Origin: Raja brachyura | Lineage: Eukaryota | DNA length: 64,000 nt | Reading direction: 5' to 3' | Assembly: GCA_963514005.1 (NCBI GenBank) | Contig: OY740792.1 | Location: forward strand, 67,394,001-67,458,000 | Shown: positions 1 to 64,000 of the stretch, piece by piece | How the letters are laid out: each line of letters opens with the position of its first letter | Position numbering within the stretch: position 1 is the stretch's first letter | Position numbers and translations under genes: made by a program | The notes under the pieces: generated by a model | What the model was told of the DNA's origin: nothing | Seen by the model: only the letters and a program-made list of their open reading frames with translations | Database searches by the model: none

Positions 1-2433
1 CTCTAATGGTCCAATGTTATCCCTCGTTATCCTTTTGCTATTAATATAGCTGTAGAAACCCTTTGGATTTGCTTTCACCTTTCTTGCCAAAGCAACCTCA
101 CATCTTCTTTTAGCTTTTCTTATTTCTTTCTTAAGATTCTTTTTACTTTCTTTATACTCATCTAGCACCTCATTTACACCATGCCTTCTATAATTATTGT
201 AGATATCTCTCTTTTTTCGAACCAATTTCCAGTGTCCAATTTCCCTTGAAAACCATGGCTCTTTCCGGTTTTTCCTATTTCCTTTCAACCGAACAGGGAC
301 ATAGAGATTCTGTACTCTTACAATTTTCCCTTTAAATGTCCTCCATTTCTCTTCTACATCCTTCCCATAAAACAAAATGTTCCAATTCACTCCTTTTAAA
401 TCATTACACATTCCCTCAAAGTTAGCCTTTCTCCAATCAAAAATCTCAACCCTAGGTCCAGTTCTGACTTTCTCCATAATTATATTGAAACTAATGGTAT
501 TGTGATCACTGGTCCCGAAGTGCTCACCAACGCATACCTCCGTCACCTAACCTGCCTCATTTCCTAACAGGAGGTCCAGCACTACCTCTATGTATTGCTG
601 CAAAAAACTATCCTGCACACATTTAACAAACTCCAAACCATCCAGCCCATTTACAGAATGTGTTTCCCAGTCTATTTTTTGAAAATTGAAATCTCCCACA
701 ATCACTACCTTGTGCTTACTACTAATATCTGCTATCTCCTTACATATTAGCTCGTCCAATTCTCGCTCCACATTTGGTGGTCTATAATACACCCCTAAAA
801 GTGTTGCTACACCGTTCCCACTTCTCAGTTCCACCCAAATAGCCTCACCAGACGAGCCCTCTAATCTATCCTGCCAAAGCACAGCTGTCATATCTTCTCT
901 GACAAGCAATGCAACCCCTCCACCTCTGGTCCCTCCAATTCTATCACACCTGAAGCAACGAAATCCTGGAATATTTAGTTTCCAATCACAACCCTCCCGC
1001 AACCATGTTTCATTGATTGCCACAACATCATATTTCCAGGTGCCAATCCAGGCTCTAAGTTCATCCACCTTTCTTACAATGCTCCTAGCATTAAAATATA
1101 CACATTTTAGAAACTCACCATCCCTTATTCTCTGTTTATTATGTTTTTCCTCTTTCTCGCCTACATTTTGGGTCCGAGTGCTTCCCTTCTCTGCCTCTTG
1201 CCCCTCACCCTGTCCCCTAGCCCCCTCTACCCGAGTCCCTCCCCCCAGCCTTTCTAGTTTAAAGTCTCCTTTGCAAATCTCCCCGCCAGGATATTGGTTC
1301 CCCTCGGGTTCAAGTGCAACCCGTCCTTTTTATGCAGATCATGCCTTCCCCAAAAGAGGTCCCAGTGATCAAGAAACTTGAATTCCACCCAGTGCACCAG
1401 TCCCTCAGCCACGCATTTATCCTCCACCTCATTCCATTTCTACTCTCACTGTCATGTGGCACCGGCAGTAATCCTGAAATTGTTACTCTTTTGGTCCTTC
1501 TCCTTAACTTTCCCCGCAACTCCCTAAATTCTCCTTGCAGGACCTCTTCTCTTTTTCCGCCTATGTCATTGGTACCTATGTGTACCACACATCAGGCTCC
1601 TCTCCCTCCGTTTTCAGAATCTTTTCGACACGTTCCGACACATCCGAGACTCTGGCACCAGGGAGGCAAACTACAATCTGGATCTCCCGACTGCGTCCAC
1701 AGAATCGCCAATCTGACCCCCTAACTATGGAGTTCCCTATTACAATTGCCCTCCTCTTTTTGCTACCCTTCTGAGCATCAGAGCCGTTCTCTGTGCCGGA
1801 GGCCCGGCCGCTGTTGCTGACCCCAGGAAGGCTGTCCGCTCCAATCGAACTCAAACATGAGTACCTATTTTCCAGGTGTACAGCCACCAGGTACTATCTA
1901 GTCCCTGCCTCTGCCCCTTGCCCTTCCTAACAGTGACCCACGTGTCTGCCTCCCGTGATCTGGGAGTAACCACCTCCCTGCAACTCATGTCTATGACCTC
2001 CTCATTCTCCCTGACCAGACGGAGGTCCTCGAGCTGTTGCTCCAGGTTCCTAACACAGTCCTTTAGGAGCCCCATCTCGACACACCTGGTGCAGATGTGG
2101 ACGTCTGGAGGGCTATCGGCTTCCCTGACCTCCCACATCTGACATCCACAACAGTACACTGCCCTGGCCATCATACTCCCCCCTTACACTGGATACAATA
2201 TCAATACAATACAAAATACACTACAAACTACTGGAATCTGACTGCCAATCAGCTGCTTACCCTAGTCCACTTCCCACCAATCAGCGGCTTCCTCAAAAAC
2301 CCCCCCAAAAAAAACACTTCTCCGAATGGAACGCTATGGATTTTGGTAAGCCCCACTTTGTTAGATTTTTATCCTTACCGGCAGCGTGTTGCTCCTCCCC
2401 CTCCTCCTCTTCCAACGGCTCCTGTGGGCCTCT
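1..2433 (-). mobile_element. CR1 LINE, 5' portion (5' UTR, frameshifted ORF1 with Zn-finger and SGNH esterase, start of ORF2 AP endonuclease); continues off the window's left edge
   Basis: ORF pieces 1851..2174 (CxxCxMW...HICTRC), 1576..1887 (IVIGNSIVRG) and 1310..1588 (VHIGTND) match the CR1 ORF1 esterase; 547..1068 (INETWL, GGGVAL, VYYRPP, VGDFN) is APE; frameshifts and stops present. Confidence 0.93.
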
Positions 2434-2959
2434 GAAAAAGCAAGCCCCTGGATTGATTGGCCGCCAAATAATCAGGCACAAAATAATTGACAAATAGGAA
2501 AACAAAAATCGCTGGTCAGTGCAAACTCAGTGGACTATCTGGCTGTATCTCCAAACTAAACAGTATAACATGCAGGTACATTCATTTAAAATAAAATTCA
2601 GTGATTATTTCACATGATTTATTACTGTGTAAAGCTCAGTATCTGCCCAATTTCTGTCTAACAAGTTTGGTCTGCCATGAGCATTTTTCTCTCCCAAAAC
2701 AGTTCATATCTAGCAATACGATCAACGTACCAGACAGCAGTTGGATGCAGTCATGTGATTAACAAGCGATTGATAAGATTTGATGGGGCACCCTGAGCTT
2801 TTTTGCACTAGTATTAGGGTTAAGTTATTGAATTCATTCGCTTCTCATGCAATCTATGAGTATTGTATTTACACGCCTGATATGCTGCTGCAAATAAGAA
2901 TTTTATTGTTCTGTTGTGGGTACACATGACAATTATACATTCTTGACTCGACTCTTCAC

Positions 2960-4623
2960 TCATAGAATCATAGAAAATAGGTGTAGGAGTAGGTCATTCG
3001 GCCCTTTGAGCCTGCTATTCAATATGATCATGGCTGATCATTCAACTCAGTATCCCGTACCTGCCTTCTATCTGTACCCCCTGATCCCTTTAGCCACAAG
3101 GGCCACATCTAACTCCCTCTTAAATATAGCCAATGAACTGGCCTCAACTACCTTCTGTGGAAGAGGATTCCACAGATTCACCACTCTCTGTGTGAAAAAT
3201 GTTTTTCTCATCTCTGTCCTAAAAGACTTCACCCTTATCCTTAAACTGTGACCCTTTGTTCTGGACTTCCCCAACATCGGGAACAATCTTCCTGCATCTA
3301 GCCTGTCCAACCCCTTAAGAATTTTGTAAGTCTCTATAAGATCCCCCCTCAATCTTCTAAATTCCAGCAAGTACAAGCCGAGCCTATCCAGTCTTTCTTC
3401 ATATGGAAGTCCTGCCATCCCAGGAATCAGTCTGGTGAACCTTCTCTGTACTCCCTCTATGGCAAGAATGTCTTTCCTCAGATTAGGAGACCAAAACTGT
3501 ATGCAATACTCCAGATGTGGCCTCACCAAGACCCTGTACAACTGCAGTAGAACCTCCCTGCTCTTGTACTCAAATCCTTTTGCTATGAATGCCAACATAC
3601 CATTCGTTTTCTTCACAGCCTGCTGCACCTGCATGCCTACTTTCAATGACTGGTGTACCATGACACCCAGGACTCGTTGCATCTCCCCTTTTCCTAATCG
3701 GCCACCATTCAGATAATAGTCTATCCTCCTGGTTTTGCCACCAAAGTGGATAACCTCACATTTATCCACATTATACTGCACCTGCCATGCATTTGCCCAC
3801 TCACACAAACTATCCAATTCACCTTGCAGCCTCCTAGCATCCTCCTCACAGCTAACACTGCCCCCCAGCTTCGTGTCATCCGCAAACTTGGAGATGTTGC
3901 ATTCAATTCCCTCATCCAGATCATTAATATATATTGTAAATAGCTGGGGTCCCAGCACTGAGCCTTGTGGTACCCCACTAGTCACTGCCTGCCATTCTGA
4001 AAATGACCCGTTTACTCCTACTCTTTGCTTCCTGTCTGCAAGCCAGTTCTCTATCCACATCAATACTGAACCCCCAATACTGGGTGCTTTACATTTGTAT
4101 ACTAATCTCTTATGTGGGACCTTGTCGAAAGCCTTCTGAAAGTCCAGATATAACACATCCACAGGTTCTCCCTTATCCACTCTACTAGTTACATTCTCGA
4201 AAAATTCTATAAGATTCGTCAGACATGATTTACCCTTCATAAATCCTTGCTGACTTTGTCCAATGATTTCACCACTTTCCAAATGTGCTGCTATCCCATC
4301 TTTAATAACTGACTCTAGCAGTTTCCCCACTACCGATGTTAGACTAACTGGTCTGTAATTTGCCGTTTTCTCTCTCCCTCCCTTTTTAAAAAGTGGGGTT
4401 ACATTAGCTACCCTCCAATCCTCAGGAACTACTCCAGAATCTAAAGAGTTTTGAAAAATTATCACAAATGCATCCACTATTTCTGGGGCTACTGCCTTAA
4501 GTACTCTGGGCTCACTGAAGAACCATGAGCTCACAGAACCCTGAGCTCGCTGAACCCCGAGCTCGATTTTATCACTCACCGCCCGGAGACTTCTCCTCTT
4601 GCTCCAATGGCTCCTGGGCCTCT
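2960..4623 (-). mobile_element. CR1 LINE, RT-containing 3' part with 3' UTR, joined to about 110 bp of a 5'-end-like sequence
   Basis: ORF 3068..4579 has [20 protein letters not shown] and FADD; CR1 3' tail (TTCTATG-type repeats) at about 2960-2980. Confidence 0.95.
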
Positions 4624-5295
4624 CCTATTTGTGCAATAGAAAACGGGTAACTATAGCACTCTGCATCAAGTTAAAAAGAGTCAGCAGTTAGTCGGGAAGT
4701 GACTATTCGCCTCCAAAGAGCAACACAAGTATTCTCACCGGTAGAGTAGGTGCAATAAGCCCCCCGTGAGAAATTTTATTTCTCTGAAATTGAAGATAGA
4801 CATAAAGCTGGAGTAACTCAGCAAGACAGGCAGCACAGCGACTCTGGAGAGAAGACCCTTCTTCAGACTGTACTGAACTCTCGTCGGTGAGAGTACTTGT
4901 GATTGTCTGAAGAAGGGTCTTGACCAGAAATACAACCCTCTCCCCAGAGCCCATGCCCATCCCACTGAGCCACCTTCAACTTCAGAGCCAAACAAAAAAC
5001 ACAGATAGCTGGAGGAACTCAGTGGGCAAGGTGGCTGCTTAACCCGCTGAGTTTCTCCAGCATTTTTCTCTACCGCAAAACGTTAATGATTCTGGGAATC
5101 TCGAAGTGACAGGGTGAGAGAGAGAGAGAGAGCTAGAGAGGGACGAGATGGGGAGTGAGAGAGAGGGAAGGAGAGAGCGAAAAACAGAGAGACACAACGT
5201 GGGTCGGTAGGTGAATGACTAACCTGCACACGAAGAAGAAACCCCTTCTCGCGGTCCGGAGCCGTCAATCATGATGGCGAGGTTTAAAAAATTCT

Positions 5296-5468
5296 CAATG
5301 TGTCATCAATGCATCAATCTACATTCCTCAGTAAATGTATTTGTGTTTTGAACAAGTATTAATGATGCTGTGTGAATTTTATTCAAAGGAACGTGGCGTC
5401 ATTAATACTTGTTCAAAACACAATTACATTTACTGAGGAATGTGGATCGATGCATCGATGACACATTG
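5296..5468. repeat. Long imperfect palindrome (about 72-bp arms), probable MITE
   Basis: caatgtgtcatc...gtattaatga is mirrored by tcattaatac...gatgacacattg. Confidence 0.75.
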
Positions 5469-5627
5469 TATAACTACTTGTTAACTACTGGCTGTTAACA
5501 AGTGCTAACAGTAGTAGTTAACAAATTGTTAAAGAAGGAACTGCAGATGCTGGAGAATCGAGGGTTACACAAAAAGCTGGAGAAACTCAGCGGGTGCAGC
5601 AGCATCTAAGGAGTGAAGGAGATAGGC

Positions 5628-5655
5628 GACGTTTCGGGTCGAGACCCTTCTTCAG
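5628..5655 (-). ncRNA. Second hammerhead core in the inverted 5' pLTR
   Basis: Exact reverse complement of 8384-8411. Confidence 0.78.
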
Positions 5656-5722
5656 ACTGGTCAGGGCTCAGGGAAACGAGAGATATAAACAGTGATATGG
5701 AGAGATAAAGCAAGAACAATGA

Positions 5723-8125
5723 GTGAAAGATATGCAAAAAAGTATTGGTGATAAGGAAAGCAGGCATTGTAAGCTGTTGAAAGCAGGCCATTGTAAGCAT
5801 GTAACCCCTGCTCTTTCACACCCACATCACAGCCCCCATACCCCCCCACCCCCTGACCACCCTCCACCCCCCCACCACACAACGCTCCGTCCTCAGTCCA
5901 CTCACCTGCCTTCCTCTAGCCACAACCCCCATCCCTGCCGTGTGTTCACCATCCCCCCGGACCTCCCCCTCTCCGACACCGAAAGGTCGGTCCTCAGCAG
6001 AGGTCTTACCTTTGTCCCCCTCCGTCCCCACCTCAATGAGTTCCGTGCCCACCACGACTTGGAGCTTTTCTACCGTCGCCTCTGCCTCACAGCGTTTTTC
6101 CACGGGAACAAGTCCTCGCCCCCCACTGATGATCCCTTTTCCTGTCTCCCACGTACCCCCTCCTCGTGGACCCCCCCTCGTGGCCCTCCAGCTTTAGAAC
6201 TATTTATACAAAACTGCCGTCGGGACATCAACCGCCTCGACTTCTCCACTCCCCTGTCTCACTCCAATCTCTCCCCCTCCGAACGTACTGCCATCGACTC
6301 ACTCCGCAACAACCCAGACTGGGTTATCAAACCCGCCGACAAGGGAGGTGCCATGGTAGTCTGGCGCGTCGATCTCTACAAAGCAGAGGCCACGCGCCAA
6401 CTCTCGGACACCTCCTCCTACTTACCCCTGGACCATGACCCCACTGACGAGCACCAGGCCACCATCTCGAGCACCATAACTGACTTCATTAACTCCGGCT
6501 CCCTACCCCCCCGAGCCTCCAACCTCATCGTTTCCCAGCCCCGCACAGCCCGATTTTACCTTCTCCCCAAAATCCACAAACCCGACTGCCCCGGCAGACC
6601 CATTGTCTCTGCCTGTTCGTGCCCCACCGAACACATTTCCACATACCTTGACTCCATCCTATCCCCCTTTGTTAAATCCCTCCCCACCTATGTTCAAGAC
6701 ACCTCAGACACTCTCCGTCGGCTCCGCACATTCCGTTGTCCAGGCCCCCATCCTCTCATCTTCACCATGGACGTCCAGTCACTATACACCTGCATCCCCC
6801 ACCAGGATGGTCTCAAAGCCCTCCGGTACTTCCTCGACCAGAGGAGCAACCCATACCCATCCACTGACACCCTCCTCCGCCTAGCGGAGTTGGTCCTTAC
6901 CCTAAACAACTTCTCTTTTGACTCCTCCCATTTCCTCCAAACACAAGGCGTAGCTATGGGCACACGCATGGGCCCTAGCTACGCCTGCCTCTTTGTCGGG
7001 TACGTCGAACAATCTTTGTTCTCGACGTACCAGGGCCCCACCCCCGACCTTTACCTCCGTTACATTGACGACTGCTTTGGTGTCACCTCCTGCACCCATG
7101 CAGAACTGACTGACTTTATCCATTTCACCACCAACTTCCATCCGGCACTCAAATATACTTGGACCATTTCCGACATTTCCCTACCATTCCTTGACCTCAC
7201 CATCTCTATTGCAGGCGACACACTCCTGACTGACATCCACTACAAACCAACTGACTCCCACAGCTACCTGGACTACTCTTCCTCCCACCCTGCTTCCTGT
7301 AAGGACTCCATCCCCTATTCCCAATTCCTCCGACTACGCCGCATCTGCTCCCAGGATGACGTGTTCCACACCAGGTCATCGCAAATGTCCTCGTTCTTCA
7401 GAGAACGGGGTTTCCCCTCCCCCACTATCGATGAGGCTCGCACCAGGGTCTCCTCCATACCCCGCAACACTGCCCTCTCTCCCCATTCCCCCACTCACAA
7501 CAAGGGCCGAGTCCCCCTGGTCCTCACCTTTCACCCCACCAGCCAGTGCATACAACAGATAGTCCTCCGCCAGTTTCGCCACCTCCAACGTGACCCCTCC
7601 ACTCGCCACATCTTCCCATCTCCCCCCCTATCTGCTTTCCGCAAAGACCGCTCCCTCCGCAACTCCCTCGTCAATTCTTCCCTTCCCGCCTGCTCCACTC
7701 CTTCCCCGGGCACTTTCCCTTGCAACCGCAAGAGATGCTACACTTGTTCTTTCACCTCCCCCATCAACTCCTTTCAGGGACCCAAGCAGTCATTCCAAGT
7801 CCGACAGAGGTTCACCTGCACCTCCTCCAACCTCGTCTACTGCATCCGTTGCTCCAGATGCCAGCTAATCTACATCGGTGAGACCAAGCGGAGGCTAGGC
7901 GATCGTTTCGCCGAACACCTCCGCTCGGTCCGCAATAACCAACCCGACCTCCCGGTGGCTCAGCACTTCAACTCCCCCTCCCACTCCGTATCCGACCTCT
8001 CGGTCCTGGGCCTCCTCCATGGCCAGAGTGAACAACACCGCAAGTTTGAGGAACAACATCTCATATTCCGCTTGGGGAGTCTGCATCCTCTGGGCTTAAA
8101 CATTGAATTTTCTCAATTCTGTTAA
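5723..8125 (+). CDS. Penelope RT/GIY-YIG endonuclease ORF (open for 800 codons; the N-terminal part reads out of the inverted pLTR)
   Basis: IKPADKGG, DVQSLYT, GVAMGTRMGP, RYIDD; C-terminal NLVYCIRC...IYIGETKR...RFAEH GIY-YIG. Confidence 0.92.
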   Translation: MKDMQKSIGDKESRHCKLLKAGHCKHVTPALSHPHHSPHTPPPPDHPPPPHHTTLRPQSTHLPSSSHNPHPCRVFTIPPDLPLSDTERSVLSRGLTFVPLRPHLNEFRAHHDLELFYRRLCLTAFFHGNKSSPPTDDPFSCLPRTPSSWTPPRGPPALELFIQNCRRDINRLDFSTPLSHSNLSPSERTAIDSLRNNPDWVIKPADKGGAMVVWRVDLYKAEATRQLSDTSSYLPLDHDPTDEHQATISSTITDFINSGSLPPRASNLIVSQPRTARFYLLPKIHKPDCPGRPIVSACSCPTEHISTYLDSILSPFVKSLPTYVQDTSDTLRRLRTFRCPGPHPLIFTMDVQSLYTCIPHQDGLKALRYFLDQRSNPYPSTDTLLRLAELVLTLNNFSFDSSHFLQTQGVAMGTRMGPSYACLFVGYVEQSLFSTYQGPTPDLYLRYIDDCFGVTSCTHAELTDFIHFTTNFHPALKYTWTISDISLPFLDLTISIAGDTLLTDIHYKPTDSHSYLDYSSSHPASCKDSIPYSQFLRLRRICSQDDVFHTRSSQMSSFFRERGFPSPTIDEARTRVSSIPRNTALSPHSPTHNKGRVPLVLTFHPTSQCIQQIVLRQFRHLQRDPSTRHIFPSPPLSAFRKDRSLRNSLVNSSLPACSTPSPGTFPCNRKRCYTCSFTSPINSFQGPKQSFQVRQRFTCTSSNLVYCIRCSRCQLIYIGETKRRLGDRFAEHLRSVRNNQPDLPVAQHFNSPSHSVSDLSVLGLLHGQSEQHRKFEEQHLIFRLGSLHPLGLNIEFSQFC

Positions 8126-8383
8126 CCCAGACTGCTCCTTTCCCCCCCCCCCCCCCACCCCCCCACCTCTCCCTCAGCCCTCGGGCCCTGACATTCCTTC
8201 TCCATCTCCCCCCCCCCCCCCCCCCCCAAGTCGCACTAGCTTCTCATTTTCACACCAGAAACAGCTTACAATGGCCTGCTTTCCTTATCACCAATACTTT
8301 TTTGCATATCTTTCACTCATTGTTCTTGCTTTATCTCTCCATATCACTGTTTATATCTCTCGTTTCCCTGATCCCTGACCAGT

Positions 8384-8411
8384 CTGAAGAAGGGTCTCGA
8401 CCCGAAACGTC
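8384..8411 (+). ncRNA. Minimal type I hammerhead ribozyme core in the Penelope pLTR
   Basis: CUGAAGA-A-GGGUC-UC-GACCC-GAAA-CG-UC: conserved core, 5-bp stem II, loopless palindromic ACGU stem III, GUC cleavage triplet. Confidence 0.8.
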
Positions 8412-8605
8412 GCCTATCTCCTTCACTCCTTAGATGCTGCTGCACCCGCTGAGTTTCTCCAGCTTTTTGTGTAACCCCCAGTAGTTAACAAATTGTTTGT
8501 TTCTGATGGCCATGCAGTGGTTGTTATCAATGTTCGTTTTATGAAAAAATTCGGATGGCAAATGTTTTTTTTAATCTTTATTTAACAAAGCAAATTCGTA
8601 TTTCC

Positions 8606-9830
8606 TTTTTTTAAAACAATTTTTTTTAGAAGTAAGTACAGGAATATGGCACCAAGGTGCCTAATATATATTGACATATTACATTTTATGTATAGCTTCT
8701 TATTTTTTTATTTTTTTAATAATGAGATAGAAAAAGAGAGAGTAGATAATAAAAGATCGAGAAACATGTGATATATAGTGTGTGAGAAAGAAAAAAGTGT
8801 AAAAAAAGAAAGTTGAGAATGAAAAACGGGAAAAGAAAGAAAAAAAGAGTAGAAAGTAAGAGATTAAGGAGATCATTCTCTATATTCTTGACCATCCCTC
8901 ACCCAATCCTGAAACAGTTAGCTTCTACGGTTTTGTTGCACCATATGATTCCAAAAAATTGTCAAATGGAGACCAACTTGTTAAAAATTGGTCTGATTTA
9001 TCTATTAGGAGGAATCTCATTTCCTCAAGATGTGCAGTGTCCAACATGTTTGAAATCCACATTATAAGCGTTGGTATGGTTGTATTTTTCCAAAAGTTAA
9101 ACATAAGTTGTTTTGCCGTTATTAACCCATAATTTAAAAATAAATTTTGAGATGAGTTCAGTTTATTCCCATCTGCCATTAATCCAAATATAATCTTTTC
9201 AGTATTAGCTTCCATTTTAATCTTAAATAATTTTGTAAATATTTCAAAAATATCACTCCAGAATTTATAAAGTGTTATGCAGGAGACAAAAAAGGGTGTT
9301 ATAGTTGCGTTTTGGGATAAGCATTTATCACAAATGGGGGAAGTATTTGGATAGAATTTATTCAGTCTAGTTTTTGAGTAAGATAATCTATGTAAAAGGT
9401 TAAATTGAATTAAATTATGTCTTACATTAATCGAACCTTTGTGTATATATATCAAATACTTTTCCCATGTTTCCTTCTCAATTTTAATCATTAATTCTTG
9501 TTCCCACTCTTCTCTAAGTGCCTCTGTCTATGGTAAATCTATATTTAAAATACTATTATATAAATATGATATTAATTTCTGTGAGTCAGCCTTAATGTTA
9601 AATGCTTCTTCCAATGGCTCTGAAGTTATGTTTGAATATCTTTGTATGTATTTCTTCATGAAGTCACAGATCTGAAGATATTTAAAATATTGGTTATTTT
9701 TCAGTTTAAATTTTAATTGTAATTGTTTAAATGATAACAGATTTCCCATTTCATACATATCACCGATCCTTTTAATTCCCATTCTTTCCCATTGATTATA
9801 TGTTTTATCGATATTCGATGTAGTATTGAA
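8606..9830 (-). mobile_element. L1-clade LINE 3' fragment (ORF2 C-terminus, 3' UTR, A-rich tail)
   Basis: ORFs 9528..9845 and 8925..9491 with QFNLLHR, CDKC zinc-knuckle remnant and FWKNTTIPT; T-runs on the + strand at about 8606-8627. Confidence 0.8.
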
Positions 9831-12634
9831 CCATACTTTCATCATACTTTGAGATCCAACATTTATTCTGTGTTATCATTGATCTGAACTGGATGATACA
9901 CCAGTGGCAAAGGAGATTTAGGTAATTATTACAGGATACTTTTACTTGATTACCATGTGACTAACATATGTCACTATCGTAGAGCAGCAACTTGAATTTG
10001 AGCATGTAGAATATGTATATTCACTCAATAGCCCCTAACCCATGGGGTGCATCTAGTGTATATATTTAGTTGATACCAACAATTGAAAGAATTTGTAACT
10101 CATGCAATCTCCAATACCTCCAAGTAGGTGATGGTATTTGGAACTTCTCATCTTAGAGTCCTAAGCATCAGTTTGTAATAACTAAATTCGACCAACCACA
10201 CTACTGTAGCGAGGTTCAAGTTCAATGAGTTATTGTCATGTTCAGCAATGTTGAATACTGTTACTTCATCATTGTGGCTGAGGTAGCTTCAGCTGACAAT
10301 AGCATAAGGTTGTTAACAATGGTCTAATTGCTACTTACATGATCTCAGTTCTTTGATTTGCTCAGCTGAAACACAGCTGCTATATTGCCAATTACTCTTG
10401 ATGAAAATAAAACTCAGTTTTGTAACAGATTGCCATAAGTCCAATCACTTGCCACAAGGCGGATTCAGGCCTAATAATAGTTAAAGGTAAATCCCAATGA
10501 CCAACAAACAGTTTATCCCATACCCCAAAGCTTTACTGTTATAGTACAGTTATATTGTCTTTGGTAACCTCTGTAATGGGATTTGCATAGCATGGATCTT
10601 TGACCCTTATGAATCTGTTGTAAGTCAGGAAAATAATTTTTCATATTCGGAAAGTTCATATGCCCGACACTCTCCATTTTTCATAATAACATTCCACTCC
10701 TGCCTTATTCCATGGGTGGTTTGCATGAGAACTTTTGCCCAATTTCCGAATTCTTTTTTTAAATAACCCTGGCCATAATCCAAACTTGCTAGGAATGCTC
10801 CGACTGTGCCTCAACCAAATATTTTTACCCTTTGTGTGTTGTACAAAACAAATGTAAATATTACAACTTGTGAACGGTGCACTACTCATATTTTGGAAGT
10901 GCTAGACCCATTCTGTTGTGTAGGATTGGTAAGGTGCATGGAATTTCTGAGCTATCATGCTGCCCCCAGCTCCAGTGAACCGCTTACTGCCGATGAGCGC
11001 CTGGGGTGCGTTCTGAAATTATGACTTTTGCCCGCCGTTGGCCTAATTGATTTGTCTGCCAGGCTTTCTTCCCCTGTTGAATAGGCCTACCTGAATAACA
11101 GATTCAGCGGCTGGCTCTCGCATCCCCCTGTTGGCGCTGTTCACTGCCGGCACATATGTGCTTAAGTATCTTCTATTGACTTCTTTAGAGCCTGGAGTCA
11201 GTTATATCTTGACCATTTGCTCTTCTCTCCTCAGAGAGGGTGATTCATAGGCAACCCTAAACAGGCGCTGCCGCAGGATACACATACTGATACAAACCCA
11301 TTGGCCTTAACCCAATAGAATACTCTGCTGGGATAGCAACTTTGTTGTCAGGAAAAAGGTACCTCTGACATGTGCCCTTCATCCCTTGGGGTGTGCCCCA
11401 CAGCCATACCCTGAGACTCAGTGTCTGCAGGATACTGACCCGTCTTGGTCTCTGCCTCCAAGAGGGAGACCTCTGTAGCACTGTATGCAACAGTTGCTGT
11501 ATTTGGGATAGTCGTTTTAAACGCACTATCCAGCCCCGGTGATAGGAATTCATCCCCCGACTCCGTGGGCCTTGGTATCCAGCCCCGGTGTAGAATCATC
11601 TCCCGACTCTGTGAGCATAGCAGATTATGTGTGAACTTGAGCAACCCTGTCCCAGGCGTTGCTAGCGCCGCCTTTCATAAAGGCTGGCACTTTTTGACAT
11701 GAAACAGCCCTGTACCAGGTGCTGCTAGCACGGCTCTCCCCAGGGCCGGTAATAACCATATAACAATTACAGCATGGAAACAGGCCCTCTCGGCCCTTCC
11801 AGTCCGTGCCAAACATTTATTTTCCCCTAGTCCCATCTACCTGCACTCAGACCATACCCCTCCATTCCCTTCCCGTCCATATACCTTACCTAATGTCACA
11901 AATGAAACAGCCCTGTATCAGGTGCTGCTGGCATGGCTCTCCCGTAGCCCAGCACTTTCATACATGAAGCAGCCCTGTCCCATAGGCCCACATTATTTCC
12001 TTGAAGCAGCCCTGTCAGGCGCTGCTGGCGCGGCTTGTCCCATGGGTCACTATCAACTCACTAATGTTCACTAATCAACATTTTTAGTGTACAGTTTTAC
12101 CTGTGAAGGATTACAACAATTCACTGCAGTTTTTGCTAAAAAACAAGGATTACATTGTCAGAGACATATAACAATAACTTTTTATGACTTTAACTTTGCC
12201 TTTAGCTTTTAACTTTAAGAAAAAGACTATAACATACATACATTTTATTATAAGGAGAACCCTTTGTAGCCCGACTCACCTGAGTCCAAATAGGGCTGAA
12301 TTAGTCCCATTTAATTCCTTGCCTGGGGACCAACGTCTGTGAGCCACTGACCACACTGTCAGTGACTCTATCGTTACTTCCTTGCCATTCCAACGGCATC
12401 CCCACAGGCTGGGAGCCGCTGACTACACTGCCAGCGACTCTGCTTGAATTTCTTGCCGTTTTTATGGCATCCCCGCTGGCTGGGAGCTGCTGACTGCACT
12501 GTTAGCGGCTCCTTATCTCACAACTTCTCTGTCCTGCCAGTCTGGTGCTTGCGCCAGTGCCGCTGACGTACTGGTGCGCATGCGGCCTGGCAGGTCTTCT
12601 TCACGGAATCACTCAAGTGACTCCGAAGTAAAAT
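9811..12634 (-). mobile_element. Degenerate/non-autonomous DIRS element, 5' half (copy A)
   Basis: Reverse complement begins attttacttcggagtcac..., like the left terminus at 37706; 9811-11130 is homologous (inverted) to 37081-37705, 43340-43802 and 45596-45780. Confidence 0.85.
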
Positions 12635-14049
12635 TGTAAATTGACCCTCGTGTGTAGGACAGTGTTAGTGTACAAGAATCGCTGGTCAACGCGGACTCGG
12701 TGGACTGAAGGGCCTGTATCCGCGCTGTATCTTTAAACTAAACTAAATACTTTTAACAAATATCCATGCCCTTTCACTTCCAGTCTTGCTTAACTATTAT
12801 TTTCACCATTCGTTGAAAAGAGCCATTGAGAGTATTACACGGTTTGCTGCCTAGTCCTCCTTAATGATGCAATAAAGGGCCAGAAAGACAGGAAATGTCT
12901 TATTGTGGTCAGTCAGCCCAATAACTAACCCAACCCTTGCCCTTATTTCTACTCTGTTGTGACTTAGTCATATAGCCTGAGTGGAAAGAGTGCCATTTTT
13001 GTGGTTAGTCTCAAACCTTGTGAAATGCTTAATCAACCCTGAGCAACAGGAACTGCTGATGCTGGTTTACAAAACCAAAACACAAAACGTGCTGGAGTAA
13101 CTCAGTGGGTTAGGCAGCATCACTGGAGAACATGGACAGGTGTCTGAAGAAGGGTTCCAACCCGAAATATCACCCATCCTTTTCCCCCAGAGATGTGGCT
13201 GAGCCGTTGAGTTAATCCAGCACTTTGGGTCTATCGTCGGTATAAACCAGCATCTGCAGTTCCAACCTACACATGGATAGGTGACTTTTGGGGTTGGGAC
13301 CCTTCGGCAGATTGATTTTGTGGAGGGGTGGGAGGGGAGAAAGCTGAAAGTGGAATCACAGATGCGGGAGCTATAAGTGAGGGTCTCACAGAAGTCTCCT
13401 CAGAAAGTGAAGCCGCAGAGAAAGCCACTAGGTGGCTTTGGATTAAGAGGGCTGATCCATGGGCGGTTGCTGCTGGGACGCAAGTCGGGGCTTGATCAAC
13501 CCCGGCTGGGTCGCCTGGGCAAGGTTGTTGTGTTGTGTTGATGTTGTGAGACCCGAAACACCCGATGACCCCAGGTCACATCACTGAGGATGTGTCCCAG
13601 CTCATCTAGGAGATGTATCTTTCACACAGCAGGTCAGGCAGCATCTCTGGAAGACATGGATAGACGATGTCTTCAGCAGTGTAGCAATATACAGTGGTCC
13701 ATTTTTAGCTTGTTTGGCATCTTGCAAACATAGCACAAACAGTTTTCATGACTCTGACTTTAAAATTGAATAAATGATTGATTGAAAGGTACAGCAAGGA
13801 AATAGGCCTTTTGGCCCATCGGGTTCAAGCCGACCATTGATCATCCATTCACATTAGGTCTTTGTTATGGGTATTTTTAAAGCAGCGAATGACAGGTACT
13901 TGAATAGTAAGGCCATCAAAGGTTACGGGGAGAAGGCAGGAGATTATGGTCTAGAGGGAAAACTAGATCGAATGGCGGAGCAGACTTGATGGTCACTTAT
14001 TCTGTTGAATCAGCTGTTCCTTAGGTTAAGGAGCATCGTAACTTACAGT

Positions 14050-15456
14050 TCATAGAAACATAGAAATTAGGTGCAGGAGTAGGCCATTCGGCCCTTCGAG
14101 CCTGCACCGCCATTCAATATGATCATGGCTGATCATCCAACTCAGTATCCCGTACCTGCCTTCTCTCCATACCCTCTGATCCCCTTAGCCACAAGGGCCA
14201 CATCTAACTCCCTCTTAAATATAGCCAATGAACTGGCCTCAACTACCCTCTGTGGCAGGGAGTTCCAGAGACCCACCACTCTCTGTGTGAAAAAATTCCT
14301 TCTCATCTCGGTCCTAAAGGATTTCCCCCTTATCCTTAAGCTGTAACCCCTAGTCCTGGACCTCCCCAACATCGGGAACAATCTTCCTGCATCTAGCCTG
14401 TCCAACCCCTTAAGAATCTTGTAAGTTTCTATAAGATCCCCTCTCAATCTCCTAAATTCTAGAGAGTATAAACCGAGTCTATGCAGTCTTTGTTCATAAG
14501 ACAGTCCTGACATCCCAGGAGTCAATCTGGTGAACCTTCGCTGCACTCCCTCTATGGCAATAATGCCCTTCCTCAGATTTGGAGACCAGAACTGTACGCA
14601 ATACTCCAGGTGTGGCCTCACCAAGACCCTATACAACTGAAGTAGAACCTCCCTGCTCCTATACTCAAATCCTTTTGCTATGAAAGCTAACATACCATTC
14701 GCTTTCTTCACTGCCTGCTGTACCTGCATGCCTACTTTCAATGACTGGTGTACCATGACACCCAGGGCGCGCTGCATCTCCCCTTTTCCTAATCGGCCTC
14801 CATTTAGATAATAGTCTGTTTTCCTATTTTTGCCACCAAAGTGGATAACCTCACATTTATCCACATTATACTGCATCTGCCAAACATTTGCCCACTCACC
14901 CAGCATATCCAAGTCACCTTGCAGTCTCCTAGCATCCTCCTCACAGCTAACACTGCCCCCCAACTTAGTGTCATCCACAAACTTGGAGATATTGCCTTCA
15001 ATTCCCATTGAGGGTAGGAATCTTCCCTACCCTCAATGGGAAAAGCTTATCCACGTCAACTCTGTCTATCCCTTTCATCATTTTAAAGACCTCAATCAAG
15101 TCCCCCCTTAACCTTCTGCGCTCCAAAGAATAAAGACCTAACTTGTTCAACCTTTCTCTGTAACTTAGTTGTGGAACCCAGGCAACATTCTAGTAAATCT
15201 CCTCTGTACTGTCTCTATTTTGTTGACATCCTTCCTATAATTAGGCGACCAAAATTGTACACCATATTCCAGAATTGGTCTCACCAATGCCTTGTACAAT
15301 TTTAACATTACTTCCCTACTCCTATATTCATACCAATTCATAACATACCATTCGCTTTCTTCACTGCCTGCTGTACCTGCATGCCTACTTTCAATGACTG
15401 GTGTACCATGACACCCAGGTCGCGCTGCATCTCCCCTTTTCCTAATCGGCCTCCAT
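14050..15456 (-). mobile_element. CR1 3' fragment with a composite 5' end (second CR1 family piece plus self-duplication)
   Basis: ORF 14142..15008 is RT C-terminus; 15019-15330 comes from another CR1 family; 15341-15456 duplicates 14688-14803. Confidence 0.9.
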
Positions 15457-15829
15457 GTTCTAACCTACATTCTGACTCATGATGGATAGGCACTATCAAG
15501 GCCCAAAATGCCAACCTCAGATTTTCAACTGAGCAGAAGAACCCTTCCAAGATTTGAGATGCATAAAACTATAATTGGACAAACTTGTTTTTTCTGGACC
15601 ACCAGAGGCTGAAGGGAAACCTGATAGAAGTATATGATGGTATGAGAGGCAGAGATGGGGTAGACAGTCAGAATCTTGTCCCAGAGTAGAAATATAAAAG
15701 ACTAGAAAGGTATAGCTTTAATGTGAGAGGGGCAAATGACAACAGGCTTTTATGGCCAAGTTAAGGCGCTAACATTTTTAACAATTCACAGTTTTGGTTT
15801 CATCCCAGCTGTTATCAGGCATCCCAGTT

Positions 15830-16965
15830 TGGCAAAATAATAAATCAGGGAAGGTAGTGCATCCGTGGATACAAGGGAAATCTGGGATAGTATCAAAACA
15901 AAAGATGAAGCGTACAAATTAGCCAGAAAAAGAAGCCTACCAGCGGACTGGGAGAAATTCAGAGTCCAGCAGAGGAGGACAAAGGGCTTAATTAGGAAAG
16001 GGAAGACAGATTATGAAAGAAAACTGGCAAGGAACATAAAAACTGACTGCAAAGGTTTTTATAGATATGTGAAGAGAAAAAGGTTAGTTAAAACAAATGT
16101 AAGTCCCTTGCAGTCAGAAACTGGTGAATTGATCATGGGGACCAAGGACATGGCAGACCAAGTGAATAACTACTTTGGTTCTGTCTTCACTAAGGAAGAC
16201 ATAAATTATCTGCCGGAAATAGCAGGGGACCAGGGGTCAAATGAGATGGAAGAACTGAGTGAAATCCAGGTTAGCCGGGAAGTGGTGTTAGGTAAATTGA
16301 ATGGATTAAAGGCCGATAAATCCCCAGGGCCAGATAGGCTGCATCCCAGAGTACTTAAGGAAGTAGCCCCAGAAATAGTGGATGCATTAGTGATAATTTT
16401 TCAAAAGTCTTTAGATTCTGGCGTAGTTCCTGAGGATTGGAGGGTAGCTAATGTAACCCCACTTTTTAAAAAGGTTGGGGGAAATGGGGCATTACAGACC
16501 AGTTAGTCTAACATCGGTAGTGGGGAAAATGCTAGAGTCAGTTATTAAAGATGGGATAGAAGCACATTTGGAAAGTGGTGAAATCATTGGACAAAGTCAG
16601 CATGGATTTATGAAGGATAAATCATGTCTGACGAATCTTATAGAATTTTTCGAGGATGTAACTAGTAGAGTGCATAAGGGAGAACCTGTGGATGTGTTTT
16701 ATCTGGACTTTCAGAAGGCTTTCGACAAGGTCCCACATGAGAGATTAGTATAGAAACATAAAGCACACGACATTGGGGGTTCAGTATTGATGTGGATAGA
16801 GAACTGCCTTGCAGACAGGAAGCAAAGTGTAGGAGTAAACGGGTCATTTTCAGAATGGCAGGCAGTGACTAGTGGGGTACCGCAAGGCTCAGTGCTGGGA
16901 CCCCAGCTATTTACAATATATATTAATGACTTGGACGAGGGAATTTAATGCAACATCTTCAAGTT
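15830..16965 (+). mobile_element. CR1 ORF2 internal fragment (frameshifted)
   Basis: ORFs 15865..16506 (KSPGPD) and 16475..16753 (YRPVSLTS, LDFQKAFDKV). Confidence 0.92.
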
Positions 16966-19204
16966 CTTCGAGGGGGCCGTCGAAACTCCTGCGGCTTGGA
17001 GTTCCCAAAGTCGGTCACTAACCAGGGACCACGAGCTTTACGATGTTAAAGTCCACAGCACCCGCAGGTTGGAGCACCAAAGGCCCACCCCTGGCAAAAG
17101 GATCTCCAGCTCACGATGTTAAAGTCCGCAGGCTCCACGGTTTTGGAGCTCTAGAACTCCCAAACATAAGGCCGCCAACTCCACGATGTTAGACCGCAGT
17201 GCAGACGGAGATACAACATGGAAAAAGTTGCATCTCTGTCGAGGAAAGAGACAAGAAAAGTTTCACCCCGCCCCCCCCATCACCCCCCACAAATACAAAA
17301 CTAAAGATAAACTAAAACATACATTTTACAACAAACTAAAAACACAAAGAATGAAAAGAACGAAGACAGACCGTTGGCGAGGCAGCCATCGTGCGGTTCC
17401 CCTGAAGGATACAAGATGGCGCCAGAAACATGGTGACTCTTGTGCAATATTCTTACACTCTTGAACTGAAGCATGAATGTGCTGATGGATAGTAACATTT
17501 TTACTGAACCGTATGCCCGAAGGGAATTTCATTGTACTGCGGTATATGTAATAATAAAGTATCACTGAGCAAGGTTTAAGGGAGGTGTGGGGGTGGGGCT
17601 AGGTGTTGTTTTAAGGGAGGGTGGTGGGTACGTGGAACATGCTGCCAGTGGTGGTGGTGGAACAAGGTACGATAATGGCATTTAATTGATGGCAATACTG
17701 GTAATTAGATAGGCACATGGATATGCAGTGAGAGAAGGGATATGGAACACATGCAGGCAGAGGAGATTAGTTTACCTTGGCATTAAGTTTAGCACAGACA
17801 TCATCTGTGTTCTGTTATTGATATTTAGGTTATAATTAATAAAGTTATGAGAAGCATGATTGGAAAAATCAATTACTAGAGGGCAAAGCTTTAAGGTGAG
17901 AGGACCAATGTTTAAAGGAGATGTGCAGATGGGTTGTTTTGCACAGAGGGTAGTGAGTGGCTGGAACGCACTGCAAAGGCAGATACCATAATGGCGTTGA
18001 AGAAACTTGTAGACAGGCACATGGATACACAGGGAATGGACAAGTATGGATTATGTGCAGGTTGATAACAGAGGATTTTTGCATCATGTTTCTAGCACAC
18101 TTTACCCATCCTCTTGATATGATCAAAGGAAACAATAATAAACATGAAGACTTTTAGATGTTGATGCCTCAACGTCTGACCCGATTAAGAGAAACAACAG
18201 GGTCCATGTTGACCTAATTAAGATGGTCACCTGACCAAAACAAACAAACTGTTGGTGTTGACCTAATTCAGACTCTCCAGTTACTTGGCCTGATAGATGT
18301 AGCTCTGAAATTACACGTGAAGATGGTGTCAACATCAAACAGTGGGAATGTTAGAGGCCAATCAATTTGCAACACACAAACTGGAGGTACAGCACCTCAT
18401 ATTCCGCTTGGGTAACTTACAACCGTTGAAAGTGCTGGAGTAAGTCAGCGGGTCAGGCAGCATCTCTGAGGGACATGGATAGACAACGTTTCGGGTCGGG
18501 ACCTGTCTGCAGACTGAAATGTATGAAAATTGAATCATCAATTAATACCTTCCTCCTCTCTCTCTTTCCTGTTCTCTCCACCCAAATGCACACTTATTTC
18601 TCACCAATCCCTGCCCATCTTCCCCCCCCCCCCCCCCCCCATACTCGCCCACTTCCACCACATCCCTCCCTCTGACTGTATATTTCACTCCTCCTCTTCT
18701 CTCTTTTATGTTTCCTTTTCATTCAGCCTTGTATTCTTTATCGGTCTTTTATTCAATCTATCTGCTGATCAATTCCCCCCCATCCCCTGTATCCACCTAT
18801 CATTTTGTCCTACTACCACCTCTCTTTTCCAGCTTTCTCCCCACTCCTACAACAATCAGTCTGAAGAAGGGTCCCGACCCGAAACATCACATGCCTGTTT
18901 CTTCTACAGTCGCTTCCTCACCCGCTGACTTACTCAAGCATTTTATGACTTACTCTTTAAACAAAACAATACTCCAAATACACAACAAGATCACTTGACA
19001 TCAGGTAAGGATCCATGAAAATTGCATCTAAAGTGGATTCCACCCTCCTCCGTCTGGCAAGAGGTACAGCAGCTTGAAAACGCAAGCCTCCAGATTCAGT
19101 GACACTTTCTTCCCAGCTGTTATCAGGCAAGTGAACCCTCCTATCACCAACTAGGGAGCAGTCCTGATCTACCTCATTGCACGCCGTCAGACTTTACTGG
19201 ACTT

Positions 19205-19493
19205 TAGTTTAGTTTAGTTTGGAGATACAGCGTGGAAACAGGCCCTTCGGCCACCGAGTCTGCGCTGACCAACGAAAGTATATGAGTTCTATCCAACTCA
19301 TTACAGACAATTTACAGTAGCCAATTAACCTATGTCTTTGGAATGTGGGGGGAAACCGGAGCACCCGTAGAAAGCCCATGCCATCACACAGAGAACGTAG
19401 AAACGGCGTACAGACAGCATCCGTAGTCAGGATCGAACCCGGGTCTCTGGCGCTGTGAGGCAGCAACTGTTCAGCTGTGACACCGTGCCGCCC
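19205..19493 (-). mobile_element. tRNA-derived V-SINE (HE1-like); further copies at about 22600-22878, 31915-32125, 50770-51095, 54290-54510, 55225-55530 and 60930-61100
   Basis: tRNA-like head (cagcgccagagacccgggttcgatcc), V-domain core (ctccggtttcc...acattccaaagac) and (aaact)n tail. Confidence 0.8.
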
Positions 19494-20569
19494 AAATCTC
19501 CCACTAAACATTATTCCCTTTACCCTGTGGAAGACTTGATTGGAATCATGTATTGTCATTCTGCTGACTGGTTAGCGCACAACAAAAAATGCCTTGAACT
19601 GTACCTCGGTACACTTAACAATAAACCAAACTAAAGTGAACTAAACTGAATGGTGATGTTCAGGGGCAGGATGTGGTGGGCGCAGAGGGTGATTGCAAAA
19701 TATGAGTAAATATCACCATGTTTACGTCTACGTATTTTTTTGTAATGACTTGCGCATGTTTTGAAACAGTAATCTGGAATTGATCTGACCTCAGATCTGA
19801 CCAACTAGAGACACAGTGGTAAACAGGACAGTTATTGCTGTCTTAGATTCTGCTCCAGTTTTCTCCAGTGCCAGGTAAAAGTGAAAATTATCCTCACAAT
19901 CTAATTCCCTGTATCAACCTCTCTGACAGGAAAACTCCATTTAAAAAAGAAAGATGGATGTTAATTTTGATAACATAAGCAACTGTGGTCTGCAAGATGA
20001 TTGAACCTGGAAAAAAACACAATGTGCTGGAGGAACTCAGCGGGACGGGCACTGTACGGATCGAGACCCTTCTTCAGACTTAGCAAAATCAGTCGGACTA
20101 ATCAACTTGAAGAAACTCCGCAAGTCAGGCAGCGTCTCTGGAGTATGAGGACAGGCAATGTTCCAGGTCATAGAGACATAGAAAATAGGTGCAGGAATAG
20201 GTCATTTGGCCCTTCGAGTCAGCACCGCCATTCAATATTGTCATGGCTGATCATCCAAAATCAGTTCCCCATTCCTGCTTTCTACCAATAGTCTTTGATT
20301 CCGTTAGCCCTTGGAGCTAAATGTAACTCTCTTGAAAACATCTGCCAGGACAGAACACTCCTTCAGACTGAGGAAGAGTCAAAAGGCATCTCTGGAGGAC
20401 ATGGACGGGTGATGATTTAGGGCTCTGATGATCTTCAGTGTGACCCAGCTCCAGATAGAGACAAAGTGCTGGAGTAACTCAGCGGGTCAGGCAGTATCTC
20501 TAGAGAAAAAAATAGGTGACGTTTTGGGGTCGGAACCCTTCTTCTGAAAGTAAAGGTGTGGGGCTCATT

Positions 20570-20950
20570 GGATTGGCAGCCAACATAATCAAAGACTTGT
20601 CCCACCCTGATCATTCATTTTTCTCCCTGCTCTCATCAGGCAGAAGATACAGAAGCTTGAAAGTGCACACCAACAGATTCAGGAACGGCTTCTTCCCCTC
20701 TGTTATCAGGCTTCTGAATCACCGTCCGATTCACTTCTACCCCATTGTGGACATTGGACTTTGTCTGTGGAACTGGTGCGCTACAATGCTGAGAACTATA
20801 TTCTGCACTCTGTATCTTCCCCTTTGCTCTACCTTTAGTACTTGAGTTTGGGTTAATTGTATTTATGTATAGTAGTATCTGATTTGATTGGATTGCATGC
20901 AAAACAGAGCTTTTCACTGTGCCTCGCTACACATGGCAATAATAAAGCTA
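20570..20950 (+). mobile_element. Rex1/Babar-type LINE 3' fragment
   Basis: LSHPDHSFFSLLSSGRRYRSLKVHTNRFRNGFFPSVIRLLN C-terminal motif followed by 3' UTR with aataaa. Confidence 0.7.
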
Positions 20951-21812
20951 AACATAGTAACATCGAAAATAGGTGTAGGAGGAGGCCCTTTGGCCCTTTG
21001 AGCCAGCACCGCCATTCATTGTGATCATGGCTGATCGTCCCCAATCAATAATCCGTGTCTGCCTTCTCCCCATATCCCTTGATTCCACTATCCCCTGGAG
21101 CTCTATCTAACCCTCTGTTAAATCCATCCAGTGAATTGGCCTCCACTGCCCTCTGTGGCAGGGAATTCCACAAATTCACAACTCTCTGGGTGAAAAGGTT
21201 TTTTCTCACCTCAATCTTAAATTGCCTCCCCTTTATTCTAAATACCTTTGGAACTCTCAGAAGGCGATCAATGTCGAGTCACTAAGATCAATTGGTTTTG
21301 AGCTCAAGGAAAGTAATTGAATAGAGAAGTAAGTTTCGGAAGCCATGCCACATCCTCTAGATTCTGTTTTTTATATTCTGCATATGTTGTTTGAGAGAGG
21401 AGGGTGTGGTTGTATGATAAGTATCAGTTTGTGGTCTCGTTGAAGAGGGGCAATTTATTACTGTGGAATAAGTTACCGGTTCTTCATAAATTATTTAAAT
21501 CTTTTTTTTTAATATGTTTATTTTATTAGAAGCAATTGTACAAGAATAAAGCAATCGGCATGAGAGTTATACAATTTTCGTAGGCTTCATTTTTAACATT
21601 TTATAAATTGATACATAAATCAAAAATATTAAATTGATACATAATCGAGAAAAAGAAAAAGAAAAGAATGAAGAAAAAGAAGAAAGATGCAAAAATGTTA
21701 AATGTTGTGAATTGTTATCTTTGACCTTTAAGATAGCATATTCTGTTTCTTGGGATTGCTCAGTCCATCTCAATTCCTGTCTTTGCTGTCCCTTCTTGAA
21801 ATAAACAGGCGC

Positions 21813-21848
21813 CTATTGCAGATTTTCATAGTTTATGGAAACATTATC
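21813..21848 (-). CDS. Gene 1 exon 6 (terminal): DNVSINYENLQ* with ITIM; frame stays open after the TAG to TEYAIL
   Basis: Strong acceptor ttgttatttttgtgttgcag; phase 0 matches exon 5; ITIM INYENL at 21819-21836; TAG at 21813-21815. Confidence 0.72.
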   Translation of the reverse strand, partial: DNVSINYENLQ

Positions 21849-22929
21849 CTGCAACACAAAAATAACAAATAACAATAAGAACCACTTGCAAATATTAGTG
21901 TTACAAAGTTCATATCATAGTTATAGAGCACGGAAACAGGCCCATCGGCCCAACTAGTCCACGACGACCAAGACACCCCATCTAAGCTAGTCACACTTGC
22001 CCGCGGTTGGCACTAGTGCCTCTAAACCTTTTTGTGTCCATGTACCTGTCCAAATATATTTTTAAATGGTGTTGTAGTCCCCGCCTCAACTACGTCCTCC
22101 GGCAGCTCGTTCCATATACCCACCACCATCTGAGTGATAAAGTTGCCCCTCAGTTTTTTCCTCTCACATTGAACATATGCCTTCTATTTCTCAATTCCCT
22201 TGGCTAAAAAAACTCAGTGCATTCACCCACCTATTCCCATTATGATTTTATGCACTTCCATAAGACTTGGAAGTCCAAGCCTGCTCAACCTCTCCCTATA
22301 GCCCAGGCCCTCAAGTCCTGTCAACATCATTGTAAATCGTCTCTATAAACATTCCAGCTTATTGTTAGAATGATATTTTCTTCATTTTAGAATTGGAGAA
22401 GCGGAGGAATTTTAGAACTTTAGAACATTTTGGATTACAATAGAATGGAGATGAGAGAATTTATTGAGCCAGATGGTGGTGAATCTGTGGAATTCATTAG
22501 CGCAGTCAGTGGTAGAGGCCAAGACATTGGATAATTTTACACAAAAGTGTAAAATTACAGTGACAGGGTTTGCTGGCAAGGAACTGCAGATGCACTAGAC
22601 TTTCACTTTTTAGAGAAACAGTGCGGAAACATGCCCTTTGGCCCACCAAGTCCGCGCCGAACAGCGATTAACCCCTGCACTAGCACTATCCTACATACTA
22701 GTAATATGTTTTACAGAAGCTAATTTGGAAAATGAGATGAAACGGGAGCACCCGGAGAAAACCCACAAGTTCACATGGAGAACGTACGAACTCCATGGAG
22801 ACAACCTCTGTAGTCAGGATCGAGCCCGGCTCTCTGGCGCTGTGATGCAGCAACACTCCCACTGCGCCACCGTGCCGCTGAATGTCTTGTGTTACAGAGA
22901 CATAGAGAGAGATACAGTGTGGAAACAGG

Positions 22930-23745
22930 CCCTTCGGTCCAACTTGCCCACACCGGCCAACAATGTCCCAGCTACACTAGTCCCACTTGCCTGCGCTTGG
23001 TCCATAACCCTCCAAACCTGTCCTATCCATGTACCTGTCTGTTTCTCAAACCATGGGATAGTCCCAGCATCAACTACCTCCTCTGGCAGCTTGTTCCATA
23101 CACCCACTACCCTTTGTGTGTAAAAGATACCCCTCAGATTCCTATTAAATCTTTTCCCCTTCACCTAGAACCTTTGTCCTCCGGTCCTCGATTCCCCTAC
23201 TTTGGGCAAGAGACTCTGTGCATCTCCTGTATCTATTCCTCTCATGATTTTTTATACCTCTGTAAGATCTCCCATCATCCTCCTGTGCTCCATGGAATAG
23301 AGACCCAGCCTACTCAATCTCTCCCTATAGCTCACACCCTCTAGTCCTGGCAACATCCTCATAAATATTTTCTGAAACATTTCAAGCTTGACAATATTTT
23401 TCCGATAACATAGTGCCCAAAACTGAACACAATATTCTAAATGCGGTCTCACCAACGTCTTATACAACTACAATACTCTGACTGATGAAGGCCAAAGTGC
23501 CAAAGGCCTTTTCGACCACCTTATCTACCTACGACTCGACCTTCAAGGAACCATGGTCGAATCGCAGGCAGATCCCTCTGCTCTACAATATTACCCAGAG
23601 GCCTACCATTTACTGTGTAGGTAATGCCCTTGTTTGACGTCCCAAAATGCAACACCTCACACTTCTCTGTATTAAATTCCATCAACCATCTGTCCAATCC
23701 TGCTGCAATCGTTCACAACCATCTTCACTAACTGCAAAACCACAA
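22930..23745 (-). mobile_element. CR1 3' fragment in the last intron of gene 1
   Basis: YKTLVRPHLEYCVQFW and TQRVVGVWN remnants. Confidence 0.85.
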
Positions 23746-23851
23746 AGTCAATTACACCGAATAGTGCTGATGAATCTGTTGATATAAGCTGACAATTCCT
23801 CAGAGCATCGTGAACGCAACATAAGGGTAAATATCAAACTAAATTACTCAC

Positions 23852-23919
23852 CTCATTTACTGAGTTCTTTCGTTTTCTCATTCTTTGAATATCAACAGTT
23901 GTGTCATGGACAAATGATT
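23852..23919 (-). CDS. Gene 1 exon 5, cytoplasmic (ESFVHDTTVDIQRMRKRKNSVNE)
   Basis: Acceptor catatttttatag, donor GAG|gtgagt, 68 nt, phase 1 to 0, open frame. Confidence 0.72.
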
Positions 23920-24525
23920 CTATAAAAATATGAATATTTAGTGTACTTCAGAGATACAGGACAGAAACAGGCCCTTCAGCCCACCGAGTCTACGCTGACC
24001 ATCGATCACGCTAGTTCTACGTTATCCCACTTTCACATCCACTCCCTGCACACTAGGGGCAATTTACAGAGGGTCAATTAACCGGCAAACCCACACGTCT
24101 TTGGGATATGGGAGGAAAACAAAGCACTCTGAGGAAATCCACGTGGTCAAAGGGAGAACATGCAAATTCTACACAAACTCAGCACCCGTGGTCAGGATTC
24201 AAGAGAGAGTTAGATTTATTTCTTAGGGCTAAAGGAATCAAGGGATATGATGAAAAAGCAAGAACGGGTCACTGATTTTAGATGATCAGTCATGATCATA
24301 TTGAATGGCGGTGCTGGCTTGAAGGACTGACTGTACCTACTCCTGCACCTATGTTTCTCTGTTTCTAACTTGGATCCCTGGCGCTGTGGGGCACCAGCTC
24401 TACAAGCTGTTGCCCTCCTTTTGTTTAAATTATTTTAATCTCTCTGGGAACTAAAGACAATATTCACTTTTATATGCTCAGTTTTTGGTTAAATTACAAA
24501 ATAAAATGTACAATGTATACATTAC

Positions 24526-24627
24526 CTTTCCCTTTCTTCAATTTACTGTGGTAATGATACACAATCCAGACCCATATTGGTACTATTAGAATAAGACTCA
24601 GTCGAATGAAATAATACTTGCCGAATC
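24526..24627 (-). CDS. Gene 1 exon 4, transmembrane (RFGKYYFIRLSLILIVPIWVWIVYHYHSKLKKGK) with Arg near the N-terminal end of the TM
   Basis: Acceptor taattttcaag, donor AAG|gtaat, 102 nt, phase 1-1; hydrophobic run followed by a basic stop-transfer segment. Confidence 0.8.
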
Positions 24628-26844
24628 CTTGAAAATTACAATTGAAATATGAATCAAAATAATGCTACAATGAATAACAATATAATAATGACTCTTGCAT
24701 GTTACATTACATTAAATAATTTAAATGCGCTGTTACATGAAACATTAATCATATATTTAGTTTAGTTTAATTTTGTTTAGAGACACAGAATAGAACCTGA
24801 TACTTAGACCCACAGGGTCCACGCTGACCATCGATCATCCGTTCACACCACTTCCATGTTATCACCCTTTCATATCCACTCTCTACACATTAGAGGCAAT
24901 GTGCAGGGACCAATTGAACTACAAACCTTTATGTGTTTTGGACATGCGAGAAAGCCAGAGCACCCGGAGGAAACCCACGCAGTCACGGCTAAAGCATGCA
25001 AACTCCACACAGACGATTGAAACAGAAATATATTAAAATCTAATATTTCCGATGTATTGCTCTTGTGAAATATGTCAATAGGATTGTTTCTGGAATTCTC
25101 TGCCACAGAAGGTAGTTGAGGCCAGTTCATTGGCTATATTTAAGAGGGAGTTAGATGTGGCCCTAGTGGCTAGAGGGATCAGGGGGTATGGAGAGAAGGC
25201 AGGTACGGGATACTGAGTTGGATGATCAGCCATGGTCATATTGAATGGCAGTTCAGGCTTGAAGGGCCGAATGGCCTACTCCTGCACCTATTTTCTATGT
25301 TTCTGCAGGAATTCCATGGTAAATATTACCAATATGTCTGTTAATATAGATATGTGTAGGAAAGAACTGCAGATTTTTGGTTTAAATCGAGGCAGACACA
25401 AACGGCTGGAGTAACTCAGCAGAACAGACAGCATCTCTGGAGAGAAGGAATGGGTGACGTTTCTGGTTGGGACTCTTCTTCAGACTGATGTCAGGGAAGT
25501 GGGCAGCACAGAGATAAAATGTAGTCAGAGACAGTAAGAGTGTTAGGAGAATTGGGAAGAGGGAGGGGATAGAGAGAGAGGGAAAGCAAGGGCTACTTGA
25601 AGTTACCGGTCAATGCGAATATAGATATTTATCCTTGATTATCACTTAAAATTCTAGTTCTATAAATATCTATCCTTAAAGAAATAAGACAGGCCTTTCA
25701 GAGGAGAAAATCTACATTATAGATTAACATTTTTATTATTCACTAAGTTCACTGTCACTAGGGTAAAGATAGGTTCCTTGCGTTGTAAATGACTGCAATT
25801 TACGTGTTGTAAATGGGGTCAAGGAAAGAGCATTCACGTCGCGGCCCTGTTTCCACCAAACTTTCCACCATCACGCACAACAAGCACAAGACAGACATCA
25901 TTGTATGGCTCTGGCTGAACAACTTCTAATCTTGTGTGTGGACTCGATAAGTGTTTATGAGAAGTGAAACATTTCACAAACCGCTAGGGTGTATTGGAAA
26001 ATCAACTGTATAACTGCTTCCTAAAAGCCTCTTAAACATCACTATCATATCTGCCTCCACTACCACCCCTGGCAGTGCATTCCCGGCACCCACCACCCTC
26101 TGTGTACAAAGACTCACCCTGCACATCTTCGTTAAACTTTGCCCCTTATAAACCAAAGAACAAGGAAAAATCATTATGGAAAATCAACAGTGAATCCTTA
26201 ATGTAATGGTCTGTCTTGGAACATCGATGTGTTGTGCACAGAATCTGCCAACCTCATAGAACATAGAACATAGAACATAGTACAGGCCCTTCAGCCTAAA
26301 ATATATCAGAGACGAACATGGAACCAAGTTAAACCAATCTTCTCTGCCTGCATGTGAATCATATCCCTCCATTCCCTGCATATTCATATGCCTATCGAAA
26401 CACCTCTTAAATGCCACTATCATATCAGCCTCCACCACCACTCCTGGCAGCATCTTCCATGCACTCACCACCCTCTGTGTAAAACAACTTGTCCCGTACA
26501 TCTCCTTTAAACGTTGTCTCTCTCACCTTGACGCTATGCCCTCTAGTCCTTGACATTTCCACTATCTAGCTTTCACATTGATTTGCTATAATCTGTTTAC
26601 TGGCTTCAGTAAATCATTTACTATGAAACCAAGATCTCCCAAGTCACATGGGATAAACGCTGCCTCCTGCCATTTACATAATATGCTTTTTTTTAAATTA
26701 AAGAAAAGAAAGAAAATGCTGGAAATATGCAGCAGGACAGGCAGCATATGTGGAAAGAGAAACAAAGTTAAAGGAAGAGGTCGGGGGCCAATCGTGAGAA
26801 CAGGGGGTGAAATAGATGATAGAGAGATGAGCAGAATTCCACAG

Positions 26845-27590
26845 GAAGGAACTGCAGATGCTGGTTTAAACCGAAGATAGACACAAAGTGCTGAAGTAAC
26901 TCCGTGGGACTGGCAGCATCTCTGGAGAGAAGGAATGGGTGACGTTTCAGGTCGAGACTCTTCTTCAGACTGAGAGTCACGGGAAAGGGAAATGAGAGAT
27001 ATAGATGATGATGTAGAAAGATATAGAACAAATGAATGAAAGATATGCAAAAAAGTAACGATGATAAAGGAAACAGGTAATTGTTAGCTGTAGCTAGGTG
27101 AGAAAAAATAAACTGTTGTGACTTGGATGGGGAGGGATAGAGAGAGAGGGGGAATGCAAGGGTTACTTGAAGTTAGAAAAATCAATATTCATATCAAGCT
27201 GCCCAAGCGAAATATGAGATGTTGTTCCTCCAATTTCCATTTAACCTCACTTTGACAATGGAGGAGGCCTAGGACAGAAAGGTCAGAGTGGGAATGAGAA
27301 GGAGAATTAAAGTGTTTAACAACTGGGAGATCAGGTAGGTCCAGGCGGACTGAGTGAAGGTGTTCAGCGAAACGATCGCCCAGTCTACATTTGGTCTCAC
27401 CGATGTATAAAGGTCCACATCTTGAACAACGGATACAGTAGGTGAGGTAGGGGGAGGTGCAAGTGAACCTCAGCCTCACCTGTTCGGACTACTGGGGACC
27501 CTGGATGGAGTTGAGGGAGGAGGTGTAGGGACAGGTGCTGCATCTCCTGTGGTTGCAGGAGAATATCTTCCAGGGTGACATTCCTGGGGG
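26845..27590 (-). mobile_element. Penelope 3' fragment (GIY-YIG end plus pLTR, hammerhead core at 26941-26968)
   Basis: ORF 27189..27479 is homologous to the C-terminus of 5723..8125; pLTR is similar to 8261-8477. Confidence 0.88.
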
Positions 27591-27714
27591 AAAAGTGGCA
27601 ATAATTTGAAAAGTAAATACATAAAGTGCTGTAGCAACTCAGCAGTCCAGTCAGCATCTACGAAGAAATGAAATACTGTAGGTGACGTTTTTCTTCAGAT
27701 AATTAGATAGAGAA

Positions 27715-29645
27715 TGACTGGGAAACACATTCTGTAAATGGCCTGGATGGTTTGGAGTTTGTTAAATGTGTGCAGGATAGTTTTTTGCAGCAATACATAG
27801 AGGTATCGACCAGAGAAGGGACAGTGCTGGACCTCCTGTTAGCAAATGAGGCAGGTCAGGTGACGGAGGTATGCGTTGGTGAGCACTTCGGGACCAGTGA
27901 TCACAATACCATTAGTTTCAATATAATTATGGAGACAGTCAGAACTGGACCTAGGGTTGAGATTTTTGATTGGAGAAAGGCTAACTTTGAGGGAATGCGT
28001 AATGATTTAAAAGGAGTGAATTGGGACATTTTGTTTCATGGGAAGGATGTAGAAGAGAAATGGAGGACATTTAAAGGGGAAATTGTAAGAGTACAGAATC
28101 TTTATGTCCCTGTTCGGTTGAAAGGAAATAGTAAAAATCGGAAAGAGCCATGGTTTTCAAGGGAAATTGGACACTTGGTTCGAAAAAAGAAAGATATCTA
28201 CAATAATTATGGATTTGTGCCTGGAAGGTCATGTTTGACAAACCTAGCAATTATAGACCAGTTAGTTTGACGTCAGTGGTGGGCAAATTAATGGAAAGGA
28301 TACTTAGAGATAATATATATAAGCATCTGGATAAACAGGGTCTGATCAAGAACAGTCAACATGGATTTGTGCCTGGAAGGTCATGTTTGACAAACCTTGA
28401 ATTTTTTGAAGAGGTTACTAGGGAAATTGATTAGGGTAAAGCAGTGGATGTTGTCTATATGGATTTCAGTAAGGCCTTTGACAAGGTTCCCCATGGAAGG
28501 TTGGTTAAAAGGTTCAATCTTTGGGTGTTAATGGTGGAGTAGCAAGATGGATTCAACAGTGGCTGAATGGGAAATGTCAGAGAGTAATGGTGGATGGCTG
28601 TTTGTCAGGGTGGAAGCCGGTGACCAGTGGGGTGCCTCAGGGATCTGCGTTGGGTCCACTGTTGTTTGTCATGTACATCAATGATCTAGATGATGGGGTG
28701 GAAAATTGGATAAGTAAGTATGCAGATGATACTAAAATAGATGGTGCTGTGGATAATGAAGTAGATTTTCAAAGTCTACAGAGAGATTTGGGACATTTGG
28801 AAGAATGGGATAAAAGATGGCAGATGGAGTTTAATGCTGATAAGTGTGAGGTGCTACATCTTGGCAGGACAAATCAAAATAGGACGTACATGGTAAATGG
28901 TAGGGAATTGAGGAATGCTGTGGAACAGAGGGATCTAGGAATAACTATGCATCGTTCCCTGAAGGTGGAATCGCATGTAGATAGGGTGGTAAAGAAAGCT
29001 TTTGGTGTGCTGGCATTTATAAATCAGAGCATTGAATATAGGAGTAGGGAAGTAATGTTAAAATTGTACAAGGCATTGGTGAGACCAATTCTGGAGTATG
29101 GTGTACAATTTTGGTCGCCTAATTATAGGAAGGATGTCAACAAAATAGAGAGAGTACAGAGGAGATGTACTGGAATGTTGCCTGGGTTCCAGCAACTAAG
29201 TAACAGAGAAAGGTTGAACAAGTTAGGACTTTATTCTTTGGAGAGCAGAAGGTTAAGGGGGGACTTGATTGAGGTCTTTAAAATGATGAAAGGGATAGAC
29301 AGAGTTGACCTGGATAAGCTTTTCCCATTGAGGGTAGGGAAGATTCAAACAAGAGGGCATGACATGAGAATTAAGGGACAGAAGTTTAGGGGTAACATGA
29401 GGGGGAATTTCTTTACTCAGAGAGTGGTGGCTGTGTGGAATGATCTTCCAGCAGAAGTGGAGGAGGCAGGATCGATTTTAACATTTAAAAGTAAAGTGGA
29501 TAGGTATATGGACGGGAAGGGAATGGAGGGGTATGGTCTGAGTGCAGGTAGATGGGACTAAGGGAAAATAAATGGTCGGCACGGACTGGAAGGGCCGAGA
29601 AGGCCTGTTTCCGTGCTGTAATTGTTATATGGTTATATGGTTATA
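27715..29645 (+). mobile_element. CR1 LINE, 5'-truncated, with internal deletion
   Basis: ORFs 27752..28270, 28231..28434 and 28521..29561 (YADD); tail (ttatatgg)n. Confidence 0.93.
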
Positions 29646-30817
29646 ATGTAGGGAAAGAAATGCAGATGCTGGTTTATACCAAAGATAAACCAATGAAAAC
29701 AAGAAAACTAACCTAAACTCATTCAAGTTAAACTAATCTCTGTTGCATATAATTCATATCCCTCTATTCCCTGCAAATCCATGTGCCTATCAAAACCGCT
29801 AACGTCTAACACCACAAATTACATCTACCTCCCCCACCACCCCTGGCAGCATGCTCCAGCTCACAACACCCTCAATAAAAACTTTAAATGCTCATATGGT
29901 CAGGCGGCATTTGTGAAGAGAAAATCAGGTTCAATGTTTCAGGTCGAAACCTGTGTCAGAACTCTTCTTAACTTTTTTGTTTTAGTTTAGTTGAGTTTAT
30001 TGTCACGTGGACTGAGATACAGCAAAAAAGCTTTTGTTTTCTCATCAAAATATACAATTTTTATTTTTTCCCACATTTTCTCCACTTCACTATTTTCTTG
30101 TTCATATATTATATCCACAATCAATTTTCCTATCTGTCTTTGTATCATTCGAATATTTAGCAACATCACAACGTTGCCTTCCTAAGAGTCCTAAGAGTCG
30201 TATACATTACATTTCATAATGCAATATTCAGTCTGAAGAAGGGTCCTGACCCGAAACATCACCTATCCATGTTCTCCAGAGATGCTGCCTGACGCGTTGA
30301 GTTCCTCCAGCACTTTGTGTCTATGCAGAATTCCAGCGTCTGAGATTCCAGTGTCTCTACTTTACTGACCAACTGTCTGTGTCATCACCAAATTTAGCAA
30401 CATCCCATCTCATGTGAGTCATAAAAAATCATTGATCGTACAGTGTGGAAACAGGCCCTTTGCGTACGGCGAAAAAGATGCCCCATCTACAGTAGTCCCA
30501 CCTACCTTCATTTGCCGCATATCCCCCTAAACGTATCCTATCCATGTACCTGTCCAAAAGTTTGTAATCCTTGTATAATCCTGCCTCAACTACCTCCTCT
30601 GGCAGCTCATTCCATATACCTACCACATTTGATAGGTATATGGAAATACCTATGCAAAGTTGCCCCACAGGTTCCGTTTGAATCTATTCCCCTCACCTTA
30701 AATCGCATGTCCCTGGTTCTTGATTCCCCTACTCTGGATAAAAAACTGTGCATTTACCCGATCTATTCCTCGTGATCTTATACACCTCTATACTATTTTT
30801 ATCAAATTCCTTCTGGG

Positions 30818-30848
<31 letters not shown>

Positions 30849-31669
30849 TTACATCTACAAGTTTCTCCTTTATCCACCTGCGTGTTACTTTTTCCCAATT
30901 CAAATATATTGGTCAAAAACGATTTTCCATACCTTAGTTATTTCTGCATGGCTTGCTATAAATTCTGTAATAATAGCTTCGAACATTTTATCAATGGCAG
31001 ACGTTAAGCTAATTAAGCTAATAGATTATTGGTTTCTGCACTTGTTTGAATTAAGGAGCAAATGTGCTATTTTCCCATCTAATGCATCGTTCCACCAATC
31101 TTGGGAATCTCGGAATATTAAAACCTGTACAGCAACTAGCCACAAGGTGCTGGAGTAACTCAGCGGGTCAGGCAGCATCCCTGGAGAGCACTGGAAGGAC
31201 ATGTTTCAGGTGGAAACCCTTCTTCAGACAACAAGAAGACGATTTCTGCATACCCCTGACCTGGAACGTCACCTATCCATGTTCTCCAGAGATGCTGCCT
31301 GACCCGCGGAGTTACTCCAGCAATTTGTGCCCCTTTTCCACTGTTCCATCATATTCCACTGTCCTTGTAAGGAAACCAAGTTGATTTAACAGCAGCACTA
31401 TAACCGGTGGGGCTCCGTGAGCGAAATTGAAATGGTAATAATTAAGTACTGTGTATAGTTTATGGAGATACAAGGAACTGCAGATGCTGGAATCATGAGC
31501 AAAACACACAGTGCTGGTGGAACTCAGTGTGTCAGGGAGCATCTGTGGGCTGAAGAAGGGTCCCGACCCGAAACGACGCATGTCCATTCCCTCCACAGAT
31601 ACTGAGTTCCTCCAGCACTTTGTGTCTTGCTCAAGATTCCAGCATCTGCAGTTTCTCGAGTATCAATGT

Positions 31670-31830
31670 TATACATCTTCAACTTTCACTATTATTTGAA
31701 AACATTTACCGTTAAGATACGGCGTAAGTGCTTTATTAGGCCAAGATATATATAATATATATATGATAAAGCACTTACGCCGTATTTTTGCGGTAAATGT
31801 TTCAAATAATAATGAAGAAAGATGTGTATA
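31670..31830. repeat. Palindromic AT-rich element (MITE-like) with a (TA)n centre
   Basis: attatttgaaaacatttaccg...tacggcgtaagtgctttat is mirrored by ataaagcacttacgccgta...cggtaaatgtttcaaataat. Confidence 0.7.
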
Positions 31831-32677
31831 TATGAGCTGATATCATCGATGTATACATACATATATATAATATATAAGGCAGCAAATATATATATATCGA
31901 TGCACAGTTGAACTGTACTTGAGTTGCTGCCTTACAGCGCCGTAGACGCGGGTTCAATCCTGACTACGGGTGTAGGATGTGCCGAGTTTGTGCGTTCTCC
32001 CCGTGACCTGCGTGAGTTTTTTTCACGGATGCTCCGGTTTCCTCCCGCACTCCAAAGACGTACAGGTTTGTAGGTTAATTGGCTTCGGTAAAATTGTAAA
32101 TTGTCCCTAATGCGCAGGATAGTGTTAGTGTAAAACGTGTTTTAGAAGAAGGGCCTCGACCCGAAACGTGGCATATCCTTCTCCACAAAGATGCTGCCTC
32201 ACCCGCTGAGTTCCTCCAGCATTTTGTTGTCTACCCAGTGTATGAGGTGATCGCTGATCCCCCGAAATCTGTAAGGTGTAAAAGTCTAAATGCATATTTG
32301 CAGCAGATATTGTACACATTGACTGATCTTATACACTTTTGATCGGGTTAATGAATTGCGTTCAACGTTCTCCAGAGATGCTACTTGACCCGTTGAGTTA
32401 CTCCAGCACTTTGTGTACTTTTTTGTAAACCAGCATCTGCAGTTCATTGTGGCTACGTTTAACAAATTTGTACATATGTACTATTAAACCTTGTACATGT
32501 GTAGAAAGGAACTGCAGATGCGAGTTTACACCGCAGATAGACACAAAATGTTGGAGTAACTCGGCAGTAACTGAGCCGCTGACCAGCACTCTGTGTGTCT
32601 TCAGTAACTGGAGGACGTCGGCTGTTCGGTAACTGGACGACGCCGGCCGGAATGACACATTCATTCAAGCCACTTAC

Positions 32678-32989
32678 TTGGGGTGGGAGGGAAAAGTTCG
32701 CTCACCGAGCCCGTCCCCGTGAGGTGCTGAACCAGGCAGGTGGCGACCGTGCCCGCCTCTAGCCGAGGGTCGATGAGCCGCAGCCGGGAGCTCACGTTGA
32801 AGCTTCCATCCCCGTTCTCCCTCAGCGGCCCCGCTTCTGTTTCATAGGACAAGTGGCCCACGACAGCCCAGGACATGTTCAGCTCCCTCGGGAAGAATCC
32901 GGCGGCCACACAAGTCAGAGTCAGCTTCTGGTTCTGCGTCTCTGCGCCTTCTACCCCGGGATCCAGGCTCAGGGAGATGTCAGGCTTCG
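32678..32989 (-). CDS. Gene 1 exon 3, C1-set Ig domain (AKPDISLS...LTLTCVAAGFFPRELNMSW...NGDGSFNVSSRL...ATCLVQH...)
   Basis: C1 hallmarks CxxxGFxP...W, NxDGSF and CxVxH; acceptor tttttctactttacgcag, donor CAA|gtaagt; 312 nt, phase 1-1. Confidence 0.93.
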
Positions 32990-35743
32990 CTGCGTAAAGT
33001 AGAAAAACAGCACGTTGTGAATCTCCCTGTCGCTCTCAGTCATGCATGAGCAACTGTGATAACACGGCACGCCGTGCACCGTGCTGAAGGAGCAACCAAG
33101 TCATTCAATGGATTAGTAGCGGAATAAAGACGAGCTGCAAATGCTGGTTTATACCAACGAAAGGCACAAGTACTGGAGTAACTCAGAGGGTCAGGCGGCA
33201 TCTCTGGAGAATATGGATAGGTGACGAGAGGTAGACACAAACTGCTGGAGTCACTCTTCATGGATGATATGTGATGTTTGGGGTCGGGTTACTTCTACAG
33301 ACTACATCTCTTCAGTCTGTGTCTCAAAATGCACAATAAGAGAGAAAAATACAGGAAGCGAATGAAATGGAATTGGAGACACGGGAATTGGAGATGCTGG
33401 AATGTTTAAGAATAAGGGGTCGGCCATTTAGAATGGAGATGAGGAAAAACATTTCACCCAGAGAGTTGTGAATCTGTGGAGTTCGCTGCCTCTGAAGGCA
33501 GTGGAGGCCAATTCTCTGGATGCTTTCAAGAGCGAGTTATAGAGCTCTTAAAGATGGTGGAGTCCCGGGATATGGGGAGAAGGCAGGGACGGGGTGCTGA
33601 TTGTGGATGGTCAGCCATGATCACAGTGAATCTGCGGAGGGGTTGGACAGGCGGCGATTCGGGTCGGGACCCTTCGGTCTGAATCGCCGCCAGTCCATTC
33701 CCTCCACAGATGCTGCCGGACCCGCCGAGTTCCTCCAGCACTCTGTGTATTTTAATGCCTTAAATGGAAGTGAATATCTTGTAGACGGCAAACTAAATCC
33801 AAGCAGACGATGGACATCTAAAACAGAACATATAAATATTCAGCCGGACAGGCCTGATTCGTGGCAAGAGAACGACGGTCCATGTTCTCCAGAGATGCTG
33901 CCTGACCCGATGAGTTACTCCAGCACTTTGCGTCTTTTTGTTAACCAGCACCTCCGGTTCCTTGTGTTTCAGGGTCAGAGTTTCGGCTGGAAGTCTTCAA
34001 TGTGAATCGGAAAATTCTCTCTCCCCCCACCCCACAGATACGGACCGACCTGTTGAGTAGCTCCAGCATTTTATTTATTTGCTTTTACAACTGGTACTGT
34101 CCGGGCCCAGGTTGTTTCTGCAACAGAAGATGGGTTCACGTTGCCAGAATTATTTACCAGAGTCTGAGCGAGTCGGGCTCCCTGTCGTCAGCCCGTGGGC
34201 GATGGTAGAGCGGCCGCATTTTGCATTGTAGCTGCCTCCCTTTAATGAAGCGTTAGGAATGTGTGCGACCATCCCCACTGTCCGCTGATGCGGTGGGGTG
34301 GGGGCCGCACACGCGTCCCAAGTTCCCCAACCAGAATGCTGCCTTAACCACCCAGTTCCCCAGCACTTTGTGTTTTGCTTAAATAAAACTCCAGCGCCTG
34401 CAGTCCCTGTCTCCACTTCTATTTCTTCCCCTTCCTGCATTTTATCTCTGTCTATTAATGTGCATGTTGAGGCACAAACCAACCCAGACCTGACACTAAA
34501 CATCACCTATCCATGATCTCCAGGGGTGCTGCCTGACCCACTGAGTGGTATAAACCAGTGTCTACATTTGACTGCTCCACTGTGAAATTCATCAAGGTCT
34601 GCCTTATTGGAAGAAGTTATCCGACGTCAGTTCATTGAAAATAGGTGCAGGAGTAGGCCATTCGGCCCTTCAATGTGATCATGGTTGATCATCCAACTCA
34701 ATATCCCGTACCTGCCTTCTCTCCATACCCCCTGATCCCTTTAGCCAAGAGAGAGGTTCTGTAATAACCCCTCTCGCAGTCTGTAGTAGGGCCCCGTGCC
34801 GAGACGTCACCTATCCATGATCTCCAGGGGTGATGCCCGCCCCGCTGTTACTCCAGCACTTTGATTCTGCCCTCTCTCACTGCTGCCCTCAATGATTCTG
34901 TCGCTTATATTTAGTTGTGTTCATTTCCACACATAAACATGATGCATCTGCCGCACATTTGGTTATCGCAGCCGGGAATTGTTTCAGGGCCAGTTATTCT
35001 ACTTCCCTGGAGCCCGGAAGCAAATGTTAAACCGAACTTGACAAAGACAAGAATCCTTCAGCCGGTCAGGTCAAGAGGGAATCTAGAGAAAACTGAGAGA
35101 AACAAAGAGGTTTTTGTTTCCACACTCCCTCCTTGTAAGGAAACCAAGATAATTAAATGCCGGCACTAGACCTATTGGGGATATAAACACTGCGACCGAG
35201 GTTGAGGTTGTGTTCATTATCTATGTTGTATCATTAGGGAGACAGGAGGAACTCCAGATGCGAGTTTTTTTTTTCCAAAGATGCACTCAAAGCGCTGGAG
35301 TAACTCAGCGAGTCAGGCAGCATCTCTGGAAATCAGGGATTTAAGTTCGGGACCTTTTGTCAGACTGGGTTGGTTTGTGCCGGAAAATGAGCATTAATAG
35401 AGGGAGATGAAATGCAGGAATGAAATGGAAGTAGAGACAGGGAACTGCAGGCGCTGCAGTCTTAAGCAAAACACAAAATGCTGGAGGAACACAGCGGTTA
35501 AGGCCGCATCTGTGGAGGGAATGGACAGGCGGCGTTTCGGGTTGGGGAACTTGGGATTCGTGTGATTCACCAACCCCATCGCATCAGATCTCGGGGTGGC
35601 TGTGGAGGCAGATACGATAGTAGAGTTGAAGAGACTTTTGGATAGACACATGAATATACAAGTTAGTTTAACCTGGCCTCATGGTCCGCACGAACATTGT
35701 GGGCTGAAGGGCCTATTCCTGTTGTATGTTCTATATTAATTAC

Positions 35744-36073
35744 CTTGGATGTGCAATGTTGTTCCATTTCCTATACACTTTTTCCAGATATCATCCATCA
35801 GTACCACACAATGGTAAGTGTCTGCATCGTGCACAGTCGCTTTCCGAATGACCAGCGAGTCCTTGGACACGGACAGGCGGTCGCTTGTCTTCAGAAAACT
35901 CCCGAACTTGTTGTCCCAGAGATCCGGGTTGTCTTTCGTCCGAATCCAGTATCGCCTCATTGAAACTTTCTCCCCCTCTCCGGGTAGCAGGGAGCAGTTG
36001 AACCTCGCTGTCTGCCCTCGGAGAAGCGTCAGAGCAGCAGGAGACTGGATCACCCTCACACCGACAGCGGACC
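35744..36073 (-). CDS. Gene 1 exon 2, germline-joined VJ-type V-set domain (GSAVGVRVIQSP...FNC...YW...DADTYHC...CIGNGTTLHIQ)
   Basis: B-strand Cys, C-strand Trp, DxxxYxC and J-like GxGTxL in one exon; acceptor cactttccgtgccag, donor AAG|gtaatt; 330 nt, phase 1-1. Confidence 0.94.
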
Positions 36074-36763
36074 CTGGCACGGAAAGTGAACATAGTTAAC
36101 GACGTCTTCCGAGTAACTCGAGTTTACTATCATGGGCACAAGGACAGTGAGGTCCAGGCGCAATTAAACCACCCTCGCTCACCTGTAACCACTTGTGCAG
36201 GAAGGAACTGCAGATGCTGATCTATATCGAAGACAATCACAAAGTGCTGGAGACGCTAGTAGCATCTCTGGAGAACATATCTGAAGAAAGGTCGCGACGC
36301 GAAACGTCACCTATCCATGTTCTCCACAGATGCTGCCTGACCCGCTGAGTTACTCCAGCACTGTGTTTTGTTCAAGATTCCAGCATCTACAGTTCCTTGT
36401 GTCGCTTATATTTAAGATAGACACAAGGTGCTGGAGTAACTCAGCGGGTCAGGCAGCAACTCTGGAGAAAAATGACGGGTGACGTTTCGGGTCGGAACCC
36501 TTCGCTTAAATATAGTCGTGTTAACTTTCTGACATTTCAATTTCTGCTTTTGTGTCTAAATTAAAAACTTGCTTGCAACAGCATCACGTGCACCTTCACT
36601 GAAACAAACACATATTCAAAAACAAATTGAACATAAATGACACATGACATTTCTAAAAGGCGGCAAAAGAGCAACAAACATTAGTGCAAAAGAGATAGAA
36701 AGAAACAAGTTATCGGAAGACAACGTGAACAGAGGTTGGCAAGAGTGAACATGAATGACTTAC

Positions 36764-36812
36764 CTGGGAGAAAGAGGCAGAGCGTGCAGATGAATTTTGC
36801 AAACGATGACAT
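36764..36812 (-). CDS. Gene 1 exon 1, signal peptide (MSSFAKFICTLCLFLP-G)
   Basis: ccaaaATG start, hydrophobic core, 49 nt ending in phase 1 at CAG|gtaagt; splices in frame to the V exon. Confidence 0.88.
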
Positions 36813-37705
36813 TTTGGTGAAGGAATTGCCGAGACACGGATCACACGGAGCCGCTGGTCATTCTGCAGAATTCACAACCGCGGCGAGTTTTTCTGCGCTG
36901 CTGTGCGTCAGATCGACCGCAGATTGGACTGCAGTGAAACAACTCTTCGTACATTTGTGGAAAGAGGAACTGAAGATGTTGGTATACAAGAAAAGAGGCA
37001 GAAAGTAACTCAGTGGAGTAACTCAGTGGATCAGGCAGCATCTCCAGAGACCATGAATAGCAACCATCCCGAAACATCACCAACAGGGGGATGTGAGAGC
37101 CAGCCGCTGAATCGGTTATTCATGTAGCTCGATTGTACAGGGGAAGAAGCCTGGCAGACGAATTAATTCGGCCAACGACGGGCAAAAGTCATCGTTCAGA
37201 ACGCACCCCAGGCGCTCATCGGCAGTAGCGGTTCACTGGAGCTGGGGGCAGCAGGATAGCTCAGAAATTCCACGCACCTTCCAATCATGCTCAAAAATGG
37301 TTCTAGCACTTCCAATATTTGGGTAGCGCACCGTTCACAAGTTGTAATATTTACATTTGGTTGTACAACACACAAAGGGTAAAAATATTTGGTTGAGGCA
37401 CAGCCGGAGCATTCCAAGTAAGTTTGGATTATGGCCAGGGTTTGGAAATTGGGAAAAAGTTCTCATGCAAACCACCCATGTAATAAGGCAGGATTGGCAT
37501 GTTATTATGAAGAATGGAGAGTATCGGGAACATTCCGAATGGAAAAATTTATTTCTGACTACAAAAGATTCATAAGGTAAGAGATACATGTTATACAAAT
37601 CCCATTACAAAGGTTATCAAAGACAATATAACTGTACTATAACAGTAAAGCTTTGCAGTATGGGATAAACTGTTTGTTGGTCATTGGGATTTACCTTTAA
37701 TTATT

Positions 37706-40700
37706 ATTTTACTTCGGAGTCACGTGAGTGACTACGTGAAGAAGCCCCGCCTGGCGCTGGATCGGCATTACGTCGACGGTATCGGCAGAGGAAGAGCTGC
37801 AGAGCGCAGCTCCAACACAGCGGTAAGGAAACGGCCCGCAGGTAAGTAAAATTATTTTACTTCCAGGGCGTTTTCTAAAAACTCCGTAGGCTGGTGGGTA
37901 AACCAGGAGGAGTTAAAATAAAAATAAAAATGTTTTAAAAAATCGCAGGTAAAACGTGCGTCCCGGGGTGTAGAAAAGTTGGGACAGCAGATTATTGCGG
38001 AGCTGGTTCCGATACCGGTGGCCGTTGAAATACCCGTTAGTGAGCCTTTGGTTGCTCCACAAACAAAAACTTTGAAAACCCAGTGCCTAAAATGTAAAAG
38101 GAATCTTGAAAGGCCTGAGGTTCTGAAAGATCCTGAAAGGAAAGCCTTTGGCTAAGTATGGATCTAATGGAGAAAATACTCCAAACAATATCAACCAAGG
38201 GTCTAAGTACCCAGAATATTCCCAGGCAGCCCCTGAGGGGGTTCCATATCATGAATATGGTGCCAGTTTGAATTGGGAATTGAAACTCCAGTGCCTGGGA
38301 TTGGGCTGGAGGAAGTCTCCTTGAACAAGTTTCAGGAGTACCAGGGCTGTATGAGACTGACCCTGAAAGTGGTATTTGTGGTCAGAAGTACCCACCACAA
38401 TACAAATCCAGGTGTGTCTGATGGGGCACAAAGTTACTATACCTGGAGGAGGCGGTGAGGCCATGGAAGGAAACCTGGTGGCCAATGTTAATTATATGGT
38501 CTCTCACCTGCCTCAAAAAAGCTGTTATGATTGAGACAGCAGATTTGGATTAAAACACCTATTTATTGTACCTCAAAGAAGGTACATATGGTGAATCCGG
38601 CTTTTTTGGGCGCCAATGTCAGCAATAATGCGGGCGCAGGAATTACGATTCAAAGAATCCTCAAGCTAATTTTGGCATCACTGTCTTTTGGAAGACAAGC
38701 TGGAAGGTTGTGGAATGACCAAAGTTCAGAATAAACATATGTTGGGCTTATTCTGCAACTCATTTTGAGATAAATTATATAAAATGGAAGATTGCCATTC
38801 GGCCTCTTTTACATCCAAGATTTTCAGGGTTGTGCAGGGCAAGCAATGTTCAAGCTCTTGGTTATTTATTCAGAGGAAATCTGTCTAAAAAATTAAAGAA
38901 ATGGATGAAGAGGCAAAAAATGTTGGCCTTGTGAAACCCTTCAGTTTGGCCAGAAAGGTTGGTCATATGAGAAGGGGATTTGATTTTGGAGCTGGAACGA
39001 GCCGAGGCAGGAGTATGATAAGGAAGAATTACCAGCCAGCACAGCTGAATGTACACCCATTTATTGGGAAAAGAGATCATTTCGTCCAGTTGGAGAGGTA
39101 CAAAAACTTTATCCTATTAAAGAAGGATATTTGGATGAACCTCAGATTGGTGGTAGACTCCGAATGTTTATAATGAAAGGGAGGTATGGATCCATTGGGA
39201 CACAATAAGCCTAATCATTCTTTGATGTTTCAGTCTTGAAAGAATTCAAATTGACAAAAGAGGTTAAGAATTTGTGTGAGAAAGGAGTTATTGAGAAACA
39301 AAAAGGAGAGGATCCACAACAATTGTATCAAATATTTTCCCCAGACCGAAGAAAGATGGGGGTTGTAGAATCATTTTAGATCTCACACAATTGAATACAT
39401 TTGACTAGTATAAACATTTTAAAATGGACACATTCAACACTGCAATGCAGCTGGTATCAACAGGTTGTTATATGGCTACAATAGATTGAAGGATGCATAT
39501 TTTCGGTCCCAATTCACCATAGTTTTGCAGGTAATTAAAGTTTATGGATGGGACAGCTGTGGCAATACAAAGCTTTGCCTAATGGATTAAGCCAGCACTT
39601 GCACTGCTAAGGGCACAAAAACACATCGTTATGGCTGATCTAGATGACATTTTAATTGTCAATGCTAATCAGGAGTCAGCTGGAAAATCAGTCTCAGCAA
39701 CTACAAGTTTGTTTGAGAAGTTGGGTTCCTGATCCATCCAACAAATCTAAGTTACAGCCATCCCAAACCATTGAATATCTGGGGTTTGTGATTAACTCAG
39801 TTACCATGTTGGTAACTTTACCAATGGATAAGGTGTTGGATTTGACAAATGTGTGTCAGAACCTGATTAACAAACCTTATCCCTCCATCCGAGAGGTTGC
39901 CAAGGTTATTGGTAAATTGGTAGCAGCATTTCCAGCAGTAGAGTTTGGTCCTCTACATTACCAAAATCTTCAAAGGGCAAAAACTCAAGCGCTTATTCAG
40001 CAAGCAGGCCATTTTGATAGGCCAATGCAATTGCCTAAGGAAGCTTTATCAGAATTACATTGGTGGATTGAGAATGTTCCACAAGCTGCTAAGAACATTT
40101 TAGTTCATCAGCCAGTAGTGTTTTTGCAAACTGACGCAAGTTCTCCCGGATGGGGGGCTACGGATAATGAGACCAGCTGTGGAGGCAGATGGGCTGTCCA
40201 AGAGGATTTTTTGCTCCAAACATATGGTATTAAATATTTGGAGCTACTGGGAGCATTTTATGGATTAAAAGCTTATTGCTCTTCATTAAAAGATTTGCAT
40301 GTCCAAGTACAAATAGATAATACCACAGCTGTGGTATATATCAATCACATGGGTGGCAGATCAATATCATGTGATCATCTGGTAAACCAGATGTGGCAAT
40401 GGTGTATGGCAAAAAATATTTGGCTTTCAGCTATTTATCTCTCAAGGAGAGACAATGTTGTGGCAGACAAAAGATCACGAATATTTAAAGACAATACAGA
40501 ATGGATGTTAATCCACAAATTTTCAAAATATTGTCAGTCGGTATGGAGTACCAGACATTGATCTGTTTGCATCTAGATTGAATCACCAATTGCCCAAATA
40601 CGTGTCTTGGGAACACGATCCAGGGGCAGTAGCGGTGGATGCTTTCTCGCTACACTGGGGGAATACGTTCTTTTATGCTTTTCCCCCATTCTGTCTCATT

Positions 40701-43339
40701 GGGCAATGTCTCAAGAACATAGCGCAAGACACTGCCAAAGGCATTTTGGTGGTGCCAAATTGGCCCACGCAGTCATGGTTCCCATTGATGCTAAAATGAT
40801 TATTGAACCATGTATGACAATTCCCAGTTGCGACAATCTGTTGACACAACCAGTAACAAAAGAAATTCAAGGTTCAAGGTTCAAGGTTAGTTTATTTGTC
40901 ACATACACCAATTGGTGTAGTGAAATGCTTCTTGCCATGCAGCACATAAAATAAAGAATACAGACACAACAATAATAAAGAGATTTAAACATAAAAACAT
41001 CCCCCCACAATGGTTCACATTATGAGGGAAGGCACAATGTCCAGTCCCAAACCCGTGTCCACCCATAGTCAGGCCTATTGAGGCCTCCACAGTTGCCTTC
41101 ACGGAGGCCCGATGTCCCAGGCCGTTCTCGCCGGGTGGTGGTACTCTCTGCGGCTTGGTACACGCGGAACGGCCGCTTCCCGCTCGAGTCCGCGGCTTCC
41201 AGAGCCGACAAGGCCGCGCTGAATGGAGCTCACCTCCGCTGGCTCCCGGTGTTAAAGTTAAAGTTCAGTGCTGCCGCCCGCAGCTGGCCGCTCCACGGAC
41301 CCGCAGCTCCGCGATGTTTGGCTCGGGCGGATCCAGCTCACCGGAGCTCCAGCGCGGCGACCCAGGCAAGGCATCGCCCGCTCCGCTCCGCCCCGCGATG
41401 GCGCTCCAGCGCTCCGCCGCTGCCGAAGCCGAGGCCCTGGACGGTCTCCTCGGGAAACGCCGCTCCAGGCCCGCTGGTAGGCCGCGAGGATCGGGTCAGA
41501 GATGCAGCCCGGAGAAAAGCTGCCTCTCCAACCAGGTAGGGACCCTGAAAAGTAGTTTCCCCCTTTCCCCCCCCCCCCCCCCCCCCCACTCACCCCCCAC
41601 ATAAAAAAGAATAGGCTCCAAACAAAAACACTTAACACACTAAAAAAAAAGAAAAGAAGAAAAGACATACGGCTGCAGGCTGGGCAGCCATACCACACAG
41701 GACGGCGCCCCCCTAGGAAGCCCCCTAGGAATTATGACCATTGCATGATCATATGAATTTGTTAATCTGCAGGTTCTGACCAGACCGTTGCAAGAGTTTG
41801 AACTGTCGGACAGGACCATGGATATTATAGATGCAGCTTGGAGGAATAGCACTAAAAAACAATATATGTCGCATATAAGGAAATGGGAAGATTTGTACAC
41901 AGTCAAAGATATCTAATCATACTGCAAACATTTCAAATGTATTGGAGTTCCTTGCTGGGTTACACTTTGATGAGCATTTGAGTTATAGTGCCATTAATTG
42001 TTCTCGTAGTGCATTGTCATCCTATTTAGGACAAATTTCGGATCGGGATTCAGTTGGGTCTCACCCATTAGTATCCCGATTCATGAAAGGAATTTTCAAT
42101 AAAAATCCTCCCAAGCCCAGATATACAGAAATTTGGGATGTTAGCATTGTTCTCACTTTGCTTAAACAATGGACTCCAATTAGTTCAATGTCTTTGCAGA
42201 AATTAACATTCAAGGTGGTAATGTTAATGGCATTGGTATCAGCTCAAAGAGTACAAACTTTGCAATTGTTACGGTTGGATTGCATGCATGTGACTACAGA
42301 TAACATTGTGTTTTATGTTTATGACTTGATCAAACAAAGCAGACCAGGAAGAACTGGAATGAAGGTAATGTTTAAAGCATATCCTATTGATGAAACATTG
42401 TGTGTAGTTAAGCATTTAACTCAAATACATTGAGGTAACCAAAAATCTCAGAGGTTCTGAGAAAGCATTATTGATAACACACAAAAAGCCACATACAAAA
42501 GTTTCAGTTCAAACCATTTCTAGATGGTTAAAACAGGTTTTGGGTCTGTGATGTGTTTAACACTGATGTGTTTAAATCTCACTCCACTAGGGCGGCAGCT
42601 ACGTCCGTGGCGAAGGTACAGGACGTACCACTCGATCAAATTTTAGAGGCCGCAGGGTGGTCTAGAGAAGAGATTTTTTCAAAGTTCTACAATAAACCTG
42701 TTGTCACGGTGCCAGGATTTGGACACGCAGTACTGGGTTCTCTTTAAATGCTTGCTTTGTTTTATATTATCGATTTATATTATCGATTTATGTTACCATT
42801 GACATCATTTATCAATTTATTTTGTCATTTTCCCCTGCGATAGAGGGGTTATTATTAAAAAAGTTGTTCTTTTTATGATTAAAGGACTTATTACATAAAT
42901 TGTAACAATGTCTTAAAATACTATTTACTCACTACTGTTTTGACTAAACAGAGAGTCGTATGAAATGAATTTACGACATAAAAAACACAGAGCTTTAAAA
43001 TCTTCACGTAGTCACTCACGTGACTCCGAAGTAAAATAGTGAGATTAAACGAGAATTTACCTGTTCGAAGTTTGATCTTTATTTTATGAGGAGTTACGAT
43101 GAGGGATTACGTGCCCTCCACTCCCAACCCTCATAATGTAAATGATCATCTGGTAGTTCTAGTCTATTTTGAGCCTTACTATTTTACTTCGGCTATTGGT
43201 TCTGTGTTTTTCATGCCGCTGCTTTGAAGTATGCCGATCCAGCGCCAGGCAGGGCTTCTTCACGTAATCCCTCATCGTAACTCCTCATAAAATAAAGATC
43301 AAACTTCGAACAGGTAAGTTCTCGTTTAATCTCACTATT
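37706..43339 (+). mobile_element. Full-length but mutated DIRS1-like tyrosine-recombinase retrotransposon (RT/RNase H, adenine-methyltransferase-like domain, YR, ITRs, ICR)
   Basis: RNase H TDAS/LEL/DN in 39656..40561; DLFASRLN...YAFPPF...VPNWPTQSWF; YR HSTRAAATS at 42553..42747; ICR 43001-43113 is complementary to both ends; ATT at both junctions. Confidence 0.93.
40868..41737 (-). mobile_element. GC-rich non-autonomous retroelement with (TTGAACC)n tail, inserted in the DIRS
   Basis: Interrupts the DIRS coding sequence (..VTKEI | ccattgcatgatcat..); tandem ttcaagg tail; related 5' end near 17400. Confidence 0.6.
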
Positions 43340-43802
43340 AGCCTTGTCTCCGCCTTGTGGCAAGAGATTGGGGTTATAGCAATGTTATAAAACTGAGTTA
43401 TTTTCGTTAAGAGTAATTGGCAATATAGCAGCTGTGTTGCAGCTGAGCAAATCAAGGAACTGATATTGTGTAAGTAGCAATTAGATCGTTGCTAACAGCC
43501 TTGTGCTATTGTCAGCTGAGGCTACTTCAGCAACAATGATGAAGTAACAGTATTCAGCATTGCTGAACATGACAATGACTCATTGAACTTGAAACTCGCT
43601 ACAGTAGTGTGGTCGGTTGAATTCAGTTATTATGAACTGATGTTTAGAACTCTAAGATGAGAAGTTCCAAATACCATCACCTACTCAAAGATAGTGGAGA
43701 TTGCATGAGTTACCAATTCTTCAGTTGTTGGTACCAACTAAATATATACACTAAATGCACCCATGAGTAAGGGGTTTTGAGCGAATATATGTATTCTACA
43801 TG

Positions 43803-45597
43803 GAACAAGGACATGGCAGACCAATTGAAGGAACAAGGACATGGCAGACCAATTGAATAACTACTTTGGTTCTGTCTTCACTAAGGAAGACATAAATAAT
43901 CTGCCGGAAATAGCAGTGGAACGGGGGTCAAATAAGATGGAGGAACTGAGTGAAATCCAGGTTAGCCGGGAGGTGGTGTTGGGTAAATTGAACGGATTGA
44001 AGGCCGATAAATCCCCAGGGCCAGATAGTCTGCATCCCAGAGTACTCAAGGAGGTAGCCACAGAAATAGTGGATGCATTAGTGATAATTTTTCAAAATTC
44101 CTTAGATTCTGGAGTAGTTCCTGAGGATTGGAGGGTAGCTAATGTAACCCCACTTTTTAAAAAAGGAGGGAGAGAGAAAGCGGGGAATTACAGACCAGTT
44201 AGTCTAACATCGGTAGTGGGGAAACTGCTGGAGTCAGTTATTAAAGATGGGATAGCAGCGCATTTGGAAAGTGGTGAAATCATTGGACAAAGTCAGCATG
44301 GATTTACGAAAGGTAAATCATGTCTGACAAATCTGATAGAATTTTTCGAGGATGTAACTAGTAGAGTGGATAAGGGAGAACCAGTGGATGTGTTATATCT
44401 AGACTTTCAGAAGGCTTTCGACAAGGTCCCGCATAAGAGATTAGCATACAAACTTAAAGCACACGGTATTGGGGGTTCAGTATTGATGTGGATAGAGAAC
44501 TGGCTAGCAGACAGGAGGCAAAGGGTAGGAGTAAACGGGTCCTTTTCAGAATGGCAGGCAGTGACTAGTGGGGTGCCGCAAGGCTCAGTGCTGGGACCCC
44601 AGCTATTTACAATATATATTAATGATTTGGACGAGGGAATTCAATGCAACATCTCCAAATTTGCAGATGATACCAAGCTGGGGGGTATAGTTAGGTGTGA
44701 GGAGGATGCTTGGAGGCTGCAGGGTGATTTGGATAGGCTGAGTGAATGGGCAGATGCATGGCAGATGCAGTACAATGTGGATAAATGTGAGGTTATCCAC
44801 TTTGGTGGCAAAAACATGAGGGTAGACTATTATCTGAATGGTGGCAGATTAGGTAAGGGGGAGATGCAACGAGACCTGGGTGTCATGGTACACCAGTCAT
44901 TGAAAGTAGGCATGCAGGTGCAGCAGGCAGTGAAGAAAGCAAATGGTATGTTAGCATTCATAGCGAAAGGATTTGAGTATAGGAGCAGGGAGGTTCTACT
45001 GCAGTTGTACAGGGTTTTGGTGAGGCCACACCTGGAGTACTGCGTACAGTTTTGGTCTCCAAATCTGAGGAAAGACATCCTTGCCATAGAGGGGGTACAG
45101 AGAAGATTCACCAGACTGATTCCTGGGATGTCAGGACTTTCATATGAGGAAAGATTGGATAGACTCGGTTTGTACTCGATGGAATTTAGAAGATTGAGGG
45201 GGGATCTTATAGAAACCTACAAAATTCTTAAGGGGTTGGACAAGCTAGATGCTGGAAGATTGTTCCCGATGTTGGGGGAGTCCAGAACAAGGGGTCACAG
45301 TCTAAGGATAAGGGGGAATTCCTTTAGGACCGAAATGAGGAAAACATTCTTTACACAGAGAGTGGTGAGTCTCTGGAATTCTCTGCCACAGAAGGTAGTT
45401 GAGGCCAGTTCATTGGCTATATTTAAGAGGGCGTTAGATGTGGCACTTGTGGCTAAAGGGATCAGGGGGTATGGAGAGAAGGCAGGTACGGGATACTGAG
45501 TTGGATGATCAGCCATGATCACATTGAATGGCGGTGCAGGCTCGAAGGGCCGAATGGCCTACTCCTGCACCTATTTTCTATGTTTCTATGTTTCTAT
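43803..45597 (+). mobile_element. Young 5'-truncated CR1 with an uninterrupted 552-aa RT frame
   Basis: ORF 43841..45499; tail (tttctatg)n; tandemly duplicated ~28-bp 5' end; the empty site tattctacatgctcaaattc is present in DIRS copy A. Confidence 0.95.
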
Positions 45598-47348
45598 GCT
45601 CAAATTCAAGTTGCTACTCTATGATGGTGATATATGTTAGTCACATGATAATCAAGGGATAAATATCCTGTAATTATCTCCTTGCCACTGGTGTATCATC
45701 CAGTTCAGATCGATGATAACACAGAATAAGTGTTGGATCTCGAAGTATAATGAAAGCATGGTTCAATACTTCATAGAATATTCATCATGTTAATGCATGT
45801 TTTTCACTCATTGCAAAAAATATGTGGCACAACAGTGCGGAGAAATACTTTCTCGCTTCAAAAGGAGGAATGGTCTTTATGTCTTCCTCATTTTTTGCCT
45901 CATTAGCCGGGTCTTAAAACAGTCAGTAAGACCTCGCTTGGGTTCATACTGTCGGACTGGCCAAGCATCCATTTTGACTGCTTCATCAGGCATTATGGCA
46001 CAATGGTGTACGGTTGTGCCAAAAAACAAGAACTTGCTGTTTGAAACTGTGGTTCAGGAGACCGGCATTTGCACAGTAAAACAATTATTGACCTACACAT
46101 TTTGAATGGATTGACTTTTTCCTCAGGTTGTCACATCAAGCCATGAAGGTGCTCACAGCTGCAACATAAGGGAACTACACTCTCGGGTCCAACCCGGATA
46201 TCGAGTTGTTAAAAGATCTTGACACAAGTTCTCCCACTAAAAGAGTATGCAGTTGGTTATTGAAAATGTGTGAACATTACTTCACCAAGGGGTTCCAGCT
46301 ACATCCTTAGTTATGACACTTATGTCAGCACAACGACGGCAAACATTGCAAACGTTGTGGCTAGATAGGATGGAATTGGCTGCAGGTGCCATTACATTTA
46401 CACTCTGGTCTACACAACCAGAGTAGACTGGGGGTAGCATGATTGAAGATCATTTGAACACCCCACGGTCTCACTTCTATTTTATCTAGGCCACCAGAAT
46501 CCTAAGAAGTATGGAATCAGCATTGTTTATTAGTTAACAAACAACTACACAAAGGAAGGTCGGTTCAGACGTTTTTTCATGGTGGCTGCAGCAGGTAGTG
46601 GGTTATACAGATATTAACACTGATGATTGTATATCTCATTCCACCAGGTCAATATCAATGTCAGTGTATCATTTAGATAGTGTGTTTACATCTTATTCCA
46701 CTAGGGCAGCAGCTACGTCGGCGGCCAAGGCGAGGGATGTGCCCTTCGACCATATTTTGGCAGCTGCCGGATGGGCAAATGAGCTGATGTTTCAGAATTT
46801 TTATCATCGGCCGATTGTCAATCCAGGACTGTTTGCCTATGCCATTTTAAGTATCTAAATTTAAGGGGTACTGTCATTTGTTTACATTGTTAAATAAACC
46901 CTATTTCTACATTTAATGCAATGTTACTACTAATGCATTTATTTCTCTTTTGAGTTAATCAATGCAGTGGGATGCCGAGATTTGTAATCTGCGGCATGAA
47001 ATCACAAAGCTTTGAACTCTTCACGGAATCACTCACATGACTCCGAAGTAAAATAGTAAGATTAAATGAGAACTTACCAGTTTGAAATTTGATCTTGATT
47101 TTATGAGTTACGTTGGTGATTACGTGCCCACCATGCCCAACCCTCTCTCATAAAGGATCATATGGTAGTTCTTGAGTCACTGATCTTACTATGTACTTCG
47201 GTGTTGTTTATTTGTGATTTCATACCGCTGCTTTGAAGTGTGGTGCGCATGCGGCCTGGCGGGCCTTCTTCACGTAATCACCAACGTAACTCCTCATAAA
47301 ATCAAGATCAAACTTCAAACTGGTAAGTTCTCATTTAATCTTACTATT

Positions 47349-48465
47349 GTTGGGTATTAATAGTGGAGTAGCAAGATGGATTCAACAGTGGCAGAATGGG
47401 AGATACCAGAGAGTAATAGTGGATAACTGTTTGTCAGGTTGGAGGCCGGTGACTAGTGGGATGCCTCAGGGATCTGTGTTGGGTCCACTGTTGTTTGTCA
47501 TATAGATCAACGATCTGGATGATGGTGTGGTAAATTGGATTAGTAAGTATGCAGATGATACTAAGATAGGTGATGTTGTGGATAATGAAGTAGATTTTCA
47601 AAATCTACAGTGAGATTTAGGCCATTTGGTAGAGTGGGCTGAAAAATTGAGTTTAATGCTGATAAGTGTGCGGTGCTACATCTTGGTAGGACAAATCAAA
47701 ATAGGACGTACATGGTAAATGGTAGTGAATTGAGGAATGCATTGGAACAGAGGGATGTAGTTCCCTCTGTGCATAGTTCCCTGAAGGTGGAATCTCATGT
47801 AGATAGGGTGGTAAATAAAGCTTTTGGTGTGCTGGCCTTTATAAATCAGAGCATTGAGTATAGAAGTTAGGATGTAATGTTAAAATTGTACAAGGCATTG
47901 GTGAGGCCAATTCTGGAATATGGTGTAAATATTGGTCGCCAAATTATAGGAAAGATGTCAACAAAATAGAGAGTACAGAGGAGGTTTACTGAAACGTTGC
48001 CTGGGTTTCAGCACCCAAGTTACAGAGAAAGGTTGAACAAGATAGGTCTTTATTCTTTGGAGTGCAGAAGGTTAAGGGGGGACTTGATGGAGGTCTTTAA
48101 AATTATGAGAGGGATAGACAGAGTTGACGTGGATAAGCTTTTTCCATTGCGAGTAGGGAAGATTCAAATAAGAGGACATGATTTGAGAATTAAGGGACAA
48201 AGGTTTAGGGGTAACATGAGGGGGAACTTCTTTACTCAGAGAGTGGTAGCTGTGTGGAATGAGCTTCCAGTGTAAGGGGTGGAGGCAGGTTCGATTTTAT
48301 CATTTAAAAATAAATTGGATAGGTATATGGACGGGAAAGGAATGGAAGGTTATGGTCTGAGTGCAGGTAGATGGGACTAGGGGAGAATGAGTGTTCGGCA
48401 TGGACTGGAGGGGCTGAGAGGGCCTGTTTCCGTGCTGTAATTGTTATATGGTTATATGTGGTTAT
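47349..48465 (+). mobile_element. CR1 3' fragment, degenerate
   Basis: ORF remnants 47673..47870 and 47997..48275; same family as 27715-29645. Confidence 0.9.
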
Positions 48466-48989
48466 ACCGCTGGATTCCAGTCCGTCGCGTCCGCATGAAC
48501 CAATGGCCAGCAGCGTCACCATCTTTGAGGAGGGCGGCCCTGGCCCTGGCCCTCCCCCGGGTGAAGCGCGGGGATGGATGGTTCCAGAGCACCAGGCACC
48601 GCTGCAACTACAACTGCACTTTTACATCAGTGGAACCACATCCACCAATCCAACTAACCTTTTGCCCAGTTCCGAGTTTTTGCAAAGAAATGTAGATGAC
48701 GGGAGAATAAAACCGCCCGTGGGCCGGATTATTTCAGTTTATGGGCCGAATGCGGCCCGCGGGCCGTAGGTTACTGACGCCTGCCTTTCACGTTGGAATA
48801 TTTTCCTCGCTGTGGGCTGCGCCCACGCAGATTGGTTTCCTCTCCTGTCAGTCAACGCCAGGTGAGACGGGCTCCACGGGTGACTGACAGCTGACGTGGC
48901 CAATCAGTGCAGCGATGGTGCAAAAAGGGGGTTTGCCTTCCCGGCCATGACTGACAGGAGAGGAAAGCAATCTGCGAGGCAGTGACTGA

Positions 48990-50746
48990 CATTACAGCCT
49001 TATTTTTAAATTGATTAAATTCATTTTTCTATCATCAATCTACACACAATATCCTAGAATGAAGAAGCAAAACCAGGTGTTTAGAAATTTATGCAAAGTA
49101 ATTGAAAATAAATAACTGAAATATCACATTTACGTAAGTATTCATACCCTTTACTGTGACACTCAAAATTAAGGTTAGGTTCATCCTGTTTCCATTGATT
49201 ATCCTTGAGATGTTTCTACAACTAGATTGGACTCCACCATCATTAAATTGATTGGACATGGTTTGGAAAGGCACACACCTGTCTATATAAGGTCCCACAG
49301 TTGACAGTGTATGTCAGAGCAAAAACCAAGCCATGAAGACGAAGGAATTGTCCATAGATCTCCAAGACAGGATTGTGTCGAGACACAGATCTGGGGAAGG
49401 GTTGTGAATTTATGGAATTCCCTGCTACAGAGGGCAGTGGAGGCCAAATCACTGGATGTATTTAAGAGAGTTAGATAGAGCTCTAGGGGCTAGTGGAGTC
49501 AAGGGATATGGGGAGAAAGCAGGCATGGGTTATTGATAGGGGATGATCAGCCATGATCACAATGAATGGCGGTGCTAGCTCGAAGCGCCGAACGGCCTCC
49601 TCCTGCACCTATTTTCTATGTTTCTAAAACAATTTCTGCAGCATTGCAGGTCCCGAAGAGCACAGTGGCCCCCGTCATTCTTAAATGAAAGAACATTGGA
49701 ACTACCAGGACTCTATGGAGCTGGACGCCCGGGGAGAAGGGCCTCGGTCATGGAGGTGACCAACTACCCAATGGTCTCTCTGACAGAGCTCCAGAGTTCC
49801 TCTGTGGAGGTGGGAGAACGTTCCAGAAGGACAACTATATCTGCAGCACTCCACCAATCAGGCCTTTAAGGTAGAGTGGCCAGACGGATGCCACTCCTCA
49901 GTGAAAGGCATATGACAGCCCTCTTGGAGTTTGCCAAAAGGCATGAGAAACAAGATTCTCTGGTCTGATGAAGCCGAGATTGAACTCTTTGGCCTGAATG
50001 CCAAGCGTCACGTCTGGAGGAAACCAGGCACTGCTCATCATATGAGCAATACCATACCTACGGTGAAGCATGGTGGTGGCAGCATCATGCTGTGGGGATG
50101 TTTTTCAGCAGCAGGAACTGGGAGACTAGTCAGGATCGAGGGAAAGATGAACGGAGCAAAGTACAGAGAGATCCTTGATGAAAACCTGCTCCAGAGCGTT
50201 CTGGATCTCAGACTGGGGCGAAGGTTCACCTTCCAACAGGACAACGACCCTAAACACACAGCCAAGACAACGCAGGAGTGGCTTTGTGACAAGTCTGTGA
50301 ATGTCCTTGAGTGGCCCAGCCAGAGCCCGGACTTGAACCCGATCGAACATCTCTGGAGGGACCTGAAAATAGCTCAGCATCGACGCTCCCCATCCAACCT
50401 GACAGAGCTTGAGAGGATCCGCAGAGAAGAATGGGAGAAATTACCTAAATGCAGGTGTGCCAAACTTGTAGCGTCATACCCAAGAAGACCTGAGGCTGTA
50501 ATCGTTGCCAAAGGTGCCTCAAGAAAGTACTTACTGAAGGGTCTGAATACTTATGTAAATGTGATATTTTAGTTATTTCTTTTTAATTACTTTGCAAAAA
50601 TTTCCAACACCTGTTTCCGCTTGTTTATTATGGGGTATTTTGTGCAGATTGATTATTTAAAAAAACATAATCCATTTAAAAATAAGGCTGTAATGTAACA
50701 AAATGTGGAAAAAGTGTAGCAGTCTGAATACTTTCTGAATGCACTG
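48990..50746 (+). mobile_element. Tc1 (DD34E) DNA transposon, defective; CR1 3' fragment inserted at about 49400-49626
   Basis: WSDE, QQDND and SPDLNPIE with 34 residues between D and E; long inverted repeats (about 48990-49150 and 50540-50746); right end ...cactg|TA; left outer end missing. Confidence 0.93.
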
Positions 50747-52020
50747 TATCCATAGCCCATTATGCAGTGTTAGTTTAGTTTAGTGATACAGCATTGAAAC
50801 AGGTCCTTCCGCTCTTTGAGTCCACACTGACCATCAATCTCCCATTTACACTGATCAAATCCAACTTTATTCTCTCCCCATTGTTCTCAATTCCCCACAG
50901 ATTCTATTACTTCCTACACACTACAGGCAATTTACAGAAGCCAATTCGGAGCACCTGGAGGAAACCCACGCGGTCACAGGGAGAATGTGCAAACTCCACA
51001 CACACACACACACACACACAGTCAGCACCTGAGGTCGTGATTGAACCTGGGTCTCTGGCGCTGCGAGGGAGAAACTTTACCTACAGTGCCACTGCTGACT
51101 GGGCAATTTCACTTTGCTCACTCTTAAAAATGAATCAAATATATTTCCCAAATTGCCACGTCGAATATTTCTCTTTGAATAGACAGAGGTAGGTAGGTTA
51201 TATCCAGAATTGGAAACTCTTACATAAATTATAACATTAAAATGAATAGTACCGACACCTGTGGAATTCTGTCAAAATCCAACCAATATTAATTCAAATC
51301 AAAAGATATAACTCAAACACAGGAAATAATTGGAAATATATTTTTAATGAAATCAATTTTTGTAAAAATAGAAAAATTATTAACGCTTTTATTTTTCTTC
51401 AGCAATTTTAATGAATTAAAAAAAATAATCATAATTGGTAACTTAAAAAATAAAATGAATGAAATAAACCATACCAAACGATACACAATCTGGCTTCTCC
51501 TCACAAAGTTCTTTTTTTGATACCAATTCTGGCAGAAACATTGTCTCCTACCTAACAAACATCCAGTTACATTGTCATTCCCACTTATTGCATACAAACT
51601 CACGTAACATGAAGGCAGCCTAATTTCATCCAATTTGCAAATCATGCAATATTCACTTGTCTTAAATCAGTTCAGAATGAACATTTAGTTAAAATAATGT
51701 ATGTTAACTTAATCACAAACTTAAAAGCTCAATAAAACTATTAATGTGGCTTTCATGTAATGCAGTGCGGTAGAACTATAGGCTGTGACTCCAACACCCA
51801 ATGGAGACCCAAATTTATTGCTGTAAATGAATCATTATTCAATCCAACGGAAGCATGCAGGGGACAGGTGCCTCTGAATGTTAGAGTGTACCCATCATCA
51901 TTTCACCTAGGGCGTCTTCACACCTTTCCACTGCATTCTTGGACAGTATAAAGATTCATTGATACTATATCCCATTAATAGCTGGCAGAAAGTGATGTGA
52001 CCAGCTAATTCCACACAGGT

Positions 52021-52900
52021 TGTTATCCCTGATCAACTGGACTCAGACAACTTGCGTTCGTTTCCCAAACACCCTTTATTTACGTGCGCACGAGAAGAGA
52101 AACACAGTCCCAGTTACCGTACTACTCTGAAATTCTGCTTGGAAGTGTCGACTTTTATACACATTCTGACCAATTGAAATCTTGCGCACTCTCCAAATTC
52201 TTATCACCAATCACAATACGTTCATAAAAGCACTAATATCAAATTAAAAACTGCACGCATTTGCATTTAATGTAAGATAACTCTCTTGGACCTTGTGCTG
52301 TATGGTTAGAGCCAGTTGCATGTCAAAAGAACAACTCTCCAGGACCTGTGCTGTACAGTTATCACAGCCTGTGCATCATAGGCTAATGCTCAAGGATCGT
52401 TAGCTGTACACCTGTAGCTGGTTGCACGCTCCCTTAATCTTTCTCATACGGCAGTTTCCACAAGGTCAAGATTGAAATATTCATAAAACATTCATGAAAT
52501 ATCAGAATATTGAAGAAAATCAACAGCACAGAACATGTATCTAAACCAGTTACATAGGAGTTCTAGTTTTCCATTAAAATTCATGACGTTGCTATTAACA
52601 AAACATTAAAATCCAGCGCTAATGATTAATGTTTCTAAAGTCCACTATTTAACTAAGATACACCCAAGAACTAAAACATATTCAAATTTCAAAACTGTAG
52701 CTGGATGTACGTTACCCTAACCTTTGTCATTCTGCAGTTCCCACAAGGTCAAGGTTGAAAGCCCCAGATTCCAGGCTCCAACAAATTAACATCCTTATGT
52801 TGACTGCACCATCGTCAACAACCAACACTCAACTGTTGGATCTGTCCCGACCTTGATCAAGAGTGCATTACGTCTAAAGTTTAATTTATAACACTTCAAC
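52021..52900 (-). mobile_element. Possible solo LTR
   Basis: tgttat...ataaca termini; TATAAAA (52153-52159) lies upstream of AATAAA (52075-52080) on the minus strand; no TSD found. Confidence 0.3.
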
Positions 52901-55900
52901 AGCCAAGACCATGTTTCCAAACCAGTTGCTTATACGGTTATAATAAAAAGAAACTGCAGCTGCTGGTTTATACCAAAGGTAAGACACACAATGCTCGAGT
53001 AGCTCAGCAGGTCAAGCAATTCTCTGTGGAAAATGGATAGGTGACACTTCAGGTAGGGACCCTTCTTTAGAGCCTGTCTGATGAAGTGCCCCAACCCGAA
53101 ATGCAGCTATCCATTTTCTAGAGAATTTGCCTGACCTGCTAAGTTACTCCACCATTGTGTTTAACTCTACTTATACGATTGCTAGTTTTTCATTAACATA
53201 CTGCAGTTCGCAAAAAACATTAAATGCTGATGCTAATGATTAATATGTTTCAAAAGTCCACTATTTCACTGAGATAAACTTACTCAAAGTCCTCTCTTCA
53301 AACAATATTCAAGAACATCCAACTCATCTCCCTTTCTAGTCTGATTTATGAGATTGTGTGAATTCTAAATCCTTTAATCCCAAGCATTGACCTTGATTAC
53401 ATATGCTTATGCATCCATGTACCTGTATAATACAAGTTAAGGCTTTTCCCAATCTGTTGAATTCTGCAGCATCATATCTCACTCATTTCTGGAGTGAATG
53501 TACAACCAACGTTCTCAACACAGCCTCTTCTGTCATGTACGAGCCAGAATCCTTGGAATCAGGTCATTCAGCCCAACTTGCCTATGCCAACCAAGCATGC
53601 CCCAATTTCCTGCCTGTGTTTAGCCCAAATCCCTCCAAAACTTTCCTATCATAAGTTGTCCGAGCAGAATTAAGGCATTTGGCCCATTGAGTCCTCTGTC
53701 ATTCAACATGGCTGATCTATCTTTCCCTCTCAACCCCATTTTCCTGCCTTCTCCTCATAACCTTACAAATTGAGAACCTGTCAGTTTTCAATTCAGAAAT
53801 ACCTAAAGACTTGGGCTCTACTTGGTCTGTGAAATGAATCCCAGATTCACCTCCCTCTGAATGTACATACTTTTATATCCTCATCTCCTTTCTGAAGGTA
53901 GTACTTTTATTGTATCCATGTATCTGTCCAGATGTATTATAAATGTTGTTATTGAACCTGCCTTAAAGACCTCTGCTGGCAGCTCGTTCCATATACCTAC
54001 CACCATCTGTGTGAAAAAGTTGCCCCTCGGGTACCCATTAAATCTTTCCCCTCTCGCCTTAAAGCTATGCTCTCTGATTAACTCTGGGAAAGACTGTGCA
54101 TTAAAATTATATATGATTAAACATTTCAATGAGCACAATGAATATACTGCAATGAACACTGCAGATACTGGAAATCCAAAACAAAAGCAGGAAATATGAT
54201 CATTGGGAAGAGAAACAGTGTGGACACCTGTCAAGGTTTCAGAACGAGAAAAATAAGAAAATAAACATTTTAAAAATAGTTGGCTTCCAGCGGGTAGAGC
54301 TGCTGCTTCACAGCGCCAGAGACCCGGGTTCGATCCTGACCTCAGGTGTTGTCTGTGTGTGGAGTTTGCAATTGTGTTTGCTCCGGGTGCTCTGGTTTAC
54401 TGCCACATTCCAAAGATGAGTGGGTTTGTAGGTTAATTGGGTGTAAAGATACCCCAAGTATGTAGGGAGTGAACAAGAAAGTGAACTAGTGTGAACGGGT
54501 GATCGATGATCGGCATCGAGAGAATGTCTGTGATAGATTGGAGACCAAACTTGCCTACATAAAAACCAGGAGTTATATTTTTAAGTTTCAAAGAGAGAGC
54601 ATGGAACAGGCCCTTCGGCCCACCGAGTCCATGACGACCGTCGATCACCTGTACATTAGTTCTATGTTATCTCACTTTTGCATCCTAAATGGGCCGATTA
54701 ACCTACAAACCTGCATGTCTTTGGGATGTGGGAGGAATTTGGATCACCCAAAGGAAAAACACATGGTCACAGGGAGAATGTGCAAACTCCACACAGTCAG
54801 GATTAAACTCGGGTCTCTGGCACTGTAAGCAGCTGCTCTGACACTACATCACTGTGAGGCGGAGGTTCAAGTAGAGGAGGAAGTAGATCTCATTTAAGGT
54901 CCATGTCCGAGTGAGGCACGGAGCTGCAGGAGAGGGCAAGCGAGAGACGACTGGTGCCAGCGCATGGCGTAGAGTGTAGAACTCGGAGCATGGATGGGGT
55001 GTGTAGCAAGTTGTGGTGAGTAGGGTCCAGGTACCTTGGACCCAGGACGGCCCAGAAACCTAAAGGCCTCGAATTGGAACTGGAAGCCATGTGGAACAAC
55101 TGAGCAGTGAAGGCAAGTGCTGAGGAAACACACGTGGCTATGTTATCGACGGCAGGAGGAACTGACTGAGTGGGAGCAGTGAGAGAGAGAGAGAGAGAGT
55201 GGCTGAACTTTAAACAATAACATTTAGTTGAGTTTAGAGATGCAGCACAGAAACACGCCTTACGGCCCACTATTCGGCGCTGACTAGTGATCCCCGTACA
55301 CTAACACTATCCTATACAAGAGGGACAATTTACAATTCTACCAAAGCCAATTAGTCTACAAACCCGTACGTCTATGAGTGTGGGAGGAAATTGGAGCTCC
55401 CAGAGAAAACCCACACAGGGCACGGGGAGAAAGTACAGACTCCGTGTAGCCAGCATCCATAATCAGGATCGGGCCTGGGTCTCTGGCGTTGTAAGGCAGC
55501 AACTCTACCGTTGTGCCACCGTGCCACCCATTTCTTTATTAAATTTGGCGGTCAGGCCCTTAAACATCTTACAGGACGATGATCCACAATAGACACCAAC
55601 AGCAGGAACAACATCTCGCACACAGCATCTTTTGGATTACAAATAAGCACTATCGTGTCTTAATCCCATCACAAAGCAGAGAACAGATTCAAAGTAGACA
55701 TACAGTACATGGCAGCTGAGAATCCCGAGTAGTCGCATGAATGCACAGGGATATCTCCACAACGGTCCACATTTGATTATTCTTTGCCCCACAGTGCTTT
55801 AATTTGTGGACAAAATGGTGTCATTATTCTACACGTTCCTTAATGTCGGTATCATAAGCTGTTTAAGGACCTGATCCTAAAAGCTGTTTCTCAGCACACA

Positions 55901-56150
55901 TGGTCAACCGATCAAGATCTTCAGATTGATTGTGTGTTGGGGGGGGGGAGAGGGAGGGAGGAGAAACCTGGAAGAGAGTAGTGGGCAGGATAAAGCCTGG
56001 CAAGTGATAGGTGGATACAGGGAAGAGGTGGGGCGGGGATTTGGGTTTGATTGGCAGACAGGTGAGCAAAAGCCGGAGATGAAAATACAAAATATCACTA
56101 GTTTCCTTGTGTGACAAAAACACGTTGTTTGGAGCAATGCATCTTTTGAT

Positions 56151-56203
56151 TTATAAATCTGAAGTTTTTTTTCCATCATCCACCCGGATTAAGTGATGTC
56201 CAT
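56151..56203 (-). CDS. Gene 2 candidate terminal exon (NGHHLIRVDDGKKTSDL*), no TM
   Basis: Strong acceptor attttctttattttcag; phase 1 compatible with the C exon; lies in a non-repeat island. Confidence 0.5.
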
Positions 56204-56711
56204 CTGAAAATAAAGAAAATGGACAAAAATAAATCAACATTTTCCCTGCTAATGCTGTTCAGACACAGGTTAGCACTGTAAACAATAACAACATTACAGT
56301 AAACCCTCTTTATAAAGGACCATGTGGGGGAGTATGGTATCTGTTATTACCAATTGTTCGCTATAACTGAGTAAGGGATTATCATTGCATAAGTGCTGGA
56401 GTAACTCAGCGGGTCAGGCAGCAGCAGCTCTGGAGAACATGGACAGGTGCTGTTTCGGGTCGGGACCCTTCTTCAGACTCTCGGTCGGGAACTGGGCCTG
56501 GAATCCAGGTGGATGCTGGCAGCCGCCAGAGAGGTGAGGATGGGCAAGGTCTATGGTCTCGGCCCATGGACAGCCGGATTGCATGTAAAGGCCGTCGGTG
56601 GTGTGGCTTTTTACTGTATCTCGGTACACATGATAATAATAAACCTAAGCACTGAATTTTGAACTGTGCACCTCCTCGATTATCTGTGATCCAAACAACT
56701 ACATAATCAGA

Positions 56712-59700
56712 TGATTCTTCAGTAAGTCTCTACTTTTAAGTTTCTGGAAACCCGAATATAAAACTTAAATTTTTGCAACTTTGAATGTTGTTTCGCATAG
56801 GTGAACATCTCCACTATGGGAAAAATATGTTTGGCTCAATCTTTTAGAGAATTTAATATATGTTTTCATCTTTTTTTTCCAGGTTACCCTTTGCATTCAG
56901 TCACAACCGTCATATTTTTATGAGGAACACGGCAAAATATAACTGATTTAAGAATATAAAATAACAATTTTGTCGCAGTCTTTCAAATTATAGAGTATCT
57001 TCCTCAGATAAACCACCAAAAAAAAACTTTTTCAGTCTAACGCATTGATTTTAAAGGTACGTATGCAACAAGAAACTGAGTTTTCACGCTTCTCATCCCG
57101 CGAATCAGGAGAAATTCACAAGGTAGGGCACTTTTGAATTCCATGGTCTTTTGAGGTCGGAAGTTCGCGTCTATTCTATTTATAGCCATGTTGGACGGCT
57201 CAACAAAGCGGCGTGATGGTAATGACTCCTATCATCGGGACACGCACGTTTTGAAACAATATGGTAAGATTTATAATTTTATAAAGGGGAAATTGTAAGA
57301 GTACAGAATCTTTATGTCCCTGTTCGGTTGAAAGGAAATAGTAAAAATCGGAAAGAGCCATGGTTTTCAAGGTAAATTGGACACTTGGTTCAAAAAAAGA
57401 GATATCTACAATAATTATAGGAGGCATGAGTAAATGAGGTGCTGGATGAGTATAAAGAATGCAAAAAGAATCTTAAGAAAGAAATAAGAAAAGCTAAAAG
57501 ATATGAGGTTGCTTTGGCAAGAAAGGTGAAAGTAAATCCAAAGGGTTTCTACAGCTATATTAATAGCAAAAAGATAACGAGGGATAAAATTGGACCATTA
57601 GAGAGCCAGAATGGACAGCTATCTGCAGAGCCAAAAGAGATCGGGGAGATATTGAACAATTTCTTTTCTTCGGTATTCACCAAGGAGAAGGATATTGAAC
57701 TCTGTGAGGTAAGGGAAAAAAGTAGAGTAGCTATGGAAACTATGAGACTCAAAGAGGAGGAAGTACTGACACTTTTGAAAAGTATAAAAGTGGATAAGTC
57801 TCCAGGTCCTGACAGGATATTCCCTAGGATATTGAGGGAAGTTAGTGTAGAAATAGCAGGGGCTATGACAGAAATATTTCAAACGTCATTAGAAACGGGA
57901 ATAGTGCCGGAGGATTGGCGGACTGCGTATGTTGTTCCATTGTTTGAAAAGGGTTCAAAGAATAAATCTAGCAATTACAGACCTGTTAGTTTGACGTCAG
58001 TGGTGGGCAAATTAATGGAAAGGATACTTGGAGATAATATATATAAGCATCTGGATAAACAGGGTCTGATCAAGAACAGTCAACATGGATTAATGCCTGG
58101 AAGGTCATGTTTGACAAACCTTCTTGCATTTTTTTAAGAGGTTACTAGGGAAATTGATGGGGGTAAAGCAGTGGATGTTGTCTATATGGATTTCAGTAAG
58201 GCCTTTTCCCCATGGAAGGTTGGTTAAGAAGGTTCAATCTTTGGGTGTTAATGGCGGAGTAGCAAGATGGATTCAACAGTGGCTGAATGGGAGATGCCAG
58301 AGAATCATGGTGGATGGCTGTTTGTCAGGTTGGAAGCCGGTGACCAGAGGGATGCCTCAGGGATCGGTGTTGGGTCCACTGTTGTTAGTCATGTACATCA
58401 ATGATCTAGATGATGGGGTGGAAAATTGGCTAAGTAAGTATGCAGATGATACTAAGATAGGGGGTGCTGTGGATAATTAAGTCGATTTTCAAAGTCCACA
58501 GAGAGATTTGGGCCATTTGGAAGAGTGGGCTGAAAGATGGCAGATGGAGTTTAATGCTGATAAGTGTGAGGTGCTACATCTTGGCAGGACAAATCAAAAT
58601 AGGACGTACATGGTAAATGGTAGGAAATTGAGGAATGCTGTGGAACAGAGGGATCTAGGAATAACTGTGCATAGTTCCCTGAAGGTGGAATCGCATGAAG
58701 ATAGGGTGGTAAAGAAAGCTTTTGGTGTGCTGGCCTTTATAAATCAGAGCATTGAATATAGGAGTAGGGAAGTAATGTTAAAATTGTACAAGGCACAGGT
58801 GAGACCAATTTTGGAGTATGGTGTACAATTTGGTCGCCTAATTATAGGAAGGATGTCAACAAAATAGAGAGAGTACAGAGGAGATTTACTAGAATGTTGC
58901 CTGGGTTCCAGCAACTAAGTTACAGAGAAATGTTGAACAAGTTAGGTCTTTATTCTTTGGAGCGCAGAAGGTTAAGGGGGGACTTGATTGAGGTCTTTAA
59001 AATGATGAAAGGGATAGACAGAGTTGACATGGATAAGCTTTTCCCATTGAGGGTAGGGAAGATTCAAACAAGAGGATATGACATGAGAATTAAGGGACAG
59101 AAGTTTAGGGGTAACATGAGATTCATCTTGAATCTTCCCTACCCTCAATGGGAAAAGCTTATCCACGTCAACTCTGTCTATCCCTTTCACCTTCCATGGG
59201 GAAAAGGCCTTACTGAAATCCATATAGACAACATCCACTGACAAACCTGAGTGGTGGCAGTGTGGAATGATCTTCCAGCAGAAGTGGTGGAGGCAGGATC
59301 GATTTTAACATTTAAAAGTAAAGTGGATAGGTATATGGACGAGAAGGGAATGGAGGGGTATGGTCTGAGTGCAGGTAGATGGGACATGGGGAAAATAAAT
59401 GTTCGGCATGGACTGGAAGGGCCGGGAAGGCCTGTTTCCGTGCTGTAATTGTTATATGGTTATAAGAATAGAGGATTTTTTTTAGGGTGATAAATAGTTT
59501 AATTATTAATGCCTACCGTTTAAAAGTATTTTCATTTACGATATATCCCCCCCCATTAAAGTAATATGCCGACTTGTAATTTCACTAGTAACCGTCGGGA
59601 TATGTGGTTTTCGGGGGGGGGGGGGGGGGGGAAGGGAATCGAATATCGGGTAAATTTTTTTTTTAAACCACTTTATTCATTTAATCTTTATTTATGAGGA

Positions 59701-59811
59701 TGATGTTTATTAACAATATACAGGAAGGAGAAATGGGATAGAAATATGAATTTTCCTTATATTCAGCATCAAAATAGCAGGACAGCATGGTAGACACTTA
59801 CTGAAGAATCA
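56712..59811. mobile_element. Non-autonomous DNA transposon (22-bp TIRs) interrupted by a CR1
   Basis: tgattcttcagtaagtctctac at 56712 versus gtagacacttactgaagaatca ending at 59811 (1 mismatch). Confidence 0.6.
57283..59462 (+). mobile_element. CR1 LINE, 5'-truncated, frameshifted, with a complex rearrangement at 59121-59248
   Basis: ORFs 57439..58137, 58124..58480, 58508..58867 and 58894..59241. Confidence 0.93.
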
Positions 59812-60629
59812 CCCAATTGTTTTATCTGAAAATTCTGAGCTATGGAGGCTACTTAATAAGTGCAATCCAGAAAATAGTCATCAGTCATTCCACACTGCTA
59901 ACAATTTCAAAGTTTCTCATGACCAACAATCAGAAACATTGTGCCAAACTTAGTTGATCCATCCGTACAGTATACGTTTTACTTTACCATACTTGAGAGA
60001 CACTGTGTTGAAACAGGCCCTTCGGCCCATCGGGACCGCACTGACCAGCGATCACCCCGTACGCTAGCTAGGACTATCCTACACACTGCACATGGCGGAG
60101 TATTCGGCTAGCCACGCGGTGGGAGAATCCCGGCAAGCCTCGGCAAAGCCCACCAGCAGGCCTAGCTGGCTTGCCGTGGACTGAGGACCCGCTCTGCAGA
60201 CCGGAACCCGCCTGTAAGGCCTGGCTCACCCACCCAGAGTGAAGTGAGTTGGACAGAGGGCCAGTAAACAGACCGGCTGCAGTAGGCAGTGCACTGCCTT
60301 GATGGGGGAGTGGGCCGCTGGAGGCCCTGCAACAGCCTGGGCCTCGACTGGACCGGGCATCACTCCAAGAGGCCGAGCACGTGGACCGGGCGCTGTCTAG
60401 AGTGGTGGAGGACATCATGGTGACACATGGCCAGGCCGAACCTGCAATGCCACCAGGCCAACAGGCCTTCATGGTCAGATCAAGAACCCTGCATTTACAA
60501 TTGTCACTCGAAAATGGTGACTGTATACTCACTCTGTGTATCGCTGCAAGACACTTGTATCTGTGATATCTCTACTGAGCTTATTTAAATTAACTTTTAC
60601 TTGATTAATAATCTCAGAGATAAACTTAC

Positions 60630-60893
60630 TCGAGAAGACCGCTCGAGTCTGTTTTCTCATCCACTTATGCCACATTGCGCAGATGTACTGATTCTGTTGC
60701 TCATATTCTTTCAGATGGTGGGTCACGTTGAAATAGCCATTGCTTTCTCTCATGATCATTTCACTGTACTTGTTTAAATCGTTCCCCGATTTGTCCTTCC
60801 ACTCCACTGTTGGGGCAGGATACCACCCTGACGACTGGCAAGAGAGCATGCCCTTTTCGGAATTCCAGGATACTTTGATAAGATCGGTAGCAG
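60630..60893 (-). CDS. Gene 2 constant-type Ig exon, B7/butyrophilin-like (LSCQSSGWYPAPTVEWKD...YICAMWH)
   Basis: CxSxGWYPxPxVxWxD signature; acceptor ttcttttcttggcag, donor CGA|gtaagt; 264 nt, phase 1-1. Confidence 0.9.
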
Positions 60894-61951
60894 CTGCCAA
60901 GAAAAGAAACATAAATAGCAACCGTTAATGGCGACATGGTGGCGCAGCGGTAGAGTTGCTGCCTTACAGCGCCACAGACCTGGCTTCCATCCTGACTATG
61001 GGTGCTGTCTGTACGGAGTTTGTCCGTTTTCCCCGTGACCGTGTGGGTTTTCTCCAGGTGCTCCAGTGTCCTCCCACACTCCAAAGACGTGCAGGACAAT
61101 TGAGATTTTTTACCGATGCCAATTAACCTACCGACCTTGGATAGATATAAAATGCTGGAGTAACTCAGGCAGCATCTCTGTAGAAGGAATGGGTGACGTT
61201 TCGGGTTAAGACCTTTCTTCAGACCTGTATGCCTTTTGTGTGGGAGGAAGCTGGTGTTCCCAGGGAATACCCACGTGGTCTCGGGGAGAATGTACATACA
61301 CCATACAGAGTGTACCCATAGTAAGGATCGAACTCTGGTCTCTGGTGCAATAAGACAGCAACTCTACCGCTGCGCCACCGTGCTGCCATTAATAGTTGTA
61401 TAATTAGATACCCCAGTTCTTTGTAACTTTGTTGCCATGGACATTCTCAGCTACATTTCCTCCTGACAGAGGCATGAAGTTTATTTGAACTGGTGCAACT
61501 TCACAAGAGAATTTTGATGAAGGGAGATGATACCAGAATTTTCGGCATCTGGCTTGCTGTAAAAAAAGCTGTTAAGAATTAAAAAGAATCCCTAAAACTG
61601 AACAATGAAATAAATAAACTGAGGTACATTTGACCCTCACTGTAAACAGAACAAGAGAGAAGACAAGGAGGTTTCCAGTAGCGGGTGAGTCTAGGACTCG
61701 AGGGCACAGCATCAGAATAAAACAATGTTCCTTTAGAAAGGAGAAGAGGAGGAATTTCTACAGCCCGAGGGTGGTGAATCTGTGGAATTCATTGCCACAG
61801 ACAGCTGTGGATTCCAAGTCGTTGGGTATTTTTAAAATGGAGATTGACAGGTTCCTGATTAGTACGGGAGTCAGGGGTATGCGAAGAAGGCAGGAGATGA
61901 CCTGATGGGCCGAATGGCATAATTCTGCTCCTATCAAGTATGAAGACATAC

Positions 61952-62290
61952 CCCAAACAGATAGCTGGACAAATCCAGCTCCATATCCACCGTCAGTGCT
62001 AATATTGACAATGTACTTTCCCTCATCCCAGATTTCCACATTCTTCAATGTAAGGAATGCTTTTCCTTTTTTAAATAAGAATGTGTCGACTTCAATTCTT
62101 CCAGAGTAGTTGGCATGTTGTTTTCTGAAATCGCTTTTATCTTCCTTGTACTCATACAAGATTCCGGCATCTTGATCCTTCTCCCACCTCACCCTCGGTG
62201 CACATGGATCGTTGCACTCAAACGTACACTTGAAGGTGACATCCTTGCCGATCTCTACATCTGGGGCTGGTTCACAAGTGGTGAATGCAT
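61952..62290 (-). CDS. Gene 2 V-set exon, B7/butyrophilin-like (GKDVTFKC...VRWEK...YSGRIEV...GKAFLTLKNVEIWDEGKYIV)
   Basis: Acceptor ctttctgtcttttgttcag, donor GGG|gtatgt; 339 nt, phase 1-1; B7/BTN V signature; leader exon not found in the window. Confidence 0.9.
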
Positions 62291-62869
62291 CTGAACAAAA
62301 GACAGAAAGGGGTTTATTATTGTCACCTTCACTTGAGTTGAGTTTAGTTTATTGTCACGTGTACCGAGGTACAGTGAGAAGCTTTATGTTGGGTGCTAAC
62401 CAGTCAGCAGAAAGACAATACATGATTACAATCGAGCCGCCCAAAGTGTACAGATACACGATAAAGTCAACAAAGTCCAATCAAAGATAATCTGATGGTC
62501 TCGAATGAGGTAGATAGTAGTTCAGGAATGCTCTCTAGTTATTGGTGGGATGGGTCAGTTGCCTAATAACAGCTGGGAAGAAACTGTCCCTGAATCTAGT
62601 GGTGTGCGTTTTCACACTTCTGTACCTCTTGCCTGATGGGAGAGGGGAGAGGGAAGAAGAGGGAGTGGCCAGGGTGCAACTTGTCCTTAATTACGCTGCT
62701 GGTCTTGCCGAAGCGAGTCATAGGAATGGAGGTCCCAACCCGAAACGTCACCCATTCCATCTCTCCAGAGATGCTGCCAGATCCACTGCGTTACTCCAGC
62801 ATTTTGTGTCTATCAAAGGAATGGAGGTTGGTTTGTGTGATGGTCTGGGCTGTCCCTTTTCATAACTCC

Positions 62870-63878
62870 TAGCAATGTTACAAAATTTTGAGATTTCAAA
62901 AATCAAGTCTGCAATTTATCCCATCAGATAAAGCATAAAAAGAAGTTTAATTTGACACCTAATTCACTTTCATATCTTCAGTATTAAAAATGTTATGGCC
63001 ACTTTCATACTCAGAAATTAGCATCTTGTTCCCCATTGCCTTTCCATTGACTTAACACAAAAGCTGTGATCGAGGACAGTCAAAGGCCCATAACTTTCTT
63101 AAAATTTAAGAGAACTCAATGAAATTTTCAGTTATTGTAGATTGACGCATTCTGAAACAAATATGAAACAATATTACTTGGTTGACCTGAAATTAAAGTA
63201 TATAATTAGTTAGTTACCTAATTGTAGCTAATTACAAAATTCAATTACTAGATCTAAACATCTATCCATTTCTTAAGAAAAGATAAACTTTTTTATATTG
63301 CCTAAGTGTCCAAATAACATTCACACAATAATTCACAATATAACATGATTTTTAAATCTCATTTTCATGAATTTTACAGGCCAAATGGAAGGAATTTAGT
63401 GCTTAATTCCTGTAAATTAATGGCCATTTAAATCAACTAACGAGTGGGTTTTAGTGGAATGCGGTGGATTAGAATGTTGCGGTTTGCGGTGAGGTCGGTA
63501 GGAAAAACACGGCCGGTTCGTACATTTTTTTTGTCCCCTTTTCGCAACATGAAAATGTGATTAAAGCCTTCCTAAAAACCAAGTTTAAATGTAAAAATAA
63601 ACTGTGCACTTTATTTTCTCCCCTACGTAAAATCCTTCCTGTTGTTGGCGCTCACGGCTTTAGAAGATAATTTTTAAATTACACTAGTCAATAAATAATC
63701 TATCATAAATCAAATGTCGGAGCGATTTCTCTTCAGCAACGAAATCGCCCGACATGGATCGATTTGCCCTGTCTGTGGAAAAACGGCACTTTAAACACCC
63801 CTCCCCCTCAGAAAGGCACCAAAATCACGCCCACGGGGAGTGGCAGAACTGCTCAAGGTAAGTTTTGTAACATACCTA
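62870..63878. mobile_element. Non-autonomous DNA transposon, hAT-like (TAG...CTA ends), inserted into a Rex1-like fragment (about 62335-62869 and 63879-64000)
   Basis: TIRs tagcaatgttacaaaatt / aagttttgtaacataccta; imperfect TSD (t/c)aactcc. Confidence 0.65.
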
Positions 63879-64000
63879 CAACTCCCTGCAATTTATTGCG
63901 GTCTTGAGCTGATCACAAACCAGGCTGTGATGCATCCTGATAAAATGCTTTCTATGGTGCGTATGTAGAAGTTGCTGAGAGTTGCTGGGGATATGCACAG

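Follow-up and report, generated by a model that had tools for sequence, protein, structure and literature searches.

Here, we describe a predicted receptor gene of leader-V-C1-transmembrane-tail layout on the minus strand of a 64,000-nucleotide stretch of the Raja brachyura genome (GenBank assembly GCA_963514005.1, contig OY740792.1, positions 67,394,001 to 67,458,000 of the forward strand). This whole stretch is called the window, and positions are counted within it. The gene was modelled from splice-site scans and homology as six exons, which are presumably spliced and expressed. Its parts, and the remains of its tail beyond the stop codon (the dead tail), are as follows:

36764..36812, minus strand: coding part of exon 1, ATG and signal peptide with phase-1 donor, similar to relatives' leaders
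35744..36073, minus strand: exon 2, single-exon V domain with J-like GxGT end (Pfam V-set, E 1.4e-7; 65% identity to Pristis P0002)
32678..32989, minus strand: exon 3, C1-set domain (Pfam C1-set, E 9.6e-13; 63% identity to Pristis)
24526..24627, minus strand: exon 4, encoding the transmembrane segment and of the type seen in long-tailed (inhibitory) forms, with a weak AAG acceptor (homology and splice scoring)
24602..24604, minus strand: transmembrane arginine, CGA codon, leucine in 12/12 relatives (alignment of long forms)
23852..23919, minus strand: exon 5, membrane-proximal cytoplasmic exon of 68 bp (splice signals and homology)
21813..21848, minus strand: coding part of exon 6, 11 codons plus TAG (reading frame and alignment)
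21819..21836, minus strand: INYENL with a lineage-specific tyrosine (TAT, 21830-21828), N, D or S in 12/12 relatives
21813..21815, minus strand: TAG where the ancestral first ITIM had its tyrosine, conserved in 12/12 relatives
21714..21812, minus strand: dead tail, part 1, 33 codons with a 3-codon deletion and TEYAIL at 21746-21729 (homology)
21495..21712, minus strand: AT-rich, LINE-like insertion of ~215 bp with a poly(A) run at its end, absent from relatives' tails (ends uncertain by a few bases)
21387..21494, minus strand: dead tail, part 2, including VTYSTV (21476-21459), the third motif (tblastn, Hypanus E 7e-6, Scyliorhinus E 3e-4)

Elsewhere, the window holds a neighbouring gene and several mobile elements:

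62290-61952 and 60893-60630, minus strand: B7-family gene, V and C exons (called VTCN1-like in skates and rays; 228-238 aa; homology)
5723-8125, plus strand: Penelope-like frame of 800 codons, reverse transcriptase (RT) and GIY-YIG (weak Pfam matches)
8925-9872, minus strand: end of the LINE at 8.4-9.9 kb
38889-42433, 43829-45499 and 49916-50572, plus strand: further mobile-element frames

In its V exon, the VTCN1-like gene shares 81-86% identity with three named skate proteins, against 73% with sawfish and 61% with electric ray. The pairing of a VTCN1-like gene with a V-C1 receptor looks conserved in sawfish, and the B7-type neighbour is a possible lead to the receptor's ligand. These elements include an RT frame of 556 codons, of which several broken copies lie elsewhere, and a DDE transposase; some frames are presumably DIRS-like, with no firm Pfam match.

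The spliced frame comprises 298 codons (298 aa) without internal stops, all junctions being GT-AG and in phase, and the 861 bp of exons 1 to 5 contain no frame break. The V domain of exon 2 was modelled with a mean pLDDT of 87.6. Two features of the C1 exon (32989-32678) are absent from relatives: an insertion of 4 residues close to its start, and its proline-rich end. Scored with a matrix of approximate vertebrate frequencies, the last-exon acceptor (21848) reached 7.0 (99.5th percentile among 4024 minus-strand AG sites), and the transmembrane-exon acceptor (24627) was weak (87th percentile of AG sites). The last exon joins the 68-bp exon 5 in phase 0; this junction, the strong acceptor and homology suggest that the two are spliced together, as a first-pass annotation of the window had supposed. 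Because the transmembrane exon can be skipped in frame and isoforms lacking it are annotated in two sharks (P0047, P0049), a secreted form of the receptor is possible.

Twenty-six named family proteins were retrieved, all of them NCBI gene models of sharks and rays. Alignment columns were counted over one long-tailed protein per species in 12 species, which are related and hence do not amount to 12 independent events; seven isoforms or partial duplicates (P0002, P0004, P0047-P0050, P0058), five short-tailed forms (P0041, P0051, P0052, P0059, P0061) and two truncated models (P0053, P0054) were omitted. Long-tailed V-C1 receptors of sharks and rays were the best four of 38 matches to the V and C1 exons (126/190 residues identical to Pristis), and the gene groups inside the ray clade in a tree of 18 ectodomains. 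These receptors, named SIRP-beta-1-like, SHPS-1-like or Ig-kappa-like by NCBI (XP_051870356, XP_038658211 and XP_067848433, for example), resemble the skate gene in exon plan, in V and C1 identity (50-66%) and in the long-type transmembrane and tail exons, which are present here too. In each of the 12 long forms, the first ITIM is retained and the transmembrane segment is uncharged; a translated ITIM and ITSM-like pair with an uncharged transmembrane segment, the condition of the long-tailed lineage, was not found in the skate gene. By alignment, the gene would descend from this lineage and no longer be an inhibitory-type member of it, because TAG stands on the ITIM tyrosine and an arginine lies in the transmembrane segment. 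Protein searches retrieved no skate member of the family, though three skate proteomes were covered (a word-index search, one search showing a single protein per 50% cluster and one scoring 8000 candidates); with the V exon, the word-index search returned only an unrelated mite titin-like protein and missed the 65%-identical sawfish protein too. These searches suggest, at most, that the family is absent from skate proteomes.

Structure searches found the V exon to resemble VNAR and TCR-alpha V domains, with the nearest family not clear-cut: the fold is closer to these than to SIRP, yet the searches gave no clear division between SIRP and V domains of the TCR/VNAR type. SIRP-gamma ranked 48th (Z 11.3 versus 13.4 at the top), and in two family-profile searches SIRP-alpha (2wng) was fourth and third among PDB matches (E 1.6e-30 and 2.5e-32), with Ig and UrIg2 level with it. 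Mammalian SIRP-alpha and SIRP-beta likewise combine a J-like V with a C1 ectodomain and have long and short forms with common ectodomains; the SIRP-alpha tail has four tyrosine motifs, and SIRP-beta has a transmembrane lysine and couples to DAP12. The SIRP-like names given by NCBI appear fair as to architecture, and the gene may be called SIRP-like by domain plan. It has one C1 domain, whereas its stingray and manta relatives have two. NKp30 has no C1 domain. Among PDB entries, the C1 exon matched UrIg2 best (E 1.3e-16). According to the accessible parts of PMC10751288 and PMC12227049, UrIg, UrIg2 and NKp30 are non-rearranging VJ genes of cartilaginous fish with V and J in a single exon, as here, and UrIg has a C1 domain, as the skate gene does. 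UrIg2 has nine C1 domains, and the term ITIM is absent from the accessible text of the same two papers; the skate gene, in contrast, has one C1 domain and a tail that ancestrally held several ITIMs. As identities for the gene, UrIg2, NKp30 and the CD28/PD-1 family were set aside on domain plan. No description of the shark and ray V-C1 family or of the skate gene was found in the openly accessible literature; much shark immunology is in subscription journals, and gene tables in supplements could name it.

On the minus strand, the frame from 21848 reads DNVS-INYENL-Q-TAG(21815-21813)-APVYF...TEYAIL-KVK, and the tyrosines of INYENL and TEYAIL are 30 codons apart, just as the first-pass annotation had read them. 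Named shark and ray proteins align with the segment through their tails, at 42-55% identity and with E as low as 1e-8 against the window; by this alignment, the resemblance is not due to chance. In the long-tailed relatives, the TAG column is tyrosine in 12/12, invariably within L-[QH]-Y-A-x-V, and the column of TEYAIL is likewise tyrosine in 12/12. The relatives, then, do not all stop at TAG, and the earlier proposal, in which the last exon of an ITIM-type receptor with an ancestral TEYAIL motif acquired a premature stop, is borne out. The same proposal had the stop spare the first ITIM and remove only the second; instead, TAG replaces the tyrosine of the first ITIM, and every ancestral motif (first ITIM, TEYAIL and the third motif) has been removed from the frame. 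INYENL, earlier taken for the original ITIM, has tyrosine at its column in 0/12 relatives and is, on this count, a lineage-specific gain. The spacing of 30 residues, which had been likened to that of known tandem motifs, is a coincidence: first-ITIM and second tyrosines are 28 residues apart in 12/12 relatives, and TAG and the second tyrosine are 25 codons apart here after the 3-codon deletion. TEYAIL, with leucine at Y+3, does not satisfy the strict ITSM (T-x-Y-x-x-V/I; V or I at Y+3 in the accessible text of PMC11599192) and is called ITSM-like here. The position of TAG on the conserved ITIM tyrosine, the insertion, the third motif and the transmembrane arginine had all been overlooked.

Up to the insertion, the tail offers 50 routes to a stop, half of them at or before the TAG codon and thus also removing the ITIM. 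A random nonsense change would strike the TAG codon with a chance of ~0.014, and both frame breaks would fall within the last exon with a chance of ~0.07, both values having been computed after the fact. TAG is known from a single assembly sequence and differs from TAC or TAT by one base, which would suit a miscalled base or a rare allele; the common allele would then have a tyrosine, two motifs and an extension derived from the insertion. The possibility of a base error, raised earlier, stands to that extent; a lone error would not restore a normal tail, though. With tyrosine in place of TAG, or on any reading past it, the frame would run through 33 ancestral residues and 48 derived from the insertion before a stop; an apolar stretch would be among them (mean hydropathy 1.78 over 19 residues). 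The insertion, the deletion and the transmembrane arginine are independent of the TAG base and all indicate a remodelled signalling end, and together with the low chance of striking this codon they make an error or rare allele an improbable account.

Even less credit is given to a bypass of the stop, by an acceptor at 21812 or by readthrough, that would yield an isoform bearing TEYAIL. Skipping 36 nt would preserve the frame, and alternative last exons are annotated in relatives (P0002, P0004). Against this, the TAG acceptor put forward in the first-pass annotation scores -4.6 compared with 7.0 for 21848 (60th percentile of AG sites; 6/14 pyrimidines), no stable structure was found 3' of the stop (z +0.96; 172/200 shuffles fold as well), and the product would run on into the 48 residues of the insertion. 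We regard such an isoform as very improbable.

YENL fits the Grb2-type YxN motif, and INYENL also fits the loose ITIM consensus, I-x-Y-x-x-L. Across the relatives' tails, gain of a tyrosine would create YxN at 100/1258 positions (~8%), an ITIM-like motif at 61/1258 (~5%) and a motif fitting both at 11/1258 (~1%); the new motif may have arisen through chance. INYENL could thus have replaced the lost ITIM as a single C-terminal ITIM (for SHP-1 or SHIP), with or without an adaptor, leaving a receptor that is still inhibitory, or dual. The motif is spared, with the stop two codons after it, positions that fit both consensus motifs are as scarce as just stated, and rat Ly49 include receptors with a transmembrane arginine and an ITIM, as the accessible part of PMC3210942 reports. 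This outcome is nevertheless unlikely: the motif is found in none of the 12 relatives, YENL is a classical Grb2 site in LAT (PMC2194190, in its accessible part), a lone motif one residue from the C terminus stands in place of a tandem pair, and the transmembrane arginine points the opposite way, toward the activating signalling that we favour.

That arginine is residue 9 of its exon, and in the 12 long-tailed relatives charged residues occupy 0/228 cells of the transmembrane core. Counted within the best hydrophobic window of 19 residues, it is at position 4; in longer windows, it is at position 7-8. The accessible text of PMC1440944 places the arginine of FcR-gamma-coupled receptors in the N-terminal transmembrane segment (position 3 in Fc-alpha-RI), which is where the skate arginine lies. 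Because only ~15 apolar residues follow below it, the arginine could instead hinder membrane insertion.

Arginine-based signalling seems to exist already in the V-C1 family, because short-tailed paralogues (P0041, P0051, P0052, P0059, P0061), from sawfish, two stingray or manta genera and horn shark, have a transmembrane arginine in 4/5 cases (histidine in one) at exon residue 9-10. These forms use a different transmembrane exon, whereas the skate gene has the long-type exon with an arginine of its own. Compared within species, short- and long-form ectodomains share 189/190 (Pristis), 190/195 (Heterodontus) and 163/192 residues, near-identical in two of the three pairs. We interpret the short-tailed paralogues as an old paired-receptor system with homogenised ectodomains; homogenisation of this kind is described for paired receptors in the accessible part of PMC3210942, and the shark and ray family has the same pattern. 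A profile of the five short forms, run over six frames, found no short-type transmembrane exon in the window (best E 0.46), and the 64-kb window holds neither a second copy of any exon nor an inhibitory partner gene.

Homology of the dead tail to relatives is interrupted just after KVKDN by the insertion, where the frame is broken. The insertion is similar in sequence to the 3' terminus of the LINE that lies at 8.4-9.9 kb (0/300 shuffles in each of three gap settings; 7/500 under stricter scoring), so that the LINE identity depends on the scoring; the LINE itself matches zf-RVT at E 0.002, below the Pfam cut-off, and 'L1-like' would be our own label. Two alternative sources did less well, one at 54.0 kb (1-16 of 300 shuffles) and one at 42.3 kb (11-23 of 300). 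A short A-rich word is shared by the flanks, and two readings of a target-site duplication are possible. Two overlapping AATAAA signals at 21527 and 21522 (21527-21510, minus strand), ~290 nt beyond the stop, could end the transcript and leave out the distal dead tail. The ancestral tail resumes at ~21494, where it matches the end of the Hypanus and Scyliorhinus tails, and the tyrosine of VTYSTV is kept in 6/12 relatives, exclusively sharks.

Dead-tail identity to shark tails is 58% and 53%; living ray tails reach 57% and 49% over the same columns, the latter figure being lowered by the unrelated end of Narcine. On a fixed species tree, with few columns and hence rough lengths, the gene's branch was 0.39 for the dead tail (15% of its tree, 67 columns), 0.43 for the ectodomain (16%) and 0.58 for the transmembrane segment and proximal tail (21%, 66 columns), the fastest part. 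Divergence in the dead tail does not exceed that of living tails or the ectodomain, so the tail was probably lost well after skates separated from other rays, in line with the recent nonsense change proposed earlier. The length of the dead-tail branch leaves little neutral time for both hits to have accumulated by decay.

These values bear on whether the gene is an early pseudogene, in which selection lapsed and the stop, the insertion, the 3-codon deletion, the transmembrane arginine and the new tyrosine are unselected damage. The ectodomain lies on a long branch and keeps 39/45 otherwise invariant columns (87%), six having changed, which is below 16 of 17 relatives (92-100%; Narcine, 83%). 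The transmembrane segment and proximal tail evolve fastest, and several lesions fall inside 400 bp. That no skate relative was retrieved while the neighbouring VTCN1-like gene matches three skates fits a gene that is decayed, lost or unannotated in skates. Set against this are exons 1 to 5 without a frame break and with all splice sites intact, a V domain whose core is kept and models well, a dead tail without excess decay, and a Narcine gene that is equally divergent yet annotated as coding; moreover, the lesions are exactly those that switch signalling. Decay is the main alternative, though a rather doubtful one.

We favour the reading, at roughly even odds (a probability of about 0.5), that an inhibitory receptor turned activating by way of a transmembrane arginine and a stop in the proximal ITIM, the route taken by KIR2DS. 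This switch reading rests on one assembly. Three point changes are proposed: leucine to arginine in the transmembrane segment, ITIM tyrosine to stop, and gain of the Grb2-type YENL. The stop lies in the last exon, and the mRNA would escape nonsense-mediated decay by the last-exon rule, which is drawn from human data (PMC10534055, accessible part). The short protein would reach the cell surface, its arginine would pair with an ITAM adaptor of the FcR-gamma or CD3-zeta type, SHP-1/2 would no longer be recruited through tandem motifs, and phosphorylated YENL could add docking of Grb2 or Gads. Most probably, the stop came first and the insertion entered sequence that was already 3' untranslated, where it may supply a poly(A) site. 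More tentatively, the skate may have re-invented an activating receptor by these point changes, without drawing on the old activating exon of the family's short-tailed forms; a LINE end would later have capped the dead tail, and the product would combine an ITAM adaptor with a co-stimulatory motif of its own.

Activating KIR arose through a positive transmembrane charge and a stop within the proximal ITIM, according to the accessible text of PMC2213150, and both changes are present in the skate gene. As described there, short-tailed KIR2DS/3DS and activating Ly49 descend from inhibitory ancestors; they resemble the skate gene in these two features, set on an inhibitory signalling domain, and in the few base changes involved. 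The skate gene differs from them in its unrelated V-C1 ectodomain, in an arginine near the outer leaflet (FcR-gamma type) where KIR have a central lysine (DAP12), in the new tyrosine motif and later insertion, in its occurrence in a cartilaginous fish, and in the absence of an inhibitory twin from the window. The evolutionary route is known; the instance, in cartilaginous fish, is new. How activating receptors repeatedly arise from inhibitory ones is known from mammalian KIR and Ly49, whose activating forms do not persist for long (PMC2213150, same text). If the reading is correct, the same two-step switch occurred in the oldest group with adaptive immunity, with a fossil tail still legible, and its order and timing would be datable from sister skates; a gene that is merely decaying would be an ordinary truncation.

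The comparison also reveals a shark and ray family of paired V-C1 receptors, with the arginine-bearing short form in a shark and in rays. Shark tails hold up to four tyrosine motifs. In rays, the distal tail has eroded independently: Narcine (P0005) diverges right after the second motif, Pristis (P0040) stops early, and in stingrays and mantas (P0042, P0043, P0055) tyrosine motifs three and four have been lost and the C1 exon is duplicated.

Follow-up and report, generated by a model that had tools for sequence, protein, structure and literature searches.

Two immunoglobulin-superfamily (IgSF) genes lie side by side in a stretch of 64,000 nucleotides of the Raja brachyura genome (contig OY740792.1; hereafter the window). 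Their arrangement raises the question of whether a receptor gene is linked here to the gene for its own ligand, or whether the locus holds a signal of another kind. The first-pass annotation took them for a candidate receptor-ligand module, describing consecutive, co-oriented IgSF genes about 19 kb apart with mostly transposons in between, and this layout is borne out. Both genes are on the minus strand inside 21,813-62,290, and 19,338 bp separate the stop codon of the B7-family gene (gene 1) from the ATG of the receptor gene (gene 2). The intergenic interval (36813-56150, 19.3 kb, no strand) is repeat-rich with reverse transcriptase and DDE transposase ORFs, and for 58% of it blastn finds further matches in the 858 kb searched, those in the duplicated block not counted. 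Two of the 13 intergenic ORFs submitted to Pfam matched, one as reverse transcriptase and one as DDE transposase; the other 11 had no Pfam match, and none of the 13 matched a cellular gene family. That annotation was silent on the C1 domain of gene 2, the missing transmembrane (TM) segment of gene 1 and the paralogous copies. The locus lies in a subtelomeric region rich in repeats and segmental duplications, and the neighbours found around it are a GH47 mannosidase, a TENT5 and a 7TM gene. The 140 of 785 distal ORFs put through Pfam matched one 7TM ORF, which gave no PDB match at 1e-12, together with transposon and retroviral ORFs, while a composition-based exon hunt was too noisy for use. The stronger signal here is an inhibitory/activating-type receptor pair, which the first-pass annotation did not contain.

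Gene 1 is most likely, on sequence comparison, a V+C gene of the B7 family corresponding to VTCN1 (B7-H4), because of its best V-domain match, its RefSeq names and its MAN1A/TENT5 neighbours. The leader exon is outside the window (contig coordinates 67473513-67473468, minus strand), followed by the IgV exon (61952-62290, Pfam V-set), the IgC exon (60630-60893, BTN-like C2-set_3, Pfam E 1.2e-14) and the last coding exon (56151-56203), which encodes a short hydrophilic tail and the stop without a TM segment. The frame ends 17 codons past the C exon, and the product of 233 aa is predicted to be secreted. Of the B7/butyrophilin-like identity proposed earlier, the B7 half stands and the butyrophilin half falls, as neither a TM nor a B30.2 exon was found in gene 1. 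A hydrophobic frame near 54,230 was rejected as a TM exon because it lies beyond the stop exon and is missing from every ortholog. The orthologs have 222-238 aa and no TM, and a TM-strength hydrophobic segment is present in none of the 10. The V domain of gene 1 has Val for the F-strand Cys and retains four other Cys. Its best PDB match is VTCN1, with 43 bits compared with 37 bits for PD-L1; with the two-domain profile, BTNL8 and CD276 score above VTCN1, whose structure is V-only, and in Atlas butyrophilin-like clusters come first for two-domain gene 1. RefSeq naming in five batoids supports VTCN1, and the GH47 mannosidase and TENT5 genes are 0.2-0.6 Mb from the paralogous unit. In the human genome VTCN1 lies between MAN1A2/TENT5C and TRIM45/TTF2. 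Pfam filamin and zf-GRF queries located no TRIM45- or TTF2-type marker on the contig, so that VTCN1 synteny is one-sided. Mammalian B7-H4 has a C-terminal membrane anchor. Gene 1 shares with it the V+C B7 fold and differs in that the batoid sequences examined have no hydrophobic C-terminal anchor, the F-strand Cys is missing in skates and sawfish, and the Raja brachyura genome has three tandem copies.

Gene 2 has six coding exons on the minus strand, from the ATG at 36812 to the stop at 21815-21813, with five GT-AG introns and a product of 298 aa. The leader exon (36764-36812) is followed by a germline-joined VJ exon (35744-36073, Pfam V-set) that ends in a G-x-G-T J-like motif and has a CDR3 without prolines, a C1-set exon (32678-32989, Pfam E 5.6e-13), a TM exon (24526-24627) with an Arg codon at 24604-24602, and a first cytoplasmic exon (23852-23919). 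The last coding stretch (21813-21848) carries a new INYENL motif, the result of one Asn>Tyr change, just ahead of the TAG (21815-21813). This motif is compatible with both the ITIM consensus and YxN. Former tail-coding sequence continues past the stop (21360-21812), where the second Tyr motif is still recognisable and an AT-rich insertion of ~0.2 kb, missing from the paralog described below, interrupts the sequence. Each receptor copy within 858 kb has one C1 exon. The joined VJ exon followed by C1, TM and tail, in addition to the absence of CDR3 prolines from the window copy, places gene 2 outside the NKp30/CD28 family to which it had been likened. The V model (pLDDT 88.8) retrieved only generic Ig matches, including NCAM2 (Z 13.5, rmsd 1.5, 88 aligned) and skate VNAR (Z 13.5, rmsd 2.1, 96 aligned), with CD79b, TCR and PD-1 within about 1 Z of the top matches. 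NKp30 is absent among the 60 PDB sequence and 50 fold matches listed, and CD28 among the fold matches listed. Among longer proteins, the only V-domain homolog retrieved was a titin-like mite protein, and a profile search returned no skate gene-2 model, which does not imply absence.

The unit of receptor and B7-family gene is duplicated ~300 kb lower on the contig. From 31246 to 64000 the window is mostly 96-99% identical to the paralogous unit, and this tract, which covers the leader, V and C1 exons of the receptor and gene 1, runs ~24 kb past the window, giving a homogenised tract of ~57 kb that takes in intergenic DNA as well as the whole of gene 1. The TM and tail exons lie in an older-diverged part of the duplication (17403-27690), with ~85-93% identity in collinear non-repeat blocks. 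The paralog encodes 335 aa with GT-AG introns throughout, an uncharged TM and two ITIM-type Tyr motifs (LHYAPV and TEYAVL); in the window copy, by comparison, Arg replaces the TM Leu and a stop codon takes the place of the first ITIM Tyr. Exons 1-3 of the two copies differ at 15 of 691 bases (2.2%) and exons 4-6 at 18 of 206 (8.7%), and the introns follow the same pattern, with differences of 2.3-2.4% in introns 1-2, 7.3% in intron 3 and 12.9% in intron 4. It is extremely improbable that the second receptor copy is an artefact in which the assembly set two haplotypes in tandem: between the copies lie a 200-N gap and a ~70-kb block of 97-99% identity, which would suit it, but their TM/tail regions show 7-15% difference and many indels, and independent runs hold both near-identical and ~10-13% diverged contigs over the TM/tail exons.

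Near-identical ectodomains joined to diverged TM/tail regions, and an ITIM-bearing member beside a member with a charged TM that lacks the ITIMs, are the sequence features of paired receptors, although one Tyr motif, new and ambiguous, remains in the window copy. The favoured reading, to which a probability of roughly 0.55 is given, is that gene 2 is the activating-type member of such a pair and that gene 1 is a secreted VTCN1 ortholog co-duplicated as its neighbour. Both receptors would see the same or a similar ligand, as proposed because gene conversion or unequal crossing-over keeps the V-C1 exons alike, and the neighbouring B7-H4-like protein would be one candidate. The paralog would use LHYAPV and TEYAVL to recruit SHP-type phosphatases. 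In the window copy, the TM Arg would let the receptor pair with an ITAM adaptor (FcR-gamma/CD3-zeta type), and YENL might contribute a signal of Grb2 type. For mammalian pairs, PMC3210942 describes both restricted homogenisation and activating partners that have a TM Arg and no ITIM.

The homogenised tract also bears on the main rival, which appears unlikely, namely that the window copy is a duplicate in decay, or a decoy that does not signal, its Arg and stop being damage and the high ectodomain identity merely the product of a recent large conversion or crossover that took in gene 1. Since the ~57 kb hold intergenic DNA and gene 1, homogenisation is not confined to the ligand-binding exons, and the subtelomeric, repeat-rich and segmentally duplicated setting is a further point for this rival. 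The ectodomains differ by 4 synonymous and 11 non-synonymous changes (pS 0.023, pN 0.021), a near-neutral ratio in which no purifying selection is seen, and the end branch of the window copy is longer than that of the paralog (0.038 vs 0.010), as is also expected under relaxed constraint. Decay is less easily reconciled with splice sites that are all intact, a frame that is open to the stop, and a TM exon and first tail exon whose frame and splice sites have survived ~12% synonymous divergence, whereas an insertion entered the region behind the stop; pN/pS for TM and tail is 0.074/0.12, resting on 17 changes. The mRNA would probably escape nonsense-mediated decay, because the stop lies in the exon equivalent to the last coding exon of the paralog. 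Contigs from two related organisms span window-type TM and tail exons, and among the differences listed, beside which there are 454 more, no full-share difference falls at the Arg or stop codon; this is indirect evidence that a second organism likely has both changes.

In having the Arg and the stop, the window copy also agrees in design with the short forms of other elasmobranchs. Long ITIM forms and short TM-Arg forms, both being automatic gene models, occur in sawfish, horn shark and devil ray, and these short forms use a TM exon differing from that of the window copy. A charged residue occurs in the TM core of 0 of 12 long-tailed shark and ray orthologs, whereas among five short-tailed forms that have a TM exon of their own, four carry an Arg close to the outer end and one a His. 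This distribution, as well as the loss of both conserved Tyr motifs, makes it very unlikely that the window copy is still inhibitory, with the C-terminal INYENL acting as a single ITIM and the Arg incidental, even though one Asn>Tyr change was enough to fit the ITIM consensus. YxN is, moreover, a GRB2/GADS motif (PMC11599192). The long and short ectodomains within a species are 99.5% identical in sawfish, 97.5% in horn shark and 95.5% in the Raja brachyura genome, compared with 66-72% across genera, and the sawfish pair and the horn-shark pair form starred sister groups in the tree; the Mobula hypostoma pair is 84.8% identical and is not grouped by species. Among the matches listed, tblastn over 458 kb did not reveal the TM exon that rays and horn shark use in their short forms, and neither did a genome-wide search with one 50-aa query and no positive control. 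The window TM exon would be descended from an inhibitory-type exon, which would make the activating form a lineage-specific remake. It is likely, as far as sequences can tell, that an old elasmobranch paired VJ-C1 receptor had its activating-type member rebuilt in the skate lineage from the inhibitory gene.

Several known systems resemble this pair. RefSeq labels most gene-2 orthologs SIRP-like, SIRP-alpha and SIRP-gamma are the top PDB matches of the sawfish ortholog, and SIRP-alpha/SIRP-beta likewise combine a joined-VJ V domain and C1 with a long form of ITIM type and a short form whose TM is charged. The activating SIRP form carries a DAP12-type Lys, and the human SIRP genes are at 20p13; gene 2 has Arg in its place, MAN1A/TENT5/VTCN1-like neighbours, and one C1 rather than V-C1-C1 (stingrays have two near-identical C1), and the SIRP likeness is similarity only. 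The non-rearranging PRARP/VJC1 receptors, reportedly described by Fu and by Ohta and their colleagues in 2019, are said to have a germline VJ-C1-TM-tail layout with ITIM/ITSM-type motifs; by this description the paralog and the orthologs are alike in germline VJ-C1-TM and ITIM/ITSM tail, and a TM-Arg activating partner is not known to have been described for PRARP/VJC1. NKp30 (NCR3) has a joined VJ exon and a TM Arg. Gene 2 shares the former and, in the window copy only (the paralog has Leu), the latter, and NKp30 has a B7-family ligand, B7-H6; however, NKp30 has one V only and is MHC-linked (PMC12227049, PMC10751288), whereas gene 2 has a C1 domain. The same holds for the CD28 family, a single IgV-TM-tail (PMC11599192). 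CD28H/CD28HL resemble gene 2 in the G-strand GxG, the E-x-P-x-P CDR3 of shark orthologs and the YxN in the window-copy tail, but the CDR3 PPP/EIP motif is missing in the window copy and the paralog. Nine text-form supplements of PMC11599192 contain none of the four ortholog accessions, man1a2 or vtcn1. UrIg and UrIg2 are elasmobranch, non-rearranging and VJ + C1 (PMC12227049), and UrIg2 is the top PDB match of the gene-2 C1 exon with a score summed over several domains; UrIg has three C1 and UrIg2 nine or more, mapped to the MHC and antigen-receptor complex, in contrast to the one C1 of gene 2. KLRC, KLRI, PIR and Ly49 combine common ligand-binding exons with opposite TM/tail designs (PMC3210942), while the skate tract also spans an unrelated neighbour gene and belongs to a cartilaginous-fish family.

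Whether the receptor sees its neighbour can now be considered. The proposal is that VJ-C1 receptors bind the neighbouring B7-H4-like protein as a cis-linked module in which soluble ligand would cross-link or block; it is compatible with the inhibitory/activating pair and seems rather doubtful. The B7-family gene directly adjoins the germline-joined VJ receptor gene, and the two were duplicated together; both orthologs are also on one 120,465,868-bp sawfish chromosome, at the level of linkage only. Gene-to-gene adjacency is seen in one genome only, however, and co-duplication would follow from proximity alone. CD28H, which binds B7H7, and CD28HL have a CDR3 proline motif (PMC11599192), and in the same register, Cys+5 to +9, E-x-P-x-P is present in 7 of 9 shark rows and x-x-P-x-P in one more and in the caecilian homolog, which has the same VJ-C1-TM-tail layout; the motif is found in 0 of 10 ray rows and in neither copy of the Raja brachyura genome. 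Comparison of the three gene-1 copies gives 28 non-synonymous and 4 synonymous changes, several of which are near the predicted FG loop, but the excess of non-synonymous changes does not reach significance (omega 1.7-2.3, p 0.07-0.22). The receptor V also drifts faster than the gene-1 V, with identities to the window of 65% in sawfish and 49% in Narcine compared with 72% and 62%. The receptor of B7-H4 was described in 2017 as unidentified (PMC5732181). A wider and quite improbable extension would have an ancient VJ-C1 pair beside VTCN1 as the original B7-H4 receptor, lost in mammals. In rays the ligand would have become secreted and the CD28H-like CDR3 remodelled, and in this skate lineage the old activating gene would have been lost and remade from the inhibitory one by the TM Leu>Arg change and the stop at the ITIM Tyr, with ectodomain and ligand converted as one block.

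Paired receptors with homogenised ectodomains are already known from tetrapods. A pair common to a shark and several rays would place this design before the shark-ray split. Its receptor is built like one Ig/TCR chain with a germline-joined VJ exon, the type of gene in which a remnant of the pre-RAG precursor is looked for (PMC12227049). If the window copy is merely decaying, the locus still holds a mis-annotated family worth describing, and if the neighbour is the ligand, it offers a testable B7-H4 receptor. The window copy itself may record how an activating receptor arose from an inhibitory one by two point changes.

The window (G000:C12:67394001-67458000) lies some 1.6 Mb short of the end of a 69-Mb contig. 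Its two immunoglobulin-superfamily genes are both on the minus strand, with 19,338 bp between the stop codon of gene 1, which is B7-H4/VTCN1-like, and the ATG of gene 2, a VJ-C1 receptor gene. The interval is rich in repeats: 58% of it finds matches in the 858 kb compared that lie beyond the duplicated block, and two of 13 intergenic ORFs matched Pfam models, namely reverse transcriptase and DDE transposase. The layout described in the first-pass annotation, two co-oriented genes side by side across a repeat-rich gap, is correct. The locus is real and has been mislabelled both there and by automatic annotation; what it likely holds is a paired VJ-C1 receptor next to a triplicated B7-H4-like gene whose product is predicted to be secreted. 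The multi-copy element at window positions 37819-43106, with RT-like and recombinase-like ORFs, looks by eye like a DIRS-type retrotransposon, and Pfam searches with three of its ORFs gave no match. The same contig carries a tandem repeat with a ~7.4 kb unit at 98-99% identity (G000:C12:67300874-67322494) and a large satellite array of 71-bp units with ~76% matches from unit to unit (G000:C12:67512700-67580000). A single-ORF rhodopsin-family 7TM gene (L099:366-1307) is the nearest distal match other than transposons among the 140 of 785 distal ORFs compared with Pfam, and retrovirus-like fragments at L112:1785-3758 match env (TLV_coat) and the integrase C-terminal model.

Gene 2 has six exons with GT-AG introns, encoding a leader, a joined VJ domain, a C1-set domain, a transmembrane (TM) segment and a tail. 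The best PDB matches of its V exon are TCR-alpha and VNAR domains, with weak E-values, and the V model matches generic Ig folds in a fold search. The layouts closest to it are those of SIRP and the PRARP/VJC1 genes. Orthologs are found in sharks, rays and, more distantly, one caecilian, under automatic names such as SIRP-like and kappa-light-chain-like. The C1 domain rules out both NKp30 and the CD28 family, as defined in PMC11599192, and the earlier label of NKp30/CD28-like receptor needs changing. Four stingray and devil-ray orthologs (P0052, P0053, P0065 and P0071) have two near-identical C1 domains in a SIRP-like V-C1-C1 layout, which probably reflects recent exon duplication. Two more C1-set exons with 42% identity to the receptor C1 lie ~5.7 Mb off (L021 and L022, G000:C12:61.59 and 61.74 Mb), and a short fragment similar to the first part of that receptor's V exon lies amid repeats 31 Mb away (L003:433-834, ~35.9 Mb on the same contig).

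Gene 1 consists of four exons, for the leader (15 kb beyond the window), the V domain, which shares 86% identity with a protein of Leucoraja, the C domain and a last exon where a stop 17 codons later ends a protein of 233 aa. A segment of TM strength is absent from all ten orthologs from RefSeq and Logan (226-238 aa), their best 19-residue hydropathy being 0.4-1.3 versus 2.0-2.75 for the receptor TMs. The unnamed Logan proteins come from contigs of 1.0-1.5 kb, which are too short for the genomic gene and are therefore probably derived from spliced RNA. The best PDB match of the V exon is VTCN1, and RefSeq names the orthologs VTCN1 or VTCN1-like in five batoids. On the same contig lie a TENT5 gene (66.49 Mb) and a GH47 mannosidase (66.76-66.95 Mb), which match the human order, VTCN1-MAN1A2-TENT5C; markers for the other side of VTCN1 (TRIM45/TTF2 type) were not found on the contig with the Pfam queries zf-GRF and filamin. 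A two-domain profile places BTNL8 and CD276 above VTCN1, whose structure is V-only, and the Atlas ranking puts butyrophilin-like clusters first. Our reading of gene 1 is a B7-H4 ortholog, predicted to be secreted, rather than a butyrophilin. The canonical F-strand Cys of the V domain (window 61952-62290) is missing in skates and sawfish and kept in Narcine; with four other Cys present, the disulfides may differ. The C-terminus (window 56151-56203) is D-L or E-L after Ser/Val in seven of ten orthologs and all three copies here, loosely resembling an ER-retention or PDZ-type end.

A genome search located another receptor copy (67.11-67.13 Mb) and showed that gene 1 is present three times, at 67.15, 67.27 and 67.45 Mb. 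The middle gene-1 copy is preceded by a 200-N gap (G000:C12:67257876-67258075). Sequence on the two sides of this gap corresponds to window positions 12,190 and 47,593, leaving out exactly the segment that bears the receptor gene in the window, so a third receptor copy could be hidden or missing there. The two complete units are mostly 96-99% identical across window 31.2 kb to 88 kb; the collinear blocks with the TM and tail exons are ~85-93% identical. The two receptors differ at 15 of 691 bases in exons 1-3 and at 18 of 206 in exons 4-6; their introns diverge by ~2.3% (introns 1-2), 7.3% (intron 3) and 12.9% (intron 4), the intron-5 alignment being unreliable. A further block of ~70 kb is duplicated at 97-99% identity (G000:C12:67187000-67258000 and 67334000-67406000, including window 1-12,190); it may have arisen by recent duplication or may represent the other haplotype.

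The TM and tail designs of the two receptors are opposite. The paralog, of 335 aa, carries LHYAPV and TEYAVL motifs and no charge in its TM. In the window copy (298 aa) an outer TM Leu has become Arg, a stop codon falls at the Tyr of the first motif, and a new INYENL directly precedes the stop. Pairing with adaptors through a TM Arg is established for other receptors. Contigs from four of six DNA runs, representing two related organisms, were compared with window 21,700-24,800, where both near-identical and ~10-13% diverged contigs cover the exons. Among the differences listed, none of full share fell at the Arg or the stop codon in either organism, and organism B had one at the base adjoining the stop; both features are likely common to these relatives. 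In the paralog the tail (G000:C12:67111932-67112078) ends before the point reached in shark orthologs, whose distal Tyr motifs are missing from it.

Binding of the VJ-C1 receptor to the adjoining B7-H4-like protein, the module first proposed for this locus, seems unlikely. The genes are adjacent and were duplicated together, and their orthologs share one sawfish chromosome, but neighbours co-duplicate whatever their function. In seven of nine shark rows the CDR3 has an E-x-P-x-P motif, in register with that of CD28H-type receptors, yet it occurs in none of ten ray rows and in neither copy here. The three gene-1 copies show 28 non-synonymous versus 4 synonymous differences, several near the predicted FG loop (not significant, p 0.07-0.22). 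Against the pairing, drift is faster in the V domain of the receptor than in that of gene 1.

Among the papers searched, none describes this elasmobranch pair and none mentions any of six ortholog accessions. The family may have been described before under the names PRARP or VJC1 (Ohta 2019; Fu 2019; Dornburg and Yoder 2022), so its novelty is provisional.

All 12 long-tailed shark and ray orthologs have at least two Tyr motifs and none has a charged TM-core residue. A different TM exon is used by five short-tailed models, which come from sawfish, horn shark, Mobula hypostoma and Hemitrygon; it encodes Arg in four of them and His in the fifth. One short-form alignment contained just the four Arg models, and two further models lack a TM. 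An ectodomain tree of 22 rows, in which each gene is represented by a single isoform, joins the long and short forms of the same species with strong support in sawfish (99.5% identity), in horn shark (97.5%) and in this genome (95.5%); those of Mobula, at 84.8% identity, do not pair. The TM exon of the window copy is plainly of long-form type, and the ray and horn-shark short-form exon was not found by tblastn among the matches listed in 458 kb or genome-wide with one 50-aa query, both weak negatives. From these comparisons we infer that the receptor pair is older than this lineage. Against the pair reading, the 4 synonymous and 11 non-synonymous changes between the ectodomains are what neutrality would give; pN/pS for TM and tail is 0.074/0.12, on 17 changes; the window copy has the longer branch in the tree; homogenisation extends far beyond the ligand-binding exons; and INYENL could act as an ITIM. 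Concerted evolution has been described for mammalian receptors (PMC3210942). The simplest reading is that an old receptor pair would have been kept alike by concerted evolution, and that its activating-type member may have been remade in this skate lineage.

Follow-up and report, generated by a model that had tools for sequence, protein, structure and literature searches.

Gene Structure

The DNA analyzed here (the window, 64,000 nucleotides from Raja brachyura) carries on its minus strand a six-exon gene for an antigen-receptor-like membrane protein. An earlier, preliminary description of this DNA had proposed six exons with GT-AG splice sites, intron phases of 1,1,1,1,0 and a coding sequence of 897 nt, and each of these elements could be reproduced. 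The spliced exons encode 298 amino acids and end in a single terminal stop codon; an in-frame stop precedes the ATG at 36812. The features of the locus, all on the minus strand, are listed in the order of transcription.

36764–36812, minus: exon 1, first part of a split leader (MS...LFLP; 16 codons and 1 nt), donor GTAAGT
35744–36073, minus: exon 2, end of the leader and germline-joined VJ domain (Pfam V-set, 1e-7)
32678–32989, minus: exon 3, single C1-set domain (LTCVAAGFFP...SW...TCLVQH; Pfam C1-set, 5.9e-13)
24526–24627, minus: exon 4, connecting peptide and inhibitory-type transmembrane (TM) segment of the family (tblastn 2e-7 and alignment)
23852–23919, minus: exon 5, membrane-proximal cytoplasmic segment (SFVHD...NSVNE), colinear with DSSIHDKNVD...DSVNE of orthologues
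21813–21848, minus: exon 6, translated part (DNVSINYENLQ) and TAG at 21815–21813 (alignment with orthologues)
21711–21812, minus: exon 6, post-stop remnant, untranslated, in frame, encoding APVYFKKGQQRQELRWTEQSQETEYAILKVKDNN (alignment with orthologues)
21513–21710, minus: AT-rich insertion of 198 bp between KDNN and YEEPV (sequence inspection, alignment)
21387–21494, minus: distal tail remnant, IIYEEPVTYSTV...TYHTTTPSSLKQ (tblastn 2e-6 to 7e-5)

All ten splice sites are of the GT/AG type. The donors read, in order, GTAAGT, GTAATT, GTAAGT, GTAATG and GTGAGT, and the acceptors CAG, CAG, AAG, TAG and CAG, each preceded by a pyrimidine-rich tract. The cumulative intron phases are 1,1,1,1,0; the codons split at the junctions specify Gly, Ala, Arg and Glu, of which Ala and Glu are the same in orthologues. 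Neither the 861 nt preceding exon 6 nor any of the splice sites contains a lesion. HMMER analysis of each domain, which the preliminary description had suggested, returned the V-set match for exon 2 and the C1-set match for exon 3 given above. Nine orthologous proteins, compared with the window by tblastn, align with the individual exons at the coordinates listed, with E values of 2.7e-37 (V), 5e-34 (C1), 2e-7 (TM), 0.08 (exon 5) and 1e-8 (exon 6), and the leader encoded by exon 1 resembles those of Hypanus and Mobula (MS..., ...LFLP, AVG). Homology searches and folding were done exon by exon. No paralogous copies of these exons were found elsewhere in the window. This gene structure is far beyond chance, and the six-exon model is correct. 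Its terminal stop is premature relative to every full-length orthologue.

VJ and C1 Domains

The V domain shows the expected landmarks, namely Cys26, Trp42, the DADTYHC motif with Cys88 and a J-like IGNGTTLHIQ strand. It also contains an extra cysteine in the CDR3-like loop, where it differs from its orthologues. The V exon is 65% identical to a Pristis protein (P0001, 4e-33), and its AlphaFold model (pLDDT 86) finds shark IgNAR V, TCR V-alpha, CD79b and NKp30 as top Foldseek matches. No canonical RSS heptamer or nonamer was detected in or beside this exon. The view that the gene contains a non-rearranging VJ domain in one exon therefore holds, because the J-like GNGTTLHIQ is already part of the V exon and a canonical RSS is missing; a rearranging receptor such as TCR or IgL can be excluded on the same grounds.

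As had also been proposed, the VJ domain is followed by one C1-set domain and then by the TM segment, according to both the Pfam match and the exon mapping. The model of the C1 domain (pLDDT 81) has its closest structural matches in the C domain of B7-H6, the membrane-proximal domains of MHC class II and UrIg2; by sequence, the PDB matches are UrIg2, constant domains of IgH, and SIRP. A C1 tree places the window copy inside a batoid clade with a support of 100/100, on a long terminal branch (0.58–0.71). In the alignment all canonical Cys and Trp residues and the N-glycosylation sequons are retained. Among the columns that are conserved in other members, the window copy has changed 13% in V and 19% in C1, compared with 23% and 28% in the intact orthologue from Narcine.

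An Elasmobranch Receptor Family

Colinear homologues exist as NCBI gene models in at least 14 elasmobranch species (for example XP_051870356 from Pristis pectinata, XP_038658211 from Scyliorhinus canicula and XP_059824346 from Hypanus sabinus). Their automatic names include "SIRP beta-1-like", "SHPS-1-like", "Ig kappa-like", [quoted passage not shown] and similar. A phmmer search with the V exon against 1.84 billion representatives produced four specific matches (4e-33 to 9e-17), every one an elasmobranch VJ-C1-TM protein. Word-index searches added further species, and a profile search added elasmobranchs only. By tblastn of nine members and by alignment, the window gene shares with them colinear exons for leader, VJ, C1, TM and tail. 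The identities are 50–65% in V and 46–63% in C1, and the similarity extends to the J-like GxGT followed by (Q/R)AKP, the type of TM exon and a tail that is recognizable after the stop. Judged by these sequence comparisons, the window gene is a member of an elasmobranch-wide family and not an orphan. What sets it apart from the other members is a tail in which the TAG takes the site of the first ITIM tyrosine and which also contains an insertion and a frameshift. In addition, Leu is exchanged for Arg in the TM segment, two cysteines have been lost from the same region, and the CDR3-like loop has its additional cysteine.

The members share a common plan. A split leader precedes a VJ domain encoded by a single exon; then come one C1-set domain, or two in the case of stingrays and mantas, the TM segment and a tail with tyrosine motifs. 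The second C1 domain of Hypanus and Mobula maps by tblastn onto the same single C1 exon of the window. In full-length members, the tail contains four or five tyrosine motifs of the ITIM/ITSM type. The motifs LxYAxV, TEYAVL, YEEPV and VxYSTV are conserved, and sharks also contain TIYASL. In Pristis, Mobula hypostoma and Hemitrygon, we found partner forms with an arginine in the TM segment and a short tail (P0040, P0048 and P0050). Their ectodomains are nearly the same as those of the inhibitory forms, and their TM segments are different. Such partners are the hallmark of paired inhibitory and activating receptors, and the family thus behaves as a set of this kind. A caecilian protein named "SHPS-1-like" (P0026; 26% identity, 5e-27) is colinear with the shark family, including the order of the tyrosine motifs in the tail; as a search query, it returned only itself.

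The preliminary description had suggested an uncharacterized chondrichthyan family. The family indeed belongs to cartilaginous fish, and our literature searches found no paper dedicated to it; the NCBI models from at least 14 elasmobranchs limit the claim that it is uncharacterized. Neither PRARP nor shark SIRP yielded anything specific in literature searches. The protein encoded by the window locus is absent from a collection of 5.8 billion proteins, which would be consistent with a gene annotated as a pseudogene or with a genome that lacks annotation. Six sequencing runs contain 41–70% of the words from the locus, and none of the six is on record as RNA.

Transmembrane Segment and Cytoplasmic Tail

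The Leu-to-Arg exchange affects a conserved column of the TM segment and is specific to the window copy. The most hydrophobic 19-mer of this region still includes the arginine. The two missing cysteines are conserved in the family, and with 6 of 19 conserved columns changed, the TM exon is the most altered part of the gene. The activating-type TM exon of other batoids is absent from the window. We also observed that the arginine is located near the N-terminal end of the segment, so that it could represent a shifted flank instead, and that the lysine flank on the C-terminal side is replaced by YHYH.

The TAG at 21815–21813 occupies the site of the first ITIM tyrosine of the orthologues, as is evident from a comparison of the window sequence (ENLQ-stop-APVYF) with those from Pristis (ENLQYASVHF) and S. 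canicula (ETLHYAPVHV). After this codon, the frame remains open for 34 codons and runs through the conserved TEYAIL motif. The encoded remnant, which corresponds to the family's TEYA(V/I)L region, has kept 14 of 17 conserved columns. It is followed by the 198-bp insertion, which ends with AATAAA, a few bases and nine A's, and which is flanked by AAAGATAACAAT and AAAGATTTAAATAAT. Compared with shuffled sequences, this flank repeat is not significant by itself, and no second copy of the insertion was found in the window. The insertion has neither a GT donor at its start nor an AG with a pyrimidine tract at its end. Because of the AATAAA-poly(A) end and the missing splice sites, we conclude that it was probably retroposed.

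The distal remnant contains YEEPV...VTYSTV, matches proteins from Hypanus, Mobula, Heptranchias and Stegostoma, and has kept 13 of 16 conserved columns. Its frame is not that of the KDNN/KDLNN codons, with a single nucleotide in place of two codons of the orthologues, and in the remnant's own frame it is closely preceded by a TAA. The LxYAxV, TEYAVL, YEEPV and VxYSTV motifs of the family are therefore present as untranslated and interrupted remnants, not as a translated tail. As these remnants are as conserved as the translated part, the truncation must be recent.

These observations do not support two elements of the preliminary description. The gene had been called complete, yet its TAG is premature compared with the full-length orthologues, and the family tail lies beyond this codon and is broken further downstream. 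An ITIM tail had been assigned on the basis of INYENL. The tyrosine in this motif (codon 21830–21828) is unique to the window, with orthologues having N, S or D at this position, and only this window-specific Asn-to-Tyr change makes the sequence fit the ITIM consensus; the family motifs all follow after the TAG.

A Tail-Truncated Receptor Gene

In our best reading, the window copy is a member of the family that recently lost its tail and would now be a short-tailed receptor or else a pseudogene of recent origin. We consider it slightly more probable than not that the gene continues to be expressed and to serve as a short-tailed receptor of 298 amino acids, cut from its inhibitory tail but with leader, V, C1 and TM intact. 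If the full-length form works like SIRP-alpha-type receptors, it would signal through phosphorylation of tail tyrosines and recruitment of SH2 phosphatases. The TAG in place of the first ITIM tyrosine separates the receptor from this inhibitory tail, and the poly(A)-ended insertion of 198 bp together with the frameshift breaks the remaining tail further. Since the sequence upstream is intact, the predicted product is a short-tailed protein without the canonical inhibitory signal. Stop codons in a terminal exon escape nonsense-mediated decay, and if the tail was encoded as one terminal exon, the TAG would do so too. The short form, if expressed, could serve as a decoy or as a non-inhibitory receptor. 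It could also be an activating-type receptor that couples to an adaptor through the new TM arginine, and the new C-terminal tyrosine in INYENLQ might act as a docking site. The activating partners in batoids use a different TM exon, which the window lacks, and this counts against our reading.

We consider it possible, if somewhat unlikely, that the gene is dispensable, perhaps because a paralogue elsewhere suffices, and that a young pseudogene without a functional protein product has begun to collect lesions, first of all the TAG, the insertion and the frameshift. Three lesions in one tail, the loss of both conserved cysteines along with the other changes in the TM exon, and the long terminal branch are consistent with such decay, as are the missing entry in large protein collections and the lack of a matching run on record as RNA. 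The ectodomain tells against it: the invariant residues of V and C1 and the glycosylation sequons are all kept, the domains are not more degenerate than those of the intact Narcine orthologue, and the 861 nt before exon 6 are as free of lesions as the ten splice sites. Moreover, the lesions all cluster in the part that is now untranslated; both that follow the TAG lie within the final ~210 nt of a functional sequence of ~1090 nt, with a calculated p of ~0.04 under a uniform rate. Since the truncation is recent, an intact upstream reading frame is in itself only weak evidence for continued selection.

It is very unlikely that the gene encodes a complete inhibitory receptor with INYENL as a single, C-terminal working ITIM five residues upstream of the old tyrosine. 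This sequence does match (I/V/L/S)xYxx(I/V/L), and because the flanking hydrophobic residues already occur in orthologues (LSNENL in Pristis), one Asn-to-Tyr change was enough to create the motif. A TM arginine combined with a tail ITIM is also known from other receptors, for example KIR2DL4. However, the tyrosine occurs in the window copy only, just four residues follow it, and all four or five conserved motifs of the family are lost. INYENL does not specify inhibition, as its Y-E-N part is also compatible with pYxN, the Grb2-type consensus.

Finally, it is scarcely credible that the TAG is an artifact of sequencing or assembly, or an infrequent allele of a gene with a normal long ITIM tail, or that its AG is an alternative acceptor skipping the first 36 nt of exon 6 in frame: the TAG is one base from TAY, 34 open codons including TEYAIL follow, and TAG/GCG would be in frame with exon 5, but the candidate site has no pyrimidine tract, and the insertion without usable splice sites and the frame break before YEEPV are independent of the TAG, so that a full tail is not possible in any case.

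Comparison with Known Receptors

UrIg and UrIg2 are elasmobranch proteins that, like the window gene, combine a split leader and a non-rearranging single-exon VJ domain with C1-type domains. UrIg2 (PDB 9dmx) is also the first or second PDB sequence match. UrIg is secreted and has three C domains, UrIg2 has nine to eleven, and an ITIM tail has been described for neither (PMC12227049). Membership in this group, defined by VJ and at least three C1-type domains, is ruled out by the single C1 exon in the window. In NKp30 (NCR3), the VJ domain is joined to a stalk and TM segment with no C domain, and we reject membership in this family because the window gene has a C1-set exon.

In SIRP proteins, C1-set domains follow a V domain of the VJ type, as in the window gene, and the proteins occur in paired forms with either an ITIM tail or a charged TM segment and a short tail; they contain two C1 domains, whereas the window gene has one C1 exon. 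The family profile matches SIRP-alpha (2wng, 2e-32) across V and C1, and the nearest clusters in the ESM Atlas are SIRP (0.96–0.97). Whole-chain profile scores are 116 bits for SIRP-alpha versus 123–135 bits for UrIg2, an Ig kappa light chain and the top-scoring Ig chain, which contains a lambda V-C unit and heavy-chain constant domains. The best single V-C1 stretches of these latter three score 60–75 bits. The V exon alone matches TCR V-alpha and IgNAR V, not the V domain of SIRP. By these scores, Ig light chains, UrIg2 and SIRP-alpha are all at a similar distance from the V-C1 unit. As to the kinship to NKp30 and SIRP that had been proposed initially, SIRP-alpha thus ranks alongside Ig light chains and UrIg2; a specific affinity to NKp30, which ranks 16th among the structural neighbors of the V model, was not found.

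PRARP, a receptor reportedly described in 2019 (J Immunol) from birds, reptiles, amphibians and bony fish, is said to carry an ITIM in its tail and to consist otherwise of a non-rearranging VJ domain, C1 and TM. We know of no report of PRARP from cartilaginous fish. The elasmobranch family has the same architecture (non-rearranging VJ, C1, TM, ITIM); in the window copy, the ITIM is represented by the window-specific motif only. It is tempting to speculate, although we regard the combination as unlikely, that the PRARP/SIRP-type genes of tetrapods have their cartilaginous-fish counterpart in the elasmobranch family and that the window copy is an inhibitory-to-activating conversion in progress. 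If so, paired inhibitory and activating receptors based on VJ-C1 would date back to the jawed-vertebrate ancestor. The conversion would have involved a nonsense mutation that hit the ITIM tyrosine precisely, together with the gain of an arginine in the TM segment and of a C-terminal tyrosine, a route different from the separate Arg-TM exon of other batoids. Orthology to either PRARP or SIRP would also imply that this receptor type predates the tetrapod origin that one recent survey gives for the SIRP family (PMC13262535).

Besides UrIg, UrIg2 and NKp30, sharks and rays thus have a conserved, single-C1, ITIM-tailed VJ-C1 family with Arg-TM partners, which at present stands under misleading automatic names. 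Interest in non-rearranging VJ-C1 genes stems from their relationship to the gene that was split by the RAG transposon to give rise to antibodies and TCRs.

The window copy itself is a small and clean example of tail loss by an inhibitory receptor. The activating receptors KIR2DS and KIR3DS arose from inhibitory receptors in a related manner, with a premature stop, 3' remnants of ITIM-coding sequence and a charged TM residue. The Ig domains of short-tailed KIR are of a type unrelated to those of the window gene, and their charged residue is a mid-membrane lysine that pairs with DAP12, whereas the TM arginine of the window copy is a candidate adaptor contact only.

Gene Structure and Neighborhood

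The receptor gene is a member of a conserved elasmobranch VJ–C1 family and has had its inhibitory tail cut off. The preliminary description had laid out six minus-strand exons from 36812 to 21813, and this model holds at exactly the positions proposed. All introns have GT–AG borders, with near-consensus donors and with pyrimidine-rich tracts ahead of the acceptors. The cumulative phases are 1,1,1,1,0; joined, the exons give 897 nt, and the sole stop is terminal. Codons split at the junctions encode Gly, Ala, Arg, and Glu; an in-frame stop precedes the ATG.

Features of the receptor gene and of its upstream neighbor (window positions)
Exon 1, minus: leader, hydrophobic in the exon translation
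Exon 2, minus: V domain, 109 residues, with canonical Cys, Trp, DxxxYxC, and J-like IGNGTTLHIQ
Exon 3, minus: C1 domain, 103 residues, with the C1-set signatures LTCVAAGFFP...SW...TCLVQH
Exon 4, minus: TM exon, 33 residues
Exons 5 and 6, minus: cytoplasmic segments, both short
21815–21813, minus: TAG stop
21513–21710, minus: 198-bp insertion
21387–21494, minus: distal tail remnant
60529–60921 and 61758–62192, minus: IgC exon and V-set piece of a B7/butyrophilin-like gene, upstream on the same strand

Searches and folds were made for each exon rather than with the joined product. Pfam assigns a V-set (1e-7) and a C1-set domain (5.9e-13), and no RSS heptamer or nonamer lies inside or beside the V exon. 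This is a genuine non-rearranging VJ–C1 receptor gene, as had been claimed. An unpaired third Cys in V, just ahead of the J-like motif (WKKCIGNGT, CDR3-like loop, region of 35775–35777), occurs in no aligned orthologue and could support an interchain disulfide.

The IgC exon of the neighboring gene matches Pfam C2-set_3 of the butyrophilin type (2.9e-14), with BTNL8 as the best PDB match (4.5e-9); the second piece is an ORF with a weak V-set match (0.005). A VJ-type receptor adjoining a B7-family gene recalls the linkage of NKp30 and B7H6. The window is also rich in transposons, with ORFs at 28521–29561 (+), 3068–4579 (−), 43841–45499 (+), 5723–8125 (+), and 49931–50572 (+). Their kinds are LINE-type reverse transcriptase, Penelope-like, and Tc1/mariner DDE_3 transposase. 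Intron 3 of the receptor gene, 8 kb long, contains one LINE-type reverse-transcriptase ORF, and the Penelope-like ORF gives weak reverse-transcriptase and GIY-YIG matches, under the Pfam cut-offs.

An Elasmobranch Receptor Family

Queried with the V exon by phmmer, a set of 1.84 billion representatives yielded four specific matches (4e-33 to 9e-17), well above generic Ig proteins. All four are elasmobranch proteins of 290–436 aa that share the leader-VJ-C1-TM-tail order of the window gene. NCBI names for the family are inconsistent ("signal-regulatory protein beta-1-like", "immunoglobulin kappa light chain-like", "T cell receptor beta chain-like", "Ig heavy chain Mem5-like", "uncharacterized"). 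Members occur in sharks (Scyliorhinus, Mustelus, Cetorhinus, Stegostoma, Hemiscyllium, Heterodontus, Heptranchias) and in batoids (Pristis, Hypanus, Hemitrygon, two species of Mobula, Narcine). When nine members were compared with the window by tblastn, every segment landed on the six exons and nowhere else, and fragment alignment placed the exon junctions at coinciding positions. In maximum likelihood trees, one per domain, the window C1 falls within the batoid clade (support 100/100) on a long terminal branch (0.58–0.71), comparable with the Narcine branch; the V tree lacks resolution. The DNA thus most likely comes from a skate or ray, one whose own copy is absent from the protein collections. 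The suggestion of an uncharacterised chondrichthyan family is right in that a conserved, unstudied elasmobranch family exists, and the window gene is no one-off.

The family varies in architecture. C1 is duplicated in tandem in myliobatiform members, that is, stingrays and mantas (Hypanus P0041, Mobula birostris P0042). The TM exon is phase-symmetric and is skipped in frame in isoforms of Heterodontus (P0046) and Heptranchias (P0049), which predicts soluble forms in these sharks. A weaker V match, Scyliorhinus torazame P0014, belongs with P0055–P0062 to a separate multi-copy VJ–C1 cluster (nine members at 90% identity, 237–415 aa) auto-named Ig kappa light chain-like.

Three batoid proteins (Pristis P0040, Mobula hypostoma P0048, Hemitrygon P0050) have V–C1 regions nearly identical to those of their long-tailed neighbors, followed by a different, Arg-bearing TM (e.g., IPVIVRHFIIVVG) and a short tail. 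Each groups in the trees with the long-tailed form of its own lineage. No such form was seen among the shark models, and no exon of this second TM type is present in the window. By analogy, these forms bear the signature of paired, putatively inhibitory and activating receptors in batoids.

The Cytoplasmic Tail

Full-length members carry, in order, ...ETL(H/Q)YA(S/P)V..., ...TEYAVLKVKDKNN, xFYEEPV, xYSTV, and a group-specific end, which is ...TANY..TIYASLK in sharks versus TTTSFSL in rays. By its motifs, this tail contains one or two putative ITIMs plus ITSM-like motifs. In the window, the tail sequence DNVSINYENLQ ends at a TAG, after which the frame continues with APVYFKKGQQRQELRWTEQSQETEYAILKVKDNN. 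The TAG occupies the column of the first ITIM tyrosine (window ENLQ-stop-APVYF, Pristis ENLQYASVHF).

KDNN in the window tail is followed by no GT donor. Next come 198 AT-rich bases ending in AATAAA, eight bases, and nine A's, with AAAGATAACAAT and AAAGATTTAAATAAT as the two flanking sequences. Beyond them lies the distal tail remnant IIYEEPVTYSTV...TYHTTTPSSLKQ, which is offset from the NN codons by one nucleotide, not two codons, and is closely preceded by a TAA in its own frame. The poly(A) end and the lack of a usable splice site favor reading these bases as a probable retroposed insertion into a formerly continuous terminal exon. The flank repeat is not significant by itself, and no second copy of the element lies within the window. 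However the 198 bases are read, the nonsense codon, the interruption, and the frame break rule out production of the canonical tail. The gene had been called complete, a description that fails at this point.

Fate of the Truncated Copy

We lean slightly toward a short-tailed receptor still in use, which may serve as a decoy or couple to an adaptor through its TM Arg. Within the gene, change is greatest in the TM exon (6/19 conserved columns changed, conserved meaning shared by the other nine species with at most one exception): both conserved Cys are gone, and an Arg, included in the top hydrophobic 19-mer YYFIRLSLILIVPIWVWIV, has been gained at a conserved Leu. Counted per species, changes affect 13% of conserved V columns in the window (0–9% in typical species, 23% in Narcine) and 19% of those in C1 (3–14% and 28%, respectively); the predicted protein of Narcine is uninterrupted. 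The window gene keeps every canonical Cys and Trp and four N-glycosylation sequons.

A young pseudogene is a possible but rather doubtful explanation. The untranslated tail remnants have changed at 19% of conserved columns, about as in the translated part, so the truncation is recent relative to the branch and the open upstream frame becomes a weaker argument for continued selection. Against decay, both post-TAG lesions lie within the last ~210 of ~1090 functional nt, a clustering at the gene end with a probability of about 0.04 under a uniform rate.

It is improbable that INYENL is a working ITIM. The motif, which stands for the ITIM tail of the preliminary description, fits the consensus, but the motifs of the family tail lie past the TAG. 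The Tyr column holds N, S, or D in orthologues, which makes INYENL a lineage-specific novelty, and the motif is also compatible with the pYxN type. Rescue of the tail by a sequence error at the TAG or by alternative splicing is very improbable, because the insertion and the frame break block it as well.

Relation to Known Receptors

The structures nearest to the V model (pLDDT 86) are shark IgNAR V, TCR V-alpha, CD79b, NKp30, and light-chain V; those nearest to the C1 model (pLDDT 81) are the B7-H6 C domain, MHC class II membrane-proximal domains, and UrIg2. Family profiles were also run against PDB sequences, with bit scores kept as separate measures: the best single V–C1 stretch reached 75 bits for Ig kappa light chain, 60–66 for UrIg2, and 47–60 for Ig lambda, and the whole chain 116 bits for SIRP-alpha. 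No family appears to stand out among these matches. By ESM Atlas features, the catshark member is closest to SIRP clusters (0.96–0.97). Colinearity with this member, running from leader to final tail tyrosine, is also found in a caecilian "SHPS-1-like" protein (26% identity, 5e-27), so the lineage extends beyond cartilaginous fish. A 2026 survey places the origin of the SIRP family in tetrapods (PMC13262535).

Unlike the window gene, the non-rearranging elasmobranch VJ genes UrIg and UrIg2 have three to eleven C domains, and NKp30 is without one. In architecture, the family matches PRARP as reported. PRARP (Fu et al. 2019) is cited as a joined-VJ gene in PMC10751288 and PMC11599192. The long- and short-tailed batoid forms would follow the same paired inhibitory/activating pattern as SIRP-alpha and SIRP-beta.
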